Positions 1-64,000 of a DNA stretch of 64,000 nt are shown here, one piece after another. The notes beneath the pieces are model-generated. The model did not search any database. It had not been told where the DNA came from and was given only the letters and a program-made list of their open reading frames with translations. Positions within the stretch are counted from its first letter, which is position 1, and each line of letters begins with the position of its first letter. The DNA comes from Camelus ferus (lineage: Eukaryota): the NCBI RefSeq assembly GCF_009834535.1, contig NC_045711.1:20460001-20524000 (forward strand), given 5' to 3'. The translations under genes were made by a program, and so were the position numbers.

Positions 1-225
1 GGCTTGCACTGGGGTGACAGCATGGTCAGGGTCCCTTCTAGAAACTGGTCAGGAGGTTCTGGGTCTGACACCTGCCAGGACTGGTGGAGAACCGCCACCA
101 GAGCCCCACGGGCTCCTGGGGGAGCGCACTGGGAGTGTGCCTTGACACTGTGTCAGACCGAGGTGTCCACAGGCCCTGGTGGGGACGTGAGGGACAAAGG
201 CCAGAGAACGTGACCAATGAGGAAC

Positions 226-3200
226 CTCCGTGAAGCGCAAGTGCTCCGAGTCCTCCAGGCTCTGCCGGGACCTCTTCTTCTCGAGCTCCAGGCGCTCTGG
301 AAGCACGGGGGATCGCGTGGGCAGGGCTCCTCTGGTGGCCCCCTGGCTCCCAGGGTCCCCGTCTCCAGGCCCCAGCAGCTGGCCTGGTGTGCCTACCTTC
401 GGCCTGGACTGCCCGCAGCTTCAGCTCGGCAGCCGTGTTGCTCAGCTCCTGCCGGGCCAGGAACAGCTGCTCCTGCTGAGACTTCGCCTTCCGCTCCAGC
501 TTGTCCACCTGAGCCAGTGTCCAGGGAGGGAAGCTTAGGTCCCTGTCGCGAAGCCCCACCCCGGGCTCTCCAGGCGCCTGGCCCCACGCCCCCAGACCTG
601 GTTTCGCAGAAGCAGGTTCTTTTCGTTGGCAGCAGACAAGTCTCTGAGGAGCTTTGACTCCCGCTCTGCAGCTTCCTGGGGGTGAGACAGGGAAAGGGCG
701 CCACTGGCCACCCGCCGCCATGCCCCACCTGCCTGCCCCACGCCCGCCTGCCGCCCAGCCCTCCCTGCCCACCTGCTGCTCCAGCCTGTGCTCCTTCGCC
801 TGTCTCTGTGCCTGGCTCCGACGTTCCTGTTCTGCAGCGGCCAGGAGCTCCCCCAGGTCCCGGGCCTTCTGCTCCGACAGAGCCAGGGCGGCCTCAGCCA
901 TCTGCAGCCTGCAAGGAGGAAGAGCCAGCCTTGCCAGCCGACCGTGAGCTCCGCCCCGGCCCCGCCTCCAGCCTTGCTAAGTCCTTGCTGTTCTCCCTCG
1001 TGCCAGGTGTCTACCCAGCTAACACTCGGCTCCTCCAAAAAGCCTTCCCAAGTCGGCACCCCAGCCGCTTCCCACTTCTACTTTGTACACTGGGGTCTTG
1101 AGTCCTCGCCTGGACGGTCCTCCTCTGCCCTGTGGGCAGGTCTCTAAAGTGTTCCAAAGCACCCCCGACCCCAGTCCTGTGCTCTGTCCCTCCTTACTTG
1201 GCCTTGAGGGCTTTGATGACGGAGTGCCTCTCGTCCAGGGCTTCCTGAAGCTGCCCTACACGCACTGCTGATGCCCTGCGGGCCAAGAGGAAGGTCCACG
1301 AAGCCCAAGCCCCAGAGCCTCTCCGGGGTTGGCCCTGTAGCAGCCGCTGGTCGTCATGCTCACACAGTGGGCTGAGAATGTGCTCGGTGCTGCCTCTGAC
1401 CCTCCAGCCCACTGGCTCAGGGAATACACCCCACGACCACAGGTGAGGTCACTCTGAGGCTAGAGCCGGGATTCGAACCCCGGGCACCTCCACCGCGCCG
1501 CCCCTCTGCCCCCAGTTCTGGGGCCATGCTCACCTGCTGCTCCGGGCCATCTCTTCTCTCTGCCTGTCAATCGTCTCCATCAAGTCCAGGAACTGGGGAC
1601 AGAACCGGACAGAACCCCTTCAGGGTCCAGAGCCTGCCCGCTGCCCATGCGGGCGGGAAGGTGGCCAACATGCACTGAGGCAGCAGGACACCAAGCGGCT
1701 CAGCCCCATCCAAACGGAGGATGGGTCCCATGAAGGGGAACCCACCCACCCAGCCAGAGGGCATCAAACAAGAGGCTGCCTCCTGGGCCTGGGTGGGCTG
1801 TTTGGAGAGATTCCAGGGCCAAAGGAGTGAGATGGCCCTGGCACTGGGCCAAGGGGGGGCCCTTCATCCACAGGGCAGGGCTGGGGTTGCGGCCGGGCAG
1901 GCGTCTGCGGTCAGAGACGGTGCCACCCTCACCTGCTTGGACTTCTCTTCCCGGAGGTGCTGCACCTCCTTGCTGAGCACGTGGGTGCGGGCCTGGTTCT
2001 CCCGGAAGGCGGTCTGCCGGTCCTGGTTGTGGTCCATGGCCTGCTCTGTTGGGAAAAGCCAAGTCATCTACCAGGGGTGCTGAGCCTTGGGAGTGGCTGA
2101 TGGCCGGCCGAACCCCGTGCCCAGAAGGCCCCGTGTAAGGCAGTGTCTCACCCCACAAGTCAGACAGACCCCTCAGGGCACTAGCAGATGAGGGGCTCAG
2201 CAGGGGTGGGGGTGACGGTGAGGCCAGGAGCTTGGGAGGCACATGGCAGGGGGATGCACAGGAAGCGGTGGAGGAGGCTGCTCCACTTCCACAAGAGGTG
2301 GGCACTTGGGCTCTGCCCCAAATATCAAAGACACACTGCCTGACTTTCAAGAGGTAACTGCTGAGCTCAGCTCCTGGGTTCTAGAGAGATCCAGGACAGG
2401 AGCCAGCCAGAAACAGCCATGGGACCAGAAGCAATGACAACAGCTGGAGGCAGGGCCAAGGACCAAGTGGGAGAGGCCACGTGTTGGGCAGACCCAGCAG
2501 CAGGGTGACCCCACACTAGATTCCAGCCCAAGCTTGGGCCCTCAGGTGGCCGGCGCCGCTGGCAGGACAAGGAGCCATGGGAGTGAGTTGTCGGCGTCAG
2601 GACGGGAGCAGCGCCGGGCAGTCAGCGCTCGCTCTGGTTTTAACGGGCTACAGTCCTGATGCGCTCACGCGCTCTGGCTGAGCCGCCCACCCTGGGTGGC
2701 TAGGCCTCTGTCAGAGGGGATCAGCTTCATGCTCATGACCTGCTCCAAGTGCTGGAAGCTGCCAGCAGCCCGCACGCCCATACCCACAGCTCTGAGGACA
2801 TCCCCCGGGATGCTGTTCCCAGCCAGCTCCAGCCTCCACAGGGTTCTGTTGCTGGGGAGACAGTTCACCAGGGCGCGGCCGCCAAGGAGGCCGATGTGAT
2901 TCCAGCGCAGGTCTGAAAGGAAACCTGTTGTCACCGGACAGAGAACACCTGGCAGGGGTGGGAGGGCCAGGCCAGCCTAAGCTGCTTCCTTTGTGGGGCT
3001 GGGGCTGCCTGTGATCGGCCACAGACCGGGGAGCAGGAGATGCAACCCCCACCCCCACCCCAAGACCCAGACGGCCTGGCTGGGCCTGAGGACCCGGGAG
3101 GGCAGTGCCGGGTGGCCTCACCCAGCTGCTGAAGGCTGGCATTGCTCTTCAGGGCCAGGGCCAGCTCCTCGGCGCCCTTGTGGCTGATCTGGTTGTTGCG

Positions 3201-4870
3201 GAGGTCCAGCTGCCGCAGGGCGCTGTTGGCCGCCAGGGCCCCACAGAAGGTGGCGAAGGCTTCTTCCCAGGTGCCCAGGCTGTTCCACTCCAGGGTGAGG
3301 CTGCGGGAAGCAGGGGCATGAGGTCATGGCACTGGAGGGCATCCTGCTCCCACAGGCTCCAAGGGGGTGAGGAGGGGTGCTGGCTTGGGGGTCTCTGGCA
3401 CTTTCAGGCTGGAGCCGCCTGCTCCCACCTACTCCCCACCCATAAGTGGGAAAGACAGAGACTGGAGTGAAGGAGTGAGCTCTCTCATGTTGCAGAACCA
3501 CGTTCTCTGGAGCCAACCTAGAACCGTGGTTGAGGGCAGCGAGGGCAGGGACCCCCACGCTACCTCTGAATGGACTTGTTCTGTCGGAGGAGTTTTCCCA
3601 GTGCCTCGGCCCCTGTGGCTCGAAGGTTATTGCCCTAGGAAAGGAAGAGGCCAGCCAGTCACTCCCCACCACCCCGGGCTGGGCTCTGACCTCCGTGGTC
3701 AGGCAGTGGGCAAGGCCACGAGAGCTCTAGACAGAAAATGTGGCCCCTGTCAGGTTCTGCTTTCCCTGACCACAGGAGGGCTCCTGGTGTGGACGCTCTG
3801 GAACTCACATTCCTGCCCTCCAGACACTGGCCCCCAAGCAAGAGACCACAAGAAAACGGTGCAGGGCCTGTGTGCCGAGTGCTTACAGAAGGAGTCTCTG
3901 GCTGCCATCTGGACCCCTGGCTGCCAGGACACCTGTATCTCCTCTACCCTCTTCTCAGGTGGCACGCCCCTGAGCACAAATCCACCCACCTTTAGATCCA
4001 GAAACCGCACCACGGTGTTGACACACAGCCCCTGCAGCAGCAGTGTGGCCCCTGGAAGACAGCAGGGCAGTCACTCTCCACCCCTTGGTAGCTCCATCTG
4101 GGGGCAGCTCCCCCAACGTCAGGGAGGGACGACAGTCCCGGTGGCCCCCATTAGTCAGGGTTCATGCCAAAAATGGGTCACCTTACTCACTGTGTCACAT
4201 TGCGGAGGGGGTAGGGTACAGCTCAGTGGTAGAATGTGTGCCTAGCATGCACGAGGTCCTGGGTTCAATCCCCAGTACCTCCGTCAAAATAAGTAAAATG
4301 AAACTTAAAAAAAAAATCTGCCAAGTGCAGAGTCAGCCTGCTGACCCTTGCTGGAACTCTCCTAAGTGGAGGGACCCTACAGAGAAACAGCCCTCTGCTC
4401 ACAGGTTTCACGGGCAGATGCTGCTGCTTGCTGTAACTACAGTAAAGGGGAGAAACCTCGGGGAAGGGTTGGGGTGGGAGGACAGAGAATTCCTTGCTGG
4501 AGGCTGCCAAGCACCAAGGACGGGGCGTGTGCAGCAAACAAGCAGCGAGGCAGAGCAGGAAAGGCTGCCCTGAAGCACAGAGCTTGACTCCAGCCTCAAC
4601 TCTGAAGTTGGAAGGGCTGCCCTGGCTCCTGCCAGCCCTGCGGTGCCCACCTTCCTCGCTCAGCATGCAGTCACTCAGGATGAGCTCGGTCAGCAGTGAC
4701 CCCTTCTGCAACAGCTTGCCCAGGGCCCTGCAGCTGTCCACTGTCAGGCTCTGTGTGGCCAGGTCCAGCCGGCCCCGGGACAGCTCCTGCAATTGCTGCA
4801 GGACACTCTCCTGCGGCTCGGCCCCGCTCTCCTTACACAGCCGGCTGTAGGCGCGCCGGAGCTCCTCCAT
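226..4870 (-). CDS. LRRC45: Leucine-rich repeat-containing protein 45 (centrosome linker), partial; the 3' exons lie beyond the left edge of the window
   Basis: Exons (minus): 4870-4651, 4051-3990, 3634-3564, 3300-3122, 2912-2784, 2045-1933, 1592-1534, 1275-1198, 908-773, 675-598, 508-397, 296-226. All have GT-AG boundaries and the phases add up (1308 nt, 436 codons). The translation [54 protein letters not shown]...[28 protein letters not shown]...[23 protein letters not shown] matches recalled mammalian LRRC45. Confidence 0.96.
4207..4316 (+). mobile_element. tRNA-derived SINE (camelid Vic-1-like), in LRRC45 intron 1
   Basis: GGGGTAGGGTACAGCTCAGTGG (A box)...GGTCCTGGGTTCAATCCCCAGTACCTCC (B box) followed by an A-rich tail. 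Confidence 0.85.
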
Positions 4871-5950
4871 GTCCCTGGAGTGCCAGCAGGGCCTCCCCCG
4901 AACGCTCACCAGCTGGGGCCGGGAAGCCGGGGAAGCAGACTGCTGGCCCTTGCTCGGGGCTCCTGCCCCTGTCGGCAGTAGGGCAGGGCCTCTCCCCCGG
5001 GGGCCTCCAGAGAGCCTCCGGCAGCGCAGTGCGGAGCACAGGGACCCTAAGTCCTCAGCAGCCGAGGAACGAGGAGCAAACTGAGTTGGTTCTACAGGCG
5101 GAGGCCCCAAGAGGACGGGGGCGGGTGATTCCCAGTCGGGGGACCGCTGGAGCCGGGGACCGGGGAGGAGGGCGTCTTCGGGGGCAAAGCCTCCAGCCCC
5201 GGGGCTGGTCCCGGCGTCGCACGCGCCCCTGGGCTCCAGGACCTCAGCCTCAGCCCTCGCGCCGTGGACCCCCGCCCCCTCGCCACGGGTCTACGCGGCC
5301 GCGGCGCGCCTCGGTATCCAGGAAGAGCAGGGAAAGCCGGGAAGGCCTGGCGGAAACTACGACTCCCAGGAGGCCCTGCGGAGGAGTGGGGCTCACCCAG
5401 GCCCAATTAGGGCAAACGAGCGGGCGCGCGCGGCCAGCCCATTGGCTGGAGATGCGAGGGCGGGGCTCCGGAAGGCGCGCTCAGGGCTCATTGGCTGAAG
5501 GCGCAGGGGCGGGGCTTCGGAAGGCGCGCGTCTTGGCCGCAGTCATGGAGGAAACCGGCGCGGGCTTCCGGAAAGTGAGAGAGGGCCCGCGGGGCCGTGG
5601 GTAGCGGGCGAGGGGAGCGGGCTGGGGGCGCCGGGCAGGGCGGGGGACCGGCGCTGGCGCGGGTCTGGCGAGGACTCCGCAGCCCCGCCGGCTGGGTGAC
5701 CCACGTGCGGGTTCCGAGCCAGCCCCCGCGCTGCCGGCCGGTGCCTTCTAGGGTGGGCCCATCCCCAGAATCCGGCCACGACCCCCACCCCGCGCGCCCT
5801 TCATCCTCCGTGGATGGGGTCTCGCGGCCGGGTAGCAGAACGTTGGTAGGCACCCTGGTCTGCGGCAGGAGGGTGAGGGTCTGCAAGTGCCGGCGGAAGT
5901 GCCGGGGGACTCCCTAGGTGCTCTAGCACAGAGCGGCCCAGCTCGCTGGT
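4800..5950. promoter_or_regulatory. CpG island / bidirectional promoter shared by LRRC45 and CENPX
   Basis: The start codons are 675 bp apart (4870 and 5545) and CpG density is high. Motifs: ZNF143/THAP11-like ACTACGACTCCCAGGAGGC at 5356-5374, CCAAT boxes at 5403, 5441 and 5490, GC boxes, and ETS-like CGGAA motifs. Confidence 0.85.
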
Positions 5951-8797
5951 AGTCACATCCCTGCGTCCTCTAAAGCTTACTTTTGGCCTCTTCCCTGTCA
6001 CGCCCGCTCTGTGCTTTGCGCTTCACCCGAGTCCGGCCGGCTGTGTCATCTGGGGTGTCTGGCTCCACCAGTGCTTTTCTTAGCTCCACACCTCGCACAG
6101 TCAGGCACTGTTCCATGCACTTAACATAGGTTAGCCCACTTAACTGCTCAACCACTACTTCCACTTACCAGTGGGACCATCCGCCTCCGGAGTCTGCCCC
6201 TTTGCTCTGCACCTGGCGGGTGCGTCTCTGGGTAGGCGGGTAGCGAGGTCCGCTGGCTCCCATACCCTGCAGGCTGTGAGTGGGCTCTGAGTCTCACTTT
6301 GTTGCCCTGCTCTAAGGTCAGTAGGCCCTGAGCCCTTGCCATCAGGCCTTTGTGGACCTGGGGCGGGAGGGAGGGTCACAGCCCGTGAGCACTTCCTTGT
6401 GCAGCCAGCCCCCGGTGAGGGTTTTTCCTCTTCTTTATCACCCAGGATCACCACTGCCCTGGCCTGAAAGGGGTTAGTGATGTCAAAGGGAAAATCACTG
6501 CGACTGGGTGACTGGCGGGGTTGTAGGAGCCCCCCACCATGACGGCTGCAGAGGGGAGCACTTGCCTGGGCCTCCTTCCCACGGTCCTGGGCAGCCCTGG
6601 AGTCCACCCCAAGGGCTTTGGCCCGAGCTGGGGTTGTGGTCATCACCCAGGTTCAGGGCTGTCCTGGACCAGGGTGACAGGGAGGGAGGGGTCGTGGTAC
6701 CTCCATGCAGTGGGGCAAAGGCTGACTGCACCCCACGTCCCATCCTGCTCTCTGCAAGCTTATGGAACCTCCTCTCCCAGCTGGTGCTGCTTCCTTTAAT
6801 TGTCACGACAAGCTAATGCACCTGCCCCCAGTGCAGCAGCCCGGCTGAGTTAGCTCTTCCCCAGGGTCTGGGAGCAGGTGGGGCAGTAGAGCCCCCTGGG
6901 CCTTTTCTGGTACCTTTCAGGGACACAGCAAGGACCAGCAGGTGGCGCCAAGCTCACAGGTCACTGCTGGGAGGGTGAGGCCAGTGCAGCCACTGCCCCA
7001 AGTGACCTGTGGCAAGCTCTTACCGTCCCGAGCCCAAGCCCTGCTCCCTCGCACCCTCCTCCACTCTGCTCCCCAGCTCTACTGAGCTGCACTGGGCCAG
7101 GGATGCCACTGCCTGTGACCAAGGCTGGAGGCCTGATGGGTCCCCAGCTCACCATCCCTGCACGACACCCTGTTGCTGGGCTGCTGGGTGCCCACAGCTG
7201 GTGTCCTCCTGCCACCCCGGCGTTCTGCTCTACCGGCTCATTTGCAACCTCTTCTAGCCGCTTCCTGTCCTGGGCAACCTCCCTCGCCCACCCACGTGCG
7301 GCCACCTCCCAGATCCTCACCCCCCAACTTCGACCTTCTCTCAGTCACAGCCACTCACTGGCCACTCTGCTTGGGCGCCTCATGCAACATGTCCCCAGCT
7401 GAGCGCCTGCATTGCTGGGCCCCAGAATCCACTTCTGCTTAGTGGCAGCATCCTTTAGGGCTCAAGCCTCCGCCTTGAGGAGTCTTGGCCCTGACCTGCC
7501 CTGGTCCCATCCCCCTTGTCCCGCATCTTGACTGCTCATTGATGGAGGAGCCCGGCCCCTGCCCAGCTCTGTGGCTCCCACGGTGCCCTTCCCTGTTACG
7601 CGAAGATTCCCTTACTCCCCACGCAGCAGGCTCCAGGGAGGGACCTGGGATGGAGCTGACCAAGTGCCTGGAGCAGGGTTTGGCAAAGCTAGGCGGTGCT
7701 GGTGGCATGGACTGGCCTGTAAAGGGGCCACTGTGGGGAGAGCACCTGGTTCCTGGGGGCAGGAGCACCAGACTGCTCTGGATCCCAGGAGGACTGGAGC
7801 CCCGGAAAACAGCGGGCAGGCACCTGGACCACTCCCACCTGTCTGCCACACGCATCTAATTTCTGGTTCTGGAGATTTCTCCCCACCCCGGCAGAGGCCC
7901 CACTGTCAGAGCGTTTCCAGCTGGAAATCACAACCCCATCCCAACCAGCACTAAATGCCTAAGGAGTCTGCAGCAGCCGGGGGTGAGGCGGGGCGGGGGG
8001 CAGCGGCCCACTGATGCCCACTGTGTTCCCACAGGAACTAGTGAGCAAGCTGCTGCACCTGCACTTTAAAGAGGACAAGACCAAAGGTGTGTGACGGGGG
8101 GGCGGGGGCTGGGGGGCTGCCAGGCCCGGGGGCTCCACTGTAGCTCTGCAGGGACCAGGGCCTCAGGGAGGGCTGGGGAGGGGGCTGAAGGGCACCAGCA
8201 GGGCCGAGCCAGGTCAGAAGTGGGGCAGGGAGGGGGTGCATGTCCCCTAACACCCCCTTCACCTTGCAGTCAGTGGGGACGCACTGCAGCTCACGGCGGA
8301 GCTCCTGAAGATCTTTGTCATAGGTGAGCAGAGGGGCCCTGGCAGCGTCCCCTGGTGTCCCACCCGCTCCTGTGCAGACCATTCATGATCTCTCTGGTTT
8401 CTGTGGAGAAACCAAAACACTTTTCACATTTTTCCCACAAGCACCTAAGCTGTGTCCCTGGAAAGCCTCGTGTTTCAGGGGCCTCAGGCTCAGTCTTCTG
8501 AGCTGTCAGCTGGCACAGGGGTGGAGGAGCCACCAGGGCTGAGGCCTGGGAGGTTTGGGGTTCCAGCCCCCCAGCCTTACTTCCCCCGTGTTGCGGTAGA
8601 AGCAGCCATCCGCAGCGTGCGGCAGGCCCAGGCGGAGGAGCTGGGCTGCGTGGACTTGGACCAGCTGGAGAAGGTGCTGCCTCAGCTGGTAGGTGGGCCT
8701 CCGGCAACACGGCCTGGCGGAGGGGGTGTGGGGGGTGAGCTGGCACGCACCCGCAAGGCCCTGAGTGCCCCTCCCTCCACAGCTTCTGGACTTCTAG
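5545..8797 (+). CDS. CENPX: Centromere protein X (CENP-X/MHF2/STRA13), histone-fold protein, 79 aa
   Basis: Exons 5545-5574, 8035-8086, 8270-8323, 8600-8688, 8783-8797 (240 nt). Translation: [79 protein letters not shown]. Splice sites are canonical and there is an AATAAA at 9285. Confidence 0.96.
6085..6160. mobile_element. MIR fragment
   Basis: CAGGCACTGTTCCATGCACTTAACATAGGTTAGCCCACTTAACTGCTCAAC resembles the MIR 3' region. Confidence 0.4.
6935..6948 (+). promoter_or_regulatory. Candidate CTCF site in CENPX intron 1
   Basis: CCAGCAGGTGGCGC fully matches the CCASYAGRKGGCRS core. Confidence 0.45.
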
Positions 8798-9284
8798 GGG
8801 TGTCCACCCTCACTGGCAGCCTGTCCGAGTCACCAGCAAGTCCCATGTCCACGTGTTCTCCACGGCTTCTGGCTTCAGACGAGGCGGGAGCTGCTGATCC
8901 TCCAGGTTCTCCAGCTCCGAGGACTGGCCAGGTCCCAGCAAGCGTACCGCCCTTCCTCATTGTCCTCTCTCCCTGCTGCTGACAGCCTGGACACAGCAGA
9001 TGGGGGGGTGTCACTGACAGGATGGGGGCCTGAGTGGGGAACCTGGGCAGGTGCCCTCCCCTTGCGCCTCCTGGGGCAGCTGAGAAGCACTTGGTCTTTG
9101 GGGAGCAGGTGCCAGGAAGAGCGGGACCGTTGCCCAAGCAGTTAGCCCATATGTACCCCGCAGACAAACGGAAGTGCATGGTTCTGCACTGACATCAAAG
9201 TTCGTAAGTCACCTCCAAGCCATTTGATGTTCCTCCCAGAAGATGCTGCCCTGAACTGTAAGTTTGTCCCCACAAAGCAACATC

Positions 9285-9290
9285 AATAAA
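9285..9290 (+). terminator. CENPX polyadenylation signal AATAAA
   Basis: First AATAAA seen downstream of the CENPX stop codon (about 490 nt after it). Confidence 0.65.
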
Positions 9291-10420
9291 TCAAAGCCAC
9301 CTCCCCAGGCACAGCCTCCTGTTGCCATTAATCACCCCAAGTCGAGTTGCTTCACGTGTGAGCCTCCTGCTGTGCACGGGCCTGGCGCTCGCGCGGAGCC
9401 CCGCACGTGTGGCTGCTCGCCCGGGATGGTGCCTGTGCCACAGGGCGGCTGTGGGTGTGGGGTGTTACTGCTGGCCGGCAGGCAGGCCCAGGAACAAGCG
9501 GGCAGGGCTGCTGGGGGTCACGCCCCTGGGAAGGACCCCTGGCCCAGGGCAACTCCAGGGCCAGGCAGGGTGACCCGGCCACGCTCACCTGGGACCTGCG
9601 AGAAGCTGGGTCTGCAAAGCCTGGCTGCCCTCTGGGACCTCCTCCTGCTTGGCCAGGCCACCTGCACCCCACAGCATCCACCTCCCCTGAATTCTGAAAG
9701 CTGCTTGGATTCCTTGGAGCCCAGGAGGACCCAGCGACCCCGGAGTCAGCGGACCTGGCGCACTGGGGAGGGACACTGGCTCCCCTGCAGCCACGGGCAC
9801 CTGAGGAGCCACGTCCCCGCCCAAAGATGGCATGGTTGGCGGGGCAAGCCCTCCCTCCCTCATTTAGCCCTGCTGTCTTCCCCCTGCACCCCTTCCCCGC
9901 CTCTGCCCCCCACCTTCCTCTCCCCGCTCCCGGCAGGGAGTCTTGGGGCTTCAAAGCTCTGGGTGCATGTGGAAGTAATTAGACCTGAGGGGAGAGGCTG
10001 GCGACCAGTGCCAGAGCCTGTGCCCCACGGACACTTTGAAGTGCACTCAGATGTGGGGCGGGCGGGGCATCGGGAAACCCCAGGCCAGCCCCGCCCTGCT
10101 GGGTGGGGGCTGCAGCCTCCCAGCTCCTGCCGCCTGCGGCACAGCCAAGGCAGGCCATGCCTGGAGGTCCTTCTCCTGAGTTCTCAGAGCGTAATTAATG
10201 ACGTCAGTTAGGTAAAAACTAAGGTTCACGGAGAACACTTGTGCCCATTAAGAGACCAAGGCCCTAGCGAGGAGGCCCAGGGCCCGGCCCGGCCAGGATG
10301 TGGCCCATCCAGTCCGAGGGTCGGCTGGAGGCCCGTGGCTGGGAGGTGGGAGCAGGGCGGAGAATGAAAGAGCCCTCTCCAGGGAAGGAAGACAGAAGGG
10401 TCTCGAGAGAAGCTCGCAAC

Positions 10421-10426
10421 TTTATT
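10421..10426 (-). terminator. ASPSCR1 polyadenylation signal AATAAA
   Basis: TTTATT on the plus strand, about 60 nt downstream of the ASPSCR1 stop codon. Confidence 0.8.
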
Positions 10427-10488
10427 CCCGCTCAGGGTGGGCAGGGGTCCTGTGGCAGGCAGACTGGGCACCTCTGGGCCGGCGGCGC

Positions 10489-13400
10489 TCACCTCTTGCC
10501 GGCTGCAGTGCAAACGCACAGGGTGACCTCGGGCTCCGGGCTCCCGCCCAGCAGCCTCTCCCCGCCCAGCCGCCCCCACGGGACCTGGCAGCTTTAGCCA
10601 CTTGGGCACCTTGCCCAGACCCCTCCTCGCAGGCTGGGCCATCCGGGGGCCGGGCTCGGGGGGCTCCACAGCCCCTTCCTCAGCAGTCGGCTCTGACTCC
10701 GAGGGCACAGGGTCGGAGGCTGGCGGTGGCGGTGGTGGCGGCGGGGTCCCGGCTGTCCTGGACATGCACCTGAGGGCAAAGGTGCTGGCATAAGATGGTG
10801 GGGACTGCGGCAGTGGGTTCTCCCGACTCCTCTGGGCACTCACCTGGCCACCAGCGCGTCAGCTGCAGACGGGGAGATGGTGTGTTCCAGCAGCCTGGGT
10901 TCCAGGTAGGTGCCTGCAGAAGGCTCAGGCCACTGAGGAGCTGGCCCCACTCACCTCCCTGCGGCTCGGTTCCAGGAGGAGGCATGGCCCGGACAAGTGA
11001 CTGTCCCACCCTGAAGCCCCCAGGGAGTAGGGTACGGGGCTGTCGGGGCCAGAGGTCTCCCTCCCAGACCCAAAGGCCGCTGCTCTGGGGCATCTGACGA
11101 GCTACAACGTGCGGCCCAGGGCTGGCCGGCGGTGGCGGGCAGAGCAAGGGGCCCCACCCACCTGTCGGCTCCTCGGGTCCGAAGTGCACGAGGGCAGCAG
11201 GGAAGAGGTCAGCCTGCGGGGGGCACGGAGGGGGCTCAGGGACCAGGCGGGCACAGCGGGCAGGCGGCAGAGAGGGCTGCACCCGCTCCACGGGTGGCCT
11301 CATGGGCACTGCACCCGCCAGGCCCTGCCCACCGAACAGCCCGAGGCCCAGCTTCGCCTGTCCCTTCTCGGGCACCAACCACTGTGCGATCCAGGCGGTG
11401 GCACTGGACCACAGGGACCTGCCGGGGCCAGCCCCTACTGAACAGGAAGCACTCGTGGTCCGTGTGCTCTGGCATTTTAACTCCCGCTCCTCCTTCCTGC
11501 CTGCTTTCAGGGGTGAACAGTTAATACTCTGAACGCGGGAGCTAGGCCTGGAAGCCCCCAGCCTCAGCAGGAAGCCAAGAGGTCAGAGATCAGAGAAGAT
11601 GCAGGCGCTCACAGAACTCCTCCGCTGCCCCCCCACTCCCTCACCTGCGTTGCCCAAAGAACAGAGAGGGTGGCAGGCAGAGGGGGGCCTCCACAGGGAC
11701 AGGAGCGCCCTGGGGGGACCCTCAACTGGCCCTGGCATGGGGCAGTGGGGGTTCTTGGAGTCCCAGGCCAAGAGATGCCAGCCTGGTCCACCCCCTAGAC
11801 CCAAGAGCCCACATGTGGGTTCCCTGACTCGGCACCAGGTCTTGCCTGGTGAGGAAGAGCCAGGGTCAGCCAGCCTGAAGCTCCCCCCTGCGCTGGGTCC
11901 CCACACCCCTTCTGGGGGCCTGGGAACAGCGCCCCTCCTGAGATCCCACCCGTGGGAGTGGTGGCACCTGTACAGGTGTGGGACAAGGACACATCACACG
12001 ACCCCTGACCCCCTAGAGGCCTCCCAGGCCAGGGGCAGGACTGTGGTGCAGACTCAGGACTGCAGGGAGGACCCCAGAGCCCCCAGGGTCGTAACCTCCC
12101 TCCGATCCTGCCCCTGCACCCGAGGAAGACCGTGGCTGCAAGCCCCGTCCTCTGCAGAAGGGCTGCCGCTGTCCGCTGACTTCGTCCTCTGTGCCCTCAG
12201 CTCCCAGCGCTTGGAGTCAGGCCGGGGCATCAGCAAGAGGAAGCTTCCAAGACCAGTGAATGTTCTGAAGGCCCCACTGTGATGCTCAGGATCCAAGTCT
12301 GGGGCAGGGGCTGCCCTCAGGCCCTGGAGGCACTGCAGCAGGGCAGTGGCTGGGGAGCAGGAAGGGACACAGGGAGGACAAAGGCCCAGATTTCCCCGGG
12401 TGGCCAGCAAGGCCAGACCCTGGCTCAGCCAACCCACCGGGCAATGGGGCCACCCTCATGGTGCCACATCCCCATCTCACAGGACCTCACCCAGACCCAG
12501 CCAGCAGGGCTGTCTCAGGGCCGCAGAGCCTGAAGCCTTGAAGGGCCCCTCTGGGCAGCTCCTCTTGAACCCAGACTCCCTGTTCCCCCTCAGCACCTGC
12601 CAGAAGCCCCCTGCCCGCCAGCTTGCGCCTCAGGGTTCCCGGCAGAAAACAAGGGAGTAAACAGCACAGAAGACCACCATGATTACCAGGAGGGAGGGTC
12701 TACCCCTCTGCTCAGGCTGACGAGGCCGCCACAGGTTGCGGTGGACCGCCAAGGGTGACGCTGGGGCCCTGGGCCAGGCAGTGGGTGAAGCGAGGCCCTT
12801 GAGGCTTGCGGCAGCACCAGCACTAAGGGGGCTCAGGCTTGGGAAGGAGGCTGGACACGGGCGCTGGGGACCTCTGCATCCACAGATGGCGTCCTCCTGT
12901 CCTCGGCCTCACCCTCCGCCTCGCCCAGCAAATGGTTACTCTTCCAATCCAGCGGCCAAGAAGGGCAGCTGGGCTGCCGTCCCCCACACCCACCGTGAGC
13001 TGTCACTTTCTGGAGTGCAGGACTGGACCCTGGGGCAGCCAGCAGCCAGAGAGCAGCCCTGCCAGGGACATGAAAGCGGGCGGCTTCCGCGCCGCGCCTG
13101 CTCACCCGCAGGAGGGAGGAAGGCTTCCTTCCCCGGGCCCTGCCAGCTCTCTGATCACAGGCAGGCAGGGACACCACCCTGCGCGGAGGGCCCCCGGCTC
13201 CAGAGCGAGCTGACGGATGAAAGGAGACGGCTGCTGGTAGCAGGGGGCAGAGTGTCACCAGGAATCAGGCCGAGTGGGCGGGACAGGCAGCGCCCCAGGG
13301 TTCCTAATCGGAGCGGGGCCCGAACGCTGGTCCCCTCCATCCCAAAGCATCTTCCAAATTCAATGTTTATCAACAGGCTGGCCAGCGAGGGAGAGCGAGG

Positions 13401-16400
13401 CGGGCGGACGGGGACAGAGGAAAGAGGCCCAGTGCCTCTGGGGCTCCTGGGCACTGCAGAAGGGGGCTGGGAGGGGAACAGGGGTTGGGGGGCACCTTGC
13501 CCCCGCCGACCTAGACTCCTTTCCTAGGTGGGCTTCCAGCCTCTCTGCTGGTCTGGCCCCACCCCCCATCACGGTGGCTGCCCTGGGGAAGCAGACCCCC
13601 TCGCCCCAACTCAACCTCTGCAGGGCCACCGGTCACTTAACAAAGACCAGCCTCTGTTACTAATTAAAATATCTGAAGAGACTCTGAAGAGGAAACCATT
13701 AGGCCAGAGGGCTGGGGAGGCCCCCCCCCGCTGCTCTCCCGGGGTGAAGGGACAGCACATTCCTTCAGCTCTGGACAGCAGCCCAGCAGGGCACCGGATC
13801 AACGCTCCGCACCCCGGAGCACTCGGGGCCTCCAGCCAGTGGGGAGGGCCGGCTTGGCATTCCCCACAGAGGCTGCGGGTCCGGGAGGAAAGGCGGGGCA
13901 GGGCAGCAGGCCTGGCAGCGTCCCCTCCAGCCTGGAGCCAAACCTGCCCAGCAGCTGGCATACCAGGGCCCTCCTGGGCAGCCGGCCACCTGCAGTGAGG
14001 CCTCTGACCCTTGACCCTTCAGGGGCTCCCCTGGCCGCCTCATGTGCCAGTCCCTTCTCACCCAGACCCCAGAGGCAGTCCTGGCTGTGGGCGCCAGCAG
14101 CCAGCCAGGCAGGCCCATCCTTGCCAGGACAGGAATAGCAAAGAAGGCTGGAAAGCCCCCAAACCACCCCAAAACCGACTTGAGAGGTGCCCTGCTCCCT
14201 GCAGTGCCCCCTCTAAAGGGCCTTCTCCCACTCCTGGGTGGCTGCCCCTCAAGCATCAGCCCCAGCAGCGCCCCAAGCCCAGCAGGCGGCCAGTACCTGA
14301 AACAAGGTCAGCATGTGGTCGTCCAGGATGGTTTTCGGAGGAGCAATGACTACGGACAGACAGGTGGACAGTTGTCTGTGTCAGGAAGCCCCCTGCCCCT
14401 GCCCCCACCCCCAGGGAAGACAGACCTGAGAGTGAGGAGGCCTGGGACCCATGGCCTCAGGGGAGGGGTTTCTGAAGAGCCCCATCAGCCCACAGCACCC
14501 TGCCCAACTGTCTGTGGCAGCAAAAACCCAGCGACAGGCTGGGGAGAGGGCCTGGGGCAGACCCACCTGCGGGGGAACCCTGCCCGCACTGTGCCCCGTG
14601 CAGTCCTGTGGTGTGACCCCTCACCACCCAGACACCCACCTGCGGGAGAGTGGGAGAGAGGGTCTAGGTACGACTCAGGGGGCAGAGAGGCCAACCTCCC
14701 TCCCCGACCCTGGGTCCCCAGCATGGGACCCGCGTGCCCGGTGACGCTGCTTCTTGGGAAAGGCTGCTTTGAGCCTGGGCTGGGAGGGGTGGGGGCTGCT
14801 GAGCAGGAGGGCCCAGAGACACGCTCACACAGGTGGAACGGCAGCTCGGGGTCACCCAGGTGGCTCCTCACGAAGTCCCGCAAGTCCCCCACTGAAGGAG
14901 GAAGCACAGAGTGAGTGGGGACCCCAAATTCAGACCAGCTCCAGGGCCAGGCCCCTCTGCACAGACCCCCATCCCCTACAGGCCCAGCAGTCTGACCCTG
15001 GAGGCATAGACCCTGATGCCCCCTCAGGCTGAATCCAAGCATGTTCCCGCCCGGCGCCCCCAGCAGCCAGGCCAGCGGGACATCCCTCCCTTTGCCCCTC
15101 TCCCTGCCCACCACCAGGGCCTGAGCTCTGCCCCAGGAAGGCCCCCCCAGGGACCTCGAGGGCCTGCCTGCTGCCCCTGCAGTCTTGGGTCCAGGTCACC
15201 AGGTACCCCGCTCAGAACGGTGGCATCGCTGCCGCGCCAGGCCAAGAAACCACTGCTGGGTGTGGGGAGCCGTGGGCCCACCCTCTCTGGGCGCCCCCCT
15301 CCCACCCACGCCCCGGGCAGGCGGGTTCACGGAGGCACAGGCCCACAGTCGCCGCCCAGCCGGCCTGCGCCTGCTGCCTGCCCCACAGAGACAACAGGGA
15401 CCTGAAAGCAGCCAGCCCCGGAGCCCGACGGCCGAGCAGCCACAGTCCCACAGCCCAGAGGGAACGAGCCGGGAGGGGCTCACAGGGTCCCCACCTTCCC
15501 GGGCGCTCACCGGTCTCGCTGGGGCGGAAGCAGCCCTGCAGGATATGGCGGTCAGGAAACAGGACCCTCAGGACCACCTGGGCCGGGACAGGCGGCTTGT
15601 CAGCAGGCCAGCCAGAGCCCGGCTGCACAGGTGGGCCCACCACGAGGGGCCCCCCAACCCACACTGGGCCAGCCACCCCCTCACCTCGGCTGCCCCGGCC
15701 ACGAGCTGCACAGGAAGACAAGCCAAGAACCCATGTTTTTCAACTTAAGGTGGGGCTGACTGTTCTTCAGGAACCGTGAGTGTGCAGCCCTCAGCTGAGG
15801 CAGGGGACCGCGGCCAGCGGCGCTCGGGCAGCGGGAGCCGCAGGAGGCGCTGGAGCCGAGCCACGCGCAGACCCGCCCCCCGCGTACCTTGGGGTAGCGC
15901 TGCAGCTTCTCCTTCATCTGAGCCTCCCTGAAGGCCCTGGTCACCAAGGGGGCTTCTTCCAGGCGCTTCCTGAGGGGAGGGGCGGGGTGAAGGCCCAGGC
16001 CTGTGCGGGCACAGCGGAGGCCCCACACCAGCTGGACTTTGAGAGCCGTTCCAGCACGCAGGGCCAGGTGGGAGCCCCTGCCCGGGCCCCGCCCCTCCCC
16101 AGAGCTGCCAGGGCGTGGGTGTTGGGGACCCAGACTTGGGCAGCAGGGAGCCTCCGGAGGGGCCAAGGCACACCCACCGCTCGCTCTTGAGCTGGGCCAA
16201 GCGTCTCCTGACGTCGTCCACGGTCACCTCGAAGAACTCGTCAGGCAGCTCCGAGGGCCAGGCCTGGAGCAGCACTTCCAGGTCGGGGTGGCACACCACG
16301 GGGTCTCGGTCCACTGGCTGGGCAGGCGGAGGGCTCGGCTGACACAGGTGCCCAGGACGGGCCCAGGCCCTTACTCCACGGGACTGGGGTGCTGATGCAG

Positions 16401-19400
16401 ACCCAGGCTGAGCCCAGGCCACGGCTGGCCCCATCTATGGGCCCAGGGCCAGGGCCAGGTCTCCAGGGTGGGATGTGGGATAACCGAGCCTGCCCGTCCA
16501 GCCACACCAATGCTGAGACCTTCACCCACCAGCAAGGCATGTGGTCCTGGGGTCTCGGCTAGGCTGGGCCAGCAGGTACCTCGTGACACCCTCGTGGCTG
16601 GGGTACTGGGCAGTGGGTGGGCGGCAGCTCGGCAGGGCCAGCCTCCCTTGGCAGCACCTCTGCTCACTTCCTGTCTCTGAGGGAAGCCCCCATGAGCCCC
16701 CGGGGGCTGCCCGCTATCAGGGTCCCCCAAAGCAGGGGACAAACTTGGGGAGTAGCACCCTGGTCAAGGCCACGTCAGGGGCTCCATGGGAGGGGCGGGG
16801 AAGCAACAGCCCCCAAATTAGAGGTTTGGCAGAACCCTGCTAGCCGCTGGCCCCATGGTGAGGCTGACCCACCCCCTCCCTGGGGGAGCAGGCTGGCCCC
16901 ACCCTCTGACCACCCTGGGGACACAGGAAGGGACAGCGTCCCTCCTAATTGGCAGCAACGGGGATGGAAATTACAAGGCAGGCTTGCCAGGCCTGCAGGG
17001 CCTCTGGGGGGCTAATTGCAGCGAGTGTCTCCCGCGCGACCACGGGGAGACCAGGCCTGATCAAGGCGTCCAGCAGGGCTGGCAGTCCTCCCTCCACAAA
17101 ATGTCCATGAGCTTTCTGGGGTGAGGCCATGGTGCCTTCTGCTCACTGCCCCGTCCCGGCCTCGGCAAGGAAATCCCGCCTCCCGCCTCTCGACACCCAG
17201 GGACGGCTCAGCAGGCTTCTCTGACCATCCCTTCCTCAGCCTGGACGCAGCCCCACCTGTTCTAAAGGGCTCCCATGCTGGTCGAGGGCAAAAGCTGCCC
17301 AGCAGTCAGGGGCTCACTCCCTCAGTGCACCTGCCAGGTGTCCCTGGGGCCACTCCCCCAGCCACACCGTCCAGGCCACCAGCTGCGCCACACCTCACGA
17401 TGGAGGGAGGCGGGCTCTCGCCAGGACACCTCTCTGGTCTCAGGGCACTGGGGAAGGGTGGCCTGGAAGGGGTGGCTGAGGCCCGCGCAGCAGGGCCCGA
17501 AGGTGGCTGACAGAGGCCCTTGGGGGCTGCCCCCTCAGAGCCACAATCCTCCTGCAGCCCGCAGGCAGTCCACACCAGAGCTTTTTATAACAAGATGCCA
17601 GGCGCCAGGCTGCCCCCCACAGCCACGGCGCCTGCATTCCAGAGGGGCTGAGTGCTCGCTTGGGCTCCTCGGGGAGGACGAGGGAGGACGCGGGTGTGCC
17701 GAGCAGGGCACTGCCGTGCCCACGAGTGCCAGGCCCCGGGCCCTGGGGCACAAAGCCCACAGGCCAAGGCGCGGGCTCTGGGGCCGCCCTGTCCCCATCC
17801 CACCCCGGCAGTCCCGGGCACACGAGCCCCCTGGAGAACCCAGCACTCAGGTGACATGCGCTCCATGGCACGAAGCTGAGCCTGACCATCCAGACACGGC
17901 CAGTAAAGCCCGTCCCTGAGAGAAGAAGGCCACTCCGGCCTCCTCGTCGTCCCAGTGCTGCAGTGCACAGCCGGTGGTGACCGGGGGGACTGCAGGCCGC
18001 TAGCACTGCCCACAACCCCCAGCCCACGGTCCGCTCCCCGAGGCCCCTTCCAGCACAGGTGACAACAGCCGTTAGCTTCAAGCTGTTCAGGGACCACTGA
18101 CTTCCCATCAGAAAATAAACTGACAAAAATCTCTCTCTGTGTTGGCTCCAACCTCGATCCCACCCCTCCTCCAGGCCGCTGCTCTGCTCCAGAGGAGCCG
18201 GGAGCTGAAGGGGCTGCCTCGAGAAGCAGTCTCACACACTCACCTGCACCGCCCTGCACCCCAGGGGCCTCCCCGCTTCTGGGCAGAGAAGCCGGGGTTC
18301 CGAGCAGCCTCTGCTGCCCACCAGGGCCCAGACCACCCAAGTCCTAGAGCTGCCACCATGTCCGGCCCTGGGCAGGCCCTGTCCCACGAGAACAGATGGC
18401 CATCTGTGGCTGGGCCGGTAGGACGGTCACCCAGCTGTCAAAGGGAGAAGCCACGGGGCTTCACACGCCTCCACGTGGCCTGCGTAACAGAGACGTTTCC
18501 CTGCAGAGAGAAGAGGGGTGGGCCTGCAGCTCCGCGTGGGGGCGAGTGGGGCAGACGCTGTGCCGGGGGAGGCCGAGCCCAGGCCCTGCTCACTTCCGAC
18601 GCCTGGCCAGCCACCTGGCCCCCATTCGCTATTGCCTCACCCGCTTCCCCTGGTCGCGGGCAGTTATCACGCATGGCTCCCATCCTAAGCGGGTTTACAG
18701 AGATGCTTGTCAACGGAGAACAGAGATCTAGGATGACACATCACTAAGAAAGAAACACCCACATGGCGGCAACAGTCATTCACGTCTCTCCTCTCACCAA
18801 CACCACGCCTCGGTGCCCTCACCATGGGGCGTGGGCTCCTGTGTGCTGGCCGAGGCCAGTCCTGGGGCCCAGGACGGGGCTCCAGGAGGAACGTCCCAGC
18901 TGGTGCCCAGGGACGCTTGTGGAGCGGCTGGCCTTCACAGCCCGCATCTCCAGGTCTGCTCTTCCAGAGGTGTCCAGGGAGCCACATGGAGGACGCGCCC
19001 CCACCAAGAACTCGACATCACCAGGCCTGGGACATTCCAGCAAACGCCTGGGTTTCCCTCCTCACTGGCTCAAGGCTGGGCTCCTGAGCGCTGTCCATTC
19101 CAGAGACACAGCTCCAGCTCTGTCTTCCCGCCCAATCCTTTACCCCAGCAAAGTCAGAGGAGTCGTCCCTCCCCCAGTGGCCCAGATGCTGCTGTCAGCG
19201 AGAGAAGGGGCAGAATAGTGAGGATGCAGCCGGAGCCGGGGTCTGAGCCCACGGAGAGGCGTCTAAGTGACCGTGTTCAACGAGGGGGAACAGGCCTGGA
19301 TGCCATCCTGCAGGGAGGAGGGGCTGGTCTGCAGGCTCCGAGCGGGGGGCCACAAGGGACCGGACCCCTCTGGCGAGAAGCCTGGCAGGGGCTCTATCCC

Positions 19401-22400
19401 GCAAGCACACGACCCTGGCAAAGATTCCCAGGTGCCAGCTTCCCGCGAGGGTCTTACAAAGAGGACACCCAGAAAACCAGACAGACTGGGATGGGTCAGA
19501 CTGTCTGCTGGGCTGACACCCGCGAAGGGCCCAGAGGGCTCTTGGGAGGGACAGGGGCACCCTCTGCGGGGGGCGTCCAGAGGCCCAGGGCCGCTGATAG
19601 GTGGGGACCTGGTGACTGATGCCTCAGAGGAGCCCCGCCGCACCAGGAAGACCCTTCAAGGGAGACCGCGGGGAGGGAGCTGTGACGCACTGCCCGCCCT
19701 CTGCCCTACGGAGGTCAGTGTGGCTCCAGGCATGGCCAGGGCCAGGCCCGGGGGGGGACAGCCAGAGGACGTGCTCCAGCGGGGACCCACTTGGGCACAT
19801 GGGGTCCCCTCATGTCAGAAGCGGCCTCCCTGCCGCTGCGGTTTCATCTTCTTGACGGTAATTTTCCAGGACATGATGACACACGGAGAAAAAATGTGAA
19901 AAATATGCGGAGGTGACCTCAACGCCAGATCTTCCAGCTGCCTCGTGAGGGCGCTTGTCTCCCTCCCGCTGGCCCACAGACCTCCCTCTCAGCCCAGACT
20001 CTCCTCTGACAATGGTTTTTGGTAACAGGGAACATAAAGCCTCTTCCCTTGAGGCTTGGAGCTTAAATGAATCACTACTCCAGGGACGCGGGCCAAACCT
20101 CTGTCACTCCCAGAGCCAGCCGCCCTCTGGAAGGAGCGCCGAGCCAGCACGAGGCTGACTGACCGGACAGCCCTGCACCCTGAACCCGAGCGCCTGGCCC
20201 GCCCGCCCGCCCTGGGCTGGTGTCCACCCCCGGGCCCTCCCCTCCTCGAGCAGAAGAAACGAGGGGAGAGCTTTCCGGACCTGGAAAGGCTGGGCCAGGG
20301 TGGCACGCGGGTACCGTCTGAAGCGGGGCTGCTCCCAGGCACCTGGTGTGGCCAGGTGCACATGTCCGGGCACAAGGTCCACAAACCCCCAAAGGACTGA
20401 AGAAGCAGGCGCAGGGCACGGTGGGGGAGGCTCTCCTCACCCGCAAGCCTGGCAGCTGCCCCCAGGGAGCCCAGGGAAGCTGGGCACTCAGGTCCGTGAG
20501 CCGCAGGGGGTGGATGCACACAGTGGACCAAAGGGCCAGGAGCAATCCCAACAGGGAGCCCTGTGCGCTGATCTGGACCGGGTAATGCAAACCAGGGGGT
20601 CCCGGGTGCCCACGCACCCACCGTCCACTATGGCTCGCAGGCTCGACACCCATCTCTCCCCGAGTCATCGTGACTGAGACCCGGCAGGACAGAGACAGCT
20701 GGAGGGGAACCTGCCTGTCACCGGGCTTCAAAAACTGCCTCAAGACTTGGCCGGGACCTTCAAAGCCAAGGACCTGTCTGCCAGCAAACCTCGGCGGGCA
20801 TTCCAGTTGAGGCCAACACTGTTCTTCTCAGGACAGTTGGGCCCTTGGGCCGCCACCGGCGCCTGGGGGGCATCCACCCACAGGGCAGGGCCAGGCCCGC
20901 ACCATGACCTGGGGCCACACATGGGGGACAGCGGGGGTGCTCTTGAAAGGCACGTCACAGACAGGCACCCCAGGCTCTAGCCAGGCTCCTCCCAGCCCTG
21001 TGTTCTAAACCTGCCCGTAAGTAAAGCAGGGAGCAGGAGGCAAGGCTGACACCTGCCTGAGGCGGGGTGCAAAGTGCCGGGCGAGACCCTGGGGCCGCGT
21101 CTCCAGCGGACGAGACCACCCCCTGGAAGGTGAGGGGCAGTCGGGGGAGGGTGACCGCTGTCAGCGCCCGCCCTGCCCAGGGGGTCGGGGCCTTTGATCA
21201 CAGACCCCTGTGCCAGCTGCGTGGGGGGACGCCTGCTGGGATCACACCGGCAGCACAAAGGGCTGCGGGGTGGCCTCCGGGGCCAGCAGGAGGACTTCAA
21301 AGGACAGGCCAGGGGCCGCTGGGCAGCCCAGCCTCTCCCCGCACCCGGCTCTGACGGCCAGTAAAACTACCTTCTAATAATTAACGTTCTGAGATCAAAG
21401 GCGGTAGCCGCCCGGGTCTGTAAACCATCCCGGGCCTCAGCCGAGGACCTGCCTGCATTTTATCCTGTCTCTTCTGACTCTCTATTCAAATCCAAAACCA
21501 CACACAGGCAAAACACTAATGGGGAACTTGGAAACTCTTTTTGATTACCAAAGTGTACCTTTGAAGTTCCCCCAAAAGTTCTGTTTTGTTCCCTTCTCCC
21601 CTCCCCCAGGACTTAAGGGGACACAAAGCAGACACCATGTGGCTGGCCGGGCCCCCGGGTGTGCGGCTGTCAGTGACAGGAGGCGTGAGGCAGGCGGGCG
21701 GGGGACGCTCCACAATCAACCAGCTGCTGGGGCTCCCAGATCAAAGACACGCACTGCTGGCGGCCAGGCGGACTGTCCCCAGGACCCCTCCTTCTTGGAG
21801 CCCCTGGGGTCAGTGCTCGGGGAGGCACTGGGACCCTGCCCCTGGACAGTAACCACGTCCCGGGCCAGCACCAGCCCCCCAGACACCAGCAGGTTCCCAA
21901 GAGACACAGAGACCTGCAGCCTTCAGGGTGGGAGAAAGTGACAGCCAGCCCTGGCACCAGATTTCTGGCCCCCAAACGCTGGGGCCTCCAGAGAGAGCAG
22001 GTCCGGTGGGAGTCAGGCCCCAACCACAAGTGTTCGCTTCTGATGGCTGATCTCAGGGTCCAGGCTGTGAGACAGGGGACTTCATGCTGTTTCTAATGGG
22101 GTCCAAACACCAGCGTAGAAGCTACTGGGTCCCCAGAGGGCCAGAGCACTACCACTGCCACCTCCCCAGGATGCACGCCTGTCAGGGGGACTGCCTGGGT
22201 CCCCCACCCCTCCCCTGTCCATTCAGCAAGAACACACAAAGGGGGGCTCAGGGAACAGGAGTGGTCCCCGCGCCTGCCCCTTGGCAGGGGTCCAGGCTCT
22301 GTCCCACGGCCGAGCCCCCCCCTCAACTAGGCCCTGCAGGCACAGGTGCCCAACCCTCCCCCATCCCCAGGGGTGTGACCTGGAGGCAAGAGTGAGGAGG

Positions 22401-25400
22401 GGGCCCCAGAGGAGACAGGATGCAGGCGGCGAGCTCCAGAACTAAAACGTTAGTTAACCACAACCAGCAGTGTTGCTAACACCGTCACTGAAACGGGATG
22501 GATACCCGGAAGGCAAGGATGGCTTTATGGGGGTAACTGACCCAGGACCTCACCACACAATCAAACTGAAGGAGGAAGAACACATGGGGTCATCTCGATG
22601 TGGAAAAAACAGCTCATAAAGCTTTATAGCCCGCTTACGATAAAGAAAAATTCTCAGGACACTAAGAATAGGAACTCCTGACTTGATAAAGGCTTTTCCA
22701 CAGCACACATCATCCTTCAGGCAAACTACTGCCTCCAACGTCACGGTCAAGGTCAAGCAGGGAAGCCCACTGAACTGGCTGCCAGTCAACAGACACCAGA
22801 GGCCCAGCCACTGCGACATGACAAGAAAACACTTGAGAGAAGGAGGAGCATCAAGACAAAAAACAAAACTGACATGATTTGCAGAGACTCCAAGTGAAGC
22901 CAAGCACTGCCGGAACCAGTGAAGCAACAAGCCCACAGCCTTCCAGCCCCCAGCGCCTCCTCAGGGGCCGAGCCCAGGAGGTGGGCAGCCCAGAGCTGGG
23001 GAATCCACATACCTCTACTGGCAGCAGGGTCTGTGAGCACTGTGCAGTGAGCGGTCACATGGAGGGACCCCAGAAGGCAGTGGAAGCTCAGTCGTATGAC
23101 TTGTGACAGCCCTACTGAAGAAGGTCCTGCACCAGCATCCAGCTGGAAAACTGACCCCACAGGGGCTCAGGCCTGTCCCCTAGCTTAGATGCTCCGACAG
23201 GGCTGCAACTGGTCAGGGCAGCCTGACCCACCAGACCGGCACCATCAGATGGAGGGGTGGAAGACACTGGTGCGATGCCAAGAGCCACCTGCAGAAGTGT
23301 CGCCCACCTGGGGGGGGGGCCCTTGCTCGAGGGGCCACTCTCTGACCCGTCACTGCCTGCTCAGTGTGACCCAAATTGCAGGACGCCTTCCACCGCTCAT
23401 GTCTGTTGGGGTCAGAGCAGTGGACAGGGGTGGGCATCACTGTGGGGGAGGGGGTGGGACAGGGACGGCTGGAGCCCGAGGCACTCAAGGACAGACTCAG
23501 CATCGAAGACAACGTGCTGCTGGCAAAACCTGCCCAACACTGCACTGGTGGTGGTGTCTACACAGTAAGTTCCACCTCAACAGAGCTAACCACACAGGGA
23601 AGACGTCAAAGCGGCAGCCCAGGGCCCAGGCCAGTTCATCCCAGCTCAGGGAGAGCTGCAGCCCTCCTCCCAGCTGCGGCTCAGGGTGGCCAGGCGCTCC
23701 CACGCCCCAGTCCCTGCCGGAGACGCCCAAGGCCCCACCCACAACGCCTGTGAAGGGTGAGCAAACTTGCCCTCTCCCGCCTGTTCAGGGAGCGCCCCAC
23801 ACGCCCACGGGCTGGTGGCACAGACAGCAGGGGAGCTGGGGGGATGCCCGGCTCAGGGGTAAGCGTGTGTGGGACAGTCAAGGCCAAACCTCCTTCACGT
23901 CAAAAGCCAGCCAAAACCAGCAGCCAGGCAGAAAGTGGCAGTGCCAGGAGGCGGGTTCTCCGGCTGTGACGTGGCTATGGGGACACACAGGTTTGCCAAA
24001 ACCTACCCACCTGTATTTCTAAAACGATGACTCAACGAAGCTGATCTCAGACCGAACAAAACCCCAAGAGCACTCCCTGGAGACAATGACAACGCTCCCG
24101 GCAACCCTGCTGTACCCCAGGCTGACCGGCCGGAGGTCAGGACACAGAGAAAGGACCCCGGCACCCAGCACGCCCTTACCGGCTCCGGCTCCGGCTCCGG
24201 CTCCAGCTGGGGCTCCTGGCCAGGCCTCGACTTCTTCGGCTTGGAGGGGCCCGCAGGGCTGGAGAAGGACTTTGGCAATTTGGCTGAAGATGACGTCAGA
24301 GGCCTCGCAGACCCGGAGGGGCCCCCCAGCCGCTGTCCTCCACCCGAGAAAGGAACAAAAGGGGCAGGCGAGGGCTCCTTCAGGATCTGCTCTGTCTGAG
24401 CGTCTGCGAGGCCGGCCCCCAGGCTGGCTGTCTCGTCCTGACGGCTCACATCACCCCGGCTGAGCCCCGCTGAGTTCAAAGGAAGCCGAGGGCCGCTGGC
24501 GGCCGGCTCGGCCGCCGTGGATGGCGTCAGGCTTCCCGGGCTTTTGCTCCAGGAGGGCCCAGGCTCCTGCTTGCCGGCAGAGTCACATCGCTTCATGGCA
24601 AACCTGCAGGGGGAGGCCCGGAGAGCAAGTGAAACTCCACACTCAGCCCCTGCCCCCGGACTCCGGCGTTGTGCCCTCTGGTGACAGCCACACCGAATCC
24701 AGTCCCGTGGATGCTCGACTCCCCACGGCCCCATCCCGTCCACCGCTCCTGGGGACAGGAGCACATACGGGGCCCCCACGCAGCCCTGTCCACCCTGCAG
24801 CCAGCAGACTCCTGACCGGACACACCGCGCCCCACGGCGCCCAGCCTCCCAGGCTGCTGGCGGGAGAAGCCACTGGGCAGGGCAGCTGGGCGTTCCCATG
24901 TTTGCTGTTCCCTGTCCTCAGAGACCCCAGCTCTCTTTACCAAACCAGACTCAGACGCCCCCACCTGATGATGGCACTGCCCCCGGTGATGCCCAGCGAC
25001 TGCAGTGTTGTGCTCTGCAGGGCAGCCCTGCCAGTCACCTGTTGGGAGGGAAGGACATCCCGCTGACCCCTCCCTAAGCGCCCTCCACCTGCCAAGCCCA
25101 CCACGCACCACCTGCCTCCACCCGGGCACTGTGTCATGGGTACCGCAGGGTCCCCCAAAGGCATGGGTCCAGCCCCTGCACCCTAATCTACACCCACGTG
25201 TTTGTCAGCTGGCCCGCATCGGTCCCCCCACCCCACCCCATGTGAGGGCTTGGCAGGCAGAGCTCGGGCCAGGTGAGCCACATCTGGACCGCGCACCAGC
25301 CCTCTGAGCGCTGGGACTGACCACGATGGCCCCAATCCAGGCCCAGATGCCGGAGGCACGGTGGTCTGTCTCCTCCGGCGGAGGGAGGGCTCGTGCCCCA

Positions 25401-28400
25401 GACGCCTCCCACTCACAGCCCTGAAACCCCTGTCCCTCTCAGCCCCCGGTCAGGAATCTCCAACTGGGATAAAGAAGTGGGCGTGTCTCGTCCACATCGC
25501 GGGGCCCTCGGGGATGGCGGCCACCCAGGGCCAGGAGAGGGCGCTTGGCCAGGGTCAAAACAAAAAGCCCCTGTGAGCCAGGGGACCAAGCGCCAGGAGG
25601 GTCCCCCGTCACGGGCGGGCAGGCGGGGACAGCAGGGCCTCAGTGCCAGGCCAAGCCTGCACCACGCCGCACTCCGTTTTGAAAAAGATCAAAACACAGA
25701 GCAAAGCAAATATTTATTAAAATGAAACCACTTTTGTAACTCCTGGGCTTTAAGAGAAGCTGAGAAAACAAACAGGGCTCTGAGGGAGGTTTGGGAGCAG
25801 CCCGGGCGGCCCGCGGTCGGTTCCAGTGGAGCCGGCGTCGTGCCTTTTTTCCATGAAACACATCACGCTTTCAGAGCCCAAGTCTCCCTGTCGCTGCTTT
25901 GAAGGCAGGTCTGAGGGAGTGAATTTTCCAACTGGAAAGTGGGGCTGGGCCTGCGTGGAGACAGGGAGTGGGCGGCGGGGCGCGGGCCGGGCGAGCGGGC
26001 CGGCAGCTCACCTACCTCACCCCTCATGTACACGCAGACTGGGCTGGCCTCACACGGCTGCTCCAGACGCTCCCTGCAAGGACAGAAGAGAAAGCGCCAC
26101 AGGTGGCTGCTGCCGGGGGGCACGGGGGCCTCCGGACAGTACCCAGCCAGTCACCGTGGAAAACTGCCCACCCCGACTGCCCCCGTGGCTGGCCATCAGC
26201 AAGTGGCCTGGGGGTGTCTCCCACCTGCCTCCAGGCCCAGAGCACAGGAAGGACACGGAGCAGGGGCACAAGCCTCGGGTCACTGTCAGCTGTGCTTGGG
26301 GTTGGCAGTGAAAACCTCCCAGGGACCCTGAGAAGCACCAGTAGCACTTGGCACGAACCCACTATGTGGACTCTGAGGAGGGCTTGGGGGTGACACCAAG
26401 ACAAATGGGGCAGCGGAGGGGTGGACACAGCCACCAACGTCCTCCCCTGTAAACCAGAGCCTAAGATGGGAGGGAAGGGCACCGAGAAGGACAGGTGGAC
26501 AGGCCTGAGGATGCGGGTGAGCGGGCACACAATGTCACCCACACCCACGGGACAGCCATCCCCACCGCGCACTGACCTGCGCTGGCCCTCGAGGTTACAG
26601 GGCACCGCGTGGCCGAGCCCTGACTCAGGATGGTTAAATGCCTGACAGCAGGCCTGTGACAACCAAGTAAAGTTGAGTACTACATCTCCTGACACAGAAC
26701 TACAGAACTGGCCCCCAGATTGACGCCCCAGGCCCCAGGGCTCACACGGACACACCCCGCCGGGACAGGGAGAAAGTGGCTGGCTGTGAACACACACGGA
26801 CGCTCCAAACACTGGTGACCGCACTCTCCGTGTGGGCTCAGCTCCTTTCGCCACCTCTCTCATTCACTTTCAGTTTTTGCTTCTGAGTGTTCCCCTGGGC
26901 GAGGACACACAGCCCAGAGCCTGCTGCAGGGGCCCCTGGAGGAGCTCGCTCTCCCCAAGACTGTCCTTTACCAAGAAGCTGCTCCCCGGGGAAGGCTTCC
27001 GGCCCTCAACCAGGACAACGAGCAACGCAGTGCAGCCATGGTAGGTGTGGCCCTGCACACGCGGCGGGGCCATGTCGTGACCCAAAGGGCCGGGGAACTG
27101 GCCCACCAAGCCCCAGCAACCCCCAGCCTCAAGAAAACACGAGACTCCGAGGCGCCAGGGAGACGACCCCAGCCGGGCCCGCGCTCTTCGTCCTGAGGCC
27201 AAGACAGAGGCGGAGCGAGGGAGGTGCACTCCAGCAAACAGGATCGCAGGGCCAGGAGGGGGAAGGAGGTGGGGAGGCGTGGGGGTCCCCTTTCTCCCAA
27301 GGGCGACAGAGACAAACACCTGGGCTCAGAAAGCGGGCCGACCACCCGTCACGGGACAAGCGGGGTCCCCTCTGCTCTCAGGGTCTCCAGCCAGGAGTCC
27401 TCCCCAGAGATCCCTGCCCAGGGCACCCGATGGTGACACGGGGACCACAGATCATAAACAGGGATAGCGCGCGGCAGCGCCCGGGAAGGCCTGCTTGCCT
27501 GCCGCCCTCAGAGGCCTTGGACATCAAACAGCCGCGGCTTTGATGTCGGCTCCTCCAGGGGGATCAGGTTCCCGAGTGTGGGATCTGAGGAGAGGCCTGT
27601 AAACACGCCGAGGGGAGGAGTGGCCGCGATCGCTTCCAGACCTTCCCGGCCGATTAGCAGCCTCTCCCATCCGCGCGCGAGAACAGGGACCTGGGCGTTC
27701 CAGGGAGTGAGGGAGGAGAGCCGCCCCTCCCCCAGCAGGTCTTGCTGAAGGTCCGCGGGTCTCCAAGGGAACTCAGCGGGGCTCCCGGGACCCCTGGACC
27801 CTGGACCTGCCCCCACACCCCCGCCTGGGCAGAGCCACGGGGCGCCATTTGGCCTGGAAGACGGTGCCGGGGGGGGGGGGGACTGGTGGGGTCTCGTTCC
27901 CCCTAAGGCCAGCAAACCTGTGCCTGTGGCCCGGCCAGGGGCCGGGTGGGGCGGGGGCTGTGGTTGCTGTGTTCTTCACCCCCGCGGAGAGGCCACCTCA
28001 TGGGCTTGGGCCGTGACCCGTGGGCTTGGCCATGACACCAGGCTGGGAGCAGAGGGCAATGGGCTTCGGGGAGAATCTAGCCTGGCGGTGGCACCTGGAG
28101 CCTTCCCTGCAGAGATGCCCAAGAAGCAGAGGTGAGACTGGCCAGCCCACTCGAGGCCAGAGTTATCTACGGCGGGTACTGGCCCACGTGGGCCTGAAGC
28201 ATGCCCAGAGCCGGCACAGGGGAGGCCAGCTCCAAGTGTGAGAGCTCCTACCAACAACAACATAGAACACCTCCTCCCCCGCTGACCGCGTGTACAGAGG
28301 GCGATACCTGGGACATGCCGGGAGGAGTTAACTGTATTCCTGAAATTAACTGCACCTGCTTTCACTTTCCTTTGCTGTGGCTGCCAGAACACTCTGAATC

Positions 28401-31400
28401 ACCTCTGTGTCCTGCACATGTGGCCCACGTGGCCCGAACACTGGACAATTAGTTGCTCCAGACGCTGGGGTCAGAGCCGGGCACCATCCACCCTGATCCC
28501 CAGGCAAAGGAGCCGCCGCCTGACCAAGAGTGGACCTGTGCTCACCCACTACGGCTCCCGGCCATGCCCGGCACACCAGCAGCTCTTGGACACTTGCCTC
28601 CTCCTGAAAGCTTCCCGTGAGAAAAACCAGCTTCCTGCCCATCCCACTGTGGGGACCCCAAGACTTGGGATTCCCAGAGCTGCCAGTCCCCGGGTGTCAG
28701 GGGGCCGCCCCACGTTGGCAGGGCCCCGCAGTGGTGGGCGGCTGACTGCACTCCTGCTCGGCCGCAGCACAGCCTCACCAGCTCATCCGGTATCTGGCCA
28801 CAACGTGGGGGCCGAAGACGCCACCCACCCTGGCTCACCTGAACCCTACTTCAAACACCAGCTTCCAAGAAAAGGCCTGGATCCGTGCTCCTGGAGATGA
28901 CGCCCAGGCAAGTCCTGGTCTGTGGTCCAGCAATGCCGCATCTAGAGTGGGGCACAGACCTCCAGCCGCTCACCGAGTGACAGCAGAGAAATGACCAGCT
29001 GCCTGGCATCGGTGGGCATGCAGCACACATAACAGGAAACAAGGCCGCGGGAGTGTCCAGGAAGACAAGATGGAGTCACAGCAGAAGAGAGGGTGGAGGA
29101 CACCCCCCCCACGTGATCACCCCCAGGGCCTACCTCCTCCTGTCGTCACCCTGTTCTTCTGCCACTGCCCCACCACCCCCAACCCGTTCTATTCCTTACA
29201 TCTTAAGGCCAGCTTACCAAGTCAGCCAGTCCTGAGAGGCTCGTGTGAACCAGTGTTCCCAGCACCTTGGTGCCCTCCCCAGAGGCAGGCCCTCGACCGC
29301 CTGGCCGATGGCCTGAGAGCCAGGGGAACTTCGGCCATCATGACAACAGGGTGACCCGGGCTCCCCTGTGCTGGCAGCTGAGGAACCACCGGCCTTGCTG
29401 CCCTGGGTCACTCCTCATTTTGGTGGGAACAGCCTGAGCAGAAGGCCCCAGAGGCACCTGTGTCCAATGTCTGCTGCCCCGAGGGGCCCCCTCCGCTCCC
29501 CGCGCCCCACGTCTGCTCCTCCCGGGTGGATCCGCCCACCTGCCCTGCGACGGAGCAGTCCCAGCAGCTAACTTGGAGGGTACATGCGGTACACACACGA
29601 CCTTCCGAGTCCAAAGATGGCTTTGTTCCACCCTCACCCCTCAATAATCTGGCAAAACAGAGAATTCTAGAACAGGTCAATTTCCTGCAGCATGCTGAAG
29701 GCACCGCTCGGCCACCTTGCTGGTGGGGCCACAGGGAGCCTGAGGCCTGTGGAATCAGCCCTCAAGCTGAGCTCCAGAGGCGTCCCACTGATCCAGGCGC
29801 AGGAGGCCGTCACCCTGGAAACACACACCTTCAGTTCCGGGACTGTTTACCGTCTCCCGTTTCCTCTTGTGTCTCTCTGTTCTCTTTCCAGAGACGCAGC
29901 AGCAGGAGCCACGTCCTGGCCTTCCGGCTCCCCTTCCTCCGGCCTCCCTCCAAGTGGTGGGCCGCTTGGCTCTGCAGCTGCTCCCCAGGAGGCACCTCAG
30001 CCAAGACGGCAGGGACCCTGCGCCCCGGGTCCAAGTGTCTCATGGCCCCACATGCCCTCACGCGTCTGCCACCGCTGCAGATCAGCCAGGCCGGCTGACC
30101 CTTGGGCACACGAGCAGCCCCGCAGCGCCTCGTCACAGGTGGCCGGGGCTGACCACTGCACCTCCCACTGCGGCTCTCCTTTACGTCCCAAGCACCCTTT
30201 CTTGTCACTGAGCATTCCCTTTCCACGGCACCCAGCCGCAGTTCCAACAGCTTCTCCCTCCTGGGAGAACAGGACCAAACGCCACCACCCATCCCAACAG
30301 TGGCCGTCTCTTCCTGGCTGTCTGTGCTGGCCTCTCACAGCAGTCGTCTTGCTCAGACATCTGGGCACACTTGGCTGTGGCTCTCGTTTACACCTGGGGC
30401 CCTGGCCGCAGTGCAGCTGCCTGTCATTTTCTGGGTGGGGACCTGGGGAGCCACCCAGGCCCACCATCGGGAGCTGCCGGTGTGCCGGGAGCCACATGGG
30501 GGGGGGGCTCAGGCTCACCTGACCCCCTGTTCTCAGGACAGGGCTCACAGCCCCAGCCATGCAGGCACCCCCAGTCCAGAGAGCCTACCCTGCCCAGGGA
30601 TCCACCTCTGGCACCAGCAGCATGGAGTGGGAGGGGATCCAGGACTCCATCTCATCGAGCACCTGCCCTGGCTCCCCACCACGTCCTGTGCCATCACTGC
30701 CTCAGCTCCGTGCCCACTCTGCCCGTCTTCCAGGCTGTATCTCTGCACAGTCCCCTGAGGTCATTTTAGAAGCTTTCTGGGATGGAGAAGAATCACACGC
30801 TGGGTTCCAAGTGTTCCTCCCACTCCTCATTGCTGCCCCCAGGCCTTTGCACTTGCTGCCCCTTGACCCAGGTGGCTCCTTCCCTGAGCCTGGTGCATCT
30901 GGCTCCTCCAAGACCTCCCCCCACCTCTCACGGCGTTTTGCCTTCTCTGTGAAATCTGACTGCTCTGTATACCTGCCTGTCACTTCTGGGAGACCAGCCC
31001 CTAGCTCCCTGCTTTAGACCCAGCCCGGCCCGTGCTGAATAAGCGAAAGAATGAAGGAGAAACAGAGGCAGAGACCCCACTGTTTCAGCAGCACAACAGC
31101 TAAGAAGGCCAGTGCTGGCATCCCAGGCCCTGGGCTCCGAGGAGCCCCATTCTCCTCTGGGTCTCCATTCCCTCTGCTGAAAATAAGGGCACCAGCAGCC
31201 CGACCACCCAGCTAACGGCAGGTGCCGAGGACAGCACAGGGACGTGGCGGCCTGTGTACTCATCTCAGTGGCACCAGGTGGGGTCACCTGAGTGGGGGCG
31301 GAGAGTTCTCTCAGGAGAGTGGCCGGGTAGGGCAGAGGCTGGCTGCAGGGTCGTAGGAGCAAGGAGGGACCCCTGCGTCTTATCACAGAAAGAACTGGGC

Positions 31401-34400
31401 AAGAGGGGACACCAGCACATAAGGTGGGCAGAGGAGCCCATCCAGGCGGTGCGGGCCAGGGAGCAGGAATCTGGCTGTGGGCGCCACGATCAGATCAATC
31501 AGACCAGAGCAGGCTTTCCTACAGTGAGGCCCCGTCACCGGGGGCCCTACCCAGCGCCCCCTCTTCCGCAGAGACAAACCATGGGCCAGGCCCTGATATC
31601 AGCACTTGAGACACATTAAGTCATCTCATCTTCACATCACCCTTCGGAGGCCCAGAGAGGGCAAGCAACTTGCCCACGGCCACACAGCAACCAGTGCACT
31701 CTCCCACAGTCCCTTCCACACTGTTGGCAAAGATCTTCAAAAGCAGACATACTTTTGTCCCACAGTGAAAAACCAAAACTTGAAAGACTACCATTTTGAC
31801 ACATTGAGGAGCAAAGTTTAAACCACTAATCACCAGATAGAAGCTGACAAGCTCGTCCAGGAGAACTATGACCAGCTGTCACACAGGAAACCCAGCAAGA
31901 AAGACAGGCCACTGGCAACCAGCACCTGCTGGTACAGCTGATGAACAACGGCCCGTCTCCCCACACCAGTTCTCTTACCAGGGCCATAAAGCCCCAGTGG
32001 CACAGCCTCCGGCGCAGGCACAGCTCGGGCTTGTGGTCGAGACCAGTCCCGCTGATCGTGGCTGCATCCCTGCCACAGAAGGTGGCAGAGCCTGGAACCT
32101 ACCCTCTGACACTTACCTGGTCTGTGCAAAATGGCTGAGAAGCTCCCAGAGCGTCTGGCCTGAACAGAAAGTATCTTGCAACCTGGAGCCATCATCCAGC
32201 TGCAGAGCTATGCGCACCTGCGGGGGAGACGCGGAACCCAGTTAGGGAGAGCAGCGGGTCCCGCTGGGCTGGGTCTGATCCTCATGGGGCCGGCGGAGGG
32301 CATGCCCCACCTCCGGGGCTCTGGGGGTCTCACGGGCACGTGGGAGCCAACACCAGGGTACGTGCCACTCCTCTGCACACGCTCTGCCAAACCTGCAAAC
32401 GTCTGTTTGCTGTTGTGTCTCAAGGGGCCAAGTTTTGGAGTAATTCGTTACATGACAGACAACTAACATGCTGTGTTCGCTGAATTCTTCTCACAAATGA
32501 CGACGCTGCTTTATAAGTCCATCTTTAACCATTGTCTCCCTAAATTAAGACACGAGTCTATAACCCAAAAGGGGGTAAGTGCTCTCCTGTCTCTCTGCCA
32601 AGTGAGACAGACGCAGAGCAGGAGCTCGGCCTGCCCCACCCCACCGGCCAAGGCCCCGCCTTGACCCCGCCCACCACCCCATCCCACCCATGGCCCCGCC
32701 TGCTTGCCCCACCCCACCGGCCACGGCCCCACCCAGCCCACGGCCCCCGCCCACAGGCCATGGTCCCGCCCGCCCCACCCACGGGCCACGGCCTCGCCCA
32801 TGACCGCGCCCACAGGCCCCCGCCCACCTGCCCCAGCCCAGCCCCTCTGACCCCGGCCCAGCAATTGATTTTCTAGGTTGTAGCTGCTCCTGCCTTTCTG
32901 GCCCAGGGACTCTTCTTCAGGGGCACAACTATTTATGTGAAATCCCAGTAATAAACAAAGGAGGAACTGCTCGTGGGAAAGTGCGAGGGGGTTTCCTAAT
33001 CACACCCCAAGGAATCCCCAAGGGAAGTCAGGGTTCCTTCTACATGAAAGGCTGAGAACCACAGCTGCAATGGAAAAAGAGGGGTACTAGGCTCAGCCCC
33101 CGCCGACTCCCAGCGCGCTCTGGAGAGCAGACATTGCCCCTGGGCCCCAGACTCCTTGTCTCTGGACAGGGAGGAAAACCACTTCCCTGCCGTGTTGGGA
33201 GAACACATGGCTTTGCGTGTAAAGGACTCACGTAGGCACAAGAGGGCAGCTAACACTGTGATTACGGTCTCCATCCACAGTGACCCAACCGTCACTCACT
33301 AAATCTCTGGGACCTAAAAGTTATTGATTTGGTAGAAGGCAGTGGGCTGCAGTTGGAAGACTCGGGCTGCGGTCTAGCCAAAACCTGTCCACAGAGGCCT
33401 GTGCCAGCTGTTTCCCCGTCCCACAACTGAGGCTGTGCTGGACAACGCACAGAGCCCTGCGGGATCTAAGATTCTTGATGGTTTTATGACCAGAGACACC
33501 AGGTCACATGGTGAATGCTGCCAGCACGGTGAGACAGACACAGCACAATTAATCACCCCACCACTCCAAAAACATTCAGCGTAAGGAATGAAAAATCTCA
33601 TCTCCAATCATCAGTTTTCAAAGCAGAAAAGTGGCCCCAGCTTGACCGATAGAAGGCAGCCTCCCCCTGAGGATGGGTGCCTGGCTTGCAGGGCCCTCTT
33701 CCGGCAGCAGGCATGCCCCTGCCCATCTGCTGGGCCTGCTGAGCACCCTGCAGTCCAGCCTGAACGAGGGAGCCGGGAGAAGCAGTATGGCCGGCCCCCG
33801 CCTGAGCGCCACCTACCATGGTCTCGGGCCCCTCGCGGCTCCGGGAGATGGGCACCATCTCCAGCTTGGCGTTATTAGGCAGGTTGGCAAATCTCCACTG
33901 GAGAGAGAGGTCAAGCACATTTCTCTGAAACCTGAAAAACAGACCAGAGCCTTGGGCTGCCTGCGGACCCGAACACGCCCCTGTCCAGTCCCCATGCAGC
34001 CCAGCCAGGAGCAGGGAACAGGCAGAGTGAGGGCCGGCGCGCAGAAACAGCAGGTCCCCAACCCCAGCACAGGGTCTCTGGAAGGAAAGAGAGTGAGTGC
34101 TGACAGCTCAAGCAAGAATGGAAGGAACACGGGCAGGTCACCCCTGGGCAAGCCGAGGGCCTGCTCCCCCACCCTGGGGAGCAGTGACCAGCCCGAAGAC
34201 AGACCCAGAAAATTCCTAATAGAGCAATGCCCCGTGGTTGAAGCAGTCCAGCCACAGTGGTCACTCTCCCTGTAACCGGTCCCCAAAGACCAGTGACAGA
34301 TGGCAAAGGTGCCAGAGAACCACACATGAAATGAGCCGGTCTGAAGTCCCTGCGAAGAGCCAGGCCCTCATGGCAGCCGAGACTCGCAAAGCCAGGGGCT

Positions 34401-37400
34401 CCCAGCCTGGAGCAGCCCATCAGTCTCTGTGTCCCTGTCCCGCAGGTATCAGCTGCTGCGTGGGGACCTGGCAGCTTTGAGCTTCCAGTGAATGAGGAAG
34501 AGGCCCACACAGGCCTGCAGCCTCTTCTGATCCTCACGCACAGAGCTCCCGGGTCCACGGCGGGACAGTATCCTGGGAGGAAGTGGGGGGAGCAAAGTGA
34601 ACTGGTGAGTCAGGAAGGGGAATAACCAAGGCCAGGAGAAGAGGGCGGGTGGAGAATCCAGGGACCTCAAGACACCTGCTGTCTCTATTGGCAGCTTGCC
34701 CTCCTGGGAAGTGAGGCCAGGATCATGGTCAGCACGTGTCACAAACAGGAAACTTAGATGAGAAGTGCCGACAGGTGGCCCTGGCCACCCAAAGGCAGCG
34801 CTGGGACCATGTGCAGCTCCTAATGTCCAGCTCAGATCACATCTCGTCTGTGGACAGACAAGGAGTCCGACACCTCCTTGGGAAAGAGGAAAGAGAGGAG
34901 AGCGTGGGGGCCTCGGAGACCCGGACCCAGACTCACACCCGTGGGCAGGGAGGGTGGCGGCCAGGCAGCTAGAGCCTGCCTGACCCTGGGCCCTTTCCTC
35001 ACGACCCCCTTAGCTCCCAGGAACCCTACAGGAACGAGAACCACCACTGTTAACCCTCACATCACTTGAGTCTGAGAAAAGCTCGCGCCCACAGCAGAAG
35101 ACACTACTGCCGTGCGGCCTTGACTTTGGAGGAGACAGACAGTGGCCAGAATGAATCACCAGGAGAGTGAATAAAAGAAATTTTTCACACCTCGCAAAAG
35201 TCAGGCTCTGAGCTCTATTTTTACTGAAGTTTAGGGAAAAAACTACAGTGCTGGCGAGAGAATGTGAGATCTGAACACACACAAAGTGGTCACTGGACTG
35301 CATGAATGCCAAGGTGCCTGTGCAAACACCGGTTTTCTGAGCAGAACAGTTCGCGAAGCCTGGGGCGTCTGGAAGACCTGGGAAACGAACAACTTTGATA
35401 CCCATCTTCAACAACTTCAACGCTGAGTGCAAGACAGAACAGCAGACCTAAGGAGACCCTGACGGCAGTGGGCTGGGAAGCTCTAGAGGCGACGGGAAGG
35501 GGTCTCGTGCACCAGCGCACACACACATGTGCGAGGGACTGCCTTCCTCAGCAGTGGCCATGGCTTTTTAAACAAATTACACGGTCAGTGGATAAAACGG
35601 AGATAGGAGAAAAACTGATATGTGTGTGAAAGAGACTCAACATTCCGACTAGCTCCCGCCAGACACCATGCAGAGGCCTCAGGTAGATTCAGGGAAAGCA
35701 GAGAGGGTGTGCGGCTCTGTGACAGGGCCCCAGGGGGACGGCCCAACATGGCCCTGGGATTCTCAGTGGCTAGCCATAAGGCAGGGATCCTGGATGACGT
35801 GAGGGCATGTTCACTCAGAACCCCACTCTGGAGAGCCCCACACAAGAGGCAGCACGGGCGGGCCTAACAGAGTAGGCCCTCCTACCTTGGGAGGACAGCC
35901 ACACCTTGAAGGACATACTGCTAAACTACAACTCCAGGGGCTGTAAGGCCATCAGAACCACCTACAGTTTGCAAGTTTCTTCCCATTTCTGTGACCACGG
36001 CCTCTTGCCCTCAGAGCCCCACCAGGAACTTACACAACCTAATGCTCGAAAACCCACTGGCAGTGGGTGGAATAGTGGCCCCCAAAAACATACATCCACA
36101 TCCTAGCCCCCAGGACTCACGAACGTGACTTCATTTGGAAACAAGGCCTTTGCAAATGTGATAAAGGATCTCGAGGTGAGGTCATCCTGGATTATCTGGT
36201 AGGCCTTAAATCCAAAGACAAATGTCCCTACAAAGGACGGAAGAGGAGAAACACAATACACAGGGAGCAGGGAGGCAGAGACAGGAAGGAGGTGACCATA
36301 AGCCCAGGGAGGCCTGGGCCCCCAGAAGTTGGAAGGGACAAGACATGGTCCTGCCCCTGAACTCTGGAGGGAGTGTGGCCCTGCCAACACCTTTGTGAGG
36401 GGCTTCTGGGCTCCAGATGGTGAGAGAAAAAACTTGTGTTGGTTTAAGCCCCAGCGGGACCCTGGGGGAGGAGCGGATGGACTTGGACCCTGTAGCCACC
36501 CAGAGCACACTCACTTCAGGTCATATTCGTTGGGGTTGAAGTCCTGCCGCCGGCACGTGTCCTCCAGGACCTATGGGTGAGATGAGGGCATGAGCCACTG
36601 GTCTAGCCTGGTCACCTCCCCCGACCAGTGCGGTGGCGCAGTCAAGTGGCACTGAAGTAGCTGAGGGCACAGAGTCCACCTCCTGGAAAGCTGGTTGGCT
36701 CTGCCGGACAAAGCCTAGTACAAGCCACGTGACTGACTATCCACCCAAAAGCTTCACACGCCTCCCCTGCAAATCCTGCTCACGCAGGTCCTCATGGACC
36801 TGTCTTGTCATCCCAGCTCGGCGGGACCCTCCACAGCCGGTCCCAAGGCCACAGACTATCTTCCCACACACCCCAGGAGGTCCCCTCCCCATTCTCAGAA
36901 ACCCAGTCCCAGTGGGCCCTGGAGAGCCCTCCTGGGCAGGACCTCCCCCCTTCCGGGCTCTGCACGCACTGAGCTATTCTACATCGGCTCAGCACCCCCG
37001 CCCCACCTAGTGTGCGCACCGTCCCCTACACAGCTGGGCCCAATGAGCATTTTCAATGACGTAGGCCAGCTGCCGGGTGCAGTGCAGCGAGTGACTCAGC
37101 ACACCCGGCCACAGCGCCCCGGGCGGGAGGGCGCCCCTGGAGGCTGGCTCAGCGGGCCGCGGAATCGGGTGGCGGTGGCAGGGAGCGCGACCCCCGCCAG
37201 CCTCTTGGGGCGGCACGCCTGCCCCCTACCCGCAGCGACCCGGAGCCCCGCGCCCGGCGCGGAAGTGGGCGGACCCGCCGAGCCAGGAGGCCGCTCGTTG
37301 GCTGCCGCAGGCCCCGCCCCACAGGTCCGCCCGGCCCCGCCCCGCAGGCCCCCGGAGCAACCGCAGGAGCGGCCCGCGCCGCGTCCCCGCCGCCCAGTCC

Positions 37401-37529
37401 CCGCCCGCCGCCCGCCCGCGGCCGCACCTGCAGCAGCACGGTGCTCGGCGTCACCTTCACGGTGTGCCGCCGCCCGTTCGGAGCCAGCACCGACACCGCG
37501 GAGCCCCCGCCGCCTGCCGGGGCCGCCAT
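10489..37529 (-). CDS. ASPSCR1: Tether containing UBX domain for GLUT4 (TUG/ASPL/UBXD9), 551 aa, 16 exons
   Basis: Exons (minus): 37529-37428, 36570-36515, 33931-33817, 32217-32117, 26073-26016, 25038-24965, 24603-24180, 16317-16178, 15969-15888, 15577-15511, 14891-14829, 14349-14297, 11213-11162, 10913-10844, 10769-10585, 10502-10489. Total 1656 nt, all GT-AG. Translation MAAPAGGGGSAVSVLAPNGRRHTVKVTPSTVLLQVLEDTCRRQDFNP...UBX region VVLRVLFPDRHILQGCFRPSETVGDLRDFVRSHL...GKVPKWLKLPAGKR*. Confidence 0.97.
20758..21746. promoter_or_regulatory. Candidate Wnt-responsive enhancer: cluster of six TCF/LEF sites in ASPSCR1 intron 7
   Basis: CTTTGAWS matches at 20758, 21191, 21295, 21392, 21558 and 21738. 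Confidence 0.6.
22485..22900 (+). mobile_element. Degenerate L1 ORF2 (RT region) fragment
   Basis: Recognisable but GC-shifted L1 ORF2 motifs (GCAAGGATGG, CACATG..CATCTC, AGAATAGGAAC..CCTGACTTGATAAAGG, CATCATCCTT). Confidence 0.55.
27520..27547. promoter_or_regulatory. Palindromic TCF-helper-TCF element in ASPSCR1 intron 4
   Basis: GACATCAAAC-AGCCGCGGCT-TTGATGTC. Confidence 0.5.
31590..31700 (+). mobile_element. MIR fragment
   Basis: TCATCTCATCTTCAC...GAGGCCCAGAGAGGGCAAGCAACTTGCCCACGGCCACACAGC. Confidence 0.6.
32625..32860. repeat. Degenerate C-rich minisatellite (GGCCCCGCCCA / CCCACC units) in ASPSCR1 intron 3
   Basis: Repeated GGCCCCGCC, GCCCCACCCCACCGGCCA and GGCCCCCGCCCAC motifs. Confidence 0.7.
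36062..36460 (+). mobile_element. MLT1 (ERVL-MaLR) solo LTR
   Basis: GAATAGTGGCCCCCAAAA...GTGACTTCATTTGGAAACAAGGCCTTTGCAAATGTGAT...TCATCCTGGATTATCTGG...GGAGGGAGTGTGGCCCTGCCAACACC...TTGTGTTGGTTTAAGCC. Confidence 0.8.
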
Positions 37530-37950
37530 CTTCCGTTCACGTGACCCACCGGCCCGGCGTCAAACAACTTTATCTGCAACAGCCAGACGCACAGCCACGC
37601 GGCCGCGGGGCGGGGACTGGGCGGGGCCAGCGCACGCTTCCGGGCCCTCCCTGCCCGGCCACGCCCCCTGCCCGGCCACGCCCCCGGTGCCTTCGCAGGG
37701 CGGGGGAGCCGGAGTCCGACACCCGCCGGGCGCGGTCTCCCCAGCCGGGCATGTGGCCCTGGGTCCCGACCGGCCGTGCGGGACATGAGCGCGCCGAGTC
37801 CTGGGCTCCCTGTCCCTGCCGGCCCGTCCTGGCCCCGCTGTCCCCCTTCCTACCCGCTGTGGTCCAGAGGGGTGGAGTGAGGCCCCGCACCTCTGCGGAG
37901 TGGTTGGCTGCCAGCCCTGTGGGGTGGTGTGAAGGCCGGGAGGCGGCTGC
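37050..37950 (-). promoter_or_regulatory. ASPSCR1 CpG island promoter
   Basis: CpG-dense region around exon 1. On the minus strand: GTCACGTGA E-box (37537-37545), CGGAAG ETS motif (37530-37535), YY1-type AAGATGGCGGC over the ATG (37522-37532), and several GC boxes upstream. Confidence 0.85.
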
Positions 37951-39639
37951 GGGGAAAGGCGGGCCGGAAACTCCAGACCCGAGAGCAGACTCAGTAAAAG
38001 TCTGCGATGAGCATTCTGACTGTTTGTGCCCTCACTACCGGCAGCCAAACCCTGCAGTAGAACTTGGCCCCTGATTCCAGCCTCCCCAATCAGTGGGAGG
38101 ACGGAGGAGGGGCGTGTGGGATCCCAACACCCCTCCGATGTGGGTGTTGCCAGGCCTTCGTGTAGCTGACACATCCGTCTCAGGAGCATCCTCATACTGA
38201 CAGATGCCTGCAGGCATGTTGGAAAAAATGGGAAAGCCTCAGGGTAGCTACAGCTCCAGGGCCACCCCTCAGAATCTGCCTCACAGTCCAATGGGCCCAT
38301 CCAGCACTCTGCAACCTCAGTGCCTCACCAAGCCACACAAATGGCACCACCACCAATGGCCAGTCCCCTCCCCTGAGATGTTGTCTGGCTCAGAGAGGAC
38401 CCCAGCTAACCTGCCCCGCCCCCTCCTACCTGCTCACGTGGGTCTTACCGTCCAGGTGTAGCTGAGCACACTGGCCTTGGAACAGACACCTTTGGGGCTT
38501 TTCTGACCACTGCCTGATCAGGCTCTCCCACCCACCCTGCAGCCCATCAGAGCCCCACGAGCAGTTCTGTGATAGCCACCCCTCCGCATCGCAAGTTGCC
38601 TCCAACCTGGCCTCTTCAGCACTTCAGGGTTTCCTCAGAGCCTCATCGGCACTGGGACGGGCCTTTTGTGCCTGCTCACTTGTTTAAGGGCTGTCTCCAC
38701 GCAGGGCAGCCCTGTCTGCCTGCACTGTGCATGCAGTCTGAGCAGACCCCACACGGGGCATATGCTCTGCCAACATCTGTGGGAGGAATGACTAGTGATG
38801 GGGGCAGATGAACACGCGGTCCCCCAGTGTGTGCCTTCCCCTCTGGCTGCTGATTCTTGCCTGGAGGGGGCGGGGTGCCTCAGGCTTAGTGGGGTCTGTG
38901 TCTGGGCACTGGCAGTGGGAGGTGGGGAGGCAGAGCAGAGCCACCTCCCTTAGTGGCCTGGCTAGACTGGACCTAGGGAAGACCAAGCAGGACAGACCAG
39001 ACCCCGTGAGGCGCCCGTGAAGACAAGCTCCAGAGATGCTCCCTGGATGCTGCTCGGAGCCCTGGGGTGCTGGACCACAACTTGACCAGCCTCCAGAGGC
39101 TCCCTTGGGACAGGGGATTATTTCAGACCGGAGCCAAAAATTCCGGTGGCTTGACAAACCAGCCACACACCACAGCAGAAAGGACTCTCACCTTCCCCAT
39201 GGCATAGACCTGAGCCGCCCAGGGTCTAGGATGTGATCACAGCAGAGACCACGGAGCTGACTGTGGGGTCAGAGGTCATGTTTGGGAGGTGTGCGAGGCC
39301 CAAAAGAGGAGACTTCCCTTAATGTTCTTGTAGTACATTCAGCCTCTTTTTGCAGCTCATACTTTTCTTTCCCAATTTGCTATCTTAAAAAATGACAGAT
39401 CTTCGGGACCAGGGTCCCATGGAGAGCCCTTCCTCGTGGAACATGAGGCGTGGGCAGAAAGACGGCCACCCCCTCGGCCATCACGCACTGCTCATTCATG
39501 GGGAACCTGGTGTTAAACCGTTGGTAGATGACCTGCTTCTGGGTCAGGGTTTCCCATGCAGCAGAGCAGCTCCCTCACTGCAGTGTACTGAAAGTCAGCC
39601 CTTGACAAAGGATTTTAGGGAAAAAAAAAAAAGGCAGAT

Positions 39640-40176
39640 CTGCATGTTAACATTCACAGCAGCTTCATCTAATAGTCAAAGGCTGGAATGAAGCCAGATG
39701 TCCTTCATCGGGTGAGCAGTTAAAGGATGTGGCGCATCCACACATGGAACACCACTCGGCAATCAAAGGAACAAACTGCTGACACCGCAGCCTGGGTGAG
39801 TCTCCCGGGAAACTGGATGAGTGAAAAGAGCCGGTCCCTAAAGGCTACATGCTGTGTGACTCTCTTTATATAACATGGAAATGACAGCATTTTAGAAATC
39901 GAGGACACAGTAAGAGTTGCCAGACGTTAGGGGAGGCGGGGTTATGGGAGAGCAGCGCCAGGGACCTACACTGGATAAGACTGGATACAGCATGATATGC
40001 ATGTGAAGGAACATGGGTGCAATGTATTCAGGGCACTATCCCGGTTGGGATTTTGTGCTAGTTTTGCGAAATGTTACCATTGCAAGAAAGTACATAAATA
40101 CAGGAGGGCTTGCTCTCTGCTATTTCTTATAACTGCATGTACCTCTACAGTCATCTCAATAAAACTCTCAAAAAAC
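39640..40176 (+). mobile_element. Old L1 3' end (L1MB/L1MC-like)
   Basis: CACAGCAGCTTCATCTAATAGTCAAA...CAGATGTCCTTCA...TGAGTGAAAAGAGCC...CTATTTCTTATAACTGCATGT...CTCAATAAAA. Confidence 0.75.
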
Positions 40177-40289
40177 GTCAAAGCCCCAAAAAGCTAAAAA
40201 TTTAATATGATAAATCGCTGCTTTAACTCTTTTCTACACCTTCACCTAGGTGCACCAACTGTTCACGTTTTGTCCCAGTAGCCTTTTCT

Positions 40290-41620
40290 CTCTGCATTTG
40301 TACAAGCATGTGTATTTATATTTGAAAGTAAGTTGATGAGATCCAGGCACTTTCCCTCCAAATAGTTCAGCAGCTCCAAAAATCCCAGGACCTGCTCCTA
40401 CTCAATCGTAACCAGTCACCATGCCCAACAGCCATGCAGTCATGGACACAATAATATTATCTAATACACAGTCCAGTTTAGAATTTCCCCTGTTGTCCCC
40501 AAATGGTCCTTTACAGCCGGTTGTCACATTGCGTTGAATCTGTTTTCACTCCCTTAACCTACCACGGCCCCACCATCTTTTGTTTTGTTTTGAATTTTCA
40601 TGACATTTGCATTATTTAGAGGCCGCAGGCTGGAGCTGCCTGATAGTTTCCTGGAGTTAAACATCTGAGGCAGTGAGGTGGGGTAGATGAAGCCCCTCAG
40701 GAAGTCCAGGATATCAGGTTGTGCCCCTAGTGTGGACGCACAGACTGAACACTTGGTGAAGATGAGGTCTGCAGGTTCCTCCACGGTCTAGGTCCCTCGT
40801 AGACTAAGTAAGCTGTGTGTGGGGCAATTCTTTGAGAGCATAAGTGTGATGTGTTTCCAATAACCGTTTGCCCAGTGGTTTTGGCATCAACTGATGGTCC
40901 TTGCCTACATCCACCGTTATAATTATGTTTGCAAAATCACAACTTTCCAACCTTGTCACTTCCTCTACATTTAATAGGCATGTTTTGGTCAAGATTTTTT
41001 AAATTCTGAAGTATTAATACAAATGAATGGATTTTTTAAATTCAGTGATTCTTTCTGATGCTCAGATTGACCCAGATTTGGCCGGTGAGACCCCCTTCAA
41101 GCTGACTTTCGTGCTCCTCTTTTTGGGGGGGGGGGAGTGACTTTTTACTTTTATATTATTTCAAACTCAGAAGTTGCAAGAACAGTATAAGGACCTCCTT
41201 CGGATCTTCGTTCTTTCTTTTCTTTTCTTTTTGAGGGGGGAGGTCACAAGGTTTATTTACTTTCAGTGGAGGCACTGGGGATTGAACCCAGGACTGCGTG
41301 CGTGCTGAGCACGTGCCCTGCCACTGAGCTACACCCTCCCCCGCTTCCGTGTGGCTCCTAGACAGACGCGCCAGTTGTTTACGTGTCGCGCATTTGCTTT
41401 ACCATCTCTCTCTCTCTTTGTCCACGTACATATAAAAATTTTTCTGTACCACCTGAGAGTAATGGAGAGTGCACCTTTGTGGCTAAACACTTCATGTGTT
41501 TCCTAAGAAGGAGGTGTTTTCTAAGAAGCAGGCATTTCCTTACGTCACCACCAAGCCGTGATTTGCCGTTGGGAGAGCTACCTGTGACGCCGTACACTGA
41601 GCGACTCTACAACCACCTGT
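40290..41620 (-). mobile_element. Fragmented old L1 (L1ME-like) interrupted by a SINE
   Basis: AT-rich, with motifs resembling an antisense L1ME 3' end (e.g. CTAAACACTTCATGTGTTTCCTAAGAA). Boundaries are approximate. Confidence 0.4.
41228..41342 (-). mobile_element. tRNA-derived SINE (Vic-1-like)
   Basis: The reverse complement reads GGGGAGGGTGTAGCTCAGTGG...TCCTGGGTTCAATCCCCAGTGCCTCC...AAATAAACC...ACCTCCCCCC. Confidence 0.85.
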
Positions 41621-44600
41621 AGCACTGACATCTTTCCTGCATCTTTTTGAGGTGTTTTTGTTATTCTCCCAGCACTTCCTCATTTCTGCCACAAGAAGGC
41701 GTCCTAGGCTCTCCCAGCCCTTGAATGCACCGTTTCTCAAGGAAGCCCTGGACCCTTTCGGAGGGGAATGGGATTTAGAAACCAAGATCTGGAGCTGAAT
41801 GTGCTCATTGCTACTGGGGTGCCTCTGCTTTGTAGGCCCCTCTTGGGGGACAGAGCTAGCATCCTGAATTCGCCCAAATCTCTCTCACTTCAAACCAAAC
41901 CTCAGTCTTCTTTCTGCTCTCCCCTCCTTCCATATTTACATTTGGTGGAATTGTATGAACTTGCCAAGAGTCAACCATTTTCAGTCTACAAAATATGGGA
42001 AACCTACATGGTTCCACTGATACCCTTTCTCCACAGTGAGAACCCTTTTTTCAGCAGTATTACTATATTTATTAACTTGCTCTGTTCCAAAATACCCTCC
42101 AAATAGCTTCAGAATTCCTTCCACCAACCAGACCTACTAAGGAAACTGTCAAGGCCTCCTTGTAGGTATTTTTGTCCTCAGAAAATTACTTAAATTCTTT
42201 ATTTCTGTGTGATTATGTTAATCTGACACCTAAGTTAATCTATTACTAAATTTTAAGGTCTTTTTTTCTTTTTTTTTAATGTAATGTTCTATTTTTGATT
42301 ATGAAAAATATTTCTTATTTTATTTAAATATTATTGGATTGAAAAGTTAAAAGTATAAGAAGAGACATATCCAGAAAAGGATCACCTCTCCTCATCCATT
42401 CTCACTCGCCCCCGGGGGAACTCATCTGCTTCAGGTTCTAGGGTAGCCTTTCTGCCTTTCTTCCCGCAGAGATGAGCATGCTAAGTGGACAGAGGTGCAG
42501 GCTCTTTCTCTCCTTCCTTCTTCCACAATAGGTGACACAGAACATACCTTCTTTGTTCTTTTCTCTACAGCCTACGTGTCCCATTCTGGGACTAGGTCTA
42601 ACTCCGCTCCCCTCTACACACAGTACATCAGAGCACAAAGTCTGTGATATGGGCGGTCACAGCACCCAGGCAGCCCTGGGAGTGGATTGCAGTGAGGTCC
42701 AGGCTCCCCTGCCCACAGTGACTGGAGCTTTGACACCTCCTAGCTGCCTGGACCTGTGTTCTTTGTCGGTAAAACTAGACCCAGGGAGGTGGAGGCTCAG
42801 GCAAGGGAGCCAGACAGAGCATCCCAGGCAGCAGTTCCCCCAGGTGGCCGTAGGAAGCCCTGAACCCAGTCAGAAGGTGAGGCTGGGGTCCTCACCCAGG
42901 CTGCACAGAGTCCCTTCAAGCCTTGCCCAGGCCCCGGCGGAGTGCTGGGGTGGGGGTGGGGGGGTGGGGTTTTTTTCCAGGTATCCCTAGTGGGACCAAG
43001 CCTGTGTTCTCCAAAAAACGTTTCCAACTGTCATTCCATTAGGACTTCAGGTCACAGATTAAGGGTAAAAATCCCCTGGCTGGGCTGGCCTGGGAACCGA
43101 TCTCCTCCCACCTGAACCCTTGGGAAATGCGTGGCTCCCTCTCAGAGCAAGTGGCTTCTCGGCCCCTCTGAGCTGGACCCTGGGAGGCAGGGCCCTGCCC
43201 CATGCTCTGCTTACAGTCCAGCCAAATGCATTGGAAATATACATATGCAAATATATACATAATTGTGGTAAAATTGCATTTTAAATTTAATCAGCTTAAA
43301 ATCTGCTTTCCAAGACAGGTCTTTCAGGAGATTTTCTGTGTTATCAATACGGCGGTGGCTTTCCACAGCCAAGGAGTGAAACGTAAGGTCCTGGTGGCCG
43401 CCTGCTGTCCACCCTCACTGCCCTCCACCGCACCGCACGGCCTCGCCAGTCCTTGCTCTCTGTCACTGGGTGCCGGCACGCTCAGCCCGCTCCCCAAGAC
43501 TTTCCTCAGCTCCCTCACAGCGCTAGGGCTATGCCCACGTGTCACCCACAGGGGGCCTCCCTGACCCCATCCCACCTGCTGCCCTCTGCCAGGTGTCTCC
43601 ATTTTCTCTCCCCTCCTGACATCACATCATCCCCCCACCTCACCCACATCAGGTAAGCCTGGGACAGGACCCCGGTGAGCAAGTGTGTGATTGTGAGGGC
43701 ATCAGCGCGTGGGGCTGCCCCACGCTGTTGTCACTTGGTGGCCTCCAGGCAGGGCAGACACCTGGGCAGGTGAGAACCTCGGCTCATCCTCACATGAGCA
43801 GGAGAGATCACACTGCTGATTTCCCCAAATGCATGTCTAAGTTGCCCCCCTACCAGATGGCAGAAGAATCAGCACGCTGGATTCAGGGGCTTGCTGTGCC
43901 CTTGGTGTCCTGCTCTAGGAAATGGATCCTGGCCCCCAGGTGGACGGCGAAGGTGTCCCTGCAAGGGGTGTAAGCCAGCGCTCAGTGCGGCCCCCACCGC
44001 CCTCTAATCAGCCCTGGGACGCCAACACAGTGGGGTCTGTACAGGGCAGGGGAGGCCACCTTCCCACTCCTCCCCGCCAGAGTGCTCCCTCCCAGGCAGT
44101 GGCGGCTTGACAGCTGTTCCCAGGATCTGCTTTAAATTAAAAAGTGGCGTGGCCCTTTAAGAGAAGCATCCGCCGCCCCCGCCGCCCTGCTGCCCCCTTT
44201 GAAGTTGCTGGCGCTGAAAGGTTCCCAGTGGCAGATCTGAGGGTTTGCTTCTGCCTCCCCAGAGGCCACGTGCGGATCACAGGGAGGGAGTGGGGCGGGC
44301 CGAAGGTCACATGGCCAGCCAGGCCTCCCTGGACCAGTGGGCTGCAGGGATGGGAACCAGCCGGAGCTCATTAGGGCTCGGCAGAGCCAGCAGCTAGGAG
44401 AGCTAAGGAGGAGGTGTCCCGCCCTCCCCGCGGGGCCTGGGGCAGCCTGACCTCTCCAAAGCCCTCTGACCTGCACAGTGAGGAACACACCTGGCACTTT
44501 GGGGATGCTCCGTGACACCCCAAGAAGCTCCATCTCCACAGAGGTGTGGACAGCCCCTCTCATCCCCATCCCCTTCCTCCCCCCAGCTTTGGAATGTGGC

Positions 44601-46574
44601 CATTCCCAGCAGACCCAGGTGAACCCACGCTCCACAGTTTGCTCAGGTCAGCGGAGGGTCCCTCTGCTGAGACTGCCCACAAGCCAGGCGGGGCTGTGTG
44701 GGAAGGGTGAGATGGGGCAGAGGTACTGAGAGGTGGACAGGTCCTTACAAATGACCAGTAGGGTCCAGGGTCCCCAGGAGTTGAGCCTGGGGCCAGGGAA
44801 CCTCATGCGTCCTCTGTTCACTGGCATGAGGGGCTGCAGAGTGAGCCCCAGGGGCCCTCACCACTCAATGAAGACAGCCGTGACTCCCACATGCTCTCAG
44901 TCCTGGGTGAGGGGTGTGTGGGTCCCTTCTGCAAGTGACCCCAAGGCTGCTGACAGCCATCTGATTCTCGGGAGAGGGTGTCTTCTGGTATCAGGCCTGA
45001 GAGCTGTCCACGAAGGCCTGTGACCAACCAGGTGTTCCCGGCTTTGCCCTCCCCTGCTTCTGCATGAGACCCCTCCAGGCTAGGGGCTTTTCTCATCAGG
45101 GCCCTGGGATGTGAGGTGAGAGGGGCTCCTGCAGACGGATAGGGGGCTTGGGGAGACCCAAAGGGCTCAAGCTCTGCGGCCACACAGCCTGGGCTTGAGG
45201 CCCCTGCCCGCTCAGAGCTGGTGACGGACCCTCAGCTGGTAGGCGAGCAGGGCTTCCTCTCAGAGCCAGCCGCCGTGGGAAGCGAAGTGGTCTGCCTCAC
45301 TTCCTTGCCCTCTTGGGCCTCAGAGGCCAGCAGCTGGGACACAGAGCTGCCCAGGTGGTGTGTGAGGCGGGGCGTCTGAGGCCAGTAGGCAGCAGGGGGC
45401 CCCAGACAGGACACAGGCAGCAGCTGTGGCCCAGGGTAGCCCTGGGCTCAGGGCCCTCGGGGATCCCCGGGAGGGGGCGGACCACGTGGCTCAGGGCAGT
45501 CCCAAGTCCAGGCAGGGACACTGGGGCTGGGGCTGCTGGACGTCCTGAGGCCCTGAAGGCCCAGTCCCAGGTGGGAGCCCCGGCATCACTGCACCCACTG
45601 CCCCCTCCTCCCCAGTGCCCGCTGGCCAGCCTGGACTCCAGGCCTGCCCCAACTTGGGCCCTAGCTCATGTGTCCTGAAATGTTCCGTCTCTGAAACCCC
45701 TTTCCCAGCAATTGGGCACGTGTCCACAAGTGGACCCCAACTCCCGTCGGCTAACTCTGCTCCTGTCTCTGTATCTTCCCCCACAGAGGTTCGCCCCCTG
45801 CACCTCCATCCTCTGTCTGGGACACCCCTCTGAAAGAGGCAGAGGCTCCCTCTGAGCTCTCACTTTCCTGGGCCTCTTTGCATCCGGGCACACATGCGAT
45901 CTAAGCTTGGCTGGAAGCACCTGCCACCCACCTGAATGGAAGCCAGGAAGCTGAGAGGCGGGAACCACACAGAACCCACCCTGCACAGGGCAATGGTGGG
46001 GGGGGGGGCAGGCAGAGAAGGGCGGGTGCCACGTCCAGCATCTGTGATGTCCACGGGAGCATGGCAACGAGGCAGTGTGGGTTATTGTTCCTGCCTCTCC
46101 TCCCCAAGCTCTGGGGTCTGCTCTCCAGACATTCCACGAGCCTGCCATGCCCAGGACCTCAGTCTCCCTTGGTCCCTGAGGGACGGCCAGCACCCAGGAG
46201 TAATGACTGTCACTGATCCATGGTTGCTGGCCTCATTTCATGTTCCCAAGAACCCTGGGAGGCAGGCACTGTTCTGGTCCCCACCTTACAAATGACAGAC
46301 CTGGAGTTCAAGAGACCCAGCGGGGGCAGAGCCAGGCCCTACGTGCAGAGGTCGGGCTCCCGGTCCCCCGATGCGCCCTGCAGTGTGGGAGCCCCACAGA
46401 CATCCGTCTACGGAGGGAACGGGGAGGCACATACATCCCATGCCCCAGCAGGGGCTCTCCGGGGCGGGGCGAGCCCACTACGTTCCAAGCCCCACACTCC
46501 GCTCACCTGATCCCACCTCCCCAGTCACCTGATGCTTCAGACCCGGCCTGCTGCCCTCATTGGTGTTTGGGGGT

Positions 46575-47260
46575 TTTTTAGGTAAAATTCATAATATACA
46601 ACCACTTTAACTTGTACAGTTCTATAACAGTACATTCACAATGTTGTCCAACCATCATCACAATCAATTTTAGAATGTTCATCACCTCCAAAAGAAACCC
46701 TGTACCCATTAGCCGTCACTCTCTGTTCCTCCCTGTCCCTTGGCAACCAGCAAGCTGCTTCCTCTCGCTGCAGATGTGCCTGCTCTGGGTATTTCATGCA
46801 CATGCAATCCTACGGTATGTGGCCCTCTGCGTCCGGCGCATTTCACTTAGCTGTGTGTTTTCAGGTTCCCCCACGTGTAGCACGTGTCAGCACTCTGTTC
46901 CCTTTTATGGTTGAACGGAGTTCCGCTGTATCAATGGACCACATTTTGTTTATCCATTTTATCTGCTGTGGACGTTTGGGTTGTTTCCACCTTTTGGCTG
47001 AAGTGAGTACTGCTGCTGTGAACAGCCATGTGCAAGCTTTCGTTTGAACATCTGTTTTCATCTCTTTGGAGACCATACCCAGGAGTGGAATTGCTGGGTC
47101 ATGTGCTAATTCTGCATGTAACATACTGTTTCCTACAGCGGCTGCACCGTTTTTCATTCCCACCAGCAGCATGCCGGCCCAGGTCCTCCACGTCCTCACC
47201 AGCACTTGTTGCTGCCCATGTTTTTGATCATCTGAGTGAGTGTGAGGTGGCCTCTGACCT
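46575..47260 (-). mobile_element. L1MB-like 3' end, antisense
   Basis: GTACATTCACAATGTTGTCCAACCATCATCACAATCAATTTTAGAATGTTCATCACCTCCAAAAGAAACCCTGTACCCATTAGC...GTTGTTTCCACCTTTTGGCT...GGAGTGGAATTGCTGGGTCAT. Confidence 0.85.
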
Positions 47261-49174
47261 GCTGCTTTTCAACCCACTTCTCAGGGTCCTAGTGGCCTCT
47301 GGGCTGGTTGCAGGCAGCCTGGAAGCCGAGACCCAGACCTGAGTGGCTCCAAGGATCTTCTGTCTCGGGAACGGCCCCCTCCAGACTTTGGGAGCTGAAA
47401 ACTCTGAGTGGGGGAGTCTGAGGAGCACAAGGCAGAGCTGGCCCCTGGGGGAATGGAGCCCAAAGGCAGGGCCAGTCTGTGCTAGTCAAGAGGAGGGCAA
47501 AATGTGAACAGCCCAGGGTCTTGTGGACTGTCGCCACCAAGGGTAGGGGTCGAGGTCCAAGCTTCATCAGAGGGGGAACGAGGAGGCAAGACACAGCAAG
47601 ACAGGGGTGTGCTGGAGAAGCCACTTCACTTCTGCCCGCAGCATGGAATCAACCAAGTGGGAACTCATTTTGGTCAACGTGCAGGCTAGAACTCCTTCCA
47701 GCAATGCCAGCGAGCACAGCGCTATGCTCCCCGCTTGCCCTGGAATTCCACTGGCCGGCATCACGGCTGACACCGCAGCGCCGAGCGCTTTCACGCATGG
47801 GCTCCCGCGATCCCACGGCCGCCCTCTGACGGAGGAACAGTCATTGCCCCGCTTTGAAGAAGAGGAAATGGAGGCACACAGAGAGGTCGCGGGCCTTGCG
47901 CAGGATCTCCCTGCCAGGAAATGGCTGGGAGCCAGGTCAGCAGGAAGCACGACCCTAGGCAGGCATGACGTCCCACTGGCAGCAGAGCCTCCCTGCCCGG
48001 GACTTGGAATAACTGGCTCCCAGAGGTAGAGGGCTCTTGGGACAGGTTCTCCCGATGCCTAGGTAGCCGGGGGCAAGGGGGACACTGTCATTTGGGGGAC
48101 CTTTGTTTGAAGTGCCTGCCTCTGGCCAGCCCCACACGTGGCCATTACGATGGCCTGACTACAGGGGGGTGGCCGGCGTGGGTTTCCAGATGAACAGAAC
48201 TCCCCGTCCACTCTTCCGCTAGTGTCTCTGAGTCTCAGTTTCCCTCATCAGGAAGATGGGTGCACAGCTGCTCCCCAGTGCCAGTGGGGAGGACTTGTAT
48301 TTTTCACAACCTGCCCTTTCCTTCACTGCGTGACCCCAGGCAAGGCCGACCTCCAGGGCACCTCAGCCTGATCTTCAGCTTTGAGGCTTAAGTTCCAGCT
48401 TAAACCTCACCCAACAGCTCTCAAGGGCCCTGTCTGGTCTCCTGGAGTGTCTTCCAAGAGCCTGGCCTGCTGTGTGGTGTGCAGGGTGGGTGTTGTAACT
48501 TTCTAACCTGCAGCTCGATACTGGCCCCAGGACTGGTGAGGACCGTGGTCGGGGCCAACAGGGCAGGAGGAACGCAGGAGCGGGGTCCCCGTTGCTGCCA
48601 GAAACTCCCGCAACCTCTAATTTCCTGCCCCAGAGGAGCTGCAGGTGCCTCCCAGGGGACACAGCTTCCCCACTGCCCTGGACTAGGAGGGGGCTCAGGG
48701 AGCCCCGCCCCGGTTCTAGACCCCAGTTCCATAAGACCTATTCCCTGTCTCTAAAATGGCGTGATGACATTCACGGAGCTGCGGCTGGGAGGGGAATGAG
48801 GGGTCCACCAAAGCTGCCGATGGCACTTGGAGTGTGTGGAGGCTGAATAAATGCTTTTCTTTCTTTCATCCACCCAGCCGGCCAGGGCGGAAGCCTCCCA
48901 AGTGAACACCTGCACCCCACCCCATTTTGATTTCTGAGGAGGCATCTCCTCTGCCACCAGTGAGCGCGCTGGGAAGGTGAGATGATGGAGCAGAGGTGCT
49001 ACGTTGGGCGGAGGTCACTGAACAGAGATCAAGCCTGCAGCTCTTCGACCCTTGCCCATGCCCCAGTGGCGGCTGGGGAGGGAGGGGTTCTTGGGGATCC
49101 TCCTGGAGGAGGGAGGCACGAAGCCAGGGTGCACGCGGGGAGGATCCAGGACCCCACCCCGAGGCCCACCGACC

Positions 49175-49189
49175 TCAGTAGGTGGCAGC
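49175..49189 (+). promoter_or_regulatory. Candidate CTCF site upstream of NOTUM
   Basis: TCAGTAGGTGGCAGC, one mismatch to the CTCF core. Confidence 0.35.
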
Positions 49190-49862
49190 GCCCCGTCTGC
49201 CCCCGCTGCCTCGGAGGGCCGCTCAGATTCTGTCCACCCAGGCGCGGGACAGGGCGACTCCCCCGTGGCGCCGTGCCGCGGCGCCCGGTTCCTCCCGCAG
49301 GTCGCCGAGGGCGCCGGGGCCTCGCGCCACACCTGTCCGCTCCTTCGGGAGGCCCCGGCGCCGCTGCTGCCGGCCCCTCGGCGCGGAGCCCTGTGTCCGC
49401 CGTCGCTTTGATCCCGGGGGCCCCGCTGGATAAAAGTCCCGGGCGGCTCTGCGCCAGCGCCAGAGGGGAGGCAGCCGAGCCGGGCGTACCAGCGGGCTGG
49501 CGCTGGGCGAGCGACGCCGAGGAGTCGGGGCCGCGGGGCGGCCCGCGCCGGCCGCGGTGAGCGCGGGGCTCCGGGACGGTTCGGGGTGGGGGCTGCGGCC
49601 CGGGGTCCCGGTCGCCCGCGGGCTGCTCTGGCCCTGGGCGGAGGGGGGCGAGGGGGACCCCGGCGGCTCAGGTGAACGCGCCCCCTGAGTCCCCGGCTCG
49701 ACGGGCTCGGCCGGCTGCGTGGCGGACGGAGCTCCCCCCGTGCGGAAAAGCCCCGCTCCTTCCCCGGCGGCCCCCGCCCGCCTCCCCCCGCCTCCCCTTC
49801 CAGCCGCCCGGGGGCGGGGGCGGCGGCGCCGGGCTGGCCGCGGTGAATGAGCCGCCGGGGCC

Positions 49863-50092
49863 NNNNNNNNNNNNNNNNNNNNNNNNNNNNNNNNNNNNNN
49901 NNNNNNNNNNNNNNNNNNNNNNNNNNNNNNNNNNNNNNNNNNNNNNNNNNNNNNNNNNNNNNNNNNNNNNNNNNNNNNNNNNNNNNNNNNNNNNNNNNNN
50001 NNNNNNNNNNNNNNNNNNNNNNNNNNNNNNNNNNNNNNNNNNNNNNNNNNNNNNNNNNNNNNNNNNNNNNNNNNNNNNNNNNNNNNNNNNNN
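49863..50092. other. Assembly gap (230 N)
   Basis: Run of N inside the extremely GC-rich NOTUM island. Confidence 0.99.
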
Positions 50093-50391
50093 AGGCTCGG
50101 CCCCCGCCGCTCATTGGCGCGGGTCGGAGCCAGCGCACCCAGACCTTGCGCTGCCCTCGGCCGGCTGCGCGCGGAGCCCGAGCTGCCCAGGCCGACGGCG
50201 CCCGGCCCCGAGAGCCTCGACGCCAAGCCGCTCGCGCCTCCTCGGCCAGGCCCAGTGCGGGGAGCGGTGCGAGCGAGCAGGCGCGCCTGGCGCCCCGCGG
50301 CCCGGGCACCCCCGGCCCGGCGTCCCCGCCCCCGCGCCGCCTCAAGGCCGCCCGCTCTCCGCAGGTGGCCGCGGGCCCGAGCGGCGCGGCC

Positions 50392-53300
50392 ATGGGCCGA
50401 GGGGTGCGCGTGCTGCTGCTGCTGGGCCTGCTGCACTGGGCCGGGGGCGGCGAGGGCAGGAAGACCTGGCGGCGCCGTGGCCAGCAGCAGCCCCCGCCGC
50501 CGCCGCCCCCGCCCCGGGCCGAGGCGGCGCCGGCGGCCGGACAGCCGGTGGAGAGCTTCCCGCTGGACTTCACGGCCGTGGAGGGCAACATGGACAGCTT
50601 CATGGCGCAGGTCAAGAGCCTGGCGCAGTCCCTGTACCCCTGCTCAGCGCAGCAGCTCAACGAGGACCTGCGTCTGCACCTCCTGCTCAACACGTCGGTG
50701 ACATGCAACGACGGCAGCCCCGCCGGGTAAGGTCCGCAACCGCCCGCGCGACCGGCGCGCCCCTGCCGGTGGCCCCGGGGCCGCGGGCCGTCTTGTCGCC
50801 AGTGGGGTCGCACCACCGCCTCCCTGTTTCCGCCCAGACGCACGGAGTATCTGCGCTGGACCCTCCTTGCTGGCCTCAGCGGTGCTCGCCCCGGGGAGAG
50901 GGCTCCCGTCGAGCCTCGGAGGCGCTGGCCCCGGAGAGGGCCCGGCTCGGCGACCCGCCGCGCGGGGGGTGGGGCAGCGATTGAAGCCCTGGTACCAGGC
51001 CAGCCCGGGCACTGACCCCTCGGCCACCGGTGCCCAGCCCCTGTGCTCGCGTCCTTCGGTCCCTGGGCGGGGAGATGGCGGTCCGAGAGTGGCCCTGGCT
51101 CCAGCAGGAGGAGGCGACACAGCGGGGCGGGGAGAGTCCTCCCCCGTACTCCCACCCCCACCCCAGCTCGACTCGCCCCGTCTGCTGCCTGCGGCTGCCT
51201 GGACTGCCAGGGATCCCAGCCAGCCGGAGAGACAGGCAGGGGGCGCAGGTGGGACGGAAGAACCTGGGGTGCGGCATTCGCCCATCTCCAGCCCGAAGTA
51301 GATGAAGGAAGGATACGAGGCTGGGGGTTGGGGAGGAGTTGGGGGCACCCATGCCCTCAGCGACTCCACAACACGAGGAACGCAAAGTTAGAGCGGGCCT
51401 CGGTAGGACGGCTGCGACCCGCCTCTGTGGCGCCCGCGCCCCTCCACGCCCGCCTGTCCGACCCCAGTGCCTCTGCCCCACGCACACTCTTCCAGCGAGG
51501 GTGGTTTGCACTCTCCAAGCGCCACTGCGAGTCCCAAGGAGAATCCCCAGCCCCAGTGAAGAACCCCCTCCCCCACGCCGGGCCTCGGGCGCCGAAGTTA
51601 CAGCGCGTCCCGCGCGGGGCGGGCCGTGGGGATTTTCCACGGACCACACAGCCCCTCGCCGCCCTTCCCCGCCCCGCGAGCGCCATCTCCCGGGACTGGC
51701 CGATGCTGGCCGGGCCGAGCGCGCTCTGCGGGGGCCTGGCCGCTGGCGCCCCCGTGCGGCGCGGGCGCTCGGCGACAGGTGGAATGACCCTTTCCTCCCC
51801 GGAGCTGGGCCCTGCAGCCCAAGCTGACCACCCGCTCTGCCCGACCTCCCTTGCAGCTACTATCTGAAAGAATCCAAGGGCAGCCGACGGTGGCTACTCT
51901 TTCTGGAAGGTGAGTCCCAGGGGGCTGAGGAGGCGGGTTGGGCGAGGGTCCCCTGGGCACTGGACCCTGAGGTGGTGGCTGTGCACACAGGAGGCTGGTA
52001 CTGCTTCAACCGGGAGAACTGCGACTCGCGGTATGACACCATGAGGCGCCTCATGAGCTCCAAGGACTGGCCACGCACTCGCACAGGTCAGCAGGCCATG
52101 GAGTGCCCAGGAGTCCCCTGCTGGGGGAAGGGGGCTACAAACCTGAAGTTCTGGAAGAAGCCCCCTTCCTTCACTCCCTAGAGCCCCAGAGAGGCCCCAC
52201 CCCATCCACCCCTCCCCTCCCCCAAGGGTAGGGAGCACTCACACTCACCCTTATTCCACAGGTAACTTCCCAGGGCTCACCGTGCCTGCGCGGTACGTGG
52301 TCGGTCCCTAAATGAAAGCAGTTGGTGGAGTGGCCATGCCAGATATCACAGCCTGGCTGGGCATCCTGGCCATGGTGACTCTGTGCAGTAACTAAACTCG
52401 TCCATTCCCCACTTCCCTGGCCACCCTGGTTCAGGCAGGTGTCACCACCCACCTCCTTGCTGGGGCCAAGTAGGATACCCCCACATCCCCAGCCTTCCTG
52501 CCGTCCTCATCCCTGCATGCCCCCTCCCCCCCAGAAAGACCCACTGCCTCTGTCCTCCCGGCCACAGGCACGGGGATCCTGTCCTCCCAACCAGAGGAGA
52601 ACCCCCACTGGTGGAATGCCAACATGGTGTAAGAAGGGGCAAGGGGTCCTTCCTGGGGGTCCTGTCCACGGAAGTCCTTCGTGGACAGTCCTTCCTAAGG
52701 GGGCTCTTAGGGGGGAGTCCATCTGAGGGGTCTTGTCCTTGGGAGGATCTTGTCCTGGGAAAGATCCTTCCTGGGGCAGGGGTCCTAACCTCAGGAGTCC
52801 TTCCTGGGGAAGGTGGTCCTTCCTGGGGTCCTCGGGCAACAGAGGAGCATGGCTCACGTCATCCCTGTGTCACAGCTTCATCCCTTACTGCTCCAGTGAC
52901 GTCTGGAGTGGAGCTTCATCGAAGTCTGAGAAGAGTGAGTCCCCTGGCCTCCCCCTCCCTCCCCCTCCCAGAGCCAGGGCAGGGGAGATGGAGATTCTGG
53001 GGAAATACAGACTTTCAGCCTCGTCACTTCCTCTAACCCTTTGATGTGTCCCAGGGTGCCCGTCTCCAGCACCCACTGGCTGGCTTGTACATGGCAGGCC
53101 TGACCCTTGGGGGGCCTCGCTTCTGGGTGTTCCCTGGGGAAGGGCCCTCAGAACAGCCTTGTATACCTGATCCACCTCCCTCCAGTCTACCCCAGCCCCT
53201 GGCCTCATCCCCTGGAAGACCCTCCAGGCCCCCAGCTCTATCCCTCCCCCTTCCAACCTGGGGGTAGGAGGCCTTGCTCTCTGCCCAGGCCCCCACTCGA

Positions 53301-56300
53301 AGCATCCTCCTTCCCCGTGCAGACGAGTACGCCTTCATGGGCGCCCTCATCATCCAGGAGGTGGTGCGCGAGCTTCTGGGCAAAGGGCTGAGCGGGGCCA
53401 AGGTGCTGCTGCTGGCAGGGAGCAGGTGGGCTGGGCTGGGGCTGGGGCGGCAGGGTGCCCATGGAAGGGAGAGGAGGGGGCTGAGCCTGGGCAGACCCGC
53501 GGCCGGGGAGAGCAGCATCCTAGGGTGTCCTGGAGGCTTGGCCCCCACGTGCTGTGTAGGAGAAGCTGTCCAGAGGACTCTTCTGGAACCGTGGTTGTTG
53601 GATGTGAGGGAAGCCTGGGACTGCAGTGACCTCGGTTGTTGGTTAGGGGTTATCTGTGAACCAGTGTACCTCCAAGGCCAGGGGTTCCACCTGTTGGCCA
53701 CTGTATCACTGCGGGCGTGTAGGGGACCCAGGGGGACATCCGAGAGCTAGATGAAGGGGCCTGGGCCACACAGGTCATTCTCACTTTCCGATGAGGAAAC
53801 AGAGGAAGGGAAGGAGGGGTGGGAGAAAGTGGTATGACCTGACCCTGGGTCAGTGCAGCCCCCCTGGCCCTTCTCTGCCTTCAGGACCCTGATGAGCCCA
53901 CGAGTCTTGCCAGGAACCCAGACAATGTTGGCAGTTCAGAGTGCATGGGGATCCCTGTCCCCTTGGGATGGGCTTGGGGCTGGGTGGGCTCCGTGGGAGG
54001 TGAGCATCCTTCCACGTCCACCTGGCCTGACGTCCCACCTTCCCTGCAGCGCGGGGGCCACGGGGGTGCTGCTGAACGTGGACCGCGTGGCCGAGCAGCT
54101 GGAGGAGCTGGGCTATCCGGCCATCCAGGTGCGGGGCCTGGCCGACTCCGGCTGGTTCCTGGACAACAAGCAGTACCGCCGCACGGACTGCATCGACACC
54201 ATCACCTGCGCTCCCACAGAGGCCATCCGCCGGGGCATCAGGTGCCCCGCGAGGGAGGACCTGTCCCACACTCTGGGGCCCTGCCTGGCCTCGTGGCCCC
54301 CCGTGCAGAGGGCCCAGGGTGGGTGCAGAGCGGGTGGCCAAGCTTGTGGAAGACGGGGGGCAGCTAACCTGCCGCGTGTGGCCCAGGTACTGGAATGGCG
54401 TGGTCCCAGAGCGCTGCCGGCGCCAGTTCAAGGAGGGCGAGGAGTGGAACTGCTTCTTCGGCTACAAAGTCTACCCAACCCTGCGCTGTGAGTGGGCACG
54501 CAGCGCGGGGGGCGGGGGGCAGGGACGGTGTCCAGACTTTCTCCCCCTGCTGACAACCCAGCTGGAGTCAAGCCCTAGGAGGCAGGGCCCGGAGGCCACT
54601 GCCCCACCTGGGAAGGGTGACAGAGTCATCTGGGTTTGGCCAGGACTTTCCCAGTCTTGACACAAAAAGTCCACTCGGTTCGAGGCAAACCAGGGTGGTA
54701 GGTCACCCGGCCACACCCACAGTTGAGAATGTGCTTTAGCCTGGATTCCATGCCCCTGCGTGGTGCCTTGGCATCCCAGCTCTACGCCTGGGGGGACGTT
54801 GTCACCACATTTTGGTCAAAGCAGAGTCCCTGGGAACCAGGCCAAGGTCGGGGTGGAACAAGACACCTCTTCAAGGAAGGGTGCTGTGGTCGGGGGTCTG
54901 GCGGCTGGCACCCTGCAGGGAGAGCCTGGCTGCCACCTCGGGACCCCAGGCCTGGGGGGGGGTGCTCAGCAGGAGCTGGGGCCCAGCTGAGCCGTCACCC
55001 TGGCCCCAGGCCCGGTGTTCGTGGTGCAGTGGCTGTTTGATGAGGCCCAGCTGACTGTGGACAATGTGCACCTCACGGGGCAGCCGGTGCAGGAGGGCCA
55101 GTGGCTCTACATCCAGAACCTGGGCCGTGAGCTTCGAAACACGCTCAAGGACGTGCCGTGAGTGCTGGGGATCCCCCTCAGACCCCTCTGCAGTAAACCC
55201 CTCGACTGAAAAACAGAGGCCTCCAAGATGGCAAAATAGGAAGTGGCCAAGTCGTCCCTCAGTCGGTGATGAACTGTGGCCCCCTAGATGGGAGTGGGAC
55301 CCAGAGTGAGAGAGAAGTGAGCCACTGAGACATCAAAAGACACGGAGGAGATCCACGTGCATGCTGCTAAGCGGAAGAGGCCAGTCTGGGGAGGCTGCTT
55401 GTGTGATTTTAGGTCTGTGATGTCCTGATAAAAGCAAAACCCTGGACACAGTAAGAAGATCAGTGGTTTCTGGGGGCTGGGGGACGGAGGCATGAAGACG
55501 GGGGACACAGAGGGCTTTTAGGGCCTAGAAACAGCTGGGCTGGTACCACTCTGGTGGAGACCTGTCATCACACGCTTGTCCAGACTCATGGAAGGTGCAA
55601 CACCCAGAGTGAACCCTGATGTGAACTGTGGACTCTGGGGGATGGAGATGAGTCATGAGTCAGCGTAGGTTCCTTGGTTGTAACAAAGATGCCATCTGAT
55701 GGAGGCTGTTGCTCATGAGGGGCTGTGTGTGTCAGGGGGCAGAGGATAAAAGGGAGCTCTCTACATCTTCGTTCCACTTTGACGTGAACCTGAAACTTCT
55801 ACAAAAACTGAAGTCGGGGGGAGGGCATAGCTCAGTGACGAAGTGAGTGCCTAGCAGGCACAGGAGGTCCTGGGTTCAATCCCCAGCATCACTTCTAAAA
55901 ATAAGTAAAACCTAATTGCTTCCCCCAAAAACTAACAAAAAAAACTAACATTAAAAAAATTAATATAAATAAACCTAATTACCTCCCCCAAATAGATAAA
56001 TAAATAAGTAAATATTTTTTAAAAACCTTAAATCTTTTTAAAAAAGAAGAAAAACAAAGTACTCACCTGTCCAGGAGAGCCCCCACTCCGAGCAGGATGT
56101 GGAGGCCAGCAGGGACAGGGCTGACGAGGGAGCATGAGGGCTGGCACCCTGGCAAGAGGGAGGGGGTAGCCAGGCGGAGGGCAGGGGGAACTGAGACCTG
56201 TGGGCTCTGGGGCAGGGAAGGGGCTGAGGTGGGAGATGGTTGCTCACAGGCTGTCTTCTCCTCAACAGGGCCAGCTTTGCCCCTGCCTGCCTCTCCCACG

Positions 56301-56848
56301 AGATCATCACCCGGAGGTCAGTGGCCCTTGCCCTGGGACAGCTCGCATCCCTGGCTCTGCTCCAAACATGAGGCGCCCCCACCCCAGCATGCCTGCCCTC
56401 CGCCCTCCCAGGCTCTGGCTCCTTTCTGGGGCTTTCAAAGCGACTTACATACCAGCTGTGTAGCAAGGATTCTGCGGTAGCAAGGCCGTCCCCTGATTGG
56501 CCCCTCCCCGAGTGACCCCCAACCTGGGTTTCTGTCTGTAGCCACTGGACAGACGTCCAGGTTAAAGGGACCTCGCTGCCCCGGGCGCTGCACTGCTGGG
56601 ACAGAAGCCTCCACGACAGCCACAAGGCCCGCAAAGTCCCCCTGCAGGGCTGCCCAGTCCACCTGGTGGACAGCTGCCCCTGGCCCCACTGCAACCCCTC
56701 CTGCCCCACCATCCGGGACCAGGTCACGGGGCAGGAGATGAACGTGGCCCAGTTCCTCATGCACATGGGCTTCGATGTGCAGAAGGTGGCACAGCAGCAG
56801 GGCCTGGAGCCTGGGAAGCTGCTCGGGATGCTGAGCAGCGAGAGCTAG
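50392..56848 (+). CDS. NOTUM: Palmitoleoyl-protein carboxylesterase NOTUM (secreted Wnt deacylase), 500 aa, 11 coding exons
   Basis: Exons 50392-50726, 51857-51909, 51991-52086, 52568-52628, 52876-52934, 53323-53425, 54050-54241, 54387-54487, 55010-55157, 56269-56316, 56542-56848 (1503 nt). Signal peptide [19 protein letters not shown]. The catalytic triad S236/D344/H393 corresponds to human S232/D340/H389 with a +4 offset, and the oxyanion G131-W132 is present. Confidence 0.97.
52643..52835. repeat. Degenerate tandem repeat (GGGGTCCTTCCTGGG-like) in NOTUM intron 4
   Basis: About 10 imperfect copies of GG(A/G)TCCTTCCTGGGG. Confidence 0.7.
55290..55810 (+). mobile_element. L1MC-like 3' end, in NOTUM intron 9
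   Basis: TTGTCCAGACTCA...CAACACCCAGAGTGAACCCTGATGTGAACTGTGGACT...GTGAACCTGAAACTTCTACAAAAA. Confidence 0.75.
55816..56040 (+). mobile_element. tRNA-derived SINE (Vic-1-like) with duplicated 3' module, in NOTUM intron 9
   Basis: A/B boxes are present, and the AAACCTAATT.C.TCCCCC module occurs twice (55908 and 55971). Confidence 0.85.
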
Positions 56849-57790
56849 TGGGCCCGCCCCCGGCCGCCCTGCCAGGCCCTCCTTCCCTCCTGGGACAGTG
56901 GCCAGGCCGTCCCCACCCTGGGTCTGGACACCCCCCACCTGCCGACAGCCTGCACTGCCTCCCACTGCCTTCGGGGAAGGTGGGCCTGCAGTCAGCCCCT
57001 CTGCGGCCCTGGGACGCCTCCCCCGGCTCCCCCTCCCCGCCACCGCCTCCCCCCACCTTGGGGAGCCAGAAGCACCAGATCCCTCAGCCCCTGGCCCAGG
57101 AGCCACCTCCCAGCCAGCCCCCACCCTCTCCCACCCTTTTGTATTATTTTATAAAGTGACTTTTTTATTACTTTAATTTTTTTTAAAAGGAAAATTAGCA
57201 AGAAATATATGGTGAATGATATTGTTTTGTAACATATTTTTTTTAAATAATGAAAAAAAGGATAACAAAAGAGACTCGCCCTGTAGATGTGTTTATTTGA
57301 GGGGACACTCTGCCCACTTCTCACACCCCTCGCCCAACCCTGACTCCCCCCCCAACCCAAGGGCAGCAGGGAGACTGGGGGTGACTTTGGAGCCTCCTGA
57401 CCTCTGACCCCTGCTCCTTCTGTTCATCCATTTCCACAATCAGAGGTCACAGGCCTGCATCAGGCAGCCCCTGGGAGCGATAAGCTCCCTGTCTTCTTTA
57501 TTTTGCTCTTGGGTGACAGTCACAACCATTTCTAAGTGCACGACTCACCATTTCCATGTCCACGACGTCGTGTCTCCACCAGCAACCTCCAGTTTCAAAA
57601 CTTTGCCACAAACGCTCCCTACCCAGCCAACACTTTCTTAGAAGTTTGAACTCTGTTACTCCCCTCGGTCACACGTGCACAGGGTCCAGAATCTGAAAGG
57701 TGCAAAGAGTGGAAGGGTGAACATTCTCCCTCCAGTCCGGCCCCCAGGTCTGCATCTGTGGCCAGTTCTAGAGGATCCCGGCCTCCCCGT

Positions 57791-57792
<2 letters not shown>

Positions 57793-57822
<30 letters not shown>
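57793..57822. repeat. (AC)15 microsatellite
   Basis: Perfect dinucleotide run. Confidence 0.98.
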
Positions 57823-57824
<2 letters not shown>

Positions 57825-59249
57825 CTGCATGCCTGGTTTCCACCTCACCCTGCATCCTGGGGCCACAGAGAGCTGCAGGCAGGTGGCACCTTCCGGGTCA
57901 GCAACGGGCGTCATGCTTCACCCTCTTTGGGATGCTGTGTGGCGGGCCCGAGTCGCCATCACTGCACGCGGGCCAGCGTATCCGTTGGGTGCAGGTCAAA
58001 GACACCCCTGCGGTTTGGGCGACACACTGACGGGCCCTCCCTGGAGGTGGCTTGGCCAACGGGCACGGTGCCCTGGGTGCTCCTCTCCCTGCATTTGGGG
58101 CCCCACGTGCATTGGTGCACGATTCCTTCCCGTCACCCTGCAAGTAGGTCTTATGATAAACTCAGATGATAGGTAAAGAAGCTGAGGCCCAGAGAGGTTC
58201 TGTGAAGTGTTGAGAGGGACAGAGGAAGGAGTCAGCAGGTCAGCCTGGGCCCTGCTCCCAGCCTCTGAACCACCCCCACCCCCAGCTGCCGCCTCTGCAG
58301 CTCTGTTCCAGAGTGGGGAGAATTGCCAGACACCCGGCCGTCCTCTCTCCCCCACCAGACCGGGGATATGCCCTGCGGGTGCTCAGCTCCAACTCAGGCC
58401 CACTCAGCACCAGCATCGGCTTCTCCGGGGGGAACCAAGTGACCCATTCATGGTCTCCTCCATGGACCACTCACTTCTCCACAGTCTCCAGGGGGAACCC
58501 ACGGAGTCTCCAAGGCCAAGGGAGATGGTGAGGTCAGGGATGGAGCGGCCAAACGCTGGAGATGAAAGAAGAGTTCCCCAGTGCGGCTGCTGGTTTTCGA
58601 GAGCAGCCCCTCCTCGGCCTCCCAGGAGGACCATGAACAGGAATCTCCGTGCAACCCACCGGCCGTGGGTTCCCAGCGGGAGGAGAGGCTGGAGGACTTG
58701 AAAGGGGCCTGGCCGTCACCAGTCTGGGGAGGCTTTGCTCGGAGGGAGCAGCCGCGCTGCGGTCGGAGCTGGGCTGGGGGCCCCGGAGGCGCTGGCTGGA
58801 CAGCAGTTGTTGTCTGTTGTCAGCAGGCGGGGACATCACACACACAGAGGTCCTCACTCCGTCCGAGGCCAATGAAAAGGATCAGAGGGCGGCTTTGTGT
58901 GTCTCGGGCGTGCCAGGCACACAGAACACGACACTTGTGGGTCTGGCCCGATGGGATTCCACCCAGTGAATAAACCCTTCCTCCCATGTTCCTGACAAAG
59001 AAGAAAAGAGGCTCAGCCTACTTCCGGCCTCTGTGTTTTCCCCGGGGGACCAGCGGCAAAAGGAGCCCAGGGCCCACGAGTACAGTGGGGACCAGCCAAC
59101 CTGCAGGGCTCGGCGCGGCCATCGAGGGGACATGCTGAGCTCTCCTCGCCCATGACCCGGCTTTTCTGGCAATGCTGCTGCTGTACGAGTTCCGCATCGT
59201 GTGATTCCTGTAGTGGCAACAACACTCCGGACAGGGGCAACCAAGATGT

Positions 59250-59730
59250 CTTTCAGTAGATGAGTGGGTAAATAAACTGCAGACAACAGTTACTCAGCGT
59301 TAGAAAGAAATGAGCTGCCAATCTGTGAGAAGACGTGAGGAACTTTAAATCTATGTGACTAAGGGAAGGAAGTCAATCTGAAAAGGCTACACTTTGTGTG
59401 AGCCCAACTCTGTGACATCCTGAAAAAGGTGAACCTATGGACACAGTGACAAGAGGAGTGGTTGCCTGGGGTAGGGGTGGGGAGGGAGGCATGAAGACGG
59501 GGAGCACAGAGGGCTTCTAGGGCCGAGAAACAGCTCTGCGTGGTACCGCACTGGCAGAGACCTGTCGTCACATGTTTGTCCAGACTCACGGAAGGTACAA
59601 CCCTCAGAGTGAATCCTGATGTAAACTGCGGACTCTGGGGATGGAGATGAGTCAGCGTAGGTCCACTGATGGTAAAAAATGCATCACTCTGGTAGGGCTG
59701 TTGATAAGGGGGAGGCTGTGCCTAGTTAAG
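59250..59730 (+). mobile_element. L1MC-like 3' end, downstream of NOTUM
   Basis: TCAGTAGATGAGTGGGTAAATAAACTG...AAAGAAATGAGCT...TCTGAAAAGGCTAC...AGAGTGAATCCTGATGTAAACT. Confidence 0.75.
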
Positions 59731-60354
59731 GGCAGGGAGCCGGGACGGCAAAGTGAAGAAAGGTGACTGCTGGGGATTTGTTCTCAGATTCTGAAGGCGC
59801 CTTTCAGAGAAGGAGCTGAGAGTAACTGGGAAAAGGGGAACGGGTGGGACCCAGGCCCGGGGTCCTCCCCTCACCCTCTCCTGCATCTTCCGGCTGCATT
59901 TCAGGGGAAGACATGGCCTGGCCCACCCAGTGGAGCTGGAAGAGCTTTCCCCAGGGGTTCGTGGCACTTGGGTCAGGAAATCTGGTCCCAGGAGAGGCTC
60001 TGAGGACCCTGGTCTGGGCGTGGCTCCCTGGAGAGTTCCAGACATGCCCCTTCTGGGGATGGGTGGCTGCCGGGACCAGGCAGCTCAGGTTAAGCAGCTT
60101 GTTTCCTTGTGTGAAGAGGACAGGAAGGAGCCCCGAGGGCATGCACCTCCCTTCCCAGGGAGCTCCAGCAGCTGGTGCTGAGTCTGGCATGGCTGACACC
60201 CGAGATTCCTCCCACACCACATCTCCCGCGTGGTCTTCCTGCCGAGGGTGTTTAGCCAGGATCCAACCACGAGGAAACAAAGTACACATCGAAAGAACCT
60301 GCAAGGCTGCTTGCTGGGCTCTTCAAAGCAACAGTGTTGTGAAATAGAGAAGTG

Positions 60355-60490
60355 GAGGGGGAGGGCGCAGCTCAGGGGCAGAGCATGTGCTCAGCAGGAA
60401 AGAGGTCCTCGGTTCCATCCCCGGGCACCTCCGTTAAAATAAACAAATAAACCTGATTACCTGCCCCCCAAATAAAAACAAACCAAAAAA
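60355..60490 (+). mobile_element. Diverged tRNA-derived SINE (Vic-1-like)
   Basis: GGGGAGGGCGCAGCTCAG...GGTCCTCGGTTCCATCCCC...AAATAAACCTGATTACCTGCCCCCC. Confidence 0.8.
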
Positions 60491-60514
60491 TGTGCAAAGA
60501 CAGAAAGAAAGAAA

Positions 60515-60682
60515 AGGTTCTTCTGTACAGCACAGGGAGCTATATTCAATATCTTGTAATAACCTTTAATGAAAAACAATATGAAAATGAATAAATGCAT
60601 GTACATGCACGACTGGGACACTGTGCTGTACACCAGAAATTGACACATTGTAACTGACTACATTTCAATTAAAAAAAAAAAG
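60515..60682 (+). mobile_element. Younger laurasiatherian/artiodactyl-type L1 3' end with poly(A)
   Basis: CTGTACAGCACAGGGAGCTATATTCAATATCTTGTAATAACCTTTAATG...GCTGTACACCAGAAATTGACACATTGTAACTGACTACATTTCAATT(A)n. Confidence 0.8.
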
Positions 60683-60779
60683 ACTGCATGCAATCATGGA
60701 GCAGAGGAGGGACTTTCTCAAAGGAAAATAAAGGTATTTTTAGCAAAAAAAAAAAAAAAAAAGGAAAGAAAAGAAAAGA

Positions 60780-61220
60780 AATAGTGGAGACCATTCCAGA
60801 ACAAAGGGAACAGACACACACAACAGCCAGATGCATGATTCCAATCAGATCCCGGAGCAAAAATTCAAAGAGCTATAAAGTGTATTTTGGGGACAGGTCG
60901 GGGTACCTGAAGACAGACTGTGTTCTAGGTGATCATGCTTCAGTTCCCCAAATGCCATCGCCATGTTCAGGTTCTGTAGGGGAACTGCCTTCTTCTCAGG
61001 AGGTGTCCGTGGAAGTATCTAGGGGAGAATTATTGTATCTCTAGAATTAATTAATGTTATTATTTGTTATGAATTATCACTGGAGAGAGGGATAGTCAGA
61101 CCACAAACAGGGCAAAATATTAATAATTCTCGCATCTGGGAGAAAGAGGTGTGAATTTTCATTGCACTATTCTGCAACTCTTCTGTAAACCTGACATTTT
61201 TCTAAATGAAAAGTTGGGGA
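60780..61220 (+). mobile_element. L1ME-like 3' end
   Basis: ...GAAGTATCTAGGGG...GGCAAAATATTAATAATT...CACTATTCTGCAACTCTTCTGTAAACCTGACATTTTTCTAAATGAAAAGTT. Confidence 0.55.
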
Positions 61221-61242
61221 AATATACATAAGGATGTGCATA

Positions 61243-61937
61243 CAGTCGTCCCTTGGTGTCAGAGGGGGACTGGTTCCCAGACCCCCCAGGATAACAAAAT
61301 CCACCAACGCTCAAGCCCCTTGTACAAAATGGCGCAGTATTTGCATATAACTTATACAAATCCTCCTGTAGACTTTATTTTTCAATTTTATCGTTTATTT
61401 TTTTCAATTTTTATCTTTCATTTTTTTTAATCTTTTATTTTTATGGCCTCATAGCTTTCCCTACTCTTCAATATTTTTTGAAGATTTTGAGAAAGATAGA
61501 ATGTTTGGTAGAATACACATATGAAGCCATCTGGTCCTGGACTTCTATTTTGGGGGAGGTTTTTAATTAATGTTTCAATCTCTATTAGTGATCAGTCTGT
61601 TAAGGTTTTCTAGTTTCTCCATGGTGCAGTCTTGGAAGACAGCATGACTCTAAGAACTTACCCATTTCTTCCGGGCTGCCCAGTTGATTGGCGGGTAGCT
61701 CATCGTAGCAGTCTCTCTGTTTCCCTGTGGTTTTCACGCTCCCGGAGACTTTAAGTCATTTCTGGATGACTTGTGATGCCTGATGCAAAGTCAATGCTAT
61801 GTGAATGGTTGCTGGCTCAGGGGCAAATTCAAGGTTTGCTTTTCGGGACTTTCTGGAGTTTTTCTCCCCCGAATGTTTTAAATCTGCGGTTGACTGAACC
61901 CCCCAATAGAGAACCTGTGCATGTGGAGGGCCAACAG
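61243..61937 (+). mobile_element. MER2 (TcMar-Tigger) DNA transposon, split by an L1 insertion
   Basis: TA|CAGTCGTCCCTTGGTGTC...AAAATGGCGCAGTATTTGCATATAAC (61243-61377) resumes at 61746 (CTTTAAGTCATTTCTGGATGACTTGTGATGCC...GGAGGGCCAACAG). Confidence 0.8.
61378..61745 (-). mobile_element. Truncated antisense L1 ORF2 fragment with A-rich tail and 8-bp TSD
   Basis: Flanked by AGACTTTA at 61370-61377 and 61746-61753; contains TGAAGCCATCTGGTCCTGGACTT, typical of antisense L1 ORF2. Confidence 0.75.
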
Positions 61938-62680
61938 CATACACTGAGATGTTCATCCCGGTTGAGCCAAGAGACAGAATTACAGGCAGATTAATTACAG
62001 GCCGTTTTCCTCTACCTGTTCCTGTCCTGACTGGGCCTGAGCAGGTTCTACTCTTATAGTCAAAAACACGTAATCTTCAAAGATATTTCCTATATTTTAA
62101 ATATTTTTGCCTAAAAAATGGGAAGGTTGAGTTTTTTCCTAAGTGTTTACATGTTTAGGAGGGACGAGCAAAGAGCTCCTTTGTGCCCCCCTCAAATGGT
62201 AACTAGAACTCCACCTCCCAGGTCAGGCTGGGGCTGTGCAGAATGAGGGCGGGCACCCTTGGGAGTGGGGCACGGGGTCTCCACTCCCCTTCCCCACCAC
62301 CTCCCAGGAATCACAGCTGACAAGACGGTGGGGTCCTGAAACCACCCCAGCTCCTAACCAAGCCCTCTTGGAGGAAGGACACCAGGGGAATACCCGCCCA
62401 GCCCTCCCAGAGCAACCCCCAACCGCCACTGCGCCCCTCCCCCACTCCAACACAGGCTGCCCCTGGAGGCGGCCCCTTTCTGCCTTTCTCCCTTCCCCTC
62501 TCCCACTGGCAGTGGAGCGACTAACCGACAGACGCAGGTGCTTCGGAGGTGGGGGCGGTGCCAGCAGCCAAGGGGTTAATGGTTTGGGCAGGGGCTGGGC
62601 GTGGGACGCAAGGGTCAGATGTTCCTCTGGGATGGGGACCGGCGTGCAGGCTGCTATTCCAGAGCTCTGATCACAGTCAC

Positions 62681-62690
62681 CTATTTATAG
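62681..62690. promoter_or_regulatory. MEF2 consensus / TATA-like element upstream of MYADML2
   Basis: CTATTTATAG is a perfect CTA(A/T)4TAG, about 170 bp upstream of the ATG, with E-boxes at 62535 and 62774. Confidence 0.5.
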
Positions 62691-62858
62691 CGCTGGGGGG
62701 CCCTCCCCACACAGGCGGCAGAGGCGGCTCTGCTGCAATGTCACCCCGCGTCACCGCCACTGCGGGCTGCCGGCACCTGCCGCTGCCGCAGGAGACACAG
62801 GGAAGAGACCCCGGGGCCACCAGGCGCTGTGTGGGGCGGCGGGGACGAGGCCGTCCAC

Positions 62859-63782
62859 ATGGGCAGCACCATGGAGCCCCCCGGGGGCGGCTACCTGCAC
62901 CTGGGCGCTGTGACGTCCCCGGTGGGCACTGCCCGCGCGCTGCAGCTGGCCTTCGGCTGCACCACCTTCAGCCTAGTGGCCCACCAGGGCGGCTTCGCGG
63001 GCGTCCAGGGCACCTTCTGTATGGCCGCCTGGGGCTTCTGCTTCGCACTCTCGGTCCTGGTGGTGGCCTGTGAGCTCACCCGGCTGCACAGCTGCCTGCG
63101 CCTGTCCTGGGGAAACTTCACGGCAGCCTTCGCCATGCTGGCCACGCTGCTGTCTGCCACGGCCGCCGTCATCTACCCGCTCTACTTTACGCGGCTGGAG
63201 TGCCCACCCGAGCCCGAGGGCTGCACCGCCAGGGACTTCCGCCTGGCAGCCAGCGTCTTCGCGGGGCTCCTCTTCTTGGCTTACGCCACAGAGGTGGCCC
63301 TGACCCGAGCCCGGCCAGGCCAGGTGGCCAGCTACATGGCCACCGTGTCGGGGCTCCTCAAGATCGTCCAGGCCTTCGTAGCCTGCATCATATTCGGCGC
63401 ACTGGTCCACGACAGCCGCTACGGGCGCTACATGGCCACCCAGTGGTGTGTGGCCGTCTACAGCCTGTGCTTCCTGGCCACGGTGGCCGTGGTGGCCCTC
63501 AGCGTGATGGGACACACAGGGAACCTGGGCTGCCCCTTCGACCGCGTGGTGGTGATGTACACTTTCCTGGCCGTGCTCCTCTACCTCAGCGCTGCGGTCA
63601 TCTGGCCTGTCTTCTGTTTCGACCCCAAGTACGGGGAGCCCAGGAGGCCCCCCGACTGCCCGACGGGCAGCTGTCCCTGGGACAGCCAGCTGGTGGTGGC
63701 CACCTTCACCTACGTCAACCTGCTCCTCTACGTCGCCGACCTGGCCTACTCCCAGAGGATCCGCTTTGTGCCCACCTTGTAG
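62859..63782 (+). CDS. MYADML2: Myeloid-associated differentiation marker-like 2 (two MARVEL domains), 307 aa, single coding exon
   Basis: ORF 62829-63782 contains the ATG at 62859 (MGSTMEPPGGGYLHLGAVTSPVGTARALQLAFGC...SQRIRFVPTL*). It has multiple hydrophobic helices, matches recalled MYADML2 and occupies the syntenic position next to NOTUM. Confidence 0.95.
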   Translation: MGSTMEPPGGGYLHLGAVTSPVGTARALQLAFGCTTFSLVAHQGGFAGVQGTFCMAAWGFCFALSVLVVACELTRLHSCLRLSWGNFTAAFAMLATLLSATAAVIYPLYFTRLECPPEPEGCTARDFRLAASVFAGLLFLAYATEVALTRARPGQVASYMATVSGLLKIVQAFVACIIFGALVHDSRYGRYMATQWCVAVYSLCFLATVAVVALSVMGHTGNLGCPFDRVVVMYTFLAVLLYLSAAVIWPVFCFDPKYGEPRRPPDCPTGSCPWDSQLVVATFTYVNLLLYVADLAYSQRIRFVPTL

Positions 63783-64000
63783 CTGGACAGGCAGCGACCC
63801 ACCCACCTCTGCTTTCAGAGGTCACGAAGGGACCCAGGTGAACCCAGACCCCCAAGGATGAGCAGAGGGAGGTAGCCAGGAGAGCCGGGCCTGGAATTCT
63901 GGTGGCCCCAGCAGCTGCGCTCGGGGTGGGGCGGAGGGGGCCAAAGCGGCAGGAGAGGCTTCTGCCAGGCGGCTCCCACCCCTCTCCCCACTCCCTCTCT

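Follow-up and report, generated by a model that had tools for sequence, protein, structure and literature searches.

Deeply conserved Wnt-responsive elements (W-CRMs in the sense of PMC4140642) of AXIN2 (intron 1), SP5 (promoter) and NKD1 (intron) pack several consensus SSTTTGWWS sites into a few hundred bp of the target gene itself, in its promoter or first intron. Genes of this kind encode secreted or intracellular negative-feedback regulators and are Wnt-induced in many cell types. Several consensus TCF sites in ~550 bp are a hallmark of universal Wnt feedback targets. The SHH ZRS enhancer, located in an intron of LMBR1, exemplifies a genomic regulatory block with a bystander gene. The W-CRMs of Drosophila notum/wingful and nkd carry bipartite HMG-Helper sites that are read by the C-clamp of TCF/Pangolin (PMC4140642). 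NOTUM counts among the top targets of Wnt signaling (PMC9771724; PMC11460698). In mouse hepatocytes, ChIP-seq found beta-catenin and TCF4 on the Notum promoter and "around 30 kbp upstream" of the TSS, sites for which Canal et al. 2016 cite Gougelet et al. 2014 and Torisu et al. 2008 (PMC4790944).

Here we analyze a 64-kb stretch of Old World camel DNA (the window), for which an earlier note had proposed NOTUM feedback enhancers within ASPSCR1. We consider it likely that the conserved TCF/LEF-site elements upstream of NOTUM are distal and proximal Wnt-feedback enhancers of this gene, namely CNE7 (five sites, ~29 kb), CNE5 (one site, ~25 kb), an intergenic block (~6 kb) and a NOTUM promoter site by a TATA-like box. 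The likeness to AXIN2, SP5 and NKD1 lies in the grouping and deep conservation of sites and the kind of gene; however, the main camel cluster, a candidate element, is ~29 kb from the presumed target promoter, in an intron of a different gene. As with ZRS and LMBR1, conserved elements plausibly serving one gene sit in introns of an unrelated, broadly expressed neighbor, although the camel distances are short (25-29 kb), the enhancer-target link is presumptive and the synteny is drawn from placental mammals. With Drosophila notum/wingful the locus shares an orthologous Wnt deacylase and the logic of a TCF-driven feedback inhibitor.

Results

The identities of the two genes, NOTUM and ASPSCR1, were borne out by tblastn, Pfam and structure matches (Table 1). 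ASPSCR1 (minus strand, 37.5 to 10.6 kb), mapped by tblastn of orthologues P0004, P0026, P0015, P0013 and P0017 against the window, and NOTUM (plus strand, ATG at 50392) lie head to head, and this order is kept in the placental mammals checked (camel, fox, bat, fin whale and aardvark). NOTUM contains the Pfam PAE domain, matched solved NOTUM structures at E 4e-37, and was 100% identical to Camelus bactrianus NOTUM across one exon; its exon positions were placed with a peptide that served only as a lead, and are tentative. The assembly gap lies 300 bp 5' of the NOTUM ATG, in the promoter or 5'UTR, and thus no reading frame crosses it. The gap flanks are colinear and in the same orientation on one gap-free fox contig (L008), where window positions 49680 and 50093 correspond to 5539 and 4645. 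Since these anchors are ~890 bp apart in fox and 412 in the window, the true gap may exceed 230.

Table 1. Positions of genes, conserved elements and TCF/LEF sites in the window.
Feature	Position	Strand	Basis or remarks
ASPSCR1 (TUG) coding span	10583-37496	-	tblastn of orthologues; Pfam TUG-UBL1 and UBX domains
ASPSCR1 exons 1-4 (approx.)	37496-37425, 36570-36514, 33936-33814, 32217-32150	-	tblastn
ASPSCR1 exons 5-8 (approx.)	26102-26013, 25041-24961, 24608-24219, 16323-16177	-	tblastn
ASPSCR1 intron 7	16324-24218	-	
NOTUM coding span	50392-56845	+	signal peptide starts 50392; last exon 56528-56845; translation
Assembly gap	49863-50092	.	in NOTUM CpG-island promoter or 5'UTR
9-mer starts, all listed sites	20758, 21191, 21295, 21393, 21558, 21739, 25896, 27537, 44196, 47851, 49405, 53038		
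Sixth site of the 1-kb module	20758-20766	-	outside CNE7
CNE7, conserved non-coding element, ~575 bp	21185-21760	.	ASPSCR1 intron 7
TCF site CCTTTGATC	21191-21199	+	same in whale, fox, Apodemus; CCTTTGACC in dugong
TCF site CCTTTGAAG	21295-21303	-	same in whale, fox, Apodemus, dugong
TCF site CCTTTGATC (21393-21401) with plus-strand helper-type GCCGCC (21407-21412)	21393-21412	-	HMG site same in 4/4 other species
TCF site CCTTTGAAG	21558-21566	+	same in 4/4 other species
TCF site CTTTGAT (plus strand GATCAAAG)	21740-21746	-	same in 4/4 other species
CNE5, conserved element	25540-25910	.	short intron 5 of ASPSCR1, ~24.7 kb from NOTUM ATG
Inverted pair: ACATCAAAC, GC-rich spacer, GCTTTGATG	27520-27547	.	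ASPSCR1 intron 4
Intergenic conserved block	44100-44280	.	holds CCTTTGAAG at 44196-44204 and GCCGCC runs
Single site GCTTTGAAG	47851-47859	+	not conserved
NOTUM proximal-promoter island	49393-49438	+	~1 kb 5' of NOTUM ATG
Single site CCTTTGATG	53038-53046	+	NOTUM intron

The TCF/LEF sites of the earlier note were all found where it had placed them. Each matches SSTTTGWWS save that at 21740, whose first S is a T in camel; the 27520-27547 module has the weaker ATCAAAC as its left half. The gene map confirms that the densest cluster is in ASPSCR1 intron 7, ~29 kb from the NOTUM start. The claim that the modules lie inside ASPSCR1 holds for those at 20.8-27.5 kb only. Those at 44.2, 47.9 and 49.4 kb are intergenic or in the NOTUM promoter and that at 53.04 kb is in a NOTUM intron, and thus neither group is within ASPSCR1.

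We compared motif counts in the window with dinucleotide shuffles (n=300), made globally or inside blocks of 1-5 kb. These predict 3.9-4.6 copies of CTTTGAT, of which the window has 12, and ~10.7 of CTTTGAW, of which it has 26; none of the 300 shuffles reached 26 or equaled the CTTTGAW cluster. Under an order-4 Markov model the contrast was smaller, observed counts of 12 and 14 standing against expectations of 5.9 and 8.7, only a two-fold excess or so, and an order-5 model, albeit one over-fitted to 64 kb, absorbed the excess. The latter result would suit a chance or compositional artefact, as would the lack of conservation at 20759, 47852 and 53039 and a helper pairing equal to background (see below). 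However, among 720 control words, non-CpG, composition-matched permutations of the same letters, CTTTGAW headed the list for total count (26; mean 5.7, next 21), for 1-kb clustering (6; next 4) and for cross-species conservation. Between 9.5 and 45.4 kb there are 14 CTTTGAW sites outside exons, and fox, rodent and dugong all match 4 of them in full, while the control words averaged 0.05 fully matched sites in the same test, with a maximum of 2 that was reached by words overlapping the TCF motif. What is more, the same five CNE7 sites are found in four other mammals. Control words, column constraint (see below) and cross-species clusters together refute a chance origin of CNE7, CNE5, the 44.2 kb block and the promoter island. 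The motif pattern in the conserved modules is real, and we regard artefact as an extremely improbable explanation of it.

Conservation was examined in placental mammals. Outside exons, the three 200-bp windows of highest conservation in the 9.5-45.4 kb interval are exactly those holding modules of the earlier note; by joint identity in fox, rodent and dugong CNE7 ranked second and CNE5 third of all 200-bp windows there. CNE7 lies 2.5-3.0 kb into intron 7 and is the strongest non-exonic block in a blastn search of the rodent locus (21273-21746, 83%/491 bp, E 2e-135). It is also present in dugong, and no kilobase of the whale, fox, rodent or dugong locus is denser in CTTTGAW than the one that holds it. 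Five of the six sites of the intron 7 cluster are identical in camel, whale, fox and rodent, four of them also in dugong; rodent and dugong carry the full GCCTTTGATC at 21740. In the alignment of camel with whale, fox and rodent, 35/35 TCF-motif columns of CNE7 are identical against 73% of the other columns (permutation P 0.002), and with dugong added 34/35 against 52% (P 0.0003). These data support strong purifying selection on the CNE7 TCF sites across placental mammals.

Could CNE7 and CNE5 be conserved for splicing regulation of ASPSCR1, as an unannotated exon, or as a structured or non-coding RNA, the TCF-like words being incidental? CNE5 takes up a third of the short exon 5-6 intron, a dromedary gene model has an exon elsewhere in intron 7, and RNAalifold energies at 21450-21640 are 3.8-5.1 sd below column shuffles. 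The low energy is, however, due to inverted CAAAG/CTTTG words; the covariation term is ~0, with a double change in only 2 of 52 pairs, and no Rfam family matched at CNE7. Coding sequence is ruled out by indels of 1, 2, 4, 5 and 8 bases, and those in CNE7 do not preserve a reading frame. That the most constrained CNE7 columns are those of the TCF motifs would not be predicted if these were incidental, and we judge a non-enhancer role very unlikely.

Another explanation is that the elements are tissue-specific developmental enhancers, bound mainly by other HMG-box factors (SOX family) along with homeodomain, RUNX or FOX factors and active independently of beta-catenin. SOX sites are compatible with WWCAAWG, and CTTTGWW also fits the general HMG/SOX consensus. 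Besides its five consensus sites CNE7 contains a conserved ACAAAG (21623), a conserved TAATTA (21378) and an ACCACA (21497) that is retained in the four-species alignment but not fully conserved on the three-species map, and CNE5 has FOX-like words. SOX9 ChIP peaks have been reported near NOTUM (PMC9771724), and a region proximal to ASPSCR1 acquires enhancer marks during chondrogenesis (PMC7187454). On the other hand, the five CNE7 sites all conform to WTCAAAG, with T preceding CAAAG, and G follows CAAAG in four of the five in camel and at the fifth (21740) in rodent and dugong. The flanks thus follow the extended TCF/LEF consensus, not the SOX-preferred ACAAAG, AACAAAG or AACAAT. The packing of several consensus TCF sites into ~550 bp of CNE7 and the mouse TCF4/beta-catenin occupancy ~30 kb upstream (PMC4790944) also argue against a SOX reading, which is quite unlikely as a beta-catenin-independent one. 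SOX and TCF readings can both hold, since SOX9 is documented to cooperate with TCF (PMC9771724).

The remaining sites are kept to varying depth. Blastn matched CNE5 in whale, fox, rodent and dugong; its one consensus site (25896-25904, GCTTTGAAG), accompanied by weaker HMG-like words, is unchanged in the first three of these and lost in dugong. Whale and fox keep both arms of the 27520-27547 pair with an indel in the spacer, and alignable sequence is absent in rodent and dugong. The intergenic block lies 5' of both start codons, 6.7 kb from that of ASPSCR1 and 6.2 kb from that of NOTUM. It aligned in fox, rodent, dugong, deer and bat; dugong, bat, fox and deer retain its motif (the last two as CTTTGAT), which is deleted in rodent. 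The promoter island consists of CCGCCG, GCTTTGATC (49405-49413) and a TATA-like ATAAAAG (49430-49436). Its 46 bp are identical in camel and fox within an HSP of 68% overall identity; in deer, bat and fin whale this position falls in an assembly gap. Conservation of the motifs extends to CNE7, 25897, 27538, 44197 and 49406, and not to 20759, 47852 and 53039. Site 47852 reads CTTAGAA in deer and bat and CTTTAAA in fox, 53039 is not conserved in deer or fox, and 20759 is unaligned in whale, rodent and dugong, with 5/7 bases in fox. The site at 20758-20766 is probably a lineage-specific chance occurrence, and judging from the alignments all three appear lineage-specific and are best explained by chance.

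The earlier note had paired several sites with helper motifs. GC-rich motifs do adjoin several TCF sites, but no more often than by chance overall: RCCGCC is within 20 bp of 4/26 CTTTGAW sites against an 8% background, which is not above background, and GCSGS is near 46% against 39-43%, not above the GC-rich background. As in the Drosophila W-CRMs, HMG site 21394 has an RCCGCC that starts 6 bp past the end of the ATCAAAG 7-mer and is retained in 5/5 species (GCCGCC in four, ACCGCC in rodent). In contrast to those W-CRMs, the camel TCF sites show no overall enrichment of helper motifs nearby, and C-clamp use is putative. The C-clamp is present in some vertebrate TCF isoforms only.

Discussion

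The results partly support the interpretation in the earlier note. NOTUM as a beta-catenin/TCF target agrees with the mouse ChIP-seq sites at the promoter and ~30 kb upstream (PMC4790944), which match the camel promoter island and CNE5/CNE7 at 24.7/28.9 kb from the ATG (25.0/27.9 kb in fox). The mouse "-30 kb" peak may correspond to CNE7, to CNE5 or to both; when the rodent locus is roughly scaled, CNE5 is perhaps nearer to it than CNE7. The text of PMC4790944 gives neither sequence nor coordinates and does not place the distal site in Aspscr1. Because these Notum sites, including the one at -30 kb, are already published, the core idea is supported but partly known and not wholly new.

The elements could instead be Wnt-responsive enhancers of ASPSCR1 or of another neighbor (CENPX, LRRC45, MYADML2 or more distant genes). 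CNE7 and CNE5 are inside ASPSCR1, whose promoter (~37.5 kb) is nearer to them than that of NOTUM. However, NOTUM is the sole well-documented strong Wnt target in the neighborhood and has a conserved TCF site in its own promoter, the upstream mouse peak was attributed to Notum by the authors (PMC4790944), and our literature search found no report of ASPSCR1 as a Wnt target. We think a target other than NOTUM unlikely. Enhancers in ASPSCR1 introns may account for the conserved NOTUM-ASPSCR1 linkage; an effect of the sarcoma breakpoint position in ASPSCR1 on NOTUM control is speculation.

The consensus HMG sites of these elements have been held unchanged by selection for ~100 million years. If the elements are indeed feedback enhancers of NOTUM, they most likely work as a classical Wnt-responsive-element switch. 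TCF7L2, TCF7 or LEF1 would occupy the conserved sites, as published mouse liver ChIP-seq, the sole support for such occupancy, suggests. With Wnt off, the bound factors would hold TLE co-repressors; with Wnt on, they would recruit beta-catenin and the distal elements would loop to the NOTUM promoter. ASPSCR1 would be a mere host of two elements in its introns. NOTUM, once induced and secreted, would de-acylate Wnt ligands and so close a negative feedback loop.

Gene Arrangement and Assembly Gap

The window is mammalian DNA with a GC content of 62% and a single gap. Its ASPSCR1 and NOTUM exons match the proteins of Camelus dromedarius and C. bactrianus with 95-100% identity. ASPSCR1 was mapped by tblastn, using as queries orthologues that had been recovered via one exon; seven of its coding exons lie upstream of 24219, and Pfam recognizes the TUG-UBL1 and UBX domains in the protein. 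The positions of the NOTUM exons were first found with a peptide that served as a lead only. The identity of the gene is based on a Pfam match to PAE, on solved NOTUM structures (matched at E 4e-37), on translation, and on the C. bactrianus protein. As ASPSCR1 lies on the minus strand and NOTUM on the plus strand, the two genes are arranged head to head with ~13 kb between them, an order found in camel, fox, Myotis, fin whale, and aardvark among the placental mammals sampled.

Positions of genes, conserved non-coding elements (CNE), and the assembly gap in the window
Feature	Position	Strand	Remarks
ASPSCR1	~37496 to 10583	minus	tblastn with orthologues
ASPSCR1 intron 7	16324-24218	minus	7.9 kb
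ASPSCR1 coding exon 8	16323-16177	minus	begins PVDRDPVVCHPDLE
CNE7	21185-21760		in ASPSCR1 intron 7
CNE5	25540-25910		in ASPSCR1 intron 5
Conserved block	44100-44280		non-exonic
Assembly gap	49863-50092		230 N
NOTUM	ATG at 50392	plus	translation; signal peptide begins at the ATG
MYADML2	62.8-63.8 kb		after NOTUM

The gap is situated in a CpG island, 300 bp 5' of the NOTUM ATG, and no reading frame therefore runs across it. Both of its flanks align to a gap-free Arctic fox contig, colinearly and in one orientation. The distance between the anchors is ~890 bp in fox but 412 in the window; the gap may therefore be longer than stated. The CpG island of the NOTUM promoter and exon 1 is also an assembly gap in red deer (L005, 9173-9910), Myotis (L006, 16536-20773), and fin whale (L007, 15862-17865), and is systematically difficult to assemble.

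Several other features of the window were observed. The dromedary ASPSCR1 model (KAB1265961.1, GenBank) skips the long exon 7, includes a 37-codon exon within intron 7 (18915-19025, minus strand), and runs past the normal stop into 3' sequence (10229-10583, minus strand); it appears to reflect either an erroneous prediction or an alternative exon that is rarely used. At 41267-41338 on the minus strand, in an AT-rich patch at 40-42 kb between NOTUM and ASPSCR1, there is a tRNA match (Rfam RF00005, 42 bits) that probably represents a tRNA-derived SINE rather than a gene for a tRNA. At 5426-5530, a 49-bp unit that includes both a CCAAT box (CCCATTGGCT) and a GC box is repeated 2.1 times within a CpG-rich stretch, in which the divergent genes CENPX and LRRC45 presumably start; the repeat duplicates a core element of a bidirectional promoter. 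Finally, a block between the 3' end of ASPSCR1 and CENPX (9235-9354) is ~82% identical in fox and rodent, with an ATCAAAG at 9290 identical in fox, and is probably UTR sequence.

TCF/LEF Sites Are in Excess and Clustered

Each of the TCF/LEF sites listed in the earlier note was present where it had been placed. From dinucleotide shuffles, made either across the window or within blocks of 1-5 kb, 3.9-4.6 copies of CTTTGAT are expected and 12 were observed; CTTTGAW occurs 26 times against ~10.7 expected. The 1-kb cluster of six sites at 20758-21746 was reached in none of 300 shuffles. Because a dinucleotide chain is an imperfect model of real DNA, we took as empirical controls the 720 words formed by all non-CpG permutations of the CTTTGAW letters. 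Against these, CTTTGAW ranked first both in total count (control mean 5.7, next word 21) and in clustering within 1 kb (six sites, next word four). Higher-order Markov models, which themselves soak up part of the motif signal, reduce the excess to about two-fold.

Conservation Across the Locus

Orthologous loci were fetched by exact-protein look-up from gray whale, Arctic fox (two loci), Apodemus speciosus, and dugong, with further loci, containing many gaps, from red deer, Myotis, and fin whale; the sample thus consists of placental mammals. For the interval from 9.5 to 45.4 kb, windows of 200 bp were ordered by their joint identity in fox, rodent, and dugong. Exon 1 and the promoter of ASPSCR1 came first, CNE7 second, and CNE5 third, and the next non-exonic block was the one at 44100-44280. 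CNE7, CNE5, and this block are precisely the three places in which the modules of the earlier note lie. Within the same 9.5-45.4 kb, 4 of the 14 non-exonic CTTTGAW sites are fully conserved in fox, rodent, and dugong. The 720 control words have a mean of 0.05 conserved sites, and those that reach two all overlap the TCF motif, making CTTTGAW the most conserved word of the comparison. For the conserved modules, an origin by chance or base composition is ruled out by the shuffles, the permuted words, and the conservation ranking taken together.

The depth of conservation varied from site to site. The sites at 21296, 21394, 21559, and 21740 have the same sequence in all species of the five-species alignment, and that at 21192 differs only in dugong, by one change, from its identical copies in whale, fox, and rodent. 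Dugong has lost the site at 25897, in CNE5, which whale, fox, and rodent keep; of the species compared, only whale and fox preserve the inverted pair at 27520-27547. Dugong, bat, fox, and deer keep the site at 44197 (fox and deer as CTTTGAT), which is deleted in the rodent. The sites at 47852 and 53039 are not conserved, nor is that at 20759, the sixth of the cluster, which falls outside the conserved block.

The site at 49406 could be compared with fox alone; the NOTUM promoter is gapped in the red deer, Myotis, and fin whale assemblies. It lies in a 46-bp island (49393-49438) identical in fox, with CCGCCG on its 5' side and a TATA-like ATAAAAG 17 bp on its 3' side. In the interval 49430-49560, this TATA-like word is accompanied by a donor-like GGTGAG at ~49556. 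A non-coding first exon of NOTUM could begin near 49460; the TCF site would then be at about -50 relative to the TSS.

Introns 7 and 12 of ASPSCR1 contain other non-exonic blocks (16850-16990, 19785-20195, 13161-13393, and 13650-13794) that show 73-84% identity to rodent and/or dugong and are without a consensus TCF site.

A Five-Site Element in ASPSCR1 Intron 7

The densest cluster does lie in ASPSCR1 intron 7, as had been proposed, between coding exons 7 and 8 in camel coding-exon numbering. CNE7 begins 2.5 kb and ends 3.0 kb into the intron. The part at 21273-21746 gives the top non-exonic rodent match in the entire ASPSCR1 locus (83% over 491 bp, E 2e-135), and CNE7 was also found in dugong. 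Its sites, four full SSTTTGWWS 9-mers and one 8/9 match, lie within ~550 bp. All 35 motif columns are identical in whale, fox, and rodent, versus 73% of the remaining CNE7 columns (P 0.002); when dugong is included, the values are 34 of 35 versus 52% (P 0.0003). In each of four orthologous loci CNE7 is the densest or joint-densest kilobase for CTTTGAW. CNE7 shows two features of W-CRMs/WREs, namely clustered consensus TCF HMG sites and selective conservation of these sites across species. All five sites are of the WTCAAAG type, and in camel four of the five have a G after CAAAG; judged by sequence, they conform to the extended TCF/LEF consensus (PMC4140642) and not to the SOX-preferred ACAAAG.

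Other origins of this conservation were considered. A coding exon is excluded by the lengths of the indels, which do not preserve a reading frame. The low folding energies of CNE7 are accounted for by its inverted CAAAG/CTTTG words; Rfam gave no match to CNE7 and the RNAalifold covariation term was close to zero, and a structured RNA was rejected on these grounds. Nor do the modules derive from a repeat or transposon, since no second copy of any of them was found within the window and no tandem repeat was found at them.

Helper Motifs

The earlier note had several sites paired with GC-rich helper motifs, which are read by C-clamp isoforms of TCF. Such words do adjoin several sites, at a frequency no higher than that of the GC-rich surroundings: RCCGCC is near 4 of the 26 TCF sites versus a background of 8%, and GCSGS near 46% versus 39-43%. 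The majority of TCF sites have no helper (GCCGCCR or RCCGCC) within ~10 bp, and the word at the NOTUM promoter site is not RCCGCC. General enrichment of helper sites was not found, and general use of the C-clamp is not supported. At 21394, a GCCGCC starts 6 bp past the end of ATCAAAG, and RCCGCC is kept in five of five species; this one conserved helper word makes C-clamp use testable at a single site.

Discussion

Universal Wnt feedback targets are built in this way, with several invariant consensus sites in a stretch of ~550 bp. Of all Wnt targets, NOTUM is one of the strongest (PMC9771724, PMC11460698). In ChIP-seq of Apc-null mouse hepatocytes, Canal et al. (2016) found beta-catenin and TCF4 peaks at the Notum promoter and a second beta-catenin/TCF4 site "around 30 kbp upstream" of the Notum TSS (PMC4790944). 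The NOTUM ATG is 28.9 kb from CNE7 and 24.7 kb from CNE5 in camel; in fox the distances are 27.9 and 25.0 kb. The mouse peak may be CNE5, CNE7, or both; by scaling of the rodent locus, CNE5 may be the nearer match. From the site architecture, the Wnt-target status of NOTUM, and the mouse peaks at comparable distance, we infer that the conserved elements serve NOTUM as Wnt-responsive elements, both distal and proximal, their occupancy, activity, and choice of target being deduced in the same way. TCF-TLE would keep the elements silent until beta-catenin turned them into activators; the NOTUM then secreted would de-acylate Wnt.

This confirms and strengthens what the earlier note observed; part of its interpretation is supported, and part was known before. 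A location inside ASPSCR1 holds only for the places at 20.8-27.5 kb, in introns 7, 5, and 4. Those at 44.2, 47.9, and 49.4 kb fall between the two genes or within the NOTUM promoter, and a NOTUM intron contains the one at 53.04 kb. Conserved non-coding elements are located in the introns of an unrelated neighbor (CNE7 in intron 7, CNE5 in intron 5), as in a regulatory block; the gene that they serve would be NOTUM, and the description of ASPSCR1 as a bystander gene fits the anatomy of the locus.

Wnt-responsive elements with multiple TCF sites are an established class, to which the present ones would belong; the main cluster lies in an intron of a neighboring gene. They are of textbook type and reveal no new mechanism, and their existence was foreshadowed by the mouse data. 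The open-access papers retrieved contained no link between NOTUM regulation and ASPSCR1 introns, no account of the five-site element, and nothing relevant joining ASPSCR1 to TCF7L2 or beta-catenin ChIP-seq. To our knowledge, cis-regulation of vertebrate NOTUM has been described only as the promoter and a site ~30 kb upstream.

In sarcoma, fusion transcripts link ASPSCR1 exon 7 with TFE3 (PMC11031972). Given the position of CNE7 within intron 7, a break could land on either side of it, and the effect of the breakpoint on NOTUM proposed earlier is speculation. A further-reaching reading, as a whole quite improbable in our estimate, is that the pair of NOTUM Wnt-feedback enhancers in introns 5 and 7, of at least placental-mammal age, locks NOTUM and ASPSCR1 into one block, and that t(X;17) breaks in intron 7 cut this block and place ASPSCR1::TFE3 under Wnt-responsive enhancers. 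If this were so, the derivative chromosome would retain NOTUM and CNE5, and CNE7 would be kept or not depending on whether the break fell within 2.5 kb of the start of the intron.

As a key feedback inhibitor of Wnt in gut, liver, bone, and brain, and also as a drug target, NOTUM is of wider relevance. The present analysis narrows its distal input to two short, deeply conserved candidate elements, one of which, CNE7, has a conserved helper motif in addition to five invariant consensus TCF sites, and so provides handles for reporter, CRISPRi, and variant work. Variants, deletions, and translocations labeled as ASPSCR1 intronic may act on NOTUM.
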